DNA of 53,480 nt. Origin: an uncultured candidatus Brocadiaceae bacterium. Its GTDB lineage: Bacteria > Planctomycetota > Brocadiia > SM23-32. The stretch lies in assembly GCA_964448935.1 (NCBI GenBank), contig CAYVBE010000005.1, positions 1-53,480 on the forward strand, read 5' to 3'. Each line of letters opens with the position of its first letter. Positions within the stretch are counted from its first letter, which is position 1. Position numbers and translations under genes: made by a program. The notes beneath the pieces were generated by a model. It did not search any database, was not told the origin of the DNA, and saw only the letters and a program-made list of their open reading frames with translations. Positions 1 to 53,480 of this stretch are shown in pieces.

Positions 1-851
1 TCTCCCGCCTCGGCCGACCGGTCCGTAGTGCGCAGGGACAGCACCAGCCGCTCCCCGCTCACGCCCGTGCATAGCACCCACCGAATGCCCTCAACGGCCA
101 CCAGCAGGTCGGCCATCTCCGCCACCGTCTCGATCACCGAAACCTGACCGATGTGGCAGACCAGCGTGTCCTGCACCACGTGGGCGGCCTGAACGGCCTC
201 CACCAGATCGCCAAAGAACATGGGACTCCGAACGGGATGCCTGAGGCGCCCCAGCATGCGCTGGTCGGATAGGGGAAACGCTTCCAGAAAGGCCGCGATG
301 TCGGCTTCCATGGCCTCCCTGCCCAGGTCCTGCGTCTCCGAGCTGATTCCGTAGCAAATGGCCGTGGCCAGCCGCGCCCCGCTCTCCACCCCGGCGGCCA
401 TCAGATACTCGGTCAGAATGCTCGTCACGGCGCCATAGTGCTCGCGGATGTCCACCAGGGGGGCATCCAGGTCCTGCAGGGGCGGATGATGGTCTATCAC
501 CGCCACCAGCTCGGCCCCGCGGTCCCAGGTGTTGTTGCCGAACCCCGGCTGGGTGTCCACCATAACCACGGCGTCGGCGGGCTGGAACGAGAAGCCGTTC
601 AGCTCAGTCAGGGGCATCTCCAGGGCGTCCACCATCAGGCGGTTGCTGGCGCGCCCGATGAACCCGCTGTGCAGGATGCGCGGCTCACCGAGGTCGAGGC
701 TTTCGGCCATGCGGTAGACGCAGAAGGCGCCCGCTATGGCATCGGGGTCGGGATGGTCGTGGATCAGGATCAAGGTCCGCGACCGCCCTTCCAGCAGATC
801 CCGCAGCCTCTCCGCCTGCCCTCGGCTGGTCGGCAGTTGGGGACTGGACAC
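1..851 (-). CDS. DHH-family phosphoesterase (NrnA-like), 3' end runs off the window
   Basis: Not in the ORF track. Manual translation from GTG at 851 (GGAGG upstream): MSSPQLP...LILIHDHPDPDAIA...VMVDTQPG...AVIDHHP...DIREHYGAVTSILTEYL...LSLRT. Contains the DxD, D and DHH motifs and the start of a DHHA1-like region. Confidence 0.9.
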   Translation of the reverse strand, partial: MSSPQLPTSRGQAERLRDLLEGRSRTLILIHDHPDPDAIAGAFCVYRMAESLDLGEPRILHSGFIGRASNRLMVDALEMPLTELNGFSFQPADAVVMVDTQPGFGNNTWDRGAELVAVIDHHPPLQDLDAPLVDIREHYGAVTSILTEYLMAAGVESGARLATAICYGISSETQDLGREAMEADIAAFLEAFPLSDQRMLGRLRHPVRSPMFFGDLVEAVQAAHVVQDTLVCHIGQVSVIETVAEMADLLVAVEGIRWVLCTGVSGERLVLSLRTTDRSAEAG

Positions 852-866
852 GCGCGCCTCCGGAAA

Positions 867-1778
867 TCAGCCCTGTTCGTGGCAGCGGCCCTCGTCGGCA
901 GGCCTCAGAGCCGTGGGCTCGAAAGCCGCCACGTATTTGTGCACCATGTGGTGAGGGTTGTAGCTTTCCTTCGCCCGGCGCAGCCCGGGGATGCCCAGGT
1001 CCTGCTCTCGGTTGACGAACTCCACCTCCGGCAGTGCCTCCCGGCAGAACCACTGGTTGATGACCTGATAGAGCCCGTCGAACTCCGTCATGGCCTTCTC
1101 GAAGTGGACGACAGCCGTATCCGGCCGCAGCAATTCTCCCACGGAATACGCCTCGATGCGCCCCTCGATACGCACCGCGGCCCCGATCAGATCCAGCGCT
1201 TCGTAGTGCTCCAGCGTCCGCCGTATGGCCCTGTACTCGGCGCACAGCCCCCTGTCCTCGCCGCAGTCCTTCTCGTCGCACCACCGGTCCTGCATCTCTG
1301 CGACCTCGTCCAGGTTGTCCGCCATAACTTCTTCGTATTCGCAGTCGTAGCGCGACAGGCAGCGGTTGACCAGGTTTTTCTCGCGGTGATAATCCCGGCC
1401 CGCCAGCTCCGCCAGGTCTTCGCGCCGGTAGACGTAGTCGGAGTTGTCGCGATCCAGTTCCACCTCCAGGCCGCGTTCCTCCAGTTCCCGGGCCGCCTCC
1501 TCCGGCAGCCTGTCAAAGACCTCTATACCATCTTCCGCCAATCGGTCCACCATCTCGGCGGCGGCCCCTCCGCGCGGCGGCCCGAGAAGGCTCCGGTCGC
1601 CGTCCGGCTCCTGCACCACGCACAGGGCATCATCCAGAACGGCCCAGGCGATCGGCCGGTGCTCCGCCCACACGAAAAGGTTAGCGAAGGTATGCTCGGA
1701 AATGTTCGGCGGAAAACGCGTGAAGAAATCCCGGACCTGCTCGCGGTCTTCGAGCGTCAGTTGCTTCCATTCGACCAT
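867..1778 (-). CDS. DUF2156 / aminoacyl-phosphatidylglycerol synthase C-terminal-like GNAT protein (stand-alone)
   Basis: From ATG 1778: SEHTFANLFVW, DRDNSDYVY..DLAELAGR.YH.EKN.VNR, VHFEKA, FVNREQDLGIPGLRRAKESYNP. Confidence 0.88.
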   Translation of the reverse strand: MVEWKQLTLEDREQVRDFFTRFPPNISEHTFANLFVWAEHRPIAWAVLDDALCVVQEPDGDRSLLGPPRGGAAAEMVDRLAEDGIEVFDRLPEEAARELEERGLEVELDRDNSDYVYRREDLAELAGRDYHREKNLVNRCLSRYDCEYEEVMADNLDEVAEMQDRWCDEKDCGEDRGLCAEYRAIRRTLEHYEALDLIGAAVRIEGRIEAYSVGELLRPDTAVVHFEKAMTEFDGLYQVINQWFCREALPEVEFVNREQDLGIPGLRRAKESYNPHHMVHKYVAAFEPTALRPADEGRCHEQG

Positions 1779-1794
1779 GGCTCGGCCCCCGGGT

Positions 1795-3822
1795 TCAGGC
1801 CAGCAGTGATTCGAGTTGTCCGCGCAGTTCAGCCGGTTCGCGCACGGGCTCCCGGCACGCACCGCCGGAGCAGAGGTATGCGACGGAGCCGTCTTCAGCG
1901 CGTCCTTTGCCCGCGAAAAGCGGTATCTCCTCCGTCGCCCCCTCGGCCTGCTCCGGCCGGCAGCCGGCCCGCAACACGTGCGGCATGTAGAACGTATCCG
2001 CCACCGCGCGGAGCGACCCCGGCTGGGGCTCCACGATAACCAATTCCCGGGGCTCGGACAAGTAACGCAGCACGGCGGACAGCATGGTCCCGGTGGCCAG
2101 CGGGCTCCGCTCCAGCAGCGAGGCCGACGTCGCCATGGCCCTCTCGGCAATCTCGATCTGGACGGGAGCTTCAAAAAGCCGTCCCGTACGCAGCAGCAGC
2201 CCGCAGGCGGCCGAAGGCCCGGAGGGCGCGGGCTGGTCCGTCATGTTGCTGACCGGCGCAATCAGGTCCGGCGAACCGGACTCCGCATCCCGGAATACAC
2301 CTTCGTCCTCATCCCAAAACATGTCCACCATCCGCTCCGCCAGATCGCCCGCCCGGCGAAGCCATCGCAGCTCGAAGGTGCATTCGTGGAGGTCTATCAG
2401 CCCGTGGGCCACGTGGGCATAGTCGGCCAGGTAGCCCCGGTCGCCGGTCCGTCCGTCCCGCCAGTTGTGGACCAGCTTCCCGTCCCGCCACATCTCCTCC
2501 AGCAGGAACTCGGCCGCGCCACAGGCGGCGTCCAGGAAATCCGCCTCACCCGTCGCCCGGTGCAGGCGCGCCAGCGCGCGGATCATCAGCCCGTTCCAGT
2601 CGGCCAGCACCTTGTCGTCAACGGCGGGCGCCACGCGTTCATTCCTGACCTCCAGCAGCTTTTCCTTTGCCTTCGCCGGCACCCGGCGCGCCTCCTCCGG
2701 CGATTCGGCGCGGTAGAGCACGTTCCTGCCGTCCTCCCAGTTCCCCTGCTCGGTCACCCCCAACCGCCGTGCGACCAGGGCTCCGTCCTCGGGGCCCAGG
2801 CATTCGATGATCTCCTTCCGCGTCCACGCGTAGTATACGCCCTCCTCCCCTTCGCTGTCCGCGTCCTGGGCGGAGTAGAAACCGCCCTCCGGAGCCTGGA
2901 AAGTCTCCAGCACATAGCCGGCGGTCTCGGTGGCAACGGACAGGTAGTCCGGCCGGTCCAGCGTCCGCGATGCGTCGGCGTAGAGCGCACAGAGCTGCGC
3001 GTTGTCGTAGAGCATCTTCTCGAAGTGCGGCACGCGCCAGTCCCGGTCCACGGCATACCGGTGGAACCCGCCGCCGATCTGGTCGAACATGCCCCCGCGC
3101 ATCATGGCGTCCAGCGTGCCGACCAGCATGGAACGCGCCTCCTCCGCGCCCTTGACCGTCGAGTAATCCAGCAGCCAGCGCAACACGGGCGCCTGCGGGA
3201 ACTTGGGCCCGCGCCCGAAGCCCCCCGCCTGCCGGTCGTAGCTCTGCGAGACCACGTCCAGGGCATCGCTCAGGATGTCGTCGCCGATGGGCGTCTCGCT
3301 CGTCGGGGGCGTGGCGCTCTGCTCGATGGCCTGCCGCAGTTCGCCGGCCGTGGACGTCACGTCGTCCCGGCGGTTCTCGTAGGCGTCGGCCACGGAGCGC
3401 AGCACGCGGGGAAAGCCCGGCATGCCGCCCCGGTCCGACGGCGGGAAGTAGGTGCCGCCGTAAAACGGCTCCAGGTCCGGAGTAAGGAAAACGGTCAGCG
3501 GCCAGCCGCCGGAGCCGGTCAGCATCTGCACGGCGCGCATGTAGATGTCGTCCAGGTCGGGCCGCTCCTCCCGGTCCACCTTGATGCAGACGAAGTTCTC
3601 GTTCATCAGCCGGGCGATCTCCGGGTCCTCGAAGCATTCCCGCTCCATCACGTGGCACCAGTGACAGGCCGAGTAGCCGATGCTCAGCAGGATCGGCTTG
3701 TCCTCCTCCCGCGCCCGTTCGATGGCCTCCTCGCCCCACGGGTACCAGTCCACGGGGTTGTGGGCGTGCTGTCGCAGGTAAGGGCTGGAACAGTTGATCA
3801 GCCGGTTCGGTTCGTCGGTCAT
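1795..3822 (-). CDS. YyaL/SSP411 thioredoxin-domain protein (DUF255 plus six-hairpin glycosidase-like domain)
   Basis: [66 protein letters not shown]. Confidence 0.95.
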
Positions 3823-4508
3823 GTCTCTTCCTCCTCGCCCGGCCGGGCGCGCAGTATCTCGGCGGTCTCCCGGTCGGTCAGGTCGTACCACTCCTCATAG
3901 AACGAGGCCACTGCGAACGAGCCGAAGGACTGCGCCACCAGACAGTACAAATGATGCACTTTAGGCTCGATGAGTTGCACAGTGCGTGCAGGCGCATCCG
4001 GCACTGCCACGGAGACGCTCCGGGGCTGGTGGCGCCGCACCTGCTGCAGGGCGGCGCGCATGGTCACACCGGAGGCCAGTCCGTCATCCACCACAATCAC
4101 GTCCAGACCCTCCGGCTCAACCGGTCGGCGCACCCGGTCCAGCGCCGCCTTGCGCTCCCGCAGGCCCTCCAGCACCTTGTCGGCTATCTCGTCAATACGC
4201 GCATCCGAGAGGCCGGCACGCTGCACGATCTGGTCGGTCAGAACGATGTCCCTTTCCAGCGTGACCGCCCCGAAGCCCGCCTCCGGGTTGAAAGGCAATG
4301 GCAGCTTGCGCACCAGCACCACATCGAACGGCAGCCCGAAGTGTTCCGCCACGGGACGGCCGACGGCCAAGCCGCCGCTGGGAACGGCCAGAACGGCATC
4401 CGGCTCCGCGCCCTCCTCTTCCAGAAAGTCGGCAAGCTGTCGGCCCGCGTCCTCGCGGTCGCGGAACGCTCGATACGGCCGGTCCACTGTCTCGCGCACA
4501 TGTTGCAC
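3819..4508 (-). CDS. Type I phosphoribosyltransferase family protein
   Basis: [28 protein letters not shown] and PRPP-binding motif [13 protein letters not shown]. Stop overlaps the YyaL start. Confidence 0.9.
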
Positions 4509-4553
4509 GGTAATTCCCCGTTGGCGTCGGCAGTCAGATGGGCTGGAACCCCG

Positions 4554-5579
4554 TCACCCCACGTCCAGAACGACCGGCACTTCTTCCCCGCAGTCCGGAC
4601 ACTTGCCGTCGGCCAGATGGATGCTCGGCCGGGCGAAGCCGGACCGCTTGATCAATATGCGCCCGCAGCCGGGGCACTTCGTGTTCTGCCCGGATGAAGT
4701 GAGCACGTTCCCCAGATACACGTAGTGGAGCCCGGCCTGCTCCCCGGCCTCGGCCGCCCGCTCCATGGTCTCCATCGGCGTGGCGGGAAGGTCGGACTCC
4801 TGATAGTCGGGATGGAAACGGGAGATGTGCCAGGCGATATCCGGGGATACGCCGGCCAGAAACTCCGCGATGCCCCGCAGCTCCTCGTCGGAGTCATTCT
4901 GGTCCGGCACCACAAGGGTGGTGACCTCGACGTGGATCCCCGCCTCGTGCATGTTACGGATGCTCTCCAGCACGGGCTCCAGGCTGCTCTTGCAGTAGTG
5001 GTGATAGAACTCCTCGCTGAACGCCTTCAGGTCAACGTTCGCGGCGTCTATCAGCCCCGCCATAGCTTCGACGGCCTCGGCCGTCTGGTAGCCGTTGGTC
5101 ACAAAGCAGTTGCCCAGGCCTTCTTCCCGGGCCGGCCCGGCACAGTCCAGAGCGTATTCCATGAAAATGGTCGGCTCGGTGTAAGTGTAGGCGATGCTGC
5201 GCGCGCCGCCGTCCAGGGCCGCCTGCACCACGTCCTCCGGCGGCACGTACTCGATCTGCTGGAACACAGGCGTTGAATCCACCTGACTGATCTGCCAGTT
5301 CTGGCAGAAGGAGCAGCGGAAGTTGCACCCCGGCGTGGCGATGGAATAGGACCGCGTGCCGGGCAGGAAGTGGTAGAGGGGCTTCTTCTCGATAGGGTCC
5401 ATCTGCCGGGCGATCAGGCGCCCGTAGCTGTGGGTATAGAGGGTTCCCCGGCGGTTCTCGCGCACCCGGCAGAAGCCCCGCTTACCGGGCGCGATGTGGC
5501 AACGGTGGCTGCACAGGTGGCAGTCTACCGTATCCTCTTCATCCGCAGTGTAGAAGCGAGCTTCCTGCAGATCAGCCAT
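4554..5579 (-). CDS. amrS: AmmeMemoRadiSam system radical SAM enzyme
   Basis: N-terminal CxxCxxxC...GFCRVR, DPIEKKPLYHFLPG, GCNFRCSFCQNWQISQ, AYTYTEP, HISRFHP, YVYLGNV, C-terminal CPxCG pairs. ATG at 5579. Confidence 0.93.
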   Translation of the reverse strand: MADLQEARFYTADEEDTVDCHLCSHRCHIAPGKRGFCRVRENRRGTLYTHSYGRLIARQMDPIEKKPLYHFLPGTRSYSIATPGCNFRCSFCQNWQISQVDSTPVFQQIEYVPPEDVVQAALDGGARSIAYTYTEPTIFMEYALDCAGPAREEGLGNCFVTNGYQTAEAVEAMAGLIDAANVDLKAFSEEFYHHYCKSSLEPVLESIRNMHEAGIHVEVTTLVVPDQNDSDEELRGIAEFLAGVSPDIAWHISRFHPDYQESDLPATPMETMERAAEAGEQAGLHYVYLGNVLTSSGQNTKCPGCGRILIKRSGFARPSIHLADGKCPDCGEEVPVVLDVG

Positions 5580-6099
5580 CCTCACCCGCCGCCTTCCGTG
5601 CGGCCTCCAGGGCAGCATCGTAGTCCGGATGGTCGGTGACCTCCGGCACGATCTGCTGGTAGACCAGCCGTCCCTCTTTGTCCACCACGAATACGGCCCG
5701 CGCCAGAAGCTGCATGTCCTTGATCAGCACACCGTATGCCGGGCCGAACTCGCCGGGAACATGGTCGGACAGCACGTGTATGCGCTCGAGATCCTCGGCC
5801 CCGCAGAACCTGTCCAGCGCAAACGGCAGGTCCCGGCTGATGCTCAGGATGGCCACCTCGTCCGGCAGTTTGTCCGCCTCCTGATTGAACCGCGTGGTCT
5901 GCACAGAGCACACGCTGGTGTCCACGCTGACCATAGCGCTGATAAGCACGGGCCTTCCCGAGAAGTCGCTCAGGCTGACGGTGTTCCACTCCCGGTCCAC
6001 GGCGCCGAACTCCGGCGCTCTGTCCCCCACCTTCAGTTCGGGCCCGATCAGCGTGATCGGATCGCCCTTCATCGTAACCGCATCGTTGCGCTCTTCCAT
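5572..6099 (-). CDS. tpx: Thiol peroxidase (Tpx, atypical 2-Cys peroxiredoxin)
   Basis: VT.KG.P..L.G..LKVGD.AP, SVDTSVC..QT.RFN, S.DLPFAL.RFCGAE, LLARAVFV, HPDYDAAL. Confidence 0.95.
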   Translation of the reverse strand: MEERNDAVTMKGDPITLIGPELKVGDRAPEFGAVDREWNTVSLSDFSGRPVLISAMVSVDTSVCSVQTTRFNQEADKLPDEVAILSISRDLPFALDRFCGAEDLERIHVLSDHVPGEFGPAYGVLIKDMQLLARAVFVVDKEGRLVYQQIVPEVTDHPDYDAALEAARKAAGEDG

Positions 6100-6138
6100 C
6101 TCTTCGCCCCCATTCTTGTTGTTCTACCTGTGTCGGGT

Positions 6139-7215
6139 TCAGTACCCGAAGTCCGCTTCGACCCCGGCTTCGGGCTTCGCGTCCGGGTCTATCAGTCCCC
6201 GGGCCTCGTCGGAGATCGTCTTGAACTTGTGCCACCAGGGCTGGCTGACCTTCTGCGCCAGGCCCTTGATCTGTTTCATGCGCGGCAGCGCGATACGCGC
6301 AAACGACTCCCCCAGGCTATCCAGGTCGCGCGTCTCCGGCAGCGTGAACGCCTCCTTGAAGTAGGCGCGCCCGCACATAGGACCGGCCACCAGGTCGCTC
6401 ACCAGCGCGTACTGCGCCGAATACTGCTCAAAGTCCACCGCCGCGCTCAGCAGCAGCATCGGCCTGTCCACTTCCGAGAACATGGCCGTGGCGGCGCTGC
6501 GTATCTCGTCCGGCGAGCTGACGCGTTCCACGGTGCCGTCCTTCTCCTGCATCCACAGCACCGGCACCTGGGTCTTGTAGAAATGGCCGTAGGGGCCGAA
6601 GTCCTCGGCCATCCGCACCACGCCCTCGGGCAGGCGGCGGGCCATCTCCGTCTTCGACTCGTCCGGACGCTGCGCGATCAGGGTCTCGTTGAACAGCGGC
6701 TTGCCCAGCGCGCAGCAGCGCTCGAAGACATCCTGCAGCCACTCGCGGTTCTTCTCCCAGCTCTCCTCGTGGTCGGGGTCAAGCTTAACCAGCGTCTTGA
6801 AGGCGTCCACCCGGTCCGCCACTTCCTCGGGCTCGATGGCGAGCTGCGCCAGGTGACCACGGCCGCCGTCCACCTCGACCGTATTGGTGTCCTCCAGCCG
6901 CCCGATCAGCATGGTCCCCTCGCCCAGCAGGTCCCGGAAGCCGGGACTCATGTAGGCCAGGTGGTTGAACAGCGCGGCGGACGGCGTGCCGGCCAGTGCC
7001 CGGGCGAACAGCCGGCAGACGTCGCGCACGTCGTCGTCGGTGGCTTCCCGGTCCTTCCCGATGTGATCGAGGAAGGAGTTGATCAGCCGGAGATAGGAAC
7101 TGTGCTGGTCCGAGGCAAACACGTCCAGCGTGCCGTCCGGCGCGAAGCGCGCCAGCACGCGGAAGATATCCTCGGAGACTGCCGTGCCGTCGGTGTACTC
7201 GGCCCACTGCGCCAT
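6139..7215 (-). CDS. LacD/YihT-like class I aldolase (tagatose-bisphosphate or sulfofructosephosphate aldolase family)
   Basis: ASDQH, FKTLV..DPD, PLFNE, YKTQVP (candidate Schiff-base Lys), LLLSAAV, CGRAYFKE follow the LacD motif order. Confidence 0.75.
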   Translation of the reverse strand: MAQWAEYTDGTAVSEDIFRVLARFAPDGTLDVFASDQHSSYLRLINSFLDHIGKDREATDDDVRDVCRLFARALAGTPSAALFNHLAYMSPGFRDLLGEGTMLIGRLEDTNTVEVDGGRGHLAQLAIEPEEVADRVDAFKTLVKLDPDHEESWEKNREWLQDVFERCCALGKPLFNETLIAQRPDESKTEMARRLPEGVVRMAEDFGPYGHFYKTQVPVLWMQEKDGTVERVSSPDEIRSAATAMFSEVDRPMLLLSAAVDFEQYSAQYALVSDLVAGPMCGRAYFKEAFTLPETRDLDSLGESFARIALPRMKQIKGLAQKVSQPWWHKFKTISDEARGLIDPDAKPEAGVEADFGY

Positions 7216-7272
7216 TGGTGCCCTCCCGGCGAGCGCGCACGCTACCCTCAGCGGCGCCCGCCTGCGCCTTGA

Positions 7273-7719
7273 TCAGCGAATCTCGATTCTCCTGGCCCCC
7301 TCCCGCTCCATCGCGGGCAGGGTGATGATAAGCACTCCGTCCCGGTACTCGGCGGAAGCCCCGTCCGCGTCCACGTCGAAGGGCAGGTGTATCACGCGGT
7401 GGAAATCGCCCACGGGCCTCTCGCGGTATGTCGCGTCGGCAGACTCGGCGAGGTCGGACTCCGGCCGTGAACCGCGGATCACCAGATGCTGCTCCTCTAT
7501 GGTGAGCTGCACGTCCTGCCCTTCCATGCCGGGCAGCTCCGCCTCGACGACCACCGCGTCCGCCGTCCGGTAGATGTCCACGGCGGGATGCCAGACGCCT
7601 TCACCCGTGCGGGCCATGAACGGATGGCCCAACATGCGGCGCCACATTCTTCCAAAGCGTTCCTCGGCGTCCGGGCGGTCGTGCTCGGCGCCGGAAGCAT
7701 TTACGTCGAATTCAGCCAT
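7273..7719 (-). CDS. Hsp20/alpha-crystallin small heat-shock protein
   Basis: WHPAVDIY.T...VVEAELPG, L.I.G.R, YRERP.G.F.R.I.LP..VD...A.Y.DGVL.ITLP. ATG at 7719 with AAAGGGGG SD. Confidence 0.93.
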   Translation of the reverse strand: MAEFDVNASGAEHDRPDAEERFGRMWRRMLGHPFMARTGEGVWHPAVDIYRTADAVVVEAELPGMEGQDVQLTIEEQHLVIRGSRPESDLAESADATYRERPVGDFHRVIHLPFDVDADGASAEYRDGVLIITLPAMEREGARRIEIR

Positions 7720-7792
7720 AGTAGCCCCCTTTGGCTGTTGGAGCGGGCCGCGCCCGGCGCTGCCGGACGCGGCCGCCCGTGAAAACGGCAGG

Positions 7793-7978
7793 TCACTCTT
7801 CAATCAGGATTGCCTCAGTCGGACATTCTTCGGCGGCCTGCACCACCGCGTCCTCGCACTCTTCGGGCACTTCGTCCACGATAACCTCCGCGAACTCGTC
7901 GCCCATCTCGAAGACCTCGGGGCAAGTATCCACACACAGTCCGCAGGCAATGCAGTCTTCCGTCACTTCGGCTTTCAT
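7793..7978 (-). CDS. Monocluster ferredoxin
   Basis: CIACGLCVDTCPEVFEM...AAEECPTEAI; very acidic; AGGAG SD before ATG 7978. Confidence 0.92.
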   Translation of the reverse strand: MKAEVTEDCIACGLCVDTCPEVFEMGDEFAEVIVDEVPEECEDAVVQAAEECPTEAILIEE

Positions 7979-8105
7979 TGCTGCTCCTGTCAAGCAACGG
8001 TTTGCCGTGCAGGCGTTCCCGCTGAACGCCCGTCCTTTTCGCTTACATCCCTACCGGTTCAGGCGCCGATTGTCAAGCAAACTTCGGCCTGAAACGCGTT
8101 GTCCG

Positions 8106-8501
8106 TCACCCGCTAACCGTCAGGTCCCTGGTCCCTTCCCACGTGCCGTGGATATTGCAGAACTCGAAGGCCCGCAGCTCGCCGTGAATGTGGTCGAGCT
8201 GCACGCAGAACTTCGCGACCGGACAGGTGCTGACCGGGGCAAAGTCCTGCCGGCCAAGGAACGTGTGGTCGGCGTAGAGTTCGACGAAGCCGATGAAGTG
8301 GTCGTAATCATTCGGGTGCGCCAGGTGCTTGCCTACCTCGACGGTCACCTCGAAGCACTCGCCCTTCTCCACGGTGTCCGGAGCGCTGATGACCGGCACG
8401 TGCTTCTTCTCCAGGTCCGTCATGTCCTCCGGGTTCGCCACCACGTTCACCCCACAGTGCAGGTCCTCGCTGCACCCTTCCGCCGCTTTACGTGCAGACA
8501 T
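8106..8501 (-). CDS. Superoxide reductase, neelaredoxin-type (1Fe-SOR)
   Basis: EKKHVP, HPN...HFI, FCNIHG iron-ligand motifs; no N-terminal desulforedoxin domain. Confidence 0.92.
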   Translation of the reverse strand: MSARKAAEGCSEDLHCGVNVVANPEDMTDLEKKHVPVISAPDTVEKGECFEVTVEVGKHLAHPNDYDHFIGFVELYADHTFLGRQDFAPVSTCPVAKFCVQLDHIHGELRAFEFCNIHGTWEGTRDLTVSG

Positions 8502-8594
8502 CGCACAACCCCCCTTCAGGAAAAGAATCCGAATGTTACCCCGGCCGCGACGGGCGATTCAATGAGTTCCCCCCGCCCGGCGACCTTAAAGCCG

Positions 8595-8623
8595 ATTATA
8601 GGCAATCACCTGAGGACATGCAA
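8595..8623 (-). promoter_or_regulatory. sigma70-type promoter for the SOR gene
   Basis: Minus strand TTGCAT-N17-TATAAT. Confidence 0.7.
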
Positions 8624-8652
8624 ACCTATCTTTCTTGCGCCGCTTCCCTCCC

Positions 8653-9564
8653 TCAACGGGCTTCGAGGAAGTCCACAATCCCCCCAACGGCCGCCTCCGC
8701 GTCGTAGTCCAGCAGCACGTGGTGGTCCGAGCGCGAGAAGACGGCCTTCCGCTTCTGCTGCGACGGCATCCTCTCCAGCACCCGCTTCATCGCGGCCGGG
8801 GAGCAGACTTCGTCCCCCGTCGAATGGACCAGCAACACAGGCATCTTCAGCGGTGACAGGTCGCTCCGCAGCGCCTTCCGCCCCAGTGCGAAAAGGGCCC
8901 GGCTGGCCGAGGTGGGAAAGGCCGTGTACCGAACCACCTTATCCCGGTTCTCCTTCCGGTTCACGTGCACGAACCCGCCGCCCCGCGGCACGTACCACAG
9001 CACCGACCCCAGCACCGCCTGCCACCAGTGCGCCGGCAGCACGTAGAACCACTTGTGGCGCACGCGATAGTAGGGGGAAATGAGAACCAGGCGGTCGGGC
9101 GGCCGTTCGGCGGCCAGGATGGTGGCGATGGTGCCGCCCATGCTGAACCCCACGAGGGCTACGGTTTCATAGCGGCTCCGTATCGCCTCGTACCGCTCGC
9201 GGGCGTGTTGAAGAAGCTCCCCGGCCCCCACACCTTTCAGAGCGGCGGGCCGGGTGCCATGGCCGGCGTGGAGCGGCGCGTGGACGTCCCACCCCGCCTC
9301 GTCCAGTGCCTTCGGCAGACTTCCCAGAGCGGCGGGCGTCCCCAGCCAGCCGTGCAGCAGCAGGCAGGCCCTGCTCCGCCCGCGGTCAATGCGCGCCGGC
9401 TCGCCGCCCTGCATGAAGCCCGTCTCCGGGTCGCGCGGATGGGACGTGCCGTCCCTGTGCACGGCCGCGCAGCCCGCCACGTTGACCGCCACAAGCAGCA
9501 CAGCCACCGCCGCCAATCCCAGGCCGATCCATCGGCCTGTTCTGAGTAGCTTTCCTCTGTCCAT
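8653..9564 (-). CDS. Membrane-anchored alpha/beta hydrolase (carboxylesterase/lipase-like)
   Basis: N-terminal hydrophobic anchor, LLHGW oxyanion segment, GFSMGG nucleophile elbow, GDEV Asp, SDHH His. Confidence 0.88.
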   Translation of the reverse strand: MDRGKLLRTGRWIGLGLAAVAVLLVAVNVAGCAAVHRDGTSHPRDPETGFMQGGEPARIDRGRSRACLLLHGWLGTPAALGSLPKALDEAGWDVHAPLHAGHGTRPAALKGVGAGELLQHARERYEAIRSRYETVALVGFSMGGTIATILAAERPPDRLVLISPYYRVRHKWFYVLPAHWWQAVLGSVLWYVPRGGGFVHVNRKENRDKVVRYTAFPTSASRALFALGRKALRSDLSPLKMPVLLVHSTGDEVCSPAAMKRVLERMPSQQKRKAVFSRSDHHVLLDYDAEAAVGGIVDFLEAR

Positions 9565-9574
9565 AACACCCCGC

Positions 9575-9603
9575 AATATAGCGCCCCGTGCCGGGACGCG
9601 CAA
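9575..9603 (-). promoter_or_regulatory. sigma70-type promoter for the hydrolase
   Basis: Minus strand TTGCGC-N17-TATATT, ending 10 nt before ATG 9564. Confidence 0.55.
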
Positions 9604-9639
9604 GAATAGCGCGCGCGAGTTTTGCGCGCGCAATCGCTC

Positions 9640-9668
9640 TTGCACAGTGCGCCCCGCAGGGATATCAT
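9640..9668 (+). promoter_or_regulatory. sigma70-type promoter for the MoxR operon
   Basis: TTGCAC-N17-TATCAT. Confidence 0.62.
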
Positions 9669-9742
9669 GCTATCATGTATAAAAGATGGGAATTCAACTC
9701 CCCGCGCCGGATGTCTCTCTCATACCGAAAGGGGTATGGAAA

Positions 9743-11251
9743 ATGAGGAGAGTTCTGGTTGCCATCCTGCTGCTGATGTCGCTGGCCGTCAGTGCCGCGG
9801 AATACGACCTGCCGAAGGGGCCCTGCCCCTCAGCCCCGCCGGGCAATCCACAACGCCGCAAAGGCGGCGAGAGTTTCCCGCCCCTGCCGCTTCCGGCCAC
9901 GCCCCTCCGGCGCACCGAGAAGAAACGCCCGCCCGCGCCGCCCCCGCTGGTCGCCAAGATCCAATACGGCGACGTGCGCGAGGCGACTTACGGCGACAAG
10001 ACCGTGCGCTACCATGACTGGAACAAGGACCCGGGCGACATCCCCATGCTGGTTCGGCTGGCCAACCAGGCGCTCAAGGTGCGCTACGGCCACAAGCGCG
10101 GGCCGCTGGAGGCATTCGAACCCGATCCGTCCCAGTGCCCCATATGGTACTACACCGGCAGCGACGATTTTGCCCTGGCCGGCGCCGAGGTGGCCCGCCT
10201 GCGAGAATTCGTCCAGAACGGCGGCACCGTCTGGGGCGACACCTGCTTCGGCGATCCCGAGTTTTTCCAGGCATTCATGCGGGAGATGAACCGCGTGCTG
10301 CCCGGCCACCGCTGGCGACGCCTGAGCGCCGAGCATGCCCTGTTCCACTGCTATTACGACATCAGCGAGGTCGAATATACGCGTGGCGTTCCGGATGCCG
10401 AAAGCGGCCGGGGCGAGCCCGTCTTCCTGGGGCTGGAACTCGGCGACCGCACGGCCATAATCCTCTCTCGCTACGACCTGAGCTGCGGCTGGGACGGGCA
10501 CGTCCGGAAGGGAGCCCTCAGCGTGGCGCCCGAACAGGCGCGCCGCCTGGGCGTCAACATGATCGTCTACAGCCTGGCCACGTTCGAGCTGGCCCGATAC
10601 CAGAGCGTCGGCAAGGTCTACTACGAGGCGGAGGAGCGGGCGCGGGGTGACTTCGTGTTCGCCCAGGCGCGGCTGACCGACAACTGGGACACGCAGCCCA
10701 ACGCCATCGCCAACCTGCTGAAAGCCGTCTCCGCAGGGACCAGCGCCGAGGTCAAGTTCCAACGCCGGGCCGTGGACCTGGTCAGCGGGGAGCTTATGCA
10801 GTATCCCTTTCTCTATCTGACCGGACGCTATGACTTTACACTGGGCGAGGCGGAGGTCCAGGCGCTGCGGCGCTACCTGACCGGCGGCGGGTTCCTGCTG
10901 GCCACCCCCAGCGCTGGCAAGCGGGAGTTCGACGTGGCCTTCCGTCGCGAGATCGCCCGCGTTCTGCCCGGCAACGACCTGCAGAAACTCCCGGAGGACC
11001 ACTCCGCATACACCATCTTCCACAGCATCTCCGGAGTCAGCTACACCGACTACCTCGAGACGCTGGGCGAAAGCCCGCCGTCGCTCCCGCTGGAAGGGAT
11101 TGAACTCGGCGGGACCGTCTCCGTCATCTACTGCCCTTACGGCCTCGGAGGCGGCTGGCGGGGGTTTGACCATCCCTTCGCCCGCGCGGTGCAGCACCAG
11201 GACGCCCTCAGCCTGGGCGTCAACATCGTGCTGTATGCCATGACGCACTGA
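9743..11251 (+). CDS. Secreted tandem DUF4159 domain protein
   Basis: Signal peptide MRRVLVAILLL...SAA. Two similar halves, each with P..Y.TG...F.L...EV..LR.Y/F...GG, FxRE..RVLP, L..xH..F/Y, and A..LG.N...Y. Confidence 0.85.
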   Translation: MRRVLVAILLLMSLAVSAAEYDLPKGPCPSAPPGNPQRRKGGESFPPLPLPATPLRRTEKKRPPAPPPLVAKIQYGDVREATYGDKTVRYHDWNKDPGDIPMLVRLANQALKVRYGHKRGPLEAFEPDPSQCPIWYYTGSDDFALAGAEVARLREFVQNGGTVWGDTCFGDPEFFQAFMREMNRVLPGHRWRRLSAEHALFHCYYDISEVEYTRGVPDAESGRGEPVFLGLELGDRTAIILSRYDLSCGWDGHVRKGALSVAPEQARRLGVNMIVYSLATFELARYQSVGKVYYEAEERARGDFVFAQARLTDNWDTQPNAIANLLKAVSAGTSAEVKFQRRAVDLVSGELMQYPFLYLTGRYDFTLGEAEVQALRRYLTGGGFLLATPSAGKREFDVAFRREIARVLPGNDLQKLPEDHSAYTIFHSISGVSYTDYLETLGESPPSLPLEGIELGGTVSVIYCPYGLGGGWRGFDHPFARAVQHQDALSLGVNIVLYAMTH

Positions 11252-11312
11252 CGGCCCGGTCCGATGCCCGCTCAGGGCAGCGCCGCAGCATTTTGCTGGG
11301 AGACCATCCACG

Positions 11313-12386
11313 TTGGCCAACGGCAGACCGAGCGGAACACGACAGAGACAGCGGCGCGAGCGCGACGCCCGGCTGGTCGAAAGGCTGGGCGCCCTGCGCG
11401 ATACGCTGCTGACCGAGATCAAAAAGGTCATCATCGGCCAGGAGAAGGTCCTGGAGCAGATTCTGGTCACCCTCTTCTGCCGGGGCCACTGCCTGGTGAT
11501 CGGCGTGCCCGGCCTGGCCAAAACGCTCATCGTGCGCACCCTGGCCAGCGCACTGCGCCTGGACTTCAAGCGCATCCAGTTCACCCCGGACCTGATGCCC
11601 AGCGACATCACCGGCACGGAGATACTGGACATCAAACCCGGCACGCAGGAGCGGGATTTCCGCTTCGTGCCCGGCCCCATCTTCACCAACATCCTGCTGG
11701 CCGACGAGATCAACCGCACGCCTCCCAAAACCCAGGCCGCGCTGCTGGAGTCCATGCAGGAATACAGTGTGACGGTGGCCGGGGAGACGCATCAGATCCG
11801 GCAGCCGTTCTTCGTGCTGGCCACCCAGAACCCCATCGAGCAGGAGGGCACCTACCCCCTGCCGGAGGCCCAGCTCGACCGGTTCATGCTGAATATCCTG
11901 ATTGACTACCCCAGCCGGGAAGAGGAAATCCGCATCTTCAAGGTCACCACCACGGACTCCCTGCCGGAACCTGACCCCGTGATGGACGGCCGGCAGATAA
12001 AGCAGATCCAGGAGATCGTCCGGCGCATGCCCGTCAGCGACCACGTGCTGGGCTACGTGGCCAGCCTGGTGCGCGCCACGCGGCCGAGCTGCCGGGAGGC
12101 GCCCGAGTTCACGCGCAGCTACGTCGAATGGGGCGCCGGTCCGCGCGCCGGGCAATACCTGGTGCTGGGCGCCAAGGCGCTGGCCATCATTGACGGCCGC
12201 TTCAACGTCTCCTGCTCCGACGTGCGCGCCGTCGCCCATCCCGTGCTGCGGCACCGCATCTTCACCAACTTCAACGCCGACAGCGAAGGCATAGACGTCG
12301 AGGATGTCATTGACCACCTCCTGGAGACCATCCGCGAGCCGGACGAGCAGGCATACGCCCACAGAGGGCGCAGCGGAGGGGAGTAG
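11313..12386 (+). CDS. moxR: MoxR-family AAA+ ATPase
   Basis: GVPGLAKT Walker A, RIQFTPDLMPSDITG, LLADEINR Walker B, ATQNPIEQEGTYPLPEAQLDRF. Confidence 0.97.
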   Translation: MANGRPSGTRQRQRRERDARLVERLGALRDTLLTEIKKVIIGQEKVLEQILVTLFCRGHCLVIGVPGLAKTLIVRTLASALRLDFKRIQFTPDLMPSDITGTEILDIKPGTQERDFRFVPGPIFTNILLADEINRTPPKTQAALLESMQEYSVTVAGETHQIRQPFFVLATQNPIEQEGTYPLPEAQLDRFMLNILIDYPSREEEIRIFKVTTTDSLPEPDPVMDGRQIKQIQEIVRRMPVSDHVLGYVASLVRATRPSCREAPEFTRSYVEWGAGPRAGQYLVLGAKALAIIDGRFNVSCSDVRAVAHPVLRHRIFTNFNADSEGIDVEDVIDHLLETIREPDEQAYAHRGRSGGE

Positions 12387-12410
12387 CCCGGTGGGTGCAC
12401 ACGCCACAAG

Positions 12411-13325
12411 TTGAGCAACTCCACGATGCGCGCCGCCTTCAGGAGCAAGTTCTACGACCCCCAGAAGCTGGCCCGTATCAAAAACCTCCAGCTTCTGGCC
12501 CGCACCGTCGTCGAGGGCTACATCAGCGGCCTTCACAGGAGCCCCTTCAAGGGCTTCAGCTCCGAGTTCGCCGAATACCGCGAATACATGCCCGGCGACG
12601 ACCTGAAGCACTTCGACTGGCGCGTCTTCGCCCGCACCGACAAACGCTACGTGCGCCAGTACGAGGAGGAGACCAACCTGACCTGCACCCTCCTGCTGGA
12701 CGCCAGCGGCTCGATGCAGTTCGGCGAAGAAGAACTCACCAAATTCGACTACGCCCGCTACCTGGCCGCCGCCCTGACCTACCTGATGATCCAGCAGCGG
12801 GACCAGGTCGGCCTGGTCCTGTTTGGCAAGGAGGTGCGCAGCCGCATCCCGGCCCGCAACAGCCCCGGCCACATGAAGTTTATGCTGGAGCAGATAGAGA
12901 AGGTCGAGGCCGAGGGAGAGACGGGCATCGCGCCCTGCCTGCACGCCATCGCCGAGAGCACCACCCGCCGCGGCCTCGTCATCGTCATCAGCGACTTGAT
13001 TGACGATCAGGACGAGGTGATGAACGCGCTCAATCACTTCCGCCACGACCGCAACGAGGTGATCGTGTTCAACGTCTTTCACCCGGCCGAGCGCGACCTG
13101 CCCTACGACGGGTTGGTGGAGCTTCTGGACCTGGAAACAGGCCGCACGATGCAGGTGCGCGCCGACGTGGTCCGGCAGGAATACCAGAGCAAGTTCCAGG
13201 ATTTCATCCGCCGTTACCAGGCCGAATGCGCCGCCGCGCGCATAGACTACCAGCTCGTGACAACCGACCTGCCGTTCGAACTGATGCTGGCATCGTACCT
13301 GAACCGACGCGAGAAGTACCGCTGA
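12411..13325 (+). CDS. DUF58 (VWA-like) protein
   Basis: G.HRS...G.SSEFAEYREY.PGDD....DW...AR.D..YVR.YEEETN, LLDASGSM, VISD. Confidence 0.95.
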   Translation: MSNSTMRAAFRSKFYDPQKLARIKNLQLLARTVVEGYISGLHRSPFKGFSSEFAEYREYMPGDDLKHFDWRVFARTDKRYVRQYEEETNLTCTLLLDASGSMQFGEEELTKFDYARYLAAALTYLMIQQRDQVGLVLFGKEVRSRIPARNSPGHMKFMLEQIEKVEAEGETGIAPCLHAIAESTTRRGLVIVISDLIDDQDEVMNALNHFRHDRNEVIVFNVFHPAERDLPYDGLVELLDLETGRTMQVRADVVRQEYQSKFQDFIRRYQAECAAARIDYQLVTTDLPFELMLASYLNRREKYR

Positions 13326-13342
13326 GCCCCCCGGGGTAGCCT

Positions 13343-15424
13343 ATGACATACCTGCACCTGTTCTGGGCCTCGCTGGCCATACCGGTCATCATACACCTGG
13401 TGTACCGCCGCAAGGCCCGGCGCATCCCGTTCAGCACGCTACGCTTCGTCCAGATGGTGGACCAGCGGGTGGCCCGGCGCCACAGGCTGAAGGAGCTTCT
13501 CCTGCTGGCGCTGCGCATCCTGCTCCTGGCCGCCCTCATCGGGGCGCTCTACCGGCCCATCGTCCGCTCCGAGACCTTCCGCGGCGAGAACGTGCCCGCC
13601 GCCGCGGCCGTCGTGCTGGACAACACCTACTCGATGCGGGCCGTCCACGAGGGCATGGCGCGCTTCGACCGCGCCACGGGGGCCGCCGCCGAGATACTCT
13701 CCGGCCTGCAGCACGGCGACTCCGCATCCCTCGTCCTGTTCGACGATCCGGACGACGCCCCCGTGGAGTTCACCACCGGCCTTTCCAGCCTGGCCGCCCG
13801 CCTCGACTCTATGGAGTGCGGCTACGGGACCGCGCCCGCCACCGGCGCGCTCGGACGCGCACTGAAGGGCCTGGCCCGGAGCCGCCAGCCCGAGAAGGAG
13901 CTTTACGTTATCAGCGATTTCCAGCGCCTTTCCTGGACCAACGCCGTGCGCGAACTCAGCAATCTGAACCCGGACATGCCCGTATACCTGATTGACGCCG
14001 GCGGCCCCATGGGCGAGAACCTGAGCCTGGAAACCGCCGAGTTCGGCCTCAACGTGCAGGTCGCCGGCGCCGCCTCGGAGGTGCTCTGCACCGTGGCCAA
14101 TACCGGCCCGGAGAACATGAACAAGAAGCTGACGCTGGCGGTCAACGGTGAGAAGACCGCCGAAGAGCAGGTGGCCCTGGCCCCCGGCGCGCGCATGGGC
14201 GCGGTGTTGCGGCACGTGTTCGGGCGGACCGGCGACGTCGGCCTGGAGGCCCGGCTGGAGCCCGATGCCCTGCTGGCGGACAACGCCCGCTACATCGCGG
14301 CAAAGGTGCGCGAAGAATTGCCCGTGCTGCTGGTGAACGGCGACCCGTCGGCCGCCGCATTCCTGGACGAGACCACCTACGCCCGACTGGCGCTGGAGGC
14401 CCCGGCGCCCGGCGGCACCGCCCTCTCGCCCCTGCAGGTCCACACCGTGACGACCGCCGAGCTGCCGCGGGTCAGGCTGGCCGATTACGCCTGCGTGCTG
14501 CTCGCCAACGTTCCGCGCTTCTCGGAGCAGGCGGCCGCCGCGCTCGGCCGCTACGTCCGGGACGGCGGAGGTCTCATCGTGTTCATGGGCGACCGCGTGG
14601 ACGTGGCTTCCTACAACACGGCCCTGGGCGCGGACCTGCTGCCGGGCGTCCTGGGACGCGCGCAGGAAGACCCCGACGGCGCGTCCCTGAGCCACATCAA
14701 CCGGACGCACCCCGTCTTCTACAGCCTCTCCGAGCACATCAACACCCGCCGGGTGCGCGTGGAGCGCAGCCTCGCCGTGGAACCAACGGAGGACGCCGCG
14801 GTGCTCGCAACCACGGCCATTGGCCCCCTGCTGCTGGAGAAGAGCGCCGGGGCCGGCATCGTGCTGCTGTGCGCCACGGCAGCGGACATGGATTGGAGCA
14901 ACCTGCCGGCGCGGCCGTTCTACCTGCCGCTGCTCCACCAGATGGTCTACTACTCAGGCCGGCCGGCGGAGCGCGCCGCCGACGTGACCGTTGGTATGCC
15001 GTACGTGCTGAGGCTGCCCCGGACGAAGGACGGGCCGGAGGTCTTCTTCTACGGACCGGGGGACGATGAGGAGCCCCTGGCGGTCCTGAAGCCCGGGGGC
15101 GGCGAGCAGCCGCAGATCGTCTTCCCGAACACCGCCCTTCCCGGCATCTATCGGGCGGTCTACTCCCTGGATGGCGAGCAGCAGCGGCGCCTCTTCGCCG
15201 TTAACGTGGACGTGGCCGAGAGCCAGTTCGACCGCGTTGCGCCGGAAGAGGTGGCCGAGATGCTGCAGACCGGACAGGCGCGGGTCGTCAGCGAGCCGAA
15301 GAACCTGGGGCAGGTCGTCAAACGCCGGCGGCGCGGGCTGCCCCTGTGGAACTACCTGTTCGCCGCGGCCATCGTCCTGGCCGTCGCCGAGAGCTACGTG
15401 GGAAACGCACTCATCAAACGTTGA
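13343..15424 (+). CDS. BatA N-terminal plus VWA domain membrane protein
   Basis: AIPVIIHL..RR....IPFSTLRF...LLL.LR (BatA), VLDNTYSM and VISDFQ (VWA), Ig-like and GATase-like segments, WSNLP..P.Y.P, C-terminal LW..L.....L..AE TM. Confidence 0.9.
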   Translation: MTYLHLFWASLAIPVIIHLVYRRKARRIPFSTLRFVQMVDQRVARRHRLKELLLLALRILLLAALIGALYRPIVRSETFRGENVPAAAAVVLDNTYSMRAVHEGMARFDRATGAAAEILSGLQHGDSASLVLFDDPDDAPVEFTTGLSSLAARLDSMECGYGTAPATGALGRALKGLARSRQPEKELYVISDFQRLSWTNAVRELSNLNPDMPVYLIDAGGPMGENLSLETAEFGLNVQVAGAASEVLCTVANTGPENMNKKLTLAVNGEKTAEEQVALAPGARMGAVLRHVFGRTGDVGLEARLEPDALLADNARYIAAKVREELPVLLVNGDPSAAAFLDETTYARLALEAPAPGGTALSPLQVHTVTTAELPRVRLADYACVLLANVPRFSEQAAAALGRYVRDGGGLIVFMGDRVDVASYNTALGADLLPGVLGRAQEDPDGASLSHINRTHPVFYSLSEHINTRRVRVERSLAVEPTEDAAVLATTAIGPLLLEKSAGAGIVLLCATAADMDWSNLPARPFYLPLLHQMVYYSGRPAERAADVTVGMPYVLRLPRTKDGPEVFFYGPGDDEEPLAVLKPGGGEQPQIVFPNTALPGIYRAVYSLDGEQQRRLFAVNVDVAESQFDRVAPEEVAEMLQTGQARVVSEPKNLGQVVKRRRRGLPLWNYLFAAAIVLAVAESYVGNALIKR

Positions 15425-15446
15425 AAGGCCTTTCGAGGGGAGAACT

Positions 15447-17762
15447 ATGAAGGACTGGGAGGTGGCATTCACGGGCGAGTGGCCGGCGCTGCTGGTGGTC
15501 TGCGGCGCCCTGGCCGCCGTCGTGGTGACCCTCCTTTTCTACCGCCGGAAGCGCGAGAAACTCTCCGCGCGGGCGCTCAAGGTCCTCTCCGGCCTGCGCG
15601 CCGCCGCCATCGTGGCGCTGGCAGTCTGCATGTTGCAGCCCGTGCTGCGGTTCACCCTGACGCAGGCGTCGCAGACCTCGGTTGCCGTGCTGGTGGACAT
15701 CTCGGAGAGCATGGAGATCCAGGACGCCGCCGGCGGAGACTCGCGCCTGGAGGCGGCAAAGTCGCTGCTGCTCGATGAGCCCTCCCGGATGCTGCCGGCG
15801 CTCAAGCGCGTGCAGGAGACCCGGCTCTACACATTCGGCGCGGTCACGGGCGAGGTGGCCGACCCCGAGGACCTCCGCGAGGCGCGGCCCGACCAAAAGG
15901 CCACCGCGCTGGGCGAGGCGCTGAAGGACATCGTCCGCCAGGTCGGCCAGTCCAACGTCTCCGCCCTGGTGCTGATGAGCGACGGCGTCTCCACGCAGGG
16001 CGAGGAACCGGAGGCGGCGGCCCGCACGCTGGGCGTGCCCATATTCCCCGTGGTGCTGGGCGGGCGGCTGGTGGAAGAAGGCCGCTTCCGGGACGTGGGC
16101 ATCGTGTCGGTGCCGCAGAATCCGGAGTTCATCGTCAACAACAAAGCCACCCTCGCGATCGAGGTCTCCGGTGTGGGACTGGGCGCCCTGACCGAGGAGG
16201 AACGCGAGATGCCGCTCCTTCTGGAAACCGAGGACGGCGAGGCGCTGGCGGAGACGGCGGTGAACATGCCCGCCCGCGACGGCGCCGTGCGGGTGGAGCT
16301 GGAATTCGTGCCGGACCGGGTGGGCATCCGCCGCGTCCGGGCGCGCCTGCCCGAGCTGGCAGACGAGACCATAAAGGAAAATAACTCCCGCTCGTTCACC
16401 ATCCAGGTCACCGACCCGCGCATCCGTGTCCTCATGGTCGAGGGCACGGTGCGCAGCGAATACCGCTTCCTGCGCCGGGTGCTGGAGAGCGATCCCAACC
16501 TGGAGGTCAGTTCCGTGGTTAAGCTCAGCGGCAAGCGCTTCCTGGCGCAGGGCGTGCAGCCGGGCGTGGACCTGAGCCGCGGGCTGCCCGCACAGGCCGA
16601 GGACTACCAGGAGTTCGACGTGGTCGCACTCGGGGACACAGGCCACGAGGAGTTCACCGGAGTCCAGCTCGAGCTGCTCAAGGGCTTCGTGGACGAGGGC
16701 GGCGGACTGCTGGCCATGGGCGGCTACCAGGCTTTCGGCGCGGGGGGCTACGCGGACAGCGCTCTGGCGGACGTCCTGCCCGTCACCATGGGCGGTGAGG
16801 GCGACGGCCACGCCGAGGAGCCCTTCGACCCCAGCATGACCGCCGGGGGGAACGTTCACCCCGTTCTGGACGGCTGCGCCCCGTTCTTCCGCGGGGAGAA
16901 CCGCGTCAGCCTGGACGGCGCCAACCGCGTGACGGGCCTCAAGCCCGGCGCGGACGCCCTGCTGGTCCACCCCATCGAGACCGTCGGGACGGAGCCCCTG
17001 CCGGTGCTGGCCGTCCAGACCTACGGCTCCGGACGCGTGCTGGCGTTCACGGCCGACACCACGTGGAAGTGGAAATTCCAGGTCGAGGCCACCGGGCGCA
17101 ACTCCCCTTATTACCGCCTCTGGCGGCAGTCCGTGCGCTGGCTGGCCGGGCGCGACGTATCCGAAATGGCGCCGGACCAGCTCGTGCGCGCATGGCCCGC
17201 GCGGGTGGAATACGAACCCGATGATGTGGTGGTCTTCAACGCACAGGTCCGCAACCGCGCAAAGCAGCCCGAGGAAAACGCCGCCGTGGATCTGCGGGTC
17301 ATCTACCCCGCACCTGTCAGACGCAGGACACCGGACGGAGAGGAGCGGCGGGAGAAAGAAGCCAGGGTCGAGCTTTCGCCCGTGCCGCTCAGCCTCGGCC
17401 GTTACCAGGGCATGTGGACGCCCCCCGTCAGCGGTCTCTACCACGCCACAGCGCAGGCGCGGCTGGACGGGGAATCCCTGGGGCAGGACAGCTTCGAATT
17501 CGTCGTGGGCCGCGCCGCCTCGGAGTTTGATCGCGTGGACGTAGCGGAGAGCGTGCTGCAGACCCTGGCCGCCCAGACCGGCGGCTCCTACCACACCCAG
17601 GCCAGCGCCGCCCGGATCCCCGACGAACTCGAACGCCGCCGGCGCACGGTGCTCCGCCACGAGAAGATCAACCCCTGGGACACCCCCTGGTGGTTCTTCG
17701 CCCTCTTCCTCTCCTGCATCGCCGCCGAATGGATCCTCCGCAAACGTCAGGGTCTGGACTGA
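15447..17762 (+). CDS. VWA plus glutamine-amidotransferase-like (GATase1_like) membrane protein
   Basis: Two N-terminal TMs, LVDISESM MIDAS, LMSDG, EYRFLRR.L..DP, GGGLL.MGG..AFG.GGY.., YG.GRVL.F..D.TW.W, C-terminal EWILRK. Confidence 0.88.
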   Translation: MKDWEVAFTGEWPALLVVCGALAAVVVTLLFYRRKREKLSARALKVLSGLRAAAIVALAVCMLQPVLRFTLTQASQTSVAVLVDISESMEIQDAAGGDSRLEAAKSLLLDEPSRMLPALKRVQETRLYTFGAVTGEVADPEDLREARPDQKATALGEALKDIVRQVGQSNVSALVLMSDGVSTQGEEPEAAARTLGVPIFPVVLGGRLVEEGRFRDVGIVSVPQNPEFIVNNKATLAIEVSGVGLGALTEEEREMPLLLETEDGEALAETAVNMPARDGAVRVELEFVPDRVGIRRVRARLPELADETIKENNSRSFTIQVTDPRIRVLMVEGTVRSEYRFLRRVLESDPNLEVSSVVKLSGKRFLAQGVQPGVDLSRGLPAQAEDYQEFDVVALGDTGHEEFTGVQLELLKGFVDEGGGLLAMGGYQAFGAGGYADSALADVLPVTMGGEGDGHAEEPFDPSMTAGGNVHPVLDGCAPFFRGENRVSLDGANRVTGLKPGADALLVHPIETVGTEPLPVLAVQTYGSGRVLAFTADTTWKWKFQVEATGRNSPYYRLWRQSVRWLAGRDVSEMAPDQLVRAWPARVEYEPDDVVVFNAQVRNRAKQPEENAAVDLRVIYPAPVRRRTPDGEERREKEARVELSPVPLSLGRYQGMWTPPVSGLYHATAQARLDGESLGQDSFEFVVGRAASEFDRVDVAESVLQTLAAQTGGSYHTQASAARIPDELERRRRTVLRHEKINPWDTPWWFFALFLSCIAAEWILRKRQGLD

Positions 17763-17781
17763 GCGCGCCCGGAATGCGGTT

Positions 17782-17810
17782 TTGGGGAGCGACGTTGGCC
17801 GTGATACAAT
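17782..17810 (+). promoter_or_regulatory. Possible internal promoter with extended -10
   Basis: TTGGGG-N17-TACAAT with a TGn extension, 10 nt before ATG 17821. Confidence 0.45.
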
Positions 17811-17820
17811 AAAGGGTGTG

Positions 17821-18978
17821 ATGAAGCGAGGAATACACTGGTGGTTTCTGGTCGGGCTGGTGCTCCTGGCGCGCGTTGCGGCGGGGGTGGAGAAGGTGCC
17901 GGCCGTCGTGGAGCTGAGCGACGGGAGCGCCCTCTCCGGAACCGTGTACATCCCCACCGACCGGTTCTACCTGTTCGATCCCGACGCCGAACGCCGCTAC
18001 AGCGTCCGTATCACGGAGATCAAATCGCTGGAGAACCGGATCGAGAATCAGAGCATGGAGGAGAAGTGGATGTTCCGGGAGAGCGGCCTGGACGACAAGG
18101 TGTACCTGGGGCGCTACTACCCCGTGCGCTACTACCGCACGAATATCACATTTCAGGATGGCCGCAGGCTGAGCGGTAACATGGTGGCCAAGACCCTCTA
18201 CGTGGAGACTGAGGAGGCGAGACACCGGTTCATACTGCGCCGCAAGCACGAGGGCGAGGAGGGTGAGGACCTGACGGACCTCGTCTATGTCCGTTCCATT
18301 GCCTTCGGCAAGGGTGGCGGCGTACGGGGAACGCTCGAGGGCACTCTGCACGTCCCGCGCGGGGAGGCGCTGAAAAAAGTGCTGCTGATCAACCGCGACA
18401 GTCTGTTTTCCGTCAATACGCCGTTCAATGCCCGCTCGGGCCATTTCCGGTCAGAGGGCTGCACCGAGGGGCGCTACGACATCGTCGCTGTTACGGACAA
18501 GGCTATCTACACGTATTTCAGCCGCGAGAAGGACGAAGAGGCCGCGCGTCTCCATACCGGGCAGGTCGCAACTATCCAGGCATGGGCCGATAAGCTGCGC
18601 GACTTTTTTCACAGTCAACGGATAGTCTACGGCGCGGGCAACGCCGAAAGGGCCTTCGTGCTGGTGTTCAAAGAGCGGCACGGCGGCACCACGCTGCGCG
18701 GGCTGGAACGACTGCACCGTTACGACATCTGGGCCACGCACAGGCCCAAAGAACAGTGGCAGATACTGAAGCGCTTCTACATCTGGCGGACCCCCAGCGA
18801 ACAGGCAGACCTGAAGCCGCTCGATATCGTGGCGCTGCCCTCGCTGGGAGGCTATAACATTGCGGAGGGCAACACCGAGATCGTCGTGGACGTCGAGTTG
18901 AGGCGCACGGAGGAACCGCTGATCCCGCCCACACCTCCGCCCGAGGAGGAGGACAAAGAAGATGGCGACCGAGGCTGA
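17821..18978 (+). CDS. Secreted hypothetical protein
   Basis: Signal peptide MKRGIHWWFLVGLVLLARVAA; long ORF; 3' end overlaps the next gene. No family recognised. Confidence 0.8.
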   Translation: MKRGIHWWFLVGLVLLARVAAGVEKVPAVVELSDGSALSGTVYIPTDRFYLFDPDAERRYSVRITEIKSLENRIENQSMEEKWMFRESGLDDKVYLGRYYPVRYYRTNITFQDGRRLSGNMVAKTLYVETEEARHRFILRRKHEGEEGEDLTDLVYVRSIAFGKGGGVRGTLEGTLHVPRGEALKKVLLINRDSLFSVNTPFNARSGHFRSEGCTEGRYDIVAVTDKAIYTYFSREKDEEAARLHTGQVATIQAWADKLRDFFHSQRIVYGAGNAERAFVLVFKERHGGTTLRGLERLHRYDIWATHRPKEQWQILKRFYIWRTPSEQADLKPLDIVALPSLGGYNIAEGNTEIVVDVELRRTEEPLIPPTPPPEEEDKEDGDRG

Positions 18979-21900
18979 GCAGCGCGAAGAGGCAATGGCG
19001 CAGGTGTACCGCGCGGTGGACCGCGCGCGGCTGACCTGGCGCACCGTGGAGGCCGTGGACGGCCTTCTGCGCACGTTCATCGTCGGCGGCAGCGCCCTCA
19101 TCGTGGGGCTCGTGGTGGACAACCTGGTTCACCTGCCCTCGACCGTGCGCATCGCGTACGGAATGCTCCTGCTGGCGGTGGTTCTGGCGCTGCTGGGGCG
19201 GTTCGCGATCTATCCGCTGTTCCGCAGCCTGAACGACGAGATGGTCGCGGCCCACCTGGAGCGGAATCTGCCGGACCTGGACAACCGGATCATCAACGCC
19301 GTGCTGCTCTACCGGGAGCGGTTTCCCGACGTGCTGGCCCGCCACATGGTGGACTCGCAGCTCTCCAACGCTGCCGAGTGGGTCAGCCGGCGCGACCTGC
19401 CCCGGCCGCCGGAGGTGCGGGGCCTGTGGCGGGTCGGCAAGTGGGCCATCGGGCTGGGGGCCGCGATTCTGCTCTACGGCGCCCTGTTCAGCACTTACTT
19501 CGGCAACGCCCTCAACCGCCTGGTCTTCCCCACACGCGGTATCCCTCCCATCACGGACACCCGGCTGGAGGTCAGCCCCGGGGACGCGGAGGTCCTGCAG
19601 GGCGAGACGGTGGCCGTGGAGGCGCTCGTGCGGGGTGTCCTGCCGCCGGCCGGGCAGATCCAGGTGCGCGGCAACGGCTCCGAACGGCGTTCAGACGCCA
19701 TGGTCTTCCGCGGCAATGCCTTCACCTACCGCTTCGCCAACGTCCAGGAAGGATTCTCGTACCGCGTCCGCGCCGGCGACGCCCTGACCCCCTGGTATAA
19801 CATCGAGGTGCGCACCCGCCCGGCGATCGCCTCGCTGACGCTCTCCTACAACTACCCGGATTACACGGGCCTCCCGGACAAGACCGAAGAAGACGCGACC
19901 GGCGACATGCAGGCGCCGGTGGGCACGGAGGTCAAGATCGAGGTTACGCCCTCTCGGCCCGTGCGGCAGGGGCACATCCGGTTCGAAACGCTCGGTCGCG
20001 GGGACACCGAGGGAACCGGTGAGGAAATCCCGCTCATGAAGGCCGGGGAGAGCGCGCTCACGGGCCGGTTGCGGATCGAGCAGAGCGGCCGCTACACCAT
20101 CCATCTGGAGGACGCCGCCGGCATCCCCAACCTGCCGCACCCGTGCCACGTCGAGGCCGTGCCGGACCTGCCGCCGCGCGTGAACTTCGTGAAACCGGCG
20201 CGGGACGTCTCCCTGGGGCCCGAAGGGAGCGTCACGCTACTGGCCGCCGCCGAGGACGATTTCTCGCTGCGGGAGCTTCACCTGCTGATCCAGCGGAACG
20301 CCGGGGCGGACTGGGAGAAGCTGCGCTCCTGGAGCTACGATCCCGGCACCGCCGTCGCGCGCGAGGGGGCCGTGCTGAGCGTCCCGGACCTGAAAATTCC
20401 CGTCGGCGTCACGCTGGCCTACTACATGCAGGCCAACGACGGACTGCATCGTGACGACGAGGGCGCCGGCAGAAGCCGCATCTACCACATCCGCGTCACG
20501 CAGGACGGTCCCACCGCGCCCGGCGCAGAGGAGGCGCACGATGCGCTGCACGACGTGATACGCCGGCTGATAAAGGCCCAGGAGGCCAACCTGCGGGCCA
20601 CGCGCGCCCTGCAGCCGCCCGGCGGGGAGACGCCCGACTGGGAGGCGTTCGGCCTCAGGGCTCAGCCCCTGAGGAAGGCCGAGGAGGGCATCTACACCGA
20701 GGCGCGCGACGCCGTGACGGCCTACTCCGTCCGCGAAAGTTCCAACCTGACCGAGGCGCTGGCCCACATTGCCGCGGGACCGGTGAGCGAGGCCGTCGAA
20801 CTGCTGAAGGTCCTGGAAACCGTGCAGGAAGCCGAGGCAGCCCGCGAGGGCGTCGAAGCCGCGTCCGCGAAAGAGGAGAATGTGCTGGCCCTGCTGAAGA
20901 AACTGCTGGAAAACCCTGCCGCCGCGCTGGCCGACGTCCTGCAGCAGCAGGGCCAGAGCGAAGAGCTGGAGCAGCACCCCGAAGAGCTGACCAAAGGCGA
21001 GCAACTGGCCGAGCGGCTGCTGGAAGCCATCAAAGACTTCAAACACGATCAGGAGCACGTGATCGAGATGAGCAACCAGCTTGCCGAAACCCCGGTGGAC
21101 GACTTCACCGAGGAGGACAGGCAGAAGCTCAACGAGATCCTGGAGACCGAGAAGAAATGGACCAAGTTCTTCCAGGAAGCCGTGACCGACCTGAGCAAGC
21201 TGCCGCCGCAGGACTTCTCGCTGGCCACCCAGGCCAAGGAGTTCCTGGAGGTCTTCAGCGAGGTGCAGCAGGCCATCGAGGAAGGCGAGCGGGAGGCCAT
21301 CGAGATGGCCGTGCCCCACGAGCAGGCCGGGCTGGAGCTGGCGGAGGAGATCGAGACCAACATCGAGAAATGGCTGATGGAGACCAAGGACAGCGACCGC
21401 TGGTCCATGGAGGACCCGCTGGAGGATTACGAAACCCCCATCACCGAGCTTCCCGACGAGCTGCAGGACCTGATCGGCGACCTGGTGGAGGCCGAGGAGG
21501 ACATGCAGGAGCAGTTCGACGACATGACCAGCGGCTGGATGGACAGCCTGGACAAGGGCGCCGGCTGGGGCACGATGGACGGGCCGATCAGCAACATGAG
21601 CGCCAAGGGCGTGACCGGCAACCGCCTGCCCAACACCCAGGAGGTCGGCGGCCGCAGCGGCGAGGGGCGCACCGGCAAGTCCTCCGGCCAGTTCGTCGAA
21701 GAAGTCGCCACCGGCAAGGGCGGCCGGGAGACCCCCAGCCGGCTCACCCCCGACCCCTTCGAAGAGGGGTCGGTGGACGACCAGAGCAGCGAGACCGCCA
21801 CCGGCTCCACCGGCGGAGGCAAGCTGAGCGGCATGGGCGAGGAAGGCTTCCAGGGCCCCATCCCGCCCCCCCTCCAGCAGAAACTCCAGCGAATGGCGCT

Positions 21901-22270
21901 GCAGCAGCAACAGCTCATTGACGCCGCCCGTCACCTGGACTACGGGCTGAAGAAATACCGCCACCCCCGCGGCCGGCTGCCGGAGACTATCGAGCTGATG
22001 GAAGCCCAGAAGCGAAGCCTGGAGCAGGCGGAGGTCGGCACCTTCGGTCGCTACCAGAAGGTCGTGCTGAGCAACCTGCGCGAGGTCAAGGAACTGACCG
22101 ACAAGCAGAAGCAGCTCACGCGCGACCGCAGCGCCCTGCTGCCGAAGAAGCTGCGGGACGAGATATCCGCCGCGCAGAGCGAAAGCGTGCCCGACGAGTA
22201 CCAGGAGATGGTGCGCAACTACTTCCGCGCGCTCTCCGAAGTGGACACCCCCGCCACGGAGAGCCCATGA
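18962..22270 (+). CDS. DUF4175-like large membrane-anchored protein with Ig-like domains and an acidic coiled coil
   Basis: Three N-terminal TMs, A..LE...P.L..R..NA, YPDYTG, A.DD..L, coiled-coil region, C-terminal VP.EY..MV..YF.AL. Confidence 0.82.
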   Translation: MATEAEQREEAMAQVYRAVDRARLTWRTVEAVDGLLRTFIVGGSALIVGLVVDNLVHLPSTVRIAYGMLLLAVVLALLGRFAIYPLFRSLNDEMVAAHLERNLPDLDNRIINAVLLYRERFPDVLARHMVDSQLSNAAEWVSRRDLPRPPEVRGLWRVGKWAIGLGAAILLYGALFSTYFGNALNRLVFPTRGIPPITDTRLEVSPGDAEVLQGETVAVEALVRGVLPPAGQIQVRGNGSERRSDAMVFRGNAFTYRFANVQEGFSYRVRAGDALTPWYNIEVRTRPAIASLTLSYNYPDYTGLPDKTEEDATGDMQAPVGTEVKIEVTPSRPVRQGHIRFETLGRGDTEGTGEEIPLMKAGESALTGRLRIEQSGRYTIHLEDAAGIPNLPHPCHVEAVPDLPPRVNFVKPARDVSLGPEGSVTLLAAAEDDFSLRELHLLIQRNAGADWEKLRSWSYDPGTAVAREGAVLSVPDLKIPVGVTLAYYMQANDGLHRDDEGAGRSRIYHIRVTQDGPTAPGAEEAHDALHDVIRRLIKAQEANLRATRALQPPGGETPDWEAFGLRAQPLRKAEEGIYTEARDAVTAYSVRESSNLTEALAHIAAGPVSEAVELLKVLETVQEAEAAREGVEAASAKEENVLALLKKLLENPAAALADVLQQQGQSEELEQHPEELTKGEQLAERLLEAIKDFKHDQEHVIEMSNQLAETPVDDFTEEDRQKLNEILETEKKWTKFFQEAVTDLSKLPPQDFSLATQAKEFLEVFSEVQQAIEEGEREAIEMAVPHEQAGLELAEEIETNIEKWLMETKDSDRWSMEDPLEDYETPITELPDELQDLIGDLVEAEEDMQEQFDDMTSGWMDSLDKGAGWGTMDGPISNMSAKGVTGNRLPNTQEVGGRSGEGRTGKSSGQFVEEVATGKGGRETPSRLTPDPFEEGSVDDQSSETATGSTGGGKLSGMGEEGFQGPIPPPLQQKLQRMALQQQQLIDAARHLDYGLKKYRHPRGRLPETIELMEAQKRSLEQAEVGTFGRYQKVVLSNLREVKELTDKQKQLTRDRSALLPKKLRDEISAAQSESVPDEYQEMVRNYFRALSEVDTPATESP

Positions 22271-23223
22271 GAGCGCGCCTCGCCACATCCGCACTGCTGT
22301 GCATCGCGGCACTGGCGGCGATCGGCGCCGACCCATCGGACGAGGAGCTGGCCGATCAGTTGCTGGCCCCCGACGGCACTCCCTACGCCACCGAGGACGC
22401 CCGCGACGTGATGCAGATGGACGCCACCGGGGAAAACCTTCTGCGCAACGGCAGCTTCGAGGCGGGCCGGTGGTGGCCGGAGGGCTGGCAGGTGACGGAC
22501 GGGCTGACCACTTTCTGGCATGCCGGAGGCACAGACGGGCACCGATGCCTCCGCGTGTTCACCAACGTGCTGGATACCCAGTGGAAGAGCCGGTTCGACG
22601 AGGTGAGGGCGGCGGTGCGCAAAGCCACGGAGGACGGGCGCGTTGATCCGCAGAAGCTGCCGGAGAACCCCGTCCCCAAGGCGCCCGAACGCATCCGCAC
22701 CAGGCCGCCCTACTACGACACCGTGGCCGGGCTGCACGGCGTCCACTACCGCAGCCACTACGTGCCCATCAAGCCGCGCGCGATCTACCGGTTCAGCGTG
22801 GACGCGCGGACGGACAAGGATACCAGCGGCGAACCCATGGTGTTCATCAAGGGCTTCTTCGACCAGAAGATAGAAACCGGCGACGGCGTCCGGACGGTTC
22901 GGCGCAACGCCTACCGCGCGCCGATGACGCTGGACCCCTGCGACGAGCAGTGGCGGCGCTACGCGCGGCTGTTCCACCCCGGGCGCTCCAAAAGCACGCT
23001 GGGAGGCAAATCCCTCGAGGCCGAGGTGCTGCAGGTGCAACTCTACGCCTACTGGCGGCCGGGCAACTACTACTTCGACAACGTGCGGCTGGAGATAGTC
23101 GGCATGGAAGAGCCCGAGGAGGAAACGCCCTCGGCCGAAGAGCAGCCGCCGGAAGAGCCCGCGCCCGAGACCCCGAAGCCGGCCCCGACGACCGAGGACG
23201 GCTTCCCCGTCTTTGACCCCTGA
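22267..23223 (+). CDS. Secreted hypothetical protein with a carbohydrate-binding-like (NLLxNGSFE) jelly-roll
   Basis: Signal peptide, ENLLRNGSFE...P.GW, YYFDNVRL, Pro/Glu-rich tail; ATGA overlap with the upstream gene. Confidence 0.75.
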   Translation: MRARLATSALLCIAALAAIGADPSDEELADQLLAPDGTPYATEDARDVMQMDATGENLLRNGSFEAGRWWPEGWQVTDGLTTFWHAGGTDGHRCLRVFTNVLDTQWKSRFDEVRAAVRKATEDGRVDPQKLPENPVPKAPERIRTRPPYYDTVAGLHGVHYRSHYVPIKPRAIYRFSVDARTDKDTSGEPMVFIKGFFDQKIETGDGVRTVRRNAYRAPMTLDPCDEQWRRYARLFHPGRSKSTLGGKSLEAEVLQVQLYAYWRPGNYYFDNVRLEIVGMEEPEEETPSAEEQPPEEPAPETPKPAPTTEDGFPVFDP

Positions 23224-23237
23224 GATACAGCTACGTG

Positions 23238-25400
23238 ATGCCCTCCTTCCGATCCGGTTTCGCCCTGGCACTTCTGCTGGTGGCAGCGGTCTGTGGTAGC
23301 TCTACCTCTGCCCAGGAGCAGCCCGCGTGGTGGGATGCCCGCTGGCGGTTCCGCAGCCTGCTGAGGTTCGACGACGGCCCGCGCCCCAATCCGCCCGCCG
23401 CCAGCGTGTGGATCCACGTGCGGGCCGGCACGGACCACGGGGGCAAGGACATCCGGGTGGTGGGTCCCGCCGGCAACGTCCTGCCCTTCAGCGTGATTCA
23501 CGGGACCTCCGACGGCCGCTACCTGGTGGCCTTCGAGACCGCTCGGGAGGCGGGCTATCACGCCGTGTACTACGACAATCCCAACGCTGACGCCGCCCCG
23601 CAGCAGGTGCCGGCCAGAGGACTGATCTATTACACGCTGCCCATGCCCCGGAACCGCAACCCGGACTCCTGGGAGAGGGCGTGGAAAGCGATCCAGGAGG
23701 CGGGGAAACCCTACGGTGCGGACTTCTGGCCGCAGGTCTTCGACGCCTACAACCCCTGGGGGCCCCAGCACGAATACGTCGCCCTCTATCGCGGCTACCT
23801 GAACTGCTCCAAGCCCGGCACCTACCGGTTCGCCGTGCTCAGCCAGGGCCCCGCCTTTCTACTGATTGACGACGCCGTGGTGGCGAAGTGGCTCGGTTAC
23901 CACAACATATGGGCGGGCCGGCAGGGCGAGCACAACGGCTCGGTTGAGCTGCGGCAGGGCACGCACAAGCTCACCTTTGCCCATTTTGTGCGGCACGGCA
24001 ACCGCCGGGGGGGGGTGGCCTGGGTGACGCCTGGCGAGCGGCGCTTCCGGGTGATTCCGGAAGCCGCCTTTCCGGCCGTCGCCCCCGCCACGCCCGTCGA
24101 GTGCCAGCAATACGGCCATTACATCTGCGCGGACTTCAGCTACGAGCCCCTGAGATACTGCGAGGCCGCCAAGGCCCGCATGGTGGCGGTCCGGTTCACC
24201 TCCCACAGCGGCGTTGCCGCCGACCAGCTCGTCCAGCGCTACGAATGGGACTTCGGAGACGGGCAGACCTCCACCGAGGCCCGACCGAAGCACACGTATC
24301 TGGCAACCGAGACCTACAATGTGACCTTGAGGATCACCTCCTCGTCCGGGCGGCGGGCGGTGTGCACCAAAAGGGTCGCCGCGGAGCCGATATGGGACGA
24401 TCTGGACTTCCGGGCGCCGAAACTGAACGCGTTCTATGAGTCCATCAGGGGCTACAACTTCGACCGCCTGCCCACGCCGTCGCTGCTGGGCGCGTGGCAC
24501 CTGTTTCTGGAAATCGAGCGCGAGCAGGAAGCCGTGGCGGCAGCAGAGCGGCTGGAGAAGAGGCGTGATGACCTGAACCCCGCGGATTTCCACGAGGTCG
24601 CCATGTTCCTGGGGCGTCACCATCGAGACCGGACGGGGCGCTACGACGCGGCCGAACGGTACTTCAAGCTGGCCCGTGAGGGAGTGCCGGAAGGTGACCG
24701 GGGGCGGCGCCTGGAGGCGCGCTTCGCGCTGGCCGACCTTTACCTGAACCATGCCTTCCGCCCGGAGCAAGCCCGACACGAGTGCGTGAAGCTGCAGGTG
24801 GACTTTGCGGACGGCGATGCCCGCGACCTGCGCCGCGCCACGATCATGGTCGGTGACAGCTACCGCAACGAGACCCACGCGCAGTTCCGCCGCACGCAGC
24901 CCGACCGGGCGCTCATCCTGAGCAGAGAGGAGCGCGCGCCGCAGGAGCAGTTGGACAAAGCGCTGGAGCACTATCGGCAGGCGGAAGGCAATGCGAAGTT
25001 CGTGCCCGAGCAGCCGGAGGCCCTGGTGCAGGGAGTCGCCTACCAGCAGATCGAGGCATACCTGCGCTCCGGCGAGCACGAGGCGGCGCTCGAACAGCTC
25101 GACGAACTGCTGTGGCACTACCCCACCCTGCGCCTGGAGGGGCGCCCCTTCCACCTCAGGGTCTGGGCGCTGCTGCTGAAGGGCGACGCCGAGGAAGCGC
25201 GACGGCGGGCGGACATCTACCTGAGCTTCGGGCGTGACCCCAACTTCGTGCCCGTCCTGCTGGCGGACGCCGGCGAGGCGTGCGCCGATCTCGGCCTCAT
25301 TGAACAGGCGCGGCAATACTACGACGAAGTGCTGGACGGTTTCGCCGAGTCACCCCAGGCGCAGGAGGCCGAGGACGCGCTACGCCGGCTGGGCTTCTGA
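23238..25400 (+). CDS. Secreted PA14-like plus PKD plus TPR protein
   Basis: Signal peptide, WW...W.FR N-domain, Y.GY.....G.Y.F (PA14-like), YEWDFGDGQTS....P.HTY....Y.VTL (PKD), helical TPR-like C-terminus. Confidence 0.85.
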   Translation: MPSFRSGFALALLLVAAVCGSSTSAQEQPAWWDARWRFRSLLRFDDGPRPNPPAASVWIHVRAGTDHGGKDIRVVGPAGNVLPFSVIHGTSDGRYLVAFETAREAGYHAVYYDNPNADAAPQQVPARGLIYYTLPMPRNRNPDSWERAWKAIQEAGKPYGADFWPQVFDAYNPWGPQHEYVALYRGYLNCSKPGTYRFAVLSQGPAFLLIDDAVVAKWLGYHNIWAGRQGEHNGSVELRQGTHKLTFAHFVRHGNRRGGVAWVTPGERRFRVIPEAAFPAVAPATPVECQQYGHYICADFSYEPLRYCEAAKARMVAVRFTSHSGVAADQLVQRYEWDFGDGQTSTEARPKHTYLATETYNVTLRITSSSGRRAVCTKRVAAEPIWDDLDFRAPKLNAFYESIRGYNFDRLPTPSLLGAWHLFLEIEREQEAVAAAERLEKRRDDLNPADFHEVAMFLGRHHRDRTGRYDAAERYFKLAREGVPEGDRGRRLEARFALADLYLNHAFRPEQARHECVKLQVDFADGDARDLRRATIMVGDSYRNETHAQFRRTQPDRALILSREERAPQEQLDKALEHYRQAEGNAKFVPEQPEALVQGVAYQQIEAYLRSGEHEAALEQLDELLWHYPTLRLEGRPFHLRVWALLLKGDAEEARRRADIYLSFGRDPNFVPVLLADAGEACADLGLIEQARQYYDEVLDGFAESPQAQEAEDALRRLGF

Positions 25401-25432
25401 GGTCCGGCGTTATTCGCCCGCCGCAGCGCGGG

Positions 25433-26560
25433 TCACAGCATCTCGAGCGCGTATTCCGCTGCTCTCTGGCAGGCTCCGGGACGGGCGAACCCCTCCATCA
25501 TCTCAAGGATGCCTTCCCGGCACCTGGCGTACGCCTCCGGGTCGCCCAGCAGCGCCAGCGTCTGATCGGTCAGCCAGTCGGCGTCCTCGGCCACGATGGC
25601 CTTCTCCGGGCATATCTCCCGCCCCGCCAGCGCGTTCACCACTCCGAAATACGGCGTGTCCGCAAGACCGCACGCCAGGAAATAGACGATCGGCGACGGC
25701 CGATAGAATATCACCATCGGCGTGCCCTGGCTGGCGATCTCCAGCGTGATGGTGCCGGACTTTGTGATGCAGGCGTACGCCGCGCGCGCCAGCTCGATGG
25801 GCTGCACCTCCTCCAGCATCGCCACGCCGATTCCGCACTCCGTCAACATGCTGGCCAGTTGCGGCCGGAGCTTGCGCGGGCAGAGCAGCGCGAACTGCAC
25901 GGCCCGTATCCTGGCGCCCACCCGCCGGCAGGTCTCGACGATCAGCGGCAGGTGCGCCTCGATCTCCTGTTCCCGGCTTCCCGGAAAGACCCCCACCAGC
26001 CTGTGGCCGAAGCGGTCCCGCAGGGCGGACACCACCTGGGGTGAGGGCGGCCGCTGCTCGATCTGGTCGAAAAGCGGGTGCCCGACGTACCGCGCCTCGA
26101 CGCCGTACTGCTCGTAAAGCGCCGGCTCGAACGGGTAGATCAGCGCCGCGCGATCGGTCCACTTGCGCAGCTTCTTCAGCCGATAGCGCCCGTGCGCCCA
26201 GACCTGCGGCGGTATGAAATAGCAAACCGGAACGCCCTGCCGGGTGGCCTCGCGGCACAGATACATGTTGAACCCGCCGTAGTCCACCGGCACCACCAGG
26301 TCCAACTCTCCCCGACGCAACGCCGTCCTGCACAGATGCAACCTTCGGCGGAGGTGGCCCAGGTGCAGCAGGTTGCGCAGCCACATGGCGCTGCCCCGGT
26401 CCTCGGCCAGCGGATGCAGACCCGCCTCCCTCATGCCCTCCATGCCGAAGCCCACGAACTCCAGCTCCGGCCGCAGCCGCCTCATGGCGCGCATGAGGTT
26501 CGCCGCGTGCAGGTCGCCGGAGTCGTCCCCGGCACTGAACAATATGCGTTGAGCGCTCAC
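25433..26560 (-). CDS. lpxB: Lipid-A-disaccharide synthase
   Basis: SAGD.SGDLH.A.L, VDY.GFN, PPQVWA, YPFE..LY, YVGHPL, PGSR..EI, KSGTITLE. GTG 26560 chosen because ATG 26602 overlaps a TACAAT -10. Confidence 0.93.
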   Translation of the reverse strand: MSAQRILFSAGDDSGDLHAANLMRAMRRLRPELEFVGFGMEGMREAGLHPLAEDRGSAMWLRNLLHLGHLRRRLHLCRTALRRGELDLVVPVDYGGFNMYLCREATRQGVPVCYFIPPQVWAHGRYRLKKLRKWTDRAALIYPFEPALYEQYGVEARYVGHPLFDQIEQRPPSPQVVSALRDRFGHRLVGVFPGSREQEIEAHLPLIVETCRRVGARIRAVQFALLCPRKLRPQLASMLTECGIGVAMLEEVQPIELARAAYACITKSGTITLEIASQGTPMVIFYRPSPIVYFLACGLADTPYFGVVNALAGREICPEKAIVAEDADWLTDQTLALLGDPEAYARCREGILEMMEGFARPGACQRAAEYALEML

Positions 26561-26599
26561 CGGCTCTTGCGGTGCCTCCCTGACCTTGAGCAGAGGTAC

Positions 26600-26628
26600 C
26601 ATTGTATTGCAGTGGCCGCCGGTTTCAA
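26600..26628 (-). promoter_or_regulatory. sigma70-type promoter for lpxB
   Basis: Minus strand TTGAAA-N16-TACAAT. Confidence 0.5.
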
Positions 26629-26635
26629 TCCGGCA

Positions 26636-26665
26636 TTGCGCATTTCCCGGCCCTCCTGCTATAGT
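26636..26665 (+). promoter_or_regulatory. sigma70-type promoter for the ECF cassette
   Basis: TTGCGC-N18-TATAGT with a TGn extension. Confidence 0.5.
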
Positions 26666-26806
26666 TGAAAGACACCCGGCACGTTGGCCGACGAGAGCCC
26701 TGCGGGCTTACACCGGTGAAGCGATGGACGCACAGGCGCCCTGGCCAGCAGTTCTGATGCCGCTCGTGCTGGTCGCCGAGACCCTCGGCCCTCACGGGAG
26801 AACCAC

Positions 26807-27337
26807 ATGAGCACCGACGAAGAACTCATGGTGCGTGCCGCCGACGGCGACATGGACGCCTTCGAAGACCTGGTGCGGCGCCACCAGGAGACCGCGCTCA
26901 ACACCGCGTATCACTTCGTGGGGAACACCGCACGGGCCGAGGACATCGCGCAGGAGGCGTTCCTCAAGATACTTGCCGGCGCATCCCGCTACCGGCCGAC
27001 GGCGAAGTTCACCACTTACCTCTACAACGTCGTCTGGCACCTGTGTGTGGACACCTACCGGAAATCCGAACCCCAGGCGCTGCCCGAAGCACCCCGCAGG
27101 GCCGACCCCGTCAACGAACCGGACCGGGCTGCGGTCCGGGAGGAAACGAGCGATCTTGTGCGAAAGGCCATAGACGATCTGCCGGCGCGGCAGCGAATGG
27201 CGCTGGTGCTCCAGCACTACGAAGACCTGCGCTACGAAGAGATCGCCGAAGCACTGGACTGCACCACGGGCGCGGTGGACAGCCTGCTCGTCCGCGCCCG
27301 CCGCGCGCTGCGGAAGAGTCTCGAGCACCTTCTGTGA
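26807..27337 (+). CDS. ECF sigma factor
   Basis: GD.DAFE.LV.RHQ, AEDIAQEAF, F.TYLY, L...QR..L.L..YE.L.YEEIA..L....G.V.S.L.RAR..L (regions 2 and 4). Confidence 0.95.
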   Translation: MSTDEELMVRAADGDMDAFEDLVRRHQETALNTAYHFVGNTARAEDIAQEAFLKILAGASRYRPTAKFTTYLYNVVWHLCVDTYRKSEPQALPEAPRRADPVNEPDRAAVREETSDLVRKAIDDLPARQRMALVLQHYEDLRYEEIAEALDCTTGAVDSLLVRARRALRKSLEHLL

Positions 27338-27401
27338 TGGGAAGCAAAAAACGACCGCAGGAAAACCGCCGGGGTCTCGTTTAAAAGAATGGAGGAACCC
27401 G

Positions 27402-27884
27402 ATGAGATGCGAACAGATACAAGAGCGGCTCGGCCGATATATGGACGGCGAGCTGAGCCCGCCGGAACGCGAGGAGGTGCGAGAGCACCTCTCGGCATGT
27501 ACCCGGTGCGCCCGCGTCTATGACCAACACCGACGCCTGGCCGAACTGCTGGACTCCCAGCCGCACGCGTCCGTGCCCGGCGATTTCGCCGCCCGAGTTC
27601 GGAGGGCCGCCGCCGGCAGGCAGACGCCGGTCAAGATTCTCACCCTCGATCCCACCTGGCAGCAGGCGTTCTTCCGCGTTGCGGCGCTGCTGGTCCTGGC
27701 CGTCGGGCTCGGGTTCGGGCTGCTGGCCGGCAACGCAGCGTCGCGGGGCTTTGCCGGTGCCGAGGAAACGCCTGACCAGATGGCCATTGATCCGCTTTCC
27801 GCCACCCCGCAGGGCTCGCTGGCGGAACTCTACCTGGGGCTGGTTGACGATGCAGACCTGAACGGGGGAAACCATGCACAATAA
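27402..27884 (+). CDS. Zinc-finger (zf-HC2) transmembrane anti-sigma factor
   Basis: C......L..Y.DGEL.......V..HL..C..C, followed by one TM and a short periplasmic tail. Confidence 0.92.
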   Translation: MRCEQIQERLGRYMDGELSPPEREEVREHLSACTRCARVYDQHRRLAELLDSQPHASVPGDFAARVRRAAAGRQTPVKILTLDPTWQQAFFRVAALLVLAVGLGFGLLAGNAASRGFAGAEETPDQMAIDPLSATPQGSLAELYLGLVDDADLNGGNHAQ

Positions 27885-28461
27885 AGCCCTGTCACTTCTG
27901 CTGATCTTCTCACTGGCCTTCAACATCGCTTTCGTCGGCATCTGGCTGCACAACGTGGTCACCGGCGAAGACGGCGCTGATGCCGAGCGCCCTGCCGGCG
28001 GCGACTTCTGGCGGAACGTACGCCTTACCGACGAGCAGAAAGGCGCCCTCCAGGAGGATTTCAACCGGCTCAAACAGGAAATCTCGGAACAGCGCCAGGA
28101 GCTGGAAGAGCAACGCGACCGACTGCTGGCACTCATGGCAGAGGAGGAACCTGATGAAAACGCAATACGCGAGTACCGGGAACGGATAGACCGCATCCAG
28201 GGCCGCATCCGCGAGCTTGTGGTGCAGCACATGCACCAGACGCGTGACCTGCTCTCCCCCGAGCAACGACGCAAATGGCTGGAGGGGATGCGGCAAATGG
28301 GACGCCACCGGGGCGCCCAGGACCGCCGCCGCGGATTCCGTGGTCCCCCGGACTCACGGCGTCATCCGGACCCCCACCGTGAGGAGCCCCCCCACGAACG
28401 GTGGCGGGACCGGCATCCTGACGGGCACTGGAATCGTAACGAGTGGGAGGATCGGGAATGA
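27874..28461 (+). CDS. Periplasmic heavy-metal sensor, Spy/CpxP/CnrX-like
   Basis: LLIFSLAFNI.F.G anchor, LTDEQ and LSPEQR (LTxxQ) motifs, helical body, His/Arg/Pro-rich tail. Confidence 0.85.
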   Translation: MHNKALSLLLIFSLAFNIAFVGIWLHNVVTGEDGADAERPAGGDFWRNVRLTDEQKGALQEDFNRLKQEISEQRQELEEQRDRLLALMAEEEPDENAIREYRERIDRIQGRIRELVVQHMHQTRDLLSPEQRRKWLEGMRQMGRHRGAQDRRRGFRGPPDSRRHPDPHREEPPHERWRDRHPDGHWNRNEWEDRE

Positions 28462-28549
28462 CGCACAGCAACCCGTCCGAGCCGGCAACTCGGGTTGACC
28501 CGACGGGAAGCGGTGCGTTGCAACGTAACTCAGACGGGAGGAAGGGAAG

Positions 28550-29674
28550 ATGAAGAACCGTACAGCCGTGTTGATGGTAGCTGTCGTAACACTGTTCTGC
28601 CTGGCCGGCGGACTCGCGCTGGCACAGGACGATCCGCCCCGGCGGCGCCGGGAGCAGGTCGAGCGTGAGATACCCGATGCGATGCTTGGGCGGCTTCTCG
28701 CCAGCGGCACCGTGGATGTGGAGGTGGTCAGAACGGACGACGGGGTTAAACTCACCCTGACCTCCGAGAGGCCCGCCGTCGTGGAAGCCCTGCAGGACCA
28801 CGCGCGGCGCTGGCAGCGTGCCCGTCGTGAACGGCGCCCCGAAGCCGAAGAGGCGGAAAGGCGGGAGAGGGGCCGCCGGTGGCGCGAAGAGCGCCGCGAA
28901 GACCGGCCGGAAGGCATCGAGGAACGCCTGCGAGACAGAAGGCGCCAGATGCTTCGGGAGCACCGTCCCGAGGCCGAAGAGGGCGAAGGACGGGAGATAC
29001 CGCGCCGGCGGCTCGAACAGCGCGGCGAGCGCAGGCCGGAAGAAGGCCGCGAAGAGTTGCTGCGCGACAGACGCCGCCGGATGCTCCGGGAGCGCCGTCC
29101 CGAGGCCGGCGAGATGCCCGGTCCGCGCGAGCGCGAGCAAGGACACATGCGCCGCGGACCCGAAGCCCGGCACCCGGAGGCCGCCCCGCGGGGCGATGAA
29201 CTCCGGCAGCAGATGAGGCGCAGGTTGCTGCAGCGTTACCTGCAGAGCCGACGTGGCGCAGACCAGGACGCCCCGCGTATGATGCCGCAACAGCGCGGGC
29301 GCGGGCGCGGCCGCCGTCCCATGCTGCGCGAACGCCGGCCCGGACCGCGGGCCGAAGGGGCACTGCCCCGCTACGAACGCCGCCCCGGCATGCGCGGCGG
29401 AGGGCCATGGCAGCGCGAAGGACATAGGTTCGCGCCGCAGTGGCCCGGTGCAGGGCGTTGGGGAGAGCCGCAGGGCCGGTGGATGCATCCCGGCCTTCGC
29501 GGGCGCGGCCTTGCCCCGCGGGGTATGCCCTTCCGGGGACGCGGCCGTTTCGGCCCGCCCCCCTGGGCTGATACGGGTATGCGGCCCGGCTACCGGGAGT
29601 GCCCGGGGTATGAGGAATGCCCCTACGACGAGCTGCCCCGCGGACCGCACCATCGTGGACGCAGGGGCCGCTGA
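28550..29674 (+). CDS. Secreted low-complexity Arg/Glu/Gly-rich repeat protein
   Basis: Signal peptide ending ALA-Q, SD GGAGG, small folded-looking segment (VDVEVVRTDDGVKLTLTSERPAVVEALQDHA), ~44-aa repeats, RG-rich tail. Confidence 0.75.
   Translation: MKNRTAVLMVAVVTLFCLAGGLALAQDDPPRRRREQVEREIPDAMLGRLLASGTVDVEVVRTDDGVKLTLTSERPAVVEALQDHARRWQRARRERRPEAEEAERRERGRRWREERREDRPEGIEERLRDRRRQMLREHRPEAEEGEGREIPRRRLEQRGERRPEEGREELLRDRRRRMLRERRPEAGEMPGPREREQGHMRRGPEARHPEAAPRGDELRQQMRRRLLQRYLQSRRGADQDAPRMMPQQRGRGRGRRPMLRERRPGPRAEGALPRYERRPGMRGGGPWQREGHRFAPQWPGAGRWGEPQGRWMHPGLRGRGLAPRGMPFRGRGRFGPPPWADTGMRPGYRECPGYEECPYDELPRGPHHRGRRGR
28826..29113 (+). repeat. Intragenic degenerate tandem repeat of 129/132 bp (two copies plus a partial third)
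   Basis: RERRPEAEEAERRERGRRWREERREDRPEG-IEERLRDRRRQML / REHRPEAEEGEGREIPRRRLEQRGERRPEEGREELLRDRRRRML / RERRPEAGE, with units starting at 28826, 28955 and 29087. Confidence 0.85.
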
Positions 29675-29718
29675 GTGAAGCGCCCTCGACTACCGATCGA
29701 GGAGCAGCAGGGATTGAG

Positions 29719-29753
29719 ACGGCGGGGACGCGCCGGAAAGGCATCCCCGCCGT
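29719..29753. terminator. Hairpin between convergent genes (probable bidirectional terminator)
   Basis: ACGGCGGGGA ... TCCCCGCCGT inverted repeat; no strong U-tract. Confidence 0.55.
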
Positions 29754-29755
29754 TC

Positions 29756-31519
29756 TCAGTCAAGGTCCAGGGATAATCCAAGCTCCCGCAGCACCGCCTC
29801 GTCCACCTCGCCCGGCGCGCCGGTGAGCAGGGAGACCGCGCGCTGGGTCTTCGGGAAGGCGATCGTCTCCCGCAGGTCCTCAATGCCCAGCAGCACCATG
29901 ACCGTGCGATCAAAGCCGAACGCAATTCCGCCGTGCGGAGGCGGCCCGTAACGCAGCGCCTGCATCAGGAAGCCGAACCGATCCTCGACCTCCTCCTCGG
30001 TGTAGCCCAGTATGCGCAGCATACGCATCTGCAGGTCATAGCTGGAGATACGGATGCTCCCCCCGCCTATTTCCTGCCCGTTCATCACGATGTCGTAGCT
30101 CCGCGTGCGCACGGACATCGGATCGCTCTCCAGCTTCTCGACGTCCTCCTCGTAGGGCGCGGTGAACGGGTGATGGACGAAGGTCGGCTCGCCGGTGCGC
30201 TCGTCCCGCTCGAATGCCGGCGCCTGGACGACCCAGCACAGGGCGTCCCTGCCCGGCGGTATCAGGTCCAGCTCCCGCCCCAGGCGCAGCCGCAGGTGGC
30301 TGAGCACCAGGTTGCAGACCCCTCGGCGGTCGGCGACAAAGAACAGGATGGCCCCGTCCTCGGCGCGGAAACGCTCCCGGATAGCCTCTATCTCGCCCTC
30401 GCTGAAGAACTTGGCGATTCCGCCCCCGGCCTGGCCCTCCCGCACCTTGAACCAGGCCAGGCCGCCGGCGCCCAGTTCCCGGCTCCAGTCCACCAGGCCG
30501 TCCACCCGGCTGCGCGGCATATCGGCGCCGCCCGGCACGCAGATGCCGCGCACCTGCCCGCCGTCGGCAACCGCGCCGCTGAACACGCGGAATTCGCACC
30601 CGGCGGCGATGTCGGAGATGTCCCCTATCTCCAGCCCGAACCGCAGGTCCGGGGCGTCCGTTCCGTAGCGCTCGAGGGCGTCGTGGTAGCTGATTCTGGG
30701 CAGCGGCAGATCCAGCGACCGGTCCGGCAGAAGCCCGAAGAAACGCGCCATTATGCCCTCGCTGACCTCCATGACGTCGGTCTCGTCAACGAAGGACATC
30801 TCCAGGTCAATCTGCGTGAACTCGGGCTGGCGGTTGGCCCTCAGGTCCTCGTCGCGGAAGCACTTGACGATCTGGAAGTAGCGGTCGAGCCCGCCCACCA
30901 TCAGGAGTTGCTTGAAGAGTTGCGGGCTCTGCGGCAGTGCGTAGAACTTGCCCGGGTTCACGCGGCTGGGCACCAGGTAGTCCCGCGCCCCCTCGGGCGT
31001 GCTCTTGGTCAGGAACGGCGTCTCCACCTCGATGAAGCCGCTCTCGTCGAGGTATCGCCGGGCGGTCTGCATCAGGCGATGGCGGAACTCCAGGTTGCCC
31101 TGCATCCGCCGGCTGCGCAGGTCCAGGAAGCGGTTGCGCAGGCGCACCTCCATGGACACCTCCTCCGCCGAATCCACCTCGAACGGAGGGGTCGCGCTCT
31201 CGCTGTGCAGTTCCATCTCCCGCACCACCACCTCGACCTGCCCGGTGGGGATGTCGGGGTTCTCCATCTCTGGCGGCCGCTTCTCCACGCTGCCGCGGAC
31301 GCTGATGCAGTATTCGTTGCGCAGCTCGCGGCCCTGCGCGTGCAACGCCTCGTCCACCTCCGGGCGGAAGACGATCTGCGTGATGCCCGTGCGGTCGCGC
31401 AGGTCAATGAAGACCAGCCCGCCGTGGTCGCGCCAGTTGGCCACCCATCCGCTCACAACCGCCTCGGATCCGATATCCTCTACCCGTAGCTCGCCGCACC
31501 TGTGTGTTCGCTTCAGCAT
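29756..31519 (-). CDS. aspS: Aspartate--tRNA ligase
   Basis: RTH.CGEL, RDHGGL.FIDLRD, STPEGARDYLVPSR, ALPQSPQLFKQLLM, FRDEDLR..RQPEFTQ, GAD insert, PPHGGIAFG.DR. Confidence 0.98.
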   Translation of the reverse strand: MLKRTHRCGELRVEDIGSEAVVSGWVANWRDHGGLVFIDLRDRTGITQIVFRPEVDEALHAQGRELRNEYCISVRGSVEKRPPEMENPDIPTGQVEVVVREMELHSESATPPFEVDSAEEVSMEVRLRNRFLDLRSRRMQGNLEFRHRLMQTARRYLDESGFIEVETPFLTKSTPEGARDYLVPSRVNPGKFYALPQSPQLFKQLLMVGGLDRYFQIVKCFRDEDLRANRQPEFTQIDLEMSFVDETDVMEVSEGIMARFFGLLPDRSLDLPLPRISYHDALERYGTDAPDLRFGLEIGDISDIAAGCEFRVFSGAVADGGQVRGICVPGGADMPRSRVDGLVDWSRELGAGGLAWFKVREGQAGGGIAKFFSEGEIEAIRERFRAEDGAILFFVADRRGVCNLVLSHLRLRLGRELDLIPPGRDALCWVVQAPAFERDERTGEPTFVHHPFTAPYEEDVEKLESDPMSVRTRSYDIVMNGQEIGGGSIRISSYDLQMRMLRILGYTEEEVEDRFGFLMQALRYGPPPHGGIAFGFDRTVMVLLGIEDLRETIAFPKTQRAVSLLTGAPGEVDEAVLRELGLSLDLD

Positions 31520-31558
31520 GTCGCCTCTGAATCCTGGTTCGTGCTCGGTCACTCCCCG

Positions 31559-32842
31559 TTACTCGCCGTCCGCAAGGCACTTCTTGACTTCGGCCGCGGC
31601 GTCCTCCCACGGCGCGTTCCACTGATTTCCCTCGGCCATATCCTTGATCAGCACCTGGTCCTGCTCCAGCTCGCGGCCACCGATCAGGAAGCAGAGCTTC
31701 GCCCCCAGCCGGTCCGCGGTGCGCATCTGGGACTTCGCGCTACGGTCCTCGTAGTCCATCTCCGCACCGATTCCGGCACCGCGAAGCCGCTGCACGAGGT
31801 CGAAACACGGCGCCCGCGCCTCGTCGTCGAAGCAGACCACATACACGTCCGGCCGCGGCGATGCGTCCCCGGCGGGTCCCAACTCGCTCTCCATGGCCAG
31901 AATCGTCGCCTCTGCGCCTATCGCGAATCCCACGCACGGCAACGACGGCCCGCCCAGCAGCTCCACCAGGTTGTCGTAGCGCCCGCCGCCGCAGATGGCG
32001 TTGCGCGCGCCCAGGCCGGGGTGGATGAACTCGTAGACCGTGCGGGTGTAGTAGTCCAGCCCCCGCACCAGCTTCGGGTCCTCGGTGAATTCCAGCCCGT
32101 TCGACCGCAGCGCGCCCTTCACCGCGTCGTAGTGCTTCGCGCAGTCGTCGTCCAAAAACTCGGTCACCGGCGGCAGCTCCGCGGTGATGGCGCTGCACTG
32201 CTCGTTCTTGCAGTCCAGGACTCGGAACACGTTCCTGTCCAGCCGGCGCCGGCAGTCCTCGCACAGTTCCTCCACCCGGTCTCCCAGCATCTCCCGCACC
32301 TGTCGCCGGTAGTCCGCCCGGCATTCCTCGCATCCGATGGAGTTAACGACCACCTCGTATCCGGCGAGGCCGATCTCGCGGAAGACCGCGTCGGCCAGCA
32401 GGATGGTCTCGGCATCCAGCAGCGGGCTGCCGCTGCCGATGGCCTCGACGCCCGCGTGGTGGAACTGGCGCAGCCGGGCCTTCTGCGGCTTCTCGTGCCG
32501 GAACATGGGACCGATGTAGTAGAACTTCTGGAAAGTCACCTGCTTGTGCAGGCTGTGCTCCAGGTAGCTGCGGGCCACGCCGGGCGTGCCTTCCGGCCGC
32601 AGGGCTACGCTCTCGCCCTCCCCTGCGGGGATGGTGTACATCTCCTTCTCCACCACGTCCGTGGTCTCGCCGGTACCCTTGATGAACAGCCGGGCGTCCT
32701 CCAGCACGGGGGTGCGGAGCTGACCGTAGCCGGCCCGCTCGAACAGCCGGCTCGCGGCTCCGTAGAGCCTGCGCCAGTAGCCCCATTGCTCGGGCAGAAG
32801 GTCTTCCGTTCCCTGTATTGACTGTATCTCGTTACCTGCCAT
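31559..32842 (-). CDS. hisS: Histidine--tRNA ligase
   Basis: GT.D.LP, TDVVEKEMY, LRPEGT, FRHEKPQ..R.RQFH, LVRGLDYYT, GGGRYD.L. ATG 32842. Confidence 0.98.
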   Translation of the reverse strand: MAGNEIQSIQGTEDLLPEQWGYWRRLYGAASRLFERAGYGQLRTPVLEDARLFIKGTGETTDVVEKEMYTIPAGEGESVALRPEGTPGVARSYLEHSLHKQVTFQKFYYIGPMFRHEKPQKARLRQFHHAGVEAIGSGSPLLDAETILLADAVFREIGLAGYEVVVNSIGCEECRADYRRQVREMLGDRVEELCEDCRRRLDRNVFRVLDCKNEQCSAITAELPPVTEFLDDDCAKHYDAVKGALRSNGLEFTEDPKLVRGLDYYTRTVYEFIHPGLGARNAICGGGRYDNLVELLGGPSLPCVGFAIGAEATILAMESELGPAGDASPRPDVYVVCFDDEARAPCFDLVQRLRGAGIGAEMDYEDRSAKSQMRTADRLGAKLCFLIGGRELEQDQVLIKDMAEGNQWNAPWEDAAAEVKKCLADGE

Positions 32843-32932
32843 AGTTGTTGCAATCGGAGAATGCAGTAGATGAAAGCGAACCGTCGGGGAAAGATCGGAC
32901 AGAAGGCACACGCCAACGGCCGGAGATTCTGC

Positions 32933-32970
32933 ATTTTAGCAAAAACCGGACCGATTTCAAACGGTCCGGT
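32933..32970 (-). terminator. Intrinsic terminator of the sulfatase operon, overlapping a candidate hisS promoter
   Basis: Minus strand ACCGGACCG-tttgaaat-CGGTCCGGT-TTTT. The same bases give TTGAAA-N16-TAAAAT with a TGn extension. Confidence 0.7.
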
Positions 32971-33002
32971 CGCTTTGAGAGGGCGGCCTGCCGGGCTGAG
33001 AC

Positions 33003-33758
33003 TCAGAGCAGGCCGACGCTGCGCATATACTCGGCGCAGGCCTCGATGCCGCCGTTCCGGGTGAGATCACCCAGGGCCTTCTGCTCCAGGATCACCCAAT
33101 CGGCGCCTCCGTCCACGGCGGTGGTGACCATCTGCGGGACGTCCAGCACGCCCTCGCCGATGGGGCCCCACTCGCCGCGCTCGTCGGGATCGCCCACGTC
33201 GCGCAGGTGCACCACCGGGCAGAGGCCCTCGTGCTCCTTCAGGAACTCGATCGGGTCCTGCCCCCCGTAGCTCACCCAGCCCAGGTCCAACTGCAGGCGG
33301 AAGTTCTCCGGATCGGTCTCCTCCAGCAAGATGTCCAGCGCGCAGGTGCCGTGGAACTCCGTGGCGATCTCGTGATCGTGGTTGTGGTAGCAGTACTGCA
33401 GCCCGCGCTCGCGGTATGCTGCGCCGGTGGCGTTGTATTCGGCGGCAAGTTCGCGCCATTCCTCCTCGCTCTCGGCCATGCCCCATGCCATGACGACATA
33501 GCGGCAGCCCAGAATATCGCAATACCGGGCGACCTCATCCAGGTTGTCCCGCAGCATCGCGCGCTGGCCCATGAACGTGCAGACCGACAGGCCGGCGGAG
33601 TCTGCAAGTTGCCGGAACTCCTCCGGCCCCGGCGCGTCCTCGAACACACCCATGCCGACCTCCACGCCGGTGTAACCCAACCCGGCGATCCAGGGCAGGA
33701 ACTTCTCCACATCCAGGTTCTTCGCTCCGCGCGCCCGCGCGGCCATTGGCACCTTCAT
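33003..33758 (-). CDS. Sugar phosphate isomerase/epimerase (AP endonuclease 2 TIM barrel, IolE-like)
   Basis: G..GVE, YHNH.HE, QLD.GW, VHLRD, G.G..D, W.ILEQ. Confidence 0.88.
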   Translation of the reverse strand: MKVPMAARARGAKNLDVEKFLPWIAGLGYTGVEVGMGVFEDAPGPEEFRQLADSAGLSVCTFMGQRAMLRDNLDEVARYCDILGCRYVVMAWGMAESEEEWRELAAEYNATGAAYRERGLQYCYHNHDHEIATEFHGTCALDILLEETDPENFRLQLDLGWVSYGGQDPIEFLKEHEGLCPVVHLRDVGDPDERGEWGPIGEGVLDVPQMVTTAVDGGADWVILEQKALGDLTRNGGIEACAEYMRSVGLL

Positions 33759-33805
33759 CGCGACCTCCTTTACAGGGCAATCCTTGTTCAGCAAAATGTG
33801 GCGCT

Positions 33806-34819
33806 TCACGCCTCCGGGCCGATCTCCTTCTCCTGCAGCATGGTCAGCAGCGCCGAGTCACGGGTCTGCAAGGGCAGCCTGATACGCGCCCGGCTGCGGC
33901 TGGACTCGAAGATGGCGAAGATCACTTCCGAGGCCCGCAGGGCCTTCTGGTAGGAAAGCTCGGGCTCGACGCCGCTCTCCAGGCAGTCCAGATTGTCCGC
34001 CACCGCCAGGGCCATGGCATCCACGTCGTCGAACTCGGGCGGGCTCCATTCGGGATCGTCGTAGAGCGCGGCCGGGCCCACGTCGCCCTTCCAGCTCACT
34101 TCCAGGAATCCCTTGGTGCCGATGATCCGCACGCCCGTGGGCTTCTCGGAGTCCTCGCCCACCTCCAGCACTCCGCGCACGCCGTTCTCCCAGCGCACGT
34201 AGCCCAGGGCCACGTGCTCGCGCGGGATGCCGAAGCTCTCCGGCGCCTCGCGCACGTCTATCTGGCCCATCACCCACTGCGCCGGGCACTCGCGGTTGAA
34301 CATAAACGCCTGGTCCAGTGAGTGGGTGCCGCAGTCAAGCAGATTGCGCGGCGAGAACATCTGGATGCGCTTGATCTCGCCGAACATGCCTTCCTCCAGC
34401 CAGCGGCGCACCTGCTGGTTACCGGCCAGGAAGCGGCGCTGGTGGCAGAAGGTGAGCTGCACGTCGTTCTCGCGCGCCAGTTCGGCCATCTCCAGGCACT
34501 CGCCCCAGGTGGGGGCCATCGGCTTCTCGCAGAAAACCGCTCTCACGCCGCCCTCCACGCAGTCCCGCAGGACCGGCAGGTGAAGGCCCGTCCAAAGGCA
34601 GATGCTGGCCATGTCCGGCTGCTCCTGCCGGAGCAGCTCCCGGTGATCGGTGTAAATCTCCGCATCCAGGTCATACTCCTCGGCCAGGTTCTGCGCCGCC
34701 TCCTCGTCCACGTCCGCCAGCGCGGCGACCGTGCAGCGTTCATCCTGCACGTAACCGCGCGCGTGGCGGTGGCCCCGCCTGCCGCAGCCAATGATGGCTA
34801 CCTTGTATTGCTCGCTCAT
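33806..34819 (-). CDS. Gfo/Idh/MocA family oxidoreductase
   Basis: VAIIGCG, CEKPMA, HQRRF, D.G.H..D. ATG 34819 with AGGAAGG SD. Confidence 0.93.
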   Translation of the reverse strand: MSEQYKVAIIGCGRRGHRHARGYVQDERCTVAALADVDEEAAQNLAEEYDLDAEIYTDHRELLRQEQPDMASICLWTGLHLPVLRDCVEGGVRAVFCEKPMAPTWGECLEMAELARENDVQLTFCHQRRFLAGNQQVRRWLEEGMFGEIKRIQMFSPRNLLDCGTHSLDQAFMFNRECPAQWVMGQIDVREAPESFGIPREHVALGYVRWENGVRGVLEVGEDSEKPTGVRIIGTKGFLEVSWKGDVGPAALYDDPEWSPPEFDDVDAMALAVADNLDCLESGVEPELSYQKALRASEVIFAIFESSRSRARIRLPLQTRDSALLTMLQEKEIGPEA

Positions 34820-34848
34820 GGCGTCCTTCCTTCTGAGTGCTTGCACAT

Positions 34849-36339
34849 TCAATCCCGGTCTTCGGTGAGCCACTTCCACCTGTCCAGCCATGCGCGCCCT
34901 CTGAACTCGGCGGCAATCTCCCGGCGGTATTCCAGGTCCTTGCCCTCGCTGTGACCCTCCAGGTAACGCGGCGCGCCGTAGCGGTGCTGCGCGTAAGGGT
35001 CTTCGTGCTGCATCATCAGTTCCCACAGCGCGTCGCGCGTCTCGCGGACGGCCTCGGCGTATTCCGGGTCGTCAATCACATTGTGCAGCTCGCCCGGATC
35101 CTCCTGCAGGTCGTAAAGCTCGTCCTGCGCAAACCCGTTGAAGACGTACTTGTACCGCTGCCCGATGGCAATGCGCTGGGTGTAAAGCAGCTCGCCGCCG
35201 TAGTAGACGTTCAGGATATGGTCGGGCATCTCCGGTTCGACCGCCTCGGGGTCACGCAGGAGCGGGCTGAGGTCCTTGCCGCCGGCGTGCGGCAGCGGCT
35301 CCGCCCCTGCCAGGGAGACGAAGGTGTGCGCCCAGTCGTGCAGATGGACGAGCGCGTCCGTGGAATATCCCGGCTCGATCACGCCCGGCCAGCGGGCGGC
35401 CATGGGGATGCGGTGCGTCTCCTCGTAGGGCATCCAGCCCTTGATGAACATCCGGTGCGCGCCCACCAGGTCCCCGTGGTCGCAGGCCAGAACGACCAGC
35501 GTATCCTCGGCGCGACCGGACTCGTCCAGTGCGTCCAGCACGCGGCCTATCTGCACGTCGAGCTGGGTGCAGTAGGCGTAGTAATGGCGCAGCCCTTCGC
35601 GGAACTCCTCTTCGCTCAGTCCGGTCCATCCCTCGGCCTCGCGGGCCAGCAGCGCCGGTTTGCCCTCGAAGGTCTCCTCGTAGTAGCTGCGGGGCAGCTC
35701 GACTTCCTCCGGCGAATACTGCTCCAGGTATTTCAGAAGCGGCGTGTAGGAATCGTGCGGCTGCGGAAAGTGCACCTCGAACAGCCAGGGCTCCTCGCCC
35801 CCGGTCAGCTCTCGAATGCCTCCGATCGCGGCGTCGGCCAGGCGCTTCTCCGGCAGGTCGTCCTCGGAGCCCTCCACACCCGCCCACATCAGGAACCGGT
35901 CGCCGCCGGGCCAGGTCACGTATTGCGGGTCCACCAGCCGCGGCTCATCGCCCTTTCGTCCCTCGACGTCCAGCTTGCGGTAGCCGAAATCTTCCGGCCC
36001 GCGCACCTGGCTGGCGTGCCACTTGCCGACGTAGGCCCTCTCGTACCCGACATCGCCCAGACGATGGGAATAGGTGATGACGTCCGGGAACATGTCCGGG
36101 TGTGTGGACTCCGGCACGTGCACCTGGTTGAAGACCCCGTTGTGCCAGGGGTAGGCGCCGCTGAGCAGCATGGCGCGCGCCGGACAGCAGAGGCTGATGG
36201 GCGTGTAGCTGCGCTCGAAACTCATCCCCTGCGCGGCAAAGCGCGTCATGCGGGGCGTCTTGCACTCGGAGCGGTTGCAGATGGTATGCCAGTCCAGGTG
36301 GTCGGCGGTGATCAGCAGGATGTTCGGCTTCTCGGCCAC
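34849..36339 (-). CDS. Cys-type formylglycine-dependent sulfatase
   Basis: KPNILLITAD, CCPARAMLLSG (CxPxR), GKWH, PH, DHGD..GAH...KG..PYEE, ELYDL..DPGE..N. Confidence 0.95.
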   Translation of the reverse strand: MAEKPNILLITADHLDWHTICNRSECKTPRMTRFAAQGMSFERSYTPISLCCPARAMLLSGAYPWHNGVFNQVHVPESTHPDMFPDVITYSHRLGDVGYERAYVGKWHASQVRGPEDFGYRKLDVEGRKGDEPRLVDPQYVTWPGGDRFLMWAGVEGSEDDLPEKRLADAAIGGIRELTGGEEPWLFEVHFPQPHDSYTPLLKYLEQYSPEEVELPRSYYEETFEGKPALLAREAEGWTGLSEEEFREGLRHYYAYCTQLDVQIGRVLDALDESGRAEDTLVVLACDHGDLVGAHRMFIKGWMPYEETHRIPMAARWPGVIEPGYSTDALVHLHDWAHTFVSLAGAEPLPHAGGKDLSPLLRDPEAVEPEMPDHILNVYYGGELLYTQRIAIGQRYKYVFNGFAQDELYDLQEDPGELHNVIDDPEYAEAVRETRDALWELMMQHEDPYAQHRYGAPRYLEGHSEGKDLEYRREIAAEFRGRAWLDRWKWLTEDRD

Positions 36340-36380
36340 GGTTTCTCTCCATCAAAGTAGGTGCCTGCCGGACTGCCGGC

Positions 36381-37526
36381 TTACTCGGAAAGCTCTTCGG
36401 GACTCACGCCGGTGTGAGGGTTGTCGTTCACTACATCCCACACGGTCTCCTGAATGGCCTCGATCAACTCCGCGTCGGCCTCGGGGTTGAACTGTTCGTA
36501 GGGCTCGACGGTGAGGCCCACGGGGCTCTCGCCGGTCAGCGTGGCGTAATGGGTCGCGGCGGTGGCGTAGGAGCCGATGGTGCCGGAGTCGCGGCCGTTG
36601 TGCGGCTGGTCGTTCATGTGAACGCCGTCGGCGTAGAAATTCAGCACTCCGGCGGAGCGGACGAACTCGTCTGGATTGAAAGCGGAGACCTTCTTGTTGT
36701 TGCGGCGTGACTTCATGAAATACGCCTGGTTGCGGGCGTAAAACGCCTCGATACCCGGCAGCCGGTCCTCCCGTATCTTCACGTCCAGCGCGGCCAGCAC
36801 GTGTCCGGACGGTATCATGCGCACCGGCACGGGCAGATCGGGGTGTCGCTCGTTCAGGCGGGTGACGAGTTTGTCGAAGAAGTCGGCGCACGCCTGGACC
36901 TCCCCCCTGTATTCGGCACGCCAGTAGCCGGCGTAGGTCTTCTCGCCCTCCTGCTCCAGAATGTCGCCGACGGTGGGCCAGATGGCGTAGATGTAGAAAC
37001 GGTCCGTGGCCACGTTCTCGGTGTTCGGGTGCGCGCGGTACCAGGGGCTGTCGCCGGGCTCGACGTCGCCGCGGGCGTAATCAATGAACTTGCCGGCCGC
37101 CTGGAGGCTGCCCGCGGTGTAGTAGGGCCAGCGCGGGCGAACCTTCTCCGGCTCATCCAGCTCACTCTTGTAGGTCTGCATGATAACGGCGTCGAACTTG
37201 CGGTTCCGGAACGCATGATCCCATTTGCCATACGGAGCCTTGATGTTGTAACTGCCCTCGCCGGGCGCGTTGCCGTGGTTACGCATGCTCAGGTGCTGCT
37301 CCAGCCGGTGGCCTCCCCCGAGCTGCATGCCGTAATCGTACCGGCCGTCAACCGACTTGAAGAGTTCGGCCAACCGTTCCAGTGGTATGCACCGGGTCAG
37401 GCTGTTGCCCAGGTGATAGACCGTCAGGTCCTTGCCCGGAGGCGCGGGGGACTCTGCGGCGGAGGCGCAGCCAACCACAAGGGCCGACATCAAAGTGAAT
37501 GCGGCGATAAGCTTTAGATCAATCAT
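36381..37526 (-). CDS. Secreted SGNH/GDSL-like hydrolase (DUF4886-like)
   Basis: Signal or lipobox-like N-terminus, YHLGNSLT (block I), DAVIMQ, DGVH.N...GSY..A...Y..L.G.SP (block V). Confidence 0.65.
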   Translation of the reverse strand: MIDLKLIAAFTLMSALVVGCASAAESPAPPGKDLTVYHLGNSLTRCIPLERLAELFKSVDGRYDYGMQLGGGHRLEQHLSMRNHGNAPGEGSYNIKAPYGKWDHAFRNRKFDAVIMQTYKSELDEPEKVRPRWPYYTAGSLQAAGKFIDYARGDVEPGDSPWYRAHPNTENVATDRFYIYAIWPTVGDILEQEGEKTYAGYWRAEYRGEVQACADFFDKLVTRLNERHPDLPVPVRMIPSGHVLAALDVKIREDRLPGIEAFYARNQAYFMKSRRNNKKVSAFNPDEFVRSAGVLNFYADGVHMNDQPHNGRDSGTIGSYATAATHYATLTGESPVGLTVEPYEQFNPEADAELIEAIQETVWDVVNDNPHTGVSPEELSE

Positions 37527-37582
37527 GACACACACTCAGCCGAGTGAAGTTGGGAATGGCCCCCAAACAGGATAATAACGAA

Positions 37583-37614
37583 TCGGCCGGGGCGTAGCAA
37601 GATGCCCCGGCCGA
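37583..37614 (-). terminator. Probable terminator after the FAD oxidoreductase
   Basis: TCGGCCGGGGC...GCCCCGGCCGA, followed on the minus strand by TTCGTTATT. Confidence 0.65.
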
Positions 37615-37640
37615 CCCGCATTAGAGCGAAGAAGAGCTAC

Positions 37641-38987
37641 TCAGCCGTCCATGGCGCCGATGGCGTCCTCCGCCGCGTTGACCAACTGGTAGGCGATGGG
37701 CGAGGCGGTCAGCGCGGGGTGGGTGCCCGTCTGGAACGTAGCGATCTGGTCGGCCGTCATGCGCTGCTGGATGCAGGCGCTGATGGTGTTGATGAGTTCG
37801 CCACCGCTGCCGGCCCCCATGAGCTGGCCCCCGACGATCACCCGCGTCTGTCGCTCGAACAGGAGCTTGAGATTCAGCTCAACCCCGCCGGGCATCTTGC
37901 CGGGATGGCGATTGACCGATGCCGATCGGCCGCTGACGGCGCAGTAACCCGCGCGCTTCGCGGCCTGCTCGGTGAGACCGGCGGTGGCGAAGGCGGTGTC
38001 GCCGATCACGGTGGAGTAGACGCCGATGGCGCCGGGGTAGGCGCGCGTGATGCCGAACAGGTTGGCGCCCGCCACCCGGGCCTCGGTGGTGGCGATGGAT
38101 GCCAGCCACAGCCGGCTGGGCTCGCCGGTGAAGAAGGAGACCTTCTCGGCGCAGTCGCCGCAGGCGAAGATATCCGGGTCGGAAGTGCGCATGGCGCGGT
38201 CCACGTCCACCCCGCCGGTCGGCCCGATCTCCAGGTCGGCTTCCTGCGCCAGCGCGGAGTTGGGCCTGACGCCGACGCTCTGGATCACGACGGCGGCGGG
38301 CAAAGTGCGGCCGCTCTCCAGCAGCACGCCCTCCACCTTTCCGTTCCCGCTGAAGGCTTTCACCCGCTCGGAGGTCACCAGGTCAATGTCGCGGGAGCGC
38401 AGGATATCCTCCGCCTGTGAGCAGAACTCGTCGTCGAAAGCCGCCGCGAGGCAGGAGGGCAGAAGCTCCACTATAGTGACCTGGGTGTTGCCGTCCTTGT
38501 TGCACTCGTCGGCGAATTCGACCCCGATGAAGCCGCCGCCGATGATGACAAGGTGATCGGCGTCGGCGATCTTGCGACGCATCTCCTCCAGGTGGGGCAC
38601 ACTCTTTTTCACCGCGAAAATATTGCCCAGGTCCGCCCCGGCAAGCGGAAGCTCAACCGGGTTCGAGCCGGTGGCCAGGATCAGTTTGTCGTATCCGACA
38701 GTCCGGCCGGATTCGGTCAGGAGGGTTTTCGCCTCGCGGTCCACCGCCCGGACGCCGTCCACCAGCAGTTCCAGATCGTTCTTATCCAGAACGGCGTCGG
38801 GTATCAGGTTCTCCTGCGGCCCGTCCACGGTGCCGAAGGTGTAAGGTATGCCACACGGGATGAGCACGTTCTCCTCGCAGCGGATGACGAGGATGGACTT
38901 GCCGTGATAGTGCCTGCGAGCGGTCAGCGCCGCTGTAAGGCCCGCCGCACTCCCTCCGATGACGACGACATCGAACTTGTCTTGCAC
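37641..38987 (-). CDS. CoA-disulfide reductase / NADH oxidase-like flavoprotein
   Basis: GGSAAG, PCGIPY single redox Cys, YDKLILATGS, IGGGFIGVE, DIFACGDC, dimerisation domain. GTG 38987 with GGAGG. Confidence 0.9.
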   Translation of the reverse strand: MQDKFDVVVIGGSAAGLTAALTARRHYHGKSILVIRCEENVLIPCGIPYTFGTVDGPQENLIPDAVLDKNDLELLVDGVRAVDREAKTLLTESGRTVGYDKLILATGSNPVELPLAGADLGNIFAVKKSVPHLEEMRRKIADADHLVIIGGGFIGVEFADECNKDGNTQVTIVELLPSCLAAAFDDEFCSQAEDILRSRDIDLVTSERVKAFSGNGKVEGVLLESGRTLPAAVVIQSVGVRPNSALAQEADLEIGPTGGVDVDRAMRTSDPDIFACGDCAEKVSFFTGEPSRLWLASIATTEARVAGANLFGITRAYPGAIGVYSTVIGDTAFATAGLTEQAAKRAGYCAVSGRSASVNRHPGKMPGGVELNLKLLFERQTRVIVGGQLMGAGSGGELINTISACIQQRMTADQIATFQTGTHPALTASPIAYQLVNAAEDAIGAMDG

Positions 38988-39027
38988 AGTCAACCCTCCC
39001 TTATCTTGCAACCTGCGACCAAAGGAC

Positions 39028-40614
39028 TCAGAAGTACATTTTGTCCGCCACCAGGTACGGGAACTCGGGCTCCAGTTCGTTCGGCTTGGTGTGCTCTATC
39101 ATGCGAGCGACGCGCTCCGACTCCGTGCGGATGGAGCGGCTGATCAACATCTCTCGGGCACCGGCCAGCGCTCCGTTGCCCATGCGGACCACCTTTTCCG
39201 GCGCAGGCGGCAGCAGGCCGATGGCCACCGCATTGGCGGGGTCAATGTAGTTGCCGAAACCGCCGGCCAGGAAAATGTGCTCGATCTCCTCCAGCTCCAC
39301 CCCGTAGTATTTCATCAGCAGGTCCTGATCCAGCCGCAGGCCGGCTTTCGCGGTAATCAGTTCATAGACGTCCTGCTGGGTGATGCAGATGCCGTCCACC
39401 AGGCAGTAGTCCTCCCCGATCTTGGCCTCCCTGCTCATGCGGCCGGTGCGCAGCAGCTCGGCCAGCAGGTCAATGAGGCCCGACCCGCAGATTCCGACCG
39501 GTTTCCGGTCGCCGAGGGTTTCATACTCTACCCGGCCGTCGGCCAATCGGATGTCCGTGATAGCACCCTCCACGGCCCCCACACCGGAACTGACCGTGGC
39601 GCCCTCATAGGCCCCGCCGGCGGCGCAGGAGGCGCTCATCATGCGGTCCCGGTTGCCGATGACCACCTCGCCGTTCGTGCCGATGTCAATGACCATCGAG
39701 ACATCGTCGCCCTTCCACATCCGGCTGGCGACCACGTCCGCCACGGCGTCGGCGCCACCATGGCCGCCTATGAGCGCTCCGCCGTAAACGCGGGCGGCGG
39801 GGTTCACCGCAAGGCCCAGCTCCTCCGCCGGCGCCTCCACCGGACCCGTATCCAGAGGCTCGAAAGGAACTATGCCGAGAGAGGTGACATCCCGGCCGAA
39901 GAAGATGTCGCGCATGGTGCTGTTGCCGACCACCACTACGTCGTAAATGCTGCTGCTCAGGCCGGGATGGTCGGCCTCGAGGGCTTCGAGTTCTTCGTTC
40001 ACGCCGTTCACGACGGTCCGCTGCAGCGCCCGCAGGCCCCCCTCGTGGTGCATCGTGTGTCCGATGCGGGAGATGATGTCGTTCCCGTAGGCGATCTGCG
40101 GGTTGGTGCGGGCCGCCGTGGCCACCACGTGCCCGTCTTCGAGGTCCAGAACCTGGAAGGCCAGCGTTGTGGTTCCCACGTCGAGGGCCAGCCCGTAGAT
40201 GTGATCCCCGGCGGGACCGAGCGTTGCTCCGGAAGCGTGCACAACTTGCCCGTCCCGGCGCGTCACGGAGGGCTCCACGGAGATCTCGGCACCGTCCATG
40301 GTCTCCGTCACAATGGTGTACCTTCCGGGCTCTTCGACGAAGACCATGAGGTGGCCGACCGGCTCCACCACCCGCGCCTGGCAGGCCAGCCGCTCGTCCG
40401 GCCCCAGGTCCTGGAGGCGTTCGGCGTTCGTCTTCTCATTCAAGCACTCGGCGCCGCGCTCGATCCGCACCAGGCAGCTTCCGCACTTCCCCAATCCGCC
40501 GCACTCGCCGGGGATCTCGATGCCCAGCTCGTGCGCATGGTCCAGTATGGTGCCCTCGAAAAGCTCGATGCCATTCCTGCCCTTCCGGTACTGCGGAAAA
40601 CTAATCTTGGCCAC
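39028..40614 (-). CDS. RACo/RamA-type ATP-dependent reductive activator of corrinoid proteins (2Fe-2S plus ASKHA, DUF4445)
   Basis: CGG.G.CG.C...RLACQ, ALDVGTTT, NPQ..YG.D.ISRI, VGNSTM, IDIGTNGE, SCAAG.A.EG, GICGSG.ID, LAGGFG, GNGAL.GA. Confidence 0.93.
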   Translation of the reverse strand: MAKISFPQYRKGRNGIELFEGTILDHAHELGIEIPGECGGLGKCGSCLVRIERGAECLNEKTNAERLQDLGPDERLACQARVVEPVGHLMVFVEEPGRYTIVTETMDGAEISVEPSVTRRDGQVVHASGATLGPAGDHIYGLALDVGTTTLAFQVLDLEDGHVVATAARTNPQIAYGNDIISRIGHTMHHEGGLRALQRTVVNGVNEELEALEADHPGLSSSIYDVVVVGNSTMRDIFFGRDVTSLGIVPFEPLDTGPVEAPAEELGLAVNPAARVYGGALIGGHGGADAVADVVASRMWKGDDVSMVIDIGTNGEVVIGNRDRMMSASCAAGGAYEGATVSSGVGAVEGAITDIRLADGRVEYETLGDRKPVGICGSGLIDLLAELLRTGRMSREAKIGEDYCLVDGICITQQDVYELITAKAGLRLDQDLLMKYYGVELEEIEHIFLAGGFGNYIDPANAVAIGLLPPAPEKVVRMGNGALAGAREMLISRSIRTESERVARMIEHTKPNELEPEFPYLVADKMYF

Positions 40615-40647
40615 TGTTAAGGCTCCTCTCTGATGCCTGACGGTTCG

Positions 40648-40980
40648 TCAGCCGAAATACGCGTCACGCCACCACAGGAAATATCCCCAGCTCGTGTGCT
40701 CGGTCTCGTCGTCCGGCTCCAGCCCTTCATTTCCTTCCGCCAGCATGTTGCAGGGCTCGCCGTGCGCGAGCAGGCGGTAGGCGCAGGTCGCCAGGACGAA
40801 CTTCCGCCGCGCGTCCTCGTCGTCCGGGCTCCGGTCCGGGTGGTACTTCTTGCACAGGCGCCGCCAGGCAGCCTTGATGTCGGCCGCGTCTGAGTCAGGC
40901 GACACGCCGAGGACCTCTCTGGCCCGCCGCCGCGCCTCAACGCCCTTCCGGATGCTCTTCTGAAAATCGTCCTCGTACAT
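40648..40980 (-). CDS. Small J-domain (DnaJ-like) protein
   Basis: VLGV......IK.A.R.L....HPD......A...F.....AY..L; aromatic C-terminus YFLWWRDAYFG. Confidence 0.88.
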   Translation of the reverse strand: MYEDDFQKSIRKGVEARRRAREVLGVSPDSDAADIKAAWRRLCKKYHPDRSPDDEDARRKFVLATCAYRLLAHGEPCNMLAEGNEGLEPDDETEHTSWGYFLWWRDAYFG

Positions 40981-41007
40981 CGCCGTATGTCACTGACAGA
41001 AAGTGTC

Positions 41008-42372
41008 TTACATGTTACGGCCGCAGCAGTGCTTGTACTTCCTGCCGCTGCCGCACGGGCAGGGATTGTTCCGACCGACGCCGGCAAAACTGCCGCCGCG
41101 CCCTCCCGCGGGCACGGCGACCCGGCGGCGGTTGCGCCGCATGATGTCCGCCGGCGGCCGGCCCTGCCGCAGCAGCCTGGCCATCGTCTTCATGTCGGAA
41201 TCTATGTGGTTGAAAAACTCCCGGTAGCCCTCGCACAGGTAATTCAGGCCCGCCTCGCCGTCTTCCGTCAACGCGAAGCGGTTCTTCGGGCAGCCGCCGT
41301 GGCAGACGAAGAGCACCTCGCAATCCCGGCACTGCGCCGGCAGGCCCTCCCACTTGAACTCACCCAGGTTGCGCACCGCCGGGCGGTTGACCATCTCCTC
41401 GACCGGGTCCTCCACGATGTTCCCGAGCCGATGGTCCGGGTAAACGAAGTGGTCGCAGGAGTAGAGGTCGCCGTTGTGCTCGATGATCATCGCGTTGCCG
41501 CAGGTCCGGGCAAAGTTGCACAGCGGCGGGTCCTGCCCCATCCAGGCGGCCAGCGAGACGTCGAAAATCTGCACGAAGACCTCGCCGACGTCGTTCTTTA
41601 CCCATTCGTCGAAAATGGAGATCAGAAACTGCCCGTACTGCCGCGCGCTGACCGACCAGGGCATCACCTCGCACTCTTCGGTGCGCTCCCAGGGACGGGG
41701 CTCGGCCAGTTGGAGGCCGAGGTCACTGGAGTGCTCGTCCGGCGCCCTCTCCACGATGGGGATGAACTGCATGAACTGCGTGCCGCTGTCCCGCAGGAAG
41801 CGATATATCTCCAGCGGGTGCTCCGCGGCCAGGCCGGTGACGGAGGTGAGCGTGTTGTAGCGGACGCCGGCGCGCTGGAGCCGTTTAATGGCGGCAAAGA
41901 CGCGATCGAAAGTCGGCTCCCCGCCCCGGTCCACGCGGTATCGGTCGTGTATCTCGGCCGGCCCGTCTATGCTCAGCCCGATCAGGAATCCCTCGCGCGC
42001 CAGAAACTCGCACCATTCCTCGTCCAGCAGGATGCCGTTGGTCTGCAGCGAATTGGTGACCTGCTTGCCGCGCGCGTATTTCTTCTGGAACTTCACGGCG
42101 CGGCGGAAGAAATCCAGCCCCATCAGGGTGGGCTCGCCGCCCTGCCAGGCGAAGTTAACCTCCGGGGCGGACTGCGCCTCGATGTACTTGCGCACGTAGG
42201 CTTCCAGCACCTCATCGCTCATCCGGTGCCGCTCGCCCGCGCCGAAGAGCGCCTCCTTCTCGGTGTAGAAGCAGTAGCGACAACGCAGGTTGCAGTCGGG
42301 CCCGGCCGGCTTGCACATAATATGGAAAGCCCGTGCTTCGGCTTGGTCGGTTGTATGTGTATTATCACTCAT
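41008..42372 (-). CDS. Anaerobic sulfatase maturase (radical SAM/SPASM) with C-terminal SEC-C motif
   Basis: KP.G..CNLRCRYCFY, WQGGEPTL.G, QTNG, G.SIDGP, E.NGD.YSCDHFV, C..C.....C.GGCPK.R, GRNNPCPCGSGRKYKHCCG. Confidence 0.95.
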   Translation of the reverse strand: MSDNTHTTDQAEARAFHIMCKPAGPDCNLRCRYCFYTEKEALFGAGERHRMSDEVLEAYVRKYIEAQSAPEVNFAWQGGEPTLMGLDFFRRAVKFQKKYARGKQVTNSLQTNGILLDEEWCEFLAREGFLIGLSIDGPAEIHDRYRVDRGGEPTFDRVFAAIKRLQRAGVRYNTLTSVTGLAAEHPLEIYRFLRDSGTQFMQFIPIVERAPDEHSSDLGLQLAEPRPWERTEECEVMPWSVSARQYGQFLISIFDEWVKNDVGEVFVQIFDVSLAAWMGQDPPLCNFARTCGNAMIIEHNGDLYSCDHFVYPDHRLGNIVEDPVEEMVNRPAVRNLGEFKWEGLPAQCRDCEVLFVCHGGCPKNRFALTEDGEAGLNYLCEGYREFFNHIDSDMKTMARLLRQGRPPADIMRRNRRRVAVPAGGRGGSFAGVGRNNPCPCGSGRKYKHCCGRNM

Positions 42373-42469
42373 CCGTTATTCCGCTGGAAATCCTAAAGAT
42401 TGCCTGCCCAGGTGTTCCGTCTTCCTGATAACATGATATCGCGATTCGCCGAGTATCCCAATTGCATAC

Positions 42470-43204
42470 TCAGATGCGGCGAGCAAGAGCGGCCCTGATT
42501 GCATCCATTTCTGCTCCGGCTCCCGGGCCGGCGTCTCTACGCACCGCCAGGATATGCGTGCAATCGTCGTAGGTGGCTCCCCGACCCAGATCGTCCACCC
42601 AAACGGGGATCACCTCGAACTCGAAGCTCTCCAGGTATTGAACGACATCCGAGAGCGACTGCCCGCGGGCTTCGAGCCTTCCGCGGTGTATTTCGCAAAA
42701 AATCTTCGCAACCCTGCTCTCCAGAGCCTCACGCGCGCCCTGCAGGGCCAGAAGTTCGCTTCCCTCACAATCCATACTCAGGATATCCGGGCGCCGGAGT
42801 TCTTCGTTCGCGACCATCCAATCAAGGGCCGCGCACTGCACGGAGATGCGGCCGCAGCCGTCGTGGAACACGATGCCGCTGCCTCCCCCGTCCTTACAGA
42901 ACTCAATCTCTCCGGCTTCCTTGCCCAGAGCCATCTGGTAGGTGGTCACGTTGCTGACCTCGTTGCGCACGAGGTTTCCCTGCAGCGCCTGGAAGTACTC
43001 CGGCACCGGTTCGAACGCATAGACCCATCCGCTGGGTCCCACACGCTTCGCCAGAGCCACGGTGGTCAGTCCCTTGTTCCCGCCTATGTCGGCGGCGACC
43101 ATGCCCGGTTGCGTGATCGTCTCGAGCACCACGATTTCGCCGAACGGGTGCGACTGTCCCCGCAGGTCTCTCTTGAACTCCTGGTCGTACAGGAAAGTTT
43201 GCAT
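42470..43204 (-). CDS. FkbM-family SAM methyltransferase
   Basis: DIGGN.G, VYAFEP.P, L..N...N, MDCEGSE...LQGA, EIH. ATG 43204. Confidence 0.88.
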   Translation of the reverse strand: MQTFLYDQEFKRDLRGQSHPFGEIVVLETITQPGMVAADIGGNKGLTTVALAKRVGPSGWVYAFEPVPEYFQALQGNLVRNEVSNVTTYQMALGKEAGEIEFCKDGGGSGIVFHDGCGRISVQCAALDWMVANEELRRPDILSMDCEGSELLALQGAREALESRVAKIFCEIHRGRLEARGQSLSDVVQYLESFEFEVIPVWVDDLGRGATYDDCTHILAVRRDAGPGAGAEMDAIRAALARRI

Positions 43205-43217
43205 CTCTGGCACCCGA

Positions 43218-43772
43218 CTATTCGATGTCGTCCTGGTAGCGTTTTTCGCCGGCCCGAACGGGCACGTCCAGCCAGTTCTCGGGCGGGACGAAGGGGCACG
43301 CGTACTCTTTGCTGTAAGCACACCAGGGATTGTAGGCTTCGTTGAAGTCCACCACCCACTTACCCTCGGCCGTCCGATGCAGACCGGGCTCCAGGTCCAT
43401 GTAGCGCCCGGCCGGGTAGGTCTCGTCGCCGCTTGTTTCGTCCCGGAAAGGCACGAACAGGCGCCCTTCGTCCGGATCGGCTTTGTACGCCTGAAGGGCA
43501 CAGTCGCGACCGTCAATACGAAATCGCAGTTCGCCCCATCGCCACAGCCTGCGCGTCTGCCCGGCGGTATCCCCTATCTCGATCGTATCCTTCTCACGGC
43601 TCTCGTGCAGATCGAGAACAAAGCGGTAGCCGGGGTCGGGAGGGAAATAGGACAGACCCGGAAAATCCCGTTGCTCCGGGTCCGGAATGGGAGACTGCGG
43701 ATGGGTTCCGAAGAACAGGTCCTTTTCTTTCCTCTGCCGTTCGAGCTGTTTTTCCCACTCGCTGGTGTCCAC
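43218..43772 (-). CDS. DUF1684 family protein
   Basis: R..KD..F....SP, L.YF..D, LFVPFRDETSG.ETY.AGRY, DFN.AYNP.CAY...CP..PPEN.L...V.AGEK. Confidence 0.93.
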   Translation of the reverse strand: MDTSEWEKQLERQRKEKDLFFGTHPQSPIPDPEQRDFPGLSYFPPDPGYRFVLDLHESREKDTIEIGDTAGQTRRLWRWGELRFRIDGRDCALQAYKADPDEGRLFVPFRDETSGDETYPAGRYMDLEPGLHRTAEGKWVVDFNEAYNPWCAYSKEYACPFVPPENWLDVPVRAGEKRYQDDIE

Positions 43773-43811
43773 GCCCGCACCTCACCGGTCAGGGAGAGTT
43801 GATTGAAGTTT

Positions 43812-44498
43812 TCAGAGTTCCAACGGAGCGACCTCGATAGACCGGGGCCGTGTCATCTTGCTCCAGTCCTTCGGCGGTTGTATCTCGCGCAGTTTGTCCA
43901 GTTCGCCCAGGGCCTCCAGGCGCCTGTAGATGCGCAGCCAGGCGCAGTCCTGGTCCCGGTTGGCTTCGCATTTACCCTCTCGGGACGCCCCGCCGCAGGG
44001 GCCGTTGATCATGCCTTTGGCGCACTGCGTGAGGGGACATATCCCCGCCAGCCTGCCCAGCTCGCACTCGCCGCACTGCTGGCATTTTTCCTCGAACCGC
44101 GCCGGACCGCCGCCCATGTGGCCGATCGGATTGGTGGCGGGATAGAGCGGCTTGACCAGCCCGAAGTCTTCCTCGATGATGTGCTCCCAGACTGTCTGCA
44201 ATCCGTCGCCGCAGCACAGCATCAGTAAGGCGTCGCAGTCCTCCACCTGGTCCCTGTAACGGCCCAGCCGTTCCCTGCTCCAGGGCAGGTAGCAGGTGAA
44301 TTCACCGAAAGGAGGCGCCACTGCCGCCAGGACCTCCTTGCCGTTCTCGGTAAGGGTCTGTTCCATCGCCGCGACCTCGGGCTCGCCACCGGTGTGGAAG
44401 ACGGTCGCGCAACCGCCGCAGCCGTAGATAACCACCTTTTCTTTGCCTTCCAGATACCCCAAAATTTCCTCCAGGGGCTTGGCTTCCTGGGCGATCAT
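43812..44498 (-). CDS. MetV-like (methylene-THF reductase C-terminal domain) Fe-S protein
   Basis: GCG.CAT...TGG..EV, CCG.G.Q, C..CG.C.L....GICP...CAK...NGPCGG....CE......CAW..IY.RL. ATG 44498. Confidence 0.9.
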   Translation of the reverse strand: MIAQEAKPLEEILGYLEGKEKVVIYGCGGCATVFHTGGEPEVAAMEQTLTENGKEVLAAVAPPFGEFTCYLPWSRERLGRYRDQVEDCDALLMLCCGDGLQTVWEHIIEEDFGLVKPLYPATNPIGHMGGGPARFEEKCQQCGECELGRLAGICPLTQCAKGMINGPCGGASREGKCEANRDQDCAWLRIYRRLEALGELDKLREIQPPKDWSKMTRPRSIEVAPLEL

Positions 44499-44821
44499 GA
44501 TGCCTCCTTGCGCCGTTGCCCGGTACGCTCTCGCTGGCTTTTGGAACCGCACAGGACCTTTCCGCCCACGAAGACCTCCTGCGATTCGATCACCAGTTGG
44601 GCCACCACGTTCGCGCACAGGGAATGGCCGTCGCGGCCGATCTCGCGAATGCGGTCCGCCTTCACTTCCGACAATGCACGCCCGATCAGATAGTCGGCGA
44701 TCTTGTCGGCCGTTTCCTCACATTCTGGAGCATCCACTATCTCGAAGTTGTCAAAACGCAAGACCCCCGTTTTGTCACTCAGGGAGCAACGCACTTTTTC
44801 CCGGCATTCCGCTTCCGTCAT
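44495..44821 (-). CDS. Small Cys-containing hypothetical protein (remote TSCPD-domain resemblance)
   Basis: AGGAAAG SD; ATGA overlap with metV-like; C...C...C spacing. Confidence 0.7.
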   Translation of the reverse strand: MTEAECREKVRCSLSDKTGVLRFDNFEIVDAPECEETADKIADYLIGRALSEVKADRIREIGRDGHSLCANVVAQLVIESQEVFVGGKVLCGSKSQRERTGQRRKEAS

Positions 44822-44862
44822 GGTATCTTTCCTTTCGGGGCCGCCGAAGCCCGACCCAAAAC

Positions 44863-45147
44863 CTATCCGGGTATTCGGTCGGCATCCACATATTTGACCA
44901 GCAGGTCCTCAGAGGAGATCAGCAGATAGTCCTCGCCGTCGGCCCGGACTTCGGTGCCGGAAAACCCTTTGTAGATCACACGATCGCCCACGGCCACCTC
45001 TTCGGTGGCGTCTTCCGCGACGGCGATCACCCGACCTTCGTTCTGCTCCTCCTGTGCGGTGTCCGGCAGATGAATGCCGCCCGGCGTCGTCGCGGCGGCT
45101 TCCAACGGTTTGAGCACTACGTGACCGTTAATTGGTCTTATCTTCAT
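44863..45147 (-). CDS. groES: Co-chaperonin GroES (no adjacent groEL)
   Basis: MKIRP....V..., T.GGI.LPD.A.E....G.V.AV, V.VGD.V.Y..FSGTEV..DGEDYL.....D.L. Confidence 0.92.
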   Translation of the reverse strand: MKIRPINGHVVLKPLEAAATTPGGIHLPDTAQEEQNEGRVIAVAEDATEEVAVGDRVIYKGFSGTEVRADGEDYLLISSEDLLVKYVDADRIPG

Positions 45148-45746
45148 CCTTCTTCCCTCCCGGACTCTATCCCGAGCAAACCGTCCAGTTGCGCCTGATT
45201 GAATCCCACGACGAGCCTCCCGTTGATGTCCGTCTGTGGCACGGCCATCTTCCCGCTGCGCCGTGCGATCTTCTCTGCGGCGCGGGGGTCCCGCGAGATG
45301 TCCACATCCCGGAACGATACGCCGTGCTGACGCAGGTAAGCCTTCAGCCGTCCGCAGGCGGGGCAGCCCGGACCGCTGTAGACGACGACCCTGCGGGGGG
45401 TTCCCCGGCCGCCCTGTGCGGCGTGGACCGGTGCCGCCCCGGACAGGTGAACGGCGTAGAACCTGGCGCTCTGCACGCCCTCGACGAAGGCGCTCACCTG
45501 CCCGTCCTCCAGGGCCAGGACGGTGGGCACGGTTTCCACGTCGAATTCCTTGTGCAGGCCCGAGACCTCCTCTACATCCACCACATACACCGGCACATCC
45601 TCGTGCTCGCGGCTGAACTCCTCCAGCTCCGAGAGCGCCCGTTGCGCAGCGTCCGAAAACTCCGCCCAGAACGCCAGCACGAGGAAATCGGCATGCTCAC
45701 GCCGTGCCTCTCGCAGATGCTCGCGATCTTTCACCCACTCAAGCAT
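45144..45746 (-). CDS. Cys-less thioredoxin-like domain fused to a glutaredoxin (CPAC) domain
   Basis: FWAEFSDAA in place of WCxxC, cis-Pro VPT; then VVVYS...CPAC...K.YL, SG..AVPQ.DING..VVGF. Confidence 0.88.
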   Translation of the reverse strand: MLEWVKDREHLREARREHADFLVLAFWAEFSDAAQRALSELEEFSREHEDVPVYVVDVEEVSGLHKEFDVETVPTVLALEDGQVSAFVEGVQSARFYAVHLSGAAPVHAAQGGRGTPRRVVVYSGPGCPACGRLKAYLRQHGVSFRDVDISRDPRAAEKIARRSGKMAVPQTDINGRLVVGFNQAQLDGLLGIESGREEG

Positions 45747-46029
45747 TGCACTGCTCCTCAGCCGGTGACGGCGCCTGTGCCATCAGGTGGATGGCGCCCA
45801 GCGGGCAGACCTCGACGCAGATGCCACAGCCAGTGCAACGGTCAACCACAATTGTCGCCCTATAGGTGACCCGTATGGCGCCCGTCGGGCACAGTTCCCC
45901 GCACAGGCCGCAGCCCGTGCATCTCTCGCGCTTCACCATAGCATGCCGCGGCACGCTACGCCGGTTCTGAACCACCCCGGCGTCCGGGAACGCCGATGCC
46001 GTCTCGTTCATTTCTTCACTCTCGGGCAT
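45739..46029 (-). CDS. 2x[4Fe-4S] ferredoxin-like protein
   Basis: CTGCGLCGELCP and CTGCGICVEVCP; start uncertain. Confidence 0.85.
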   Translation of the reverse strand: MPESEEMNETASAFPDAGVVQNRRSVPRHAMVKRERCTGCGLCGELCPTGAIRVTYRATIVVDRCTGCGICVEVCPLGAIHLMAQAPSPAEEQCNA

Positions 46030-46564
46030 CTGAGGCCCCCGCGGTGCGGTCACGACCGGTGACCCCGGCCTCGATGCCTGCCGCTTCCAGGTATTGCTGG
46101 ACGCACTCTTCGCACGTGCTCTCGGCGGTGCCCTCACGGATGAACCGCCGGAACTCGTCCAGCCAGCTCTCCCCCTCTCCCTCGCGTTTGGCCACGAAGG
46201 CCAGAAAGCAGACGAACCGGTCCAGCGCGTCCCGGTCAATGGCGTGCTCCATGCCGCACGCAATCGAGCCGGCGCGGTCTTCGCACAGGCCCAGAATGTT
46301 CTCCAGAAAATCCTCGATCACCCGGTGACGCAGGGCGATTCGCTCGGCGCGCCGGCGGCCCTCGGCCGATAGCGTTACGGGCTCGTACGGCTCATAATCC
46401 ACCAGACCCTTCTCGGAAAGGCTTTTCATGGCAGTAGTTACAGCAGACTTTGCCACGTCCAGTTGTTCGGAGATATCGCGCATACGCGCGAAGCCCCTTT
46501 CCCGTTCAAGGCAAAAAACCGTCTCGAGATAATCCTCGAGCGTCGCTGTCAGTTCCAGAACCAT
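46016..46564 (-). CDS. DtxR/MntR-family metal-dependent transcriptional regulator
   Basis: LT...EDYLE, R..DI...L.V.K..V...K.L...GLV.YE.Y..V.L...G...A.....RH.....F...LG......AC.MEH; C-terminal CxxC. Confidence 0.93.
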   Translation of the reverse strand: MVLELTATLEDYLETVFCLERERGFARMRDISEQLDVAKSAVTTAMKSLSEKGLVDYEPYEPVTLSAEGRRRAERIALRHRVIEDFLENILGLCEDRAGSIACGMEHAIDRDALDRFVCFLAFVAKREGEGESWLDEFRRFIREGTAESTCEECVQQYLEAAGIEAGVTGRDRTAGASDARE

Positions 46565-46582
46565 CGGGCTCTCCCCGGGTAT

Positions 46583-46643
46583 TTGATGTTCCTCACTTAA
46601 CAGATTATACTACACGTAGAACATGATTCAAGCGATAGAACAT
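46583..46643. promoter_or_regulatory. Overlapping divergent promoters with a candidate tandem operator
   Basis: Plus strand: TTGATG(46583)-N17-TATACT(46606). Minus strand: TTGAAT(46631)-N16-TATAAT(46609). TAGAACAT at 46617 and 46636, inverted half ATGTTC at 46586. Confidence 0.7.
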
Positions 46644-46686
46644 TTTCCCCGCTCCACCCCTTGCGCCTGGCCCCGGGAGGACCGAG

Positions 46687-47313
46687 GTGACTTCTGAACG
46701 ATCTTTTGCTGATTGGGCGGTTGTAGCGTGCGGGACCCTGCGGCCCGAGCTGGAAGCGCTGCAGGAGGAAGGCTTCATGGATGCAAAGCGGGTTCTGCTC
46801 ACGGCGCCCGGCCTGCACGAGAGACCGCCGGACCTGGAAGAACAGCTCTCGCGCCAACTGGCTAAAGCAGCCGCAGAGGCGGACAGGGTGCTGGTGCTCT
46901 ACGGCGAGAAGTGCTTCGTGGACTACAGCGACCCGTTCCGCCACATGGATGCACTGCTCAGGGAACAACTGCCCTCCGCGGTGCGGGTGTCCGCGAAGAA
47001 CTGCGTGGACATGCTGGCCGGTGCGCAGGAGCGAGAGCAGACCGCGGACGGTCAGAGGATTTACTGGCTGACGCCGGGCTGGGTGAAGTACCGGCGTCAC
47101 ATCTTTCGGGATTGGGACACCGGCAAGGCGAACGAAACATTCCCGCAGAATGACAGGGCCGTCCTGCTGGACGGCATCGGATTCTTCGAACGGTGGTCAC
47201 AGGAGAAACCCGAGGAGCTACTGGCTTTCTCCGATTGGATGCGGATTCCGGTCGAGCCCCATCCGATTGAACTGAACCGCTTTCGCCGGCTTCTGCTCAA
47301 GTGCCTTGACTGA
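46687..47313 (+). CDS. DUF1638 family protein
   Basis: VACGTL..E, PGLH..P..L..QL, LYG..C, NC.DML, YWLTPGW, LLD. Confidence 0.88.
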   Translation: MTSERSFADWAVVACGTLRPELEALQEEGFMDAKRVLLTAPGLHERPPDLEEQLSRQLAKAAAEADRVLVLYGEKCFVDYSDPFRHMDALLREQLPSAVRVSAKNCVDMLAGAQEREQTADGQRIYWLTPGWVKYRRHIFRDWDTGKANETFPQNDRAVLLDGIGFFERWSQEKPEELLAFSDWMRIPVEPHPIELNRFRRLLLKCLD

Positions 47314-47360
47314 ACGAAAAGTGTTAGGAGCATAGACACGGTTTCACAGGAGAAGTTCTC

Positions 47361-47714
47361 ATGCCCTGGGTCAACGAGGACATGTGCATCGGTTGCGGTA
47401 TTTGTGTGGAAGAATGCCCCGTTGGAGCCATCGGGGTGGCTGATGAAACGGCCCGCATCGAGGAGGAGGAGGAGTGCATCCGCTGCGGAAAGTGCCACGA
47501 TGTTTGCCCGGAGGAGGCCGTCCGTCACGACAGCGAGCGGATACTGCTGGAAGTGGACGATAACCTGGCGTGGACACACCGACTGCTCAACCACTTCGAC
47601 ACACCGGAGGAGAGACGCGGCCTTATCGAGCGGATGGGACGCTACTTCGCCAAGGAGAAAAAGGTGGCCGAGCAAACCATCGAACGCCTCAGTTCACTCG
47701 AGCAACAGCTATAG
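47361..47714 (+). CDS. 2x[4Fe-4S] ferredoxin with helical C-terminal extension
   Basis: CIGCGICVEECP, CIRCGKCHDVCP, then ~55 aa predicted helical tail. Confidence 0.9.
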   Translation: MPWVNEDMCIGCGICVEECPVGAIGVADETARIEEEEECIRCGKCHDVCPEEAVRHDSERILLEVDDNLAWTHRLLNHFDTPEERRGLIERMGRYFAKEKKVAEQTIERLSSLEQQL

Positions 47715-47866
47715 TGCTGCCGTGCGCCGTTCGCACATCCGGCGCTGCACGGAGGCCACGAACAGGCACGCCAGGAAAGCAGGCACCCAACGCCTGTCTC
47801 GGACAAGCTTGTGAACGGCTCGTCCAGGCTCTGGAAAGCCCGCGAATTGAAGGGACGGTGAAGACG

Positions 47867-48832
47867 ATGGCAGGAGAGATTTCGTTTGTGTTCGGACCGG
47901 TGCCCTCGCGGCGCCTGGGCCGGTCCCTCGGGCTGGACCTGGTGCCGCTCAAAACGTGCAGCTACGACTGCATCTACTGCCAGCTCGGCCGCACCACGCG
48001 GCAGACGATCGAGAGAAGGGAATGGGTGAACCCGGAGGCAGTTCTGGAGCAACTTCAAACCAGGCTTGCGTCCGAACCGGACTACATCACCCTCTCGGGC
48101 TCGGGTGAACCTACGTTGCACTCCGGGGTCGGCGAGCTGATCGGTCGCATCAAGAATATGAGTGACATACCCGTCGCCGTCCTGACCAACGGGTCGCTGC
48201 TGTGGCAAGAAGAAACGCGAAACAGCTTGATGCAGGCTGACCTGGTGGTGCCTTCCCTGGACGCGGGCAGTCAGCGGATATTCCGGTACGTGAACCGGCC
48301 CGCGCCGGAGCTGACATTTGACCAGATGCTGGCAGGGCTGACGGCATTCCGGCACGACTATGAGGGGCAGTACTGGCTGGAGGTCTTTCTGCTGGGAGGA
48401 GTGACCGACATAGAGTCCGAGGTCAGAACCATCGGAGCGGCCATTAAGCAAATCCAACCGGACAGGGTGCAACTCAACACCGTCAGCCGCCCGCCCGCCG
48501 AGAACTATGCCTATCCCGTGCCCAAAGAACGCATGGAGCACATCGCCGAGAGCCTGCCGGGCCGCACGGAAGTAATCGCCGATTACAAGGGCACGCACGA
48601 CCTGCCCGATTTTGCCGCACAGAGGGAAGACGTGCTGGCCATGCTCAAACGGCGGCCCTGCACTCTGGAAGATATTGCGGGCGGCCTGGGGCTTCACAGA
48701 AACGAGGTCGTCAAATACATCGAGCACCTCTCGGCCGAGGGACTCGTCAACGCCTCGACACACGGCCGCCGGAAGTACTACTCGACACGGCAGGAGAAGC
48801 CGGATAGGCTAAAGACTGCAACAGATGACTGA
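47867..48832 (+). CDS. Radical SAM protein (GPVPSRRLG family, UPF0026/TYW1-like) with C-terminal winged HTH
   Basis: FGPVPSRRLGRSLG.D, CSYDCIYCQLG, SGSGEPTL, LTNGSL, PSLDA, QLNT..RPPAE, RRPCT..DIA..LG. ATG 47867. Confidence 0.92.
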   Translation: MAGEISFVFGPVPSRRLGRSLGLDLVPLKTCSYDCIYCQLGRTTRQTIERREWVNPEAVLEQLQTRLASEPDYITLSGSGEPTLHSGVGELIGRIKNMSDIPVAVLTNGSLLWQEETRNSLMQADLVVPSLDAGSQRIFRYVNRPAPELTFDQMLAGLTAFRHDYEGQYWLEVFLLGGVTDIESEVRTIGAAIKQIQPDRVQLNTVSRPPAENYAYPVPKERMEHIAESLPGRTEVIADYKGTHDLPDFAAQREDVLAMLKRRPCTLEDIAGGLGLHRNEVVKYIEHLSAEGLVNASTHGRRKYYSTRQEKPDRLKTATDD

Positions 48833-48892
48833 AGTGCTGACAGAGCACACAGGCCGGTTGACCAAGTGGAAATCACGAAGGAGCAACGTCCG

Positions 48893-49624
48893 ATGGGTTC
48901 CGTCGAACTGACGGTCGTTTATGACAACTACGCAACGGAGGAAGGCCTGCGCACCGCGCACGGGTTCGCCTGCATTGTCTCTGGCGGGGACAGCACCGTG
49001 CTGTTCGACACGGGCGGCTCGGGGGCGATACTGCTGGACAACATGCGCGCCCTGGGGTTTGACCCCGGCGGAATAGATGCAGTGGCGCTGTCCCACATGC
49101 ACTGGGACCATGTGGGCGGGCTCGATGCGGTGCTGGACGCAAACCCGGGGGTAACGGTCTACGCGCCGGCGGCTTTCTCCTCCACCTTTCTGCGCGACGT
49201 CAGGACGAGGGCGGGCGGTGTGGTGGAGACGGAAGAGCCACAGCAGGTGGCTCCCGGAGTCTGGACGACGCGCGTGCTGCAGCGGCCGTTGGTCGAGCAG
49301 GCCCTGTATGTGGAGACCGCTGAGGGCACGGTGGTGATTACGGGCTGCGCTCATCCCGGCGTTGTCGAACTGGCGCAGGCGGCAAGGGAGGCTTCCGGTC
49401 GGCAACTCCACGCCGTGTTCGGCGGGTTCCACCTGAGCGGAGTGCGTCCGGCGGGCCTCCGGCGCATCATCAACCGGTTGCGGGAAATACACGTGCGACG
49501 TGTCGGTCCCAGCCACTGCTCGGGGGATGCCGCTCGCGAAGCGATGCGGGAGGCGTTCGGAGACGACTACCTGGAGATCGGCGTGGGCGCCCGGTTGAGC
49601 TTCTCCACGCCTTCCACGGGGTGA
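48893..49624 (+). CDS. MBL-fold metallo-hydrolase (DHPS-like MBL subgroup)
   Basis: YDN, HGF, LFDTG, SHMHWDHVGG, EQAL, TGCAHPG, GGFHL, HCSG. Confidence 0.92.
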   Translation: MGSVELTVVYDNYATEEGLRTAHGFACIVSGGDSTVLFDTGGSGAILLDNMRALGFDPGGIDAVALSHMHWDHVGGLDAVLDANPGVTVYAPAAFSSTFLRDVRTRAGGVVETEEPQQVAPGVWTTRVLQRPLVEQALYVETAEGTVVITGCAHPGVVELAQAAREASGRQLHAVFGGFHLSGVRPAGLRRIINRLREIHVRRVGPSHCSGDAAREAMREAFGDDYLEIGVGARLSFSTPSTG

Positions 49625-49630
49625 CGCAAC

Positions 49631-50299
49631 ATGCCGCATCAGGTCTTCGACAGATTGTCCGCGCATTACGATGCCTGGTTCGACTCCCGGCGGGGGAAAG
49701 CCCTGTTCAGGACCGAGGTGGAATGCCTGCAGCGCCTGATGCCGGCGGACACTTCCGGCTGGGTGGAGGTCGGCGTGGGCAGCGGTCGTTTCGCAGAGGC
49801 ACTGGACGTCCCCGAGGGGATGGACCCGTCCGCGCCGCTCCTGGAGCTGGCTGCCGAGCGAGGCATAGAAACGACCCTCGGCACCGGGGAGGATCTGCCG
49901 TACGGCACGGACACGCTGGACGGCATCCTGCTGGTGGTCACGCTGTGTTTCCTGGACGACCCGGAACGGGCCATGCGTGAATCCGCCCGGGTGCTGCGCC
50001 CCGGCGGTCGGCTGCTCGTAGGCATCGTGCCGGCGGACAGCCCCTGGGGGCGCGAATACGCGCAGAAGAGCCAGGAGGATCATCCCTTCTACTCCGTGGC
50101 TCGCTTTTACACCTGCCGGCAGGTCCGCGAGCTGGCCGGTGCCGCGGGATTTGAACTCCGGGCTTCCGCCGGCACGTTGCCGATGGGCCCGCACGAAGAG
50201 CTGGAGGACATCCCGATGCGGGACGGAATAACCGATAACTGGGGTTTTGTGGCCATGCTTTTTGCACTTCCAGCCACGAAAGGTGGTAAATCATGGTAG
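49631..50299 (+). CDS. Class I SAM-dependent methyltransferase
   Basis: FD....YD.WF, EVGVGSGRFA, G.DPS, E.LP, TLCF.DDP...RE..RVLRPGG. Confidence 0.92.
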   Translation: MPHQVFDRLSAHYDAWFDSRRGKALFRTEVECLQRLMPADTSGWVEVGVGSGRFAEALDVPEGMDPSAPLLELAAERGIETTLGTGEDLPYGTDTLDGILLVVTLCFLDDPERAMRESARVLRPGGRLLVGIVPADSPWGREYAQKSQEDHPFYSVARFYTCRQVRELAGAAGFELRASAGTLPMGPHEELEDIPMRDGITDNWGFVAMLFALPATKGGKSW

Positions 50300-50946
50300 C
50301 TCTGACGCCGAAAGACCTGAAATCCCTGGAGCAGACACTGGCAAAGCTGCAAGACCAGGTCAGGATTGTCTATTTCACAGAACAGGTTAATTGCCGGCAC
50401 TGCCGACAGGAGCGCCGGCTTCTGGCAGAACTGGCCGACCTCTCCCACAAACTGGAACTGGAGGTGTACAACTTCACCGCAGACCGCGACGTAGCGCGCG
50501 AGTACGGGGTGGACAAGGTGCCGGGCCTGGTGCTTGTGGGGCAGCAGGACTACGGAGTCCGCTACTACGGAATGCCTTCGGATTTCGAGTTCCGCATGCT
50601 GCTGGAAGATATGGTCAGGGTTTCTTCCGCGGATTCGGGGCTTTCCCCCGACAGCAGAAAGCGGCTGAGCGGTCTGAACGCCAGGACGCATCTGGAAGTG
50701 CTGACTACTCCCGCCTGTCCCTTTTCTGAAACCGCGATCCGGCTTGCACACCAGATGGCCATGGAAAGCGACAGGGTAACAGCCGATCTGGTAAACGTCG
50801 AGGATTTTCCCGAACTGGCGGAGCATTACGAGGTGATGGCAGCGCCAACAGTGGTCGTCAATGAACGCCACAGCTTCTACGGCGCCCTCGACGAATCGGA
50901 GTTCATCGAGAAGGCATTGGAGGGCGCACGGGAAGAGGACGCGTGA
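50293..50946 (+). CDS. Protein disulfide oxidoreductase (two-thioredoxin-fold glutaredoxin, AhpF-NTD/PDO type)
   Basis: N-unit CRHC, VDKVP, G.P...EF; C-unit TP.CPFS, VMAAP. Confidence 0.9.
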   Translation: MVALTPKDLKSLEQTLAKLQDQVRIVYFTEQVNCRHCRQERRLLAELADLSHKLELEVYNFTADRDVAREYGVDKVPGLVLVGQQDYGVRYYGMPSDFEFRMLLEDMVRVSSADSGLSPDSRKRLSGLNARTHLEVLTTPACPFSETAIRLAHQMAMESDRVTADLVNVEDFPELAEHYEVMAAPTVVVNERHSFYGALDESEFIEKALEGAREEDA

Positions 50947-51022
50947 CAGGCGACAACACCGGAGCGTTGTCCCGGCAAAGTCCGGCAGAAATACTCCCGG
51001 ATCGAGATAAGGGAGAAAACCG

Positions 51023-51322
51023 ATGGCTGAAGTAGACAAGGGCAAACAGGCAGGAAACCAACTGAAGAACTGCGCGATGTGCGGCGAAGAGATCAGCCCC
51101 TACAGCCCCTTCTGTCGCAATTGCGGGCATCCGCAAGGCCGCCCTCTGATCATCGCCCTGCTGGTTCTTTTCCTGCTGATTCTGCTGGCCCTCTATACGG
51201 GGTTCATGTTCTTCTGCGCATGCAACCCCGAGAGATTTGAACCCCATCCGCAGGAGTCACGCTCCGTGGATCAGCGGAATACCAGGATCGCTCGCGTTGA
51301 CAATCCTTGGGGCTCCGATTAG
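51023..51322 (+). CDS. Zinc-ribbon membrane protein, hypothetical
   Basis: CAMCG...FCRNCG zinc ribbon followed by one hydrophobic helix; GGGAG SD. Confidence 0.65.
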   Translation: MAEVDKGKQAGNQLKNCAMCGEEISPYSPFCRNCGHPQGRPLIIALLVLFLLILLALYTGFMFFCACNPERFEPHPQESRSVDQRNTRIARVDNPWGSD

Positions 51323-51325
51323 CAT
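51297..51325 (+). promoter_or_regulatory. sigma70 promoter of tRNA-Ser
   Basis: TTGACA-N17-TAGCAT ending 7 nt before the tRNA. Confidence 0.75.
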
Positions 51326-51332
51326 AGTTGGC

Positions 51333-51425
51333 GGAGGGGTGTCCGAGTTGGCCGAAGGAGCACGGTTGGAAACTGTGTGTACGGGTTTCCTCGTACCGAG
51401 GGTTCGAATCCCTCCCCCTCCGCCA
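51333..51425 (+). tRNA. tRNA-Ser (anticodon GGA)
   Basis: Acceptor GGAGGGG/CCCCTCC, discriminator G, encoded CCA; anticodon arm CACGG-TTGGAAA-CTGTG; long variable arm GTACG..CGTAC; T-loop GGTTCGAATCC. Confidence 0.97.
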
Positions 51426-51460
51426 TTCTTCCCACTGCCACTCTAAGGGGGACACACCCG

Positions 51461-51965
51461 ATGATCAGGTCGAGATCGTCGTGTTTGCATCTTGCCGCGT
51501 TGCTGGTTGCCGTCCTTCTTCTCCCCGTGGCGGGAGACGCTCGCGCAGCGGAAGCCGCCAAGGACGAGCCGGTCCTTATGGGACAGAACTTCTGGGCCGT
51601 CCCCTGGCCCGCCGCCGACCCCTTCCAGCCCGACGCGCAGCACGTGAGCGGGCCCGACCCCTGGAAACCGGGCTTTATCACGGAAGTGACGCCCTACCAC
51701 ATCATCCGCTTCATGGACTGGAACCACACCAACGCCCATTACGGCGAAAAGGAGGGCTTCCAGGTCAAAGGCACCGGCTGGATGGACCGCAAGCAGAAGG
51801 ACAACCCCGACCAGCGCCGGCTGCCACTACATGCACGCGGGCACGCGCGAATGGGCCTGCATCAAGCCCACCGGCATCGGCTACGAGAAGGCGGCGGAGT
51901 TTTCCAAGTACCGCGCACTCGCCGAATACTGCGCCAGAGTCCCCCTGCCGGGCGCCGCGCGCTGA
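51461..51965 (+). pseudogene. Internally deleted, frameshifted secreted glycoside-hydrolase-like gene
   Basis: Signal peptide plus IRFMDWNHTN in frame to ~51820. The +1 frame then gives CHYMHAG..WACI...KYRAL..Y, with TGA at 51963-51965 abutting the stop of the convergent gene. Confidence 0.6.
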
Positions 51966-53333
51966 TCAGGTCTCGAAGTGGACGTCTCCCGCCTCCAGGG
52001 CATTTCTGAGCTCGCCGTAGGCCAGTTCCCGCGTCCCGCAATCCCGGCCGGCGCAGAGCGACGCGGCCGTGCCCGCCGCCTGACCCTGTCCCATGCAGCA
52101 GACCGTGTTGCGGGTGGACATGTGCGCCTTGAAGTCCGAGGTGATCATCATGCCGGCCGCGAGCAGGTTCTCGATTCCCGCAACCCTCAGCGCGCGGTAA
52201 GGCACCCCGTAGGTGCCGCCGTCCTTCACCTGATAGCGCGGCGCCAGGTCGTGGAAACCGTAGACCATGATGTCGTCCTCGAAGTGCCGCCCCCCCACCA
52301 CGTCCTCCAGCGTGATGTCGTAGTCGCACTCGATCAGTCGGCCCCGGCGTATGCAGAGCGACGGGCTGGTGCGAGCCATGAATGCCTTCTCGCAACCGGG
52401 CACGAACTTCCGGAATAGCTCGACCGCCCTCAATTGCCGCCGCCGCAACTCCAGCTCCGCCTCCGCCACCGCGTCCCGATCGGTGGGGCTGACGGGCATC
52501 TTCAGGTTCAGCTTGATGAACATCATGTAATCGTCGTGGACGGTGGTGGTCACGGTGCCCATGCCGATCCGCTTCGCGCCCCGGGCAAAACCGGCCGGCA
52601 GCTCGGCCCGACGGCCATTGAGGCGCACGATCCGGTCGCCCTGCCCGTCCCGCGTGCCCCTGGCCAGTTCGGTCAGGGCGTCGTGGGCGTTGAGGAACTC
52701 ATGGTAGCCCTCCACGTCCACGTTGGCCAGGCCGACGCTGTTGGCCACCGCGTAGTCGTTGGGCTCGGAGTAGTCAGCGCCCGCGTGGGCGCATAGGTCG
52801 CCGTAGGCGGTGCAGTCAACGAAGCACCGGGCCCGGAAAAGCTCCCGGCCCGAGCGGCTCTCGACGATGGCGCCCACCACCCGCTCACCCTCCGTCACGG
52901 CGCCGACCAGCAGCGTATTGACGCAGACGAACACCCCGGCCTCGGTCAGCATCTCGAAGGCCGTCAGCTTGTAGAGTTCCGTGTCTATGGCGGTGCAGAC
53001 CGAGTCGTATTCGTAGCCCTCGACCATCTCGGCGTGCCCGGACGTGCCGCCGACCTGGGCCAGCCGGTCCACGATCTCCTGCGCTATGCCGCGCACCACC
53101 TGGCGTTTCTCGGCGCCGGGGAACGCCTTCCACAGGTTATAGAAGCTGTGCAACGCCGTGCCGCCCTCCACCACCGTGCCGCCGGGGTAACCCTTGGCCT
53201 CAACGAGCACGGTGTCCGCCCCCTGCCGCGCCGCCGCGATGGCCGCCACCACGCCCGCCGTCCCGCCACCGGCCACCACGACATCGAAATCCCGCGTTGC
53301 CAGTCGGCGCGCCGGCTCTTCGTAAATGACCAT
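51966..53333 (-). CDS. FAD-dependent oxidoreductase (FAD_oxidored / xanthan-lyase-associated type)
   Basis: DVVVAGGG.AG..AAIAAAR.G, GG, FVDCT..GD, R..R.I, YGVPYRAL, NLL.AG, R....CM..GQAAGTAA. Confidence 0.9.
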   Translation of the reverse strand: MVIYEEPARRLATRDFDVVVAGGGTAGVVAAIAAARQGADTVLVEAKGYPGGTVVEGGTALHSFYNLWKAFPGAEKRQVVRGIAQEIVDRLAQVGGTSGHAEMVEGYEYDSVCTAIDTELYKLTAFEMLTEAGVFVCVNTLLVGAVTEGERVVGAIVESRSGRELFRARCFVDCTAYGDLCAHAGADYSEPNDYAVANSVGLANVDVEGYHEFLNAHDALTELARGTRDGQGDRIVRLNGRRAELPAGFARGAKRIGMGTVTTTVHDDYMMFIKLNLKMPVSPTDRDAVAEAELELRRRQLRAVELFRKFVPGCEKAFMARTSPSLCIRRGRLIECDYDITLEDVVGGRHFEDDIMVYGFHDLAPRYQVKDGGTYGVPYRALRVAGIENLLAAGMMITSDFKAHMSTRNTVCCMGQGQAAGTAASLCAGRDCGTRELAYGELRNALEAGDVHFET

Positions 53334-53380
53334 GCCCGTCCTCCGCTACGCTCCACCCATTGCCGCGACCATTGGCCGAC

Positions 53381-53409
53381 ATCATAGAACCACGCAACCT
53401 GACGGTCAA
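53381..53409 (-). promoter_or_regulatory. sigma70-type promoter for the FAD oxidoreductase
   Basis: Minus strand TTGACC-N17-TATGAT. Confidence 0.6.
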
Positions 53410-53431
53410 CCCGCTGCGCAGGAAGACAGGG

Positions 53432-53480
53432 TCATTCAAAAGTCCCACGCACCGTATAGCCATTGATGTGTTCCGCCTTC
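53432..53480 (-). CDS. Possible 3' end of a gene entering from outside the window
   Basis: Open frame ...KAEHINGYTVRGTFE-stop; too short to assign. Confidence 0.3.
   Translation of the reverse strand, partial: KAEHINGYTVRGTFE

Follow-up and report, generated by a model that had tools for sequence, protein, structure and literature searches.

We describe a gene cluster that is organized as two divergent arms around an atypical DtxR/MntR-family regulator in an anaerobic Planctomycetota MAG. It lies within the 53,480-nucleotide stretch of DNA that was analyzed (the window), is real and common to anaerobic sediment bacteria from several phyla, and is best explained as a conserved operon pair under local control. 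Our best reading, tentative and at somewhat less than even confidence, is that of a locally repressed accessory module for corrinoid reactivation, because a link of DUF1638 and RamA/RACo to B12 reactivation has been published. The core pair of DUF1638 and a reductive activase is in print and, therefore, the system is not wholly undescribed, contrary to what the first-pass annotation had proposed; what is new is the regulator together with its DNA site and the majority of the partner genes. The cluster comprises the following features:

37641-39011, minus: CoADR/NADH-oxidase-like FAD pyridine-nucleotide-disulfide oxidoreductase (Pyr_redox_2, Pyr_redox, Pyr_redox_dim)
39028-40614, minus: short RACo-type reductive activase, 528 aa (Fer2, Raco_middle, RACo_C_ter)
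40648-40980, minus: J-domain-only protein, 110 aa (PF00226, 55 bits; HPD motif, reading KKYHPD)
41008-42372, minus: anSME with a C-terminal SEC-C motif (TIGR03942, 506 bits; cut-off 349)
42470-43204, minus: FkbM-family SAM methyltransferase (PF05050, TIGR01444)
43218-43772, minus: DUF1684 protein (PF07920, 162 bits)
43812-44501, minus: MetV-like Fe-S/Zn protein (PF12225, 107 bits)
44495-44821, minus: small protein with 5 Cys, conserved in relatives
44863-45147, minus: extra GroES (Cpn10) paralog (PF00166, 79 bits)
45144-45746, minus: two-domain Trx+Grx fusion (Thioredoxin and Glutaredoxin domains)
45739-46008, minus: 2x[4Fe-4S] ferredoxin (Fer4 family matches)
46016-46564, minus: atypical DtxR/MntR-family regulator (PF01325 and PF02742, above cut-offs)
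46583-46634, no strand: overlapping divergent promoter-like sites and predicted operator (GTTC and GAAC half-sites)
46687-47313, plus: DUF1638 protein (PF07796, 75 bits)
47361-47714, plus: 117-aa 2x[4Fe-4S] ferredoxin (Fd117) with a helical C-terminal extension (Fer4 matches)
47867-48832, plus: radical SAM enzyme with a C-terminal wHTH (PF04055; weak TrmB/ArsR-like wHTH matches)
48866-49624, plus: MBL-fold metallohydrolase (PF00753)
49631-50299, plus: class I SAM-dependent methyltransferase (MT11, Methyltransf_11; PF08241)
50293-50946, plus: protein disulfide oxidoreductase (PDO2; TIGR02187, 223 bits; cut-off 185)
51023-51322, plus: Zn ribbon with a hydrophobic stretch (PF13240)
51333-51425, plus: tRNA-Ser(GGA) (ARAGORN, Rfam), the right boundary of the cluster

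All 19 products, 12 in the left arm and 7 in the right arm, were identified or shown to be conserved using Pfam, NCBIfam, and comparison with relatives, and proved to be those listed in the first-pass annotation. None contains a transporter domain in Pfam, in line with the earlier remark that no metal transporter is present, and the cluster contains neither a corrinoid protein gene nor one for a corrinoid methyltransferase. The claim that many genes overlap holds for 4 of the 17 junctions (by 4-8 nt), but the other 13 are spaced, ten by 6-47 nt and three more widely (76, 97, and 152 nt). The start of the left-arm ferredoxin was picked downstream of the DtxR stop codon, and a 156-aa ORF (40617-41087) was rejected as the J-domain protein in favor of the 110-aa ORF. 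GC3 is uneven, at 0.85-0.87 in the CoADR-like, RACo, and anSME genes vs 0.75-0.80 in several others. Elsewhere on the same contig, at 1.8-25 kb, lie genes for a desulfoferrodoxin, a peroxiredoxin-type redoxin, and HSP20, along with a Bat aerotolerance operon.

The regulator scores below the cut-offs of the NCBIfam MntR equivalog models and its residues at the six ligand positions of Bacillus subtilis MntR are D, E, H, C, E, and H, with cysteine in place of Glu99; additional conserved cysteines are located in the motif VCFLAF and near the C-terminus. The canonical iron regulator of this genome, a DtxR-FeoA fusion, adjoins FeoAB elsewhere, so that the regulator of the cluster is a specialised paralog. 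The short RACo is the third paralog in the genome and, unlike the paralogs on contigs C1 and C125, has no RACo_linker match; the two other paralogs are longer, and one of these belongs to the acs cluster. The MetV-like protein is a paralog of the MTHFR small subunit without an adjacent MetF, in contrast to the canonical MetV-MetF pair on contig C44. GroES falls below the cut-off of every NCBIfam GroES model, and canonical groES-groEL genes are present on contig C17; the CoADR-like protein is likewise below the cut-offs of the NCBIfam CoA-disulfide reductase models. The small Cys protein matched no family in Pfam or NCBIfam and is retained at 57-74% identity in relatives; loci that keep it are those of G001, G003, L024, and L029. 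Alignment of 59 DUF1638 sequences revealed four invariant residues, C15, H44, C76, and C106; fold comparison of this protein yielded no informative match.

Both arms start from a 122-bp gap between the DtxR and DUF1638 genes (46565-46686), the core of which (46580-46645) has a GC content of 0.32 vs 0.66 for the window. As described in the first-pass annotation, this AT-rich gap contains back-to-back promoter-like sites, which overlap: TTGATG-17-TATACT on the plus strand and TTGAAT-16-TATAAT on the minus strand. This region has 8 promoter-like sites vs 2.2 +/- 1.3 in shuffled sequence. Outside it, the promoter candidate noted previously near 42430-42462 corresponds to a 9/12 consensus match at 42461-42433 on the minus strand. 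A palindromic operator with the consensus GTTCGA-N4-TCGAAC is predicted inside the spacer of the DUF1638-side promoter, with a third GAAC half-site after the -10 element; the middle half-site has been lost from the predicted operator of the window itself. In loci of Spirochaetota and other Planctomycetota, a 56-nt profile derived from 11 family-level sequences located sites that precede DUF1638 or MT11, and outside the training set, the site was present in 7 of 11 loci with DtxR vs 2 of 59 without it. In the consensus of 21 distinct sites, TTGA and TATACT are invariant, and a genome-wide search found no second site in the genome. Recurrence of the operator across phyla is almost confined to loci with this DtxR subfamily.

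The analysis of neighborhoods and co-occurrence showed that the gene set is conserved and, together with synteny in relatives, upheld the proposal that the two arms form one unit around a DtxR-family regulator. An orthologous DUF1638 gene (E < 1e-40) is present in 8 of 40 relatives, with a divergent DtxR-type gene in 7 of the 8, and 77 DUF1638-subfamily loci were collected across phyla. Seven of the 40 relatives, each a DUF1638 holder, have an ortholog of the short RACo (at least 59% identity), and none of the 32 non-holders has one; the DUF1638 gene of the eighth holder is frameshifted. All five relatives with a MetV-like ortholog (at least 79% identity) are DUF1638 holders, and within genera g3 and g5, the distribution is patchy. 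Across the 77 loci, the neighbors include Fd117 (28), MT11 (27), DtxR (20), MetV-like (16), radical SAM (14), MBL (14), RACo (12), CoADR (12), GroES (8), DUF1684 (7), Trx-Grx (6; next to DtxR in G013 C2), and FkbM (4). Fd117 (28-30 of 77-78 loci) and the MetV-like protein show median identities at the ortholog level, 61% and 69%, respectively. This type of regulator is divergent to RACo in two loci (G009, G110) and to MT11-RACo in a third (G013); in a fourth (G138), it and RACo are on opposite strands about 1.3 kb apart; MT11 adjoins RACo in G013, L063, and L084 and immediately precedes DUF1638 in several loci. The set that travels together across phyla consists of the regulator, the operator, DUF1638, the short RACo, and the SAM methyltransferase. 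Partners at the level of lineages are the ferredoxins, Trx-Grx, the GroES and J-domain paralogs, the MetV paralog, radical SAM, and MBL, whereas DUF1684 and FkbM (the latter missing from the G001 and G007 loci) are variable members.

The 37.6-42.4 kb block, which had been assigned to the unit in its entirety, belongs to it in part. RACo and the J-domain protein are members, and the CoADR-like flavoprotein is a loosely linked one, with orthologs (at least 60% identity) in 5 of 40 relatives, namely, 3 DUF1638 holders and 2 genomes without the cluster. By contrast, anSME was found at none of the 77 loci and, among the 8 related loci, only in G001, from the same genus; with a sulfatase gene nearby (34849-36339), it is a genus-specific insertion serving sulfatases, outside the system. 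In G003, G016, and SM23_32, the MetV-like gene is followed by the J-domain gene and then RACo without an intervening anSME, which is the ancestral arrangement of the left arm; the RACo block may be co-transcribed with the rest of this arm. PDO2 (0/77) and the Zn ribbon (1/77) are local additions and not system parts, contrary to the first-pass annotation. The right arm is eroding in the genus of the window: a wHTH-methyltransferase gene of relatives is missing here, and G001 carries a ferredoxin::MT11 deletion fusion. Radical SAM and MBL are dispensable, both being lost in G001 and absent from the G003 locus, and MBL is also lacking in G023.

Corrinoid reactivation fits the literature on DUF1638. 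In P. inhibens, DUF1638 and a RamA-like DUF4445 protein are reported to be both required for B12-dependent methionine synthesis and to co-distribute across alpha-proteobacteria (Price 2018, PMC5764234), and in R. pomeroyi, the two proteins are reported to be more abundant on methylated substrates (PMC12478193). Candidate clients are encoded elsewhere in the genome, namely, the CFeSP in the Wood-Ljungdahl acs cluster and an MtaC-like corrinoid protein, accompanied in the genome by URO-D-family methyltransferases; in G007, the cluster adjoins an MtaC-like gene. Because nearly all genomes of the class (36 of 41) encode this MtaC-like protein, it does not track the cluster. Under this reading, the regulator would most likely be a repressor of both arms, its own gene among them, that responds to a metal or redox signal. 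The short RACo would catalyze ATP-dependent reduction of Co(II) to Co(I) in corrinoid (B12) proteins, with DUF1638, which has an invariant Cys3-His site, as a helper, a role established at the level of genetics. Low-potential electrons would come from the two ferredoxins, the MetV-like protein, and the CoADR-like flavoprotein; Co(I) may be trapped as methyl-Co(III) by the SAM methyltransferase; and the Trx-Grx protein and the GroES and J-domain paralogs would maintain clients or helpers in a reduced, foldable state.

Several observations count against corrinoid reactivation. It does not account for the radical SAM, MBL, FkbM, and DUF1684 proteins, the cluster includes no client, and the genome already encodes two longer RACo paralogs; the eroding right arm, the lost operator half-site, the uninformative fold comparison of DUF1638, and the failure of the MtaC-like protein to track the cluster also weigh against it. 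Among 400 evenly sampled Planctomycetota, only 3 of 6 RACo-ortholog holders carry the DUF1638 subfamily, and 12 of 15 DUF1638 holders lack the RACo subfamily of the cluster at E <= 1e-100. At 78 cross-phylum loci, the commonest neighbor of the DUF1638 subfamily is not RACo but a NifX-like Nitro_FeMo-Co protein (33), and the 45 commonest neighbor families include neither corrinoid proteins nor corrinoid methyltransferases. ParA/Mrp-type NTPases, thioredoxin (13), OsmC (9), ArsR (8), and TrmO_N (10) recur as well, and this neighborhood suggests a theme that is broader or different. The earlier interpretation, a regulon that rebuilds corrinoid and Fe-S enzymes of C1 metabolism, is partly supported: the corrinoid part fits the published DUF1638/RamA link and the acs and MtaC-like genes of this genome, but rebuilding of Fe-S enzymes found no direct support.

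An unlikely alternative is that the cluster is a thiol/redox stress island of strict anaerobes, a regulon of Trx-Grx, PDO, the CoADR/NADH-oxidase-like flavoprotein, the ferredoxins, GroES, and the J protein that protects against oxygen or disulfide stress, in which a Cys-rich DtxR variant would sense redox or Fe-S status instead of free metal, and RACo and DUF1638 would be merely two of many beneficiaries. The majority of the products are indeed thiol or Fe-S redox proteins or co-chaperones, the cysteines of the regulator would suit such sensing, the thioredoxin, OsmC, and CoADR-like neighbors recur across phyla, and the contig encodes the aforementioned stress proteins. Yet, the tightest co-tracking involves DUF1638, RACo, the MetV-like protein, MT11, and the regulator, with the generic redox proteins more loosely associated; PDO2 is specific to the window, CoADR orthologs also occur in 2 genomes without the cluster, and no peroxidase, SOR, or rubrerythrin is encoded inside it.

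Still less probably, the right arm (DUF1638, ferredoxin, radical SAM, MBL, MT11, and, in relatives, the wHTH-methyltransferase) forms a pathway for modifying small molecules or metal(loid)s, which might methylate or tailor a cofactor, metalloid, or thiol compound, with reductant from the left arm and the RACo paralog acting in an as yet unrecognised cobalt-dependent step. Such a pathway is suggested by the joint recurrence of 2-3 SAM methyltransferases, the radical SAM enzyme, and the MBL hydrolase, and by ArsR, ArsP-type permease (6 of 78 loci), TauE (7), and TrmO_N neighbors; the weak NCBIfam matches to CpaM ("corrinoid protein-associated methyltransferase"), DVU_1556 family, and ArsM-type models that also point this way are all under the curated cut-offs. 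It is further weakened by the dispensability of radical SAM and MBL in close relatives and by the lack of a transporter or resistance gene in the cluster of the window, and the closest solved structures carry no assigned function for either MBL (chains 7dck, 2p4z, 3h3e) or MT11.

It is hardly credible that unrelated genes with no shared function came together around the regulator by chance: the differences in GC3 along the stretch, the truly unrelated anSME, PDO2, and Zn ribbon, and the variable membership among genomes would fit this idea, but it is contradicted by synteny in 8 relatives from different genera, co-occurrence of orthologous subfamilies across phyla, the perfect match of the RACo and DUF1638 profiles in the 40 relatives, and conservation of the operator across phyla.

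The cluster centred on the DtxR-type regulator and DUF1638 has a cross-phylum core which, judged from sequence, is the regulator, a predicted operator, DUF1638, a short RACo and a SAM-dependent methyltransferase. Its left arm (minus strand) comprises the regulator, ferredoxin, Trx-Grx, GroES, small Cys protein, MetV-like, DUF1684, FkbM, anSME (anaerobic sulfatase-maturating enzyme), J protein, RACo and CoADR genes, and its right arm (plus strand) those for DUF1638, the 117-aa ferredoxin (Fd117), radical SAM, MBL, MT11 (a class I SAM-dependent methyltransferase), PDO2 and Zn ribbon. The host MAG (4.33 Mb, 332 contigs, 87% complete) has a GC of about 0.66. Pfam and NCBIfam scans bore out every gene named in the first-pass annotation; the J protein was corrected to a 110-aa ORF (40648-40980), and the true starts of the ferredoxin, MetV-like, FkbM and radical SAM genes lie 3' of the longest-ORF starts. 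The two arms do diverge from one AT-rich gap (46565-46686, with a 66-bp core of GC 0.32), where two promoter-like sites stand back to back with their -10 elements overlapping on opposite strands, and in neither scan did a transporter domain turn up among the 19 products, as had been noted for metal transporters; the many gene overlaps reported earlier came down to 4 of 17 junctions. The right arm ends at the following feature.

51333-51425, plus strand, tRNA-Ser(GGA), 10 nt past the Zn-ribbon gene

Within 36000-53480, only this tRNA reached an Rfam gathering score, and no riboswitch did. A promoter-like site, TTGACA-17-TAGCAT (10/12), lies directly 5' of it (window 51297-51425), and a 230-aa ORF overlapping it (51328-52020) is apparently spurious. 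GC falls to 0.60-0.62 over 42001-51000, against about 0.66 elsewhere, and GC3 is 0.75-0.80 in several cluster genes, against 0.85-0.9 in flanking genes. Considered alongside the bordering tRNA and the occurrence across phyla, this composition suggests a lateral origin of the cluster; no integrase was seen.

The regulator matches the family at the Pfam level (PF01325 wHTH, 61.8 bits; PF02742 metal-binding dimerisation domain, 55.7 bits; both above cut-off) and falls below the equivalog cut-offs of MntR (NF008273, 86 vs 153 bits) and DtxR (NF053665, 44 vs 290 bits). MntR and DtxR positions are given in the usual ligand numbering. In an alignment with Bacillus subtilis MntR (PDB 1on1), the regulator retains Asp8, Glu11, His77, Glu102 and His103, five of the six ligand positions, but has Cys at the Glu99 position (ACGMEH), the residue type of DtxR Cys102; with Asp at the Met10/Asp8 position, this makes the predicted metal site a hybrid. 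The subfamily further differs from MntR and DtxR in extra conserved Cys residues (in RFVCFLAF, and one or two near the C-terminus) and a C-terminal extension.

The predicted operator site is conserved. Across 11 aligned family-level intergenic regions, the DUF1638 side carries an invariant TTGA, 17 nt, TATACT and the regulator side TTGAAT, 16 nt, TATAAT. A 56-nt profile of the aligned core had 27 matches at E<1e-3 in the full set of fetched loci; the 21 distinct predicted sites have the consensus cTTGAtGTTCGAcctaTCGAACATTATACTagccgTAGAACAaaatTCAAGt, a GTTCGA-N4-TCGAAC palindrome in the promoter spacer with a third GAAC half-site, and are unlike the usual DtxR and MntR boxes. Among non-training loci, a predicted site occurs in 7 of 11 with the regulator vs 2 of 59 without it. 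Six Spirochaetota loci have non-training sites upstream of DUF1638, and there the regulator comes 3' of DUF1638 in the same orientation; a further fetched locus (L085) has one ahead of MT11-DUF1638-DtxR and genome G013 one ahead of MT11-RACo, and the gap between RACo and DtxR in genome G009 holds a related site, judged by eye. In the window's own predicted operator the middle half-site is degenerate and an extra TAGAACAT lies downstream. Searches of the genome with the 56-nt profile, TAGAACA pairs and the palindrome or core motif returned no second operator, the other matches being GC-rich, apparently coding sequence; with only one predicted site, the regulator looks purely local. Unlike MntR, DtxR and IdeR, it would control no transporter. 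The genome encodes two other DtxR paralogs, one beside URO-D, UPF0047 and MMPL genes and the other a fusion to a FeoA domain (L120, contig C11, 4282-7533) followed by FeoA and FeoB, which is likely the iron-uptake regulator of the genome.

The gene set is conserved, and its members co-occur. Among 40 relatives, which are not independent of one another, orthologous DUF1638 (E<1e-40) was found in eight, all of one family and from eight genera; a DtxR gene stands back to back with DUF1638 in seven of the eight loci, and in the eighth (G009) a RACo-like gene takes that place. The regulator, ferredoxin, Trx-Grx, GroES, small Cys protein and MetV-like genes recur with variations in the left arm, and DUF1638, Fd117, radical SAM, MBL and MT11 likewise in the right; most relatives also have, between DUF1638 and the ferredoxin, a wHTH plus SAM-methyltransferase gene that is missing from the window. 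Orthologs of the window RACo (at least 59% identity) occur in 7 of the 40 relatives, all seven of them DUF1638 holders, against 0/32 non-holders; MetV-like orthologs (at least 79%) occur in five, each a holder, and CoADR orthologs (at least 60%) in five, three of them holders. Two genera each contain one holder and one non-holder, so the holder pattern is not that of one clade.

Several copies are damaged. One of the eight DUF1638 orthologs is frameshift-split; the G010 DUF1638 (L017, G010 contig C20, 9890-10499) matches in two frames and is therefore probably frameshifted, as is, on the same grounds, the DUF1638-adjacent DtxR of G013 (L015, G013 contig C49, 9005-9486), a genome with a second, intact DtxR on another contig beside MT11-RACo. 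In the same-genus relative G001 (L013, G001 contig C55, 8420-9127), an in-frame deletion joins the N-terminal ~23 residues of Fd117 to MT11 residue ~44, taking out the radical SAM and MBL genes.

The 37.6-42.4 kb block, earlier flagged as possibly under separate regulation, divides: RACo and the J protein are true members, and anSME is not. Genome G003 has ferredoxin, Trx-Grx, GroES, small Cys, MetV-like, J protein and RACo in contiguous order, G016 has MetV-like, J protein and RACo, and RACo also lies in the left arm of SM23_32 (L028) and of locus L021. The anSME gene is inserted only in the window and G001 and is absent from all 77 cross-phylum loci. It scores 506 bits vs 349 for TIGR03942 and 488 vs 484 for NF010308 (radical SAM plus SPASM, equivalog level). 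Given a nearby sulfatase gene (34849-36339) and the genome's many sulfatase paralogs, the best account of it is an insertion, at genus level, that serves sulfatases. The anSME (41008-42372) ends in a C-terminal SEC-C motif (PF02810, 37.5 bits), and a second anSME paralog (36% identity) lies on contig C14.

At phylum scale the association proved strong and not obligatory, as the partial overlap of DUF1638, RACo and the regulator indicates. Of 400 evenly sampled Planctomycetota, 15 genomes have the DUF1638 subfamily, six have a RACo ortholog (three with DUF1638) and six have strong regulator matches (at least 48% identity; four with DUF1638, three with RACo). In G110 RACo adjoins DtxR and is divergent from it, in G138 the two lie on opposite strands ~1.3 kb apart, and in G056 DUF1638 is followed by DtxR, twice. 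A cross-phylum scan with an alignment of eight DUF1638 orthologs, one genome per species, yielded 79 loci from 14 groups by depositors' labels, including Planctomycetota, Spirochaetota, Clostridia, Omnitrophota, Aerophobetes, Zipacnadia and Armatimonadota.

Window proteins matched by tblastn at cross-phylum DUF1638 loci (E<1e-8, at least half of the query covered)
Fd117, 28/77
MT11, 27/77
small ferredoxin, 26/77
DtxR, 20/77
MetV-like, 16/77
radical SAM, 14/77
MBL, 14/77
RACo, 12/77
CoADR, 12/77
wHTH-methyltransferase, 10/77
GroES, 8/77
DUF1684, 7/77
Trx-Grx, 6/77
small Cys protein, 5/77
J protein, 4/77
FkbM, 4/77

Median identities of 61% (Fd117) and 69% (MetV-like) place these neighbours in the same subfamilies as those of the window. 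On these counts PDO2 (0/77) and the Zn ribbon (1/77) are local additions, and DUF1684 (7/77) and FkbM (4/77) are variable members. De novo clustering of the neighbourhoods also brought out families that the window cluster is without.

Neighbour families without a counterpart in the window cluster (every ORF within 7 kb, clustered de novo)
NifX-like Nitro_FeMo-Co, 33/78
ParA/Mrp-type NTPases, 12-15 of 78
thioredoxin, 13/78
TrmO_N, 10/78
sigma-54 activator, 10/78
Thiamine_BP, 9/78
OsmC, 9/78
DUF5320, 9/78
ArsR, 8/78
TauE, 7/78
ArsP-type permease, 6/78

No B12-binding protein or corrinoid methyltransferase was found among the 34 annotated representatives of the 45 commonest neighbour clusters. 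In three Spirochaetota loci (L063, L075, L084), DUF1638-DtxR and RACo-MT11 have between them, at ~11.1-12.6 kb, an opposite-strand gene for a PAS plus sigma-54 activator, and from this position the RACo part may be sigma-54 dependent there.

The short RACo (528 aa) has the Fer2 (41 bits), Raco_middle (144 bits) and RACo_C_ter (211 bits) domains, all above cut-offs, with Cys38, Cys44 and Cys78 invariant in 14 orthologs, and falls below the equivalog cut-offs of AcsV (294 vs 800 bits) and RamA (TIGR04270, 133 vs 500 bits). In Carboxydothermus hydrogenoformans, RACo/AcsV activates the acetyl-CoA pathway's corrinoid iron-sulfur protein; the window protein shares its Fer2, middle and ASKHA C-terminal domains but has no RACo_linker match, unlike both of its paralogs in the genome. 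Of these, one (616 aa, with linker) lies within an acs cluster on contig C125 that encodes ACS/CODH beta, both CFeSP subunits, a pterin methyltransferase and DUF3786, and the other adjoins EF-G on C1. DUF1638 (PF07796, 74.8 bits vs a cut-off of 27) has C15, H44, C76 and C106 invariant in 59 sequences. It has no sequence relative in the PDB; its AF2 model (pLDDT 86) retrieved nothing from the PDB with Foldseek at E<=1e-3 and no usable match from the ESM Atlas, and the best hits of a wide VIA-align search (Z up to 7.7) were generic alpha/beta domains (Toprim, PIWI MID, receiver), in the common-arrangement range. Complex prediction for RACo and DUF1638 scored 0.00 and 0.00 vs a mark of 0.32, with alignments of 14 and 59 sequences, and gives no verdict either way.

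B12-binding, MttB, URO-D and Pterin_bind domains occur in 0/19 cluster products, so the cluster holds no client gene, and unlike corrinoid methyl-transfer islands it does not encode a substrate methyltransferase, a corrinoid protein and a pterin methyltransferase together. An MtaC-like corrinoid protein and URO-D-family genes are found on contig C84; as a client tracking the cluster, the MtaC-like protein was rejected on its phyletic profile, its orthologs being near-universal in the class. A B12-binding domain scan of 41 genomes gave, among the matches listed, no family restricted to cluster holders. In genome G007 the MtaC-like gene lies ~1.3 kb from MT11. There (L014, G007 contig C74, 4382-7992), one gene separates the right-arm end from a block of MtaC-like, cyclophilin-like and GNAT genes, which in the window's genome is on the separate contig C84; the G007 genome scan gave only one B12-binding-domain match. 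The window's genome also has a NifX-like plus ParA-ferredoxin cluster on C130, and a paralog of the cluster radical SAM (49% identity) adjoins a TrmO_N-domain protein on C113 (L122, 467-1888).

MetV is the small subunit of the MetFV methylenetetrahydrofolate reductase of acetogens, and the cluster copy resembles it in length and in its PF12225 C-terminal Cys-rich domain. Unlike MetV, it has no MetF partner and tracks DUF1638 rather than MetF, and it shares 41% identity with the MetV encoded elsewhere in the genome, in a canonical MetV-MetF pair beside a NiFe hydrogenase on C44; no MTHFR domain was found in the cluster. In that pair's locus (L116, 1963-6543), MetV-MetF lies directly 3' of the hydrogenase small and large subunits and maturation protease. 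The GroES paralog passes the Pfam Cpn10 cut-off (79 bits), falls below those of all 15 NCBIfam GroES models and has no adjacent groEL, the canonical groES-groEL pair being on C17. In HscB-HscA, a J protein acts with Hsp70 in Fe-S cluster transfer; the likeness, by analogy only, is that genes for handling metallocofactors are accompanied by one for a specialised J-domain co-chaperone, but HscA, IscU and the HscB C-terminal domain are absent and the 110-aa J protein is J-domain-only. An HgcAB system was discarded: the ~950-bp gene of relatives between DUF1638 and the ferredoxin encodes a wHTH and class I SAM methyltransferase, not HgcA, both ferredoxins score 41.5-41.9 bits for HgcB vs a cut-off of 99, and no HgcA-like or B12-binding gene was found in the cluster.

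The closest published counterpart is alpha-proteobacterial. Price et al. 2018 (PMC5764234) showed that P. inhibens requires both DUF1638 and a RamA-like DUF4445 protein to make methionine by the B12-dependent route, and that the two families co-distribute in alpha-proteobacteria; a 2025 paper (PMC12478193) describes DUF1638 and RamA-like proteins as more abundant on methylated osmolytes in R. pomeroyi. The pairs are PGA1_c15200 and PGA1_c13340 in Phaeobacter inhibens and SPO2041 and SPO2162 in Ruegeria pomeroyi. As in these, an ASKHA reductive activase and PF07796 co-occur in our cluster, and their joint tracking in relatives (7/7 vs 0/32) follows the same pattern as the published alpha-proteobacterial profile. 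Unlike them, the host belongs to anaerobic Planctomycetota, the activase is of the short [2Fe-2S] RACo type, and the cluster is without a MetH piece, MttB/MtgB, corrinoid protein or MetF; its DtxR-type regulator, ferredoxins, MetV paralog, SAM methyltransferases and co-chaperone paralogs have no mention in the available text of PMC5764234 and PMC12478193. The initial impression that no such system had been described therefore holds for the arrangement, which was not found in the accessible literature on DUF1638, RACo/RamA activases and DtxR with corrinoids, but not for the DUF1638/RamA-like link, which is published. The finding is real, its coherence is above a sceptic's expectation, and part of it was already known.

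In anoxic habitats, acetogenesis, methyl-group turnover and methionine synthesis run on corrinoid enzymes; one oxidation of the corrinoid cobalt disables the enzyme, and activases are known. Our leading interpretation, to which we would give slightly less than an even chance, is that the cluster forms an accessory module, under local repression, through which corrinoid proteins would be reductively reactivated; the module's biochemical roles, its effector and its client enzyme are all inferred. The weak points of this corrinoid reading are that the cluster is clientless, that families unrelated to corrinoids, the NifX-like one among them, stand out as neighbours in other phyla and that the phylum-scale association is imperfect.

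A wider proposal, which we consider rather improbable and which carries on the first-pass idea of Fe-S enzyme repair aided by co-chaperones, is a regulon for reactivating cofactor enzymes that has spread horizontally among anaerobic sediment bacteria and combines sensor, chaperones and repair chemistry. The new DtxR branch, with its Asp/Cys hybrid metal site and extra Cys, would sense cobalt, iron or Fe-S/redox status; on de-repression, the J-domain protein and GroES paralog would recruit the general Hsp70/Hsp60 machines to damaged corrinoid enzymes, and perhaps also to Fe-S enzymes, while RACo, DUF1638, the ferredoxins and the MetV paralog would re-reduce cobalt and the SAM methyltransferase would re-methylate it. 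If true, this would amount to chaperone-assisted reductive methylation repair outside MetH.

For the accessory module itself, the locus sets DUF1638, genetically required and without a biochemical role since 2018, together with a distinct short activase in a defined regulatory unit with a predicted operator and a specialised metal-sensor-type regulator. The recurrent partners are now short-listed (the 117-aa ferredoxin, MetV paralog, SAM methyltransferase, J-domain protein and GroES), which opens the DUF1638 question to bench work, and the locus gives a sequence marker for tracing the module in metagenomes. If the regulator senses cobalt or redox state, the known range of the DtxR family would widen beyond iron and manganese uptake.

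Two other features of the window were noted. On the minus strand, 1795-8501 holds a redox/stress group made up of a DUF255 thioredoxin-domain protein, a radical SAM enzyme, a Redoxin/AhpC protein, HSP20 and desulfoferrodoxin. At 36381-37535, a 384-aa protein with a lipoprotein-like N-terminus and no Pfam matches has at least seven paralogs in the genome at 22-26% identity.
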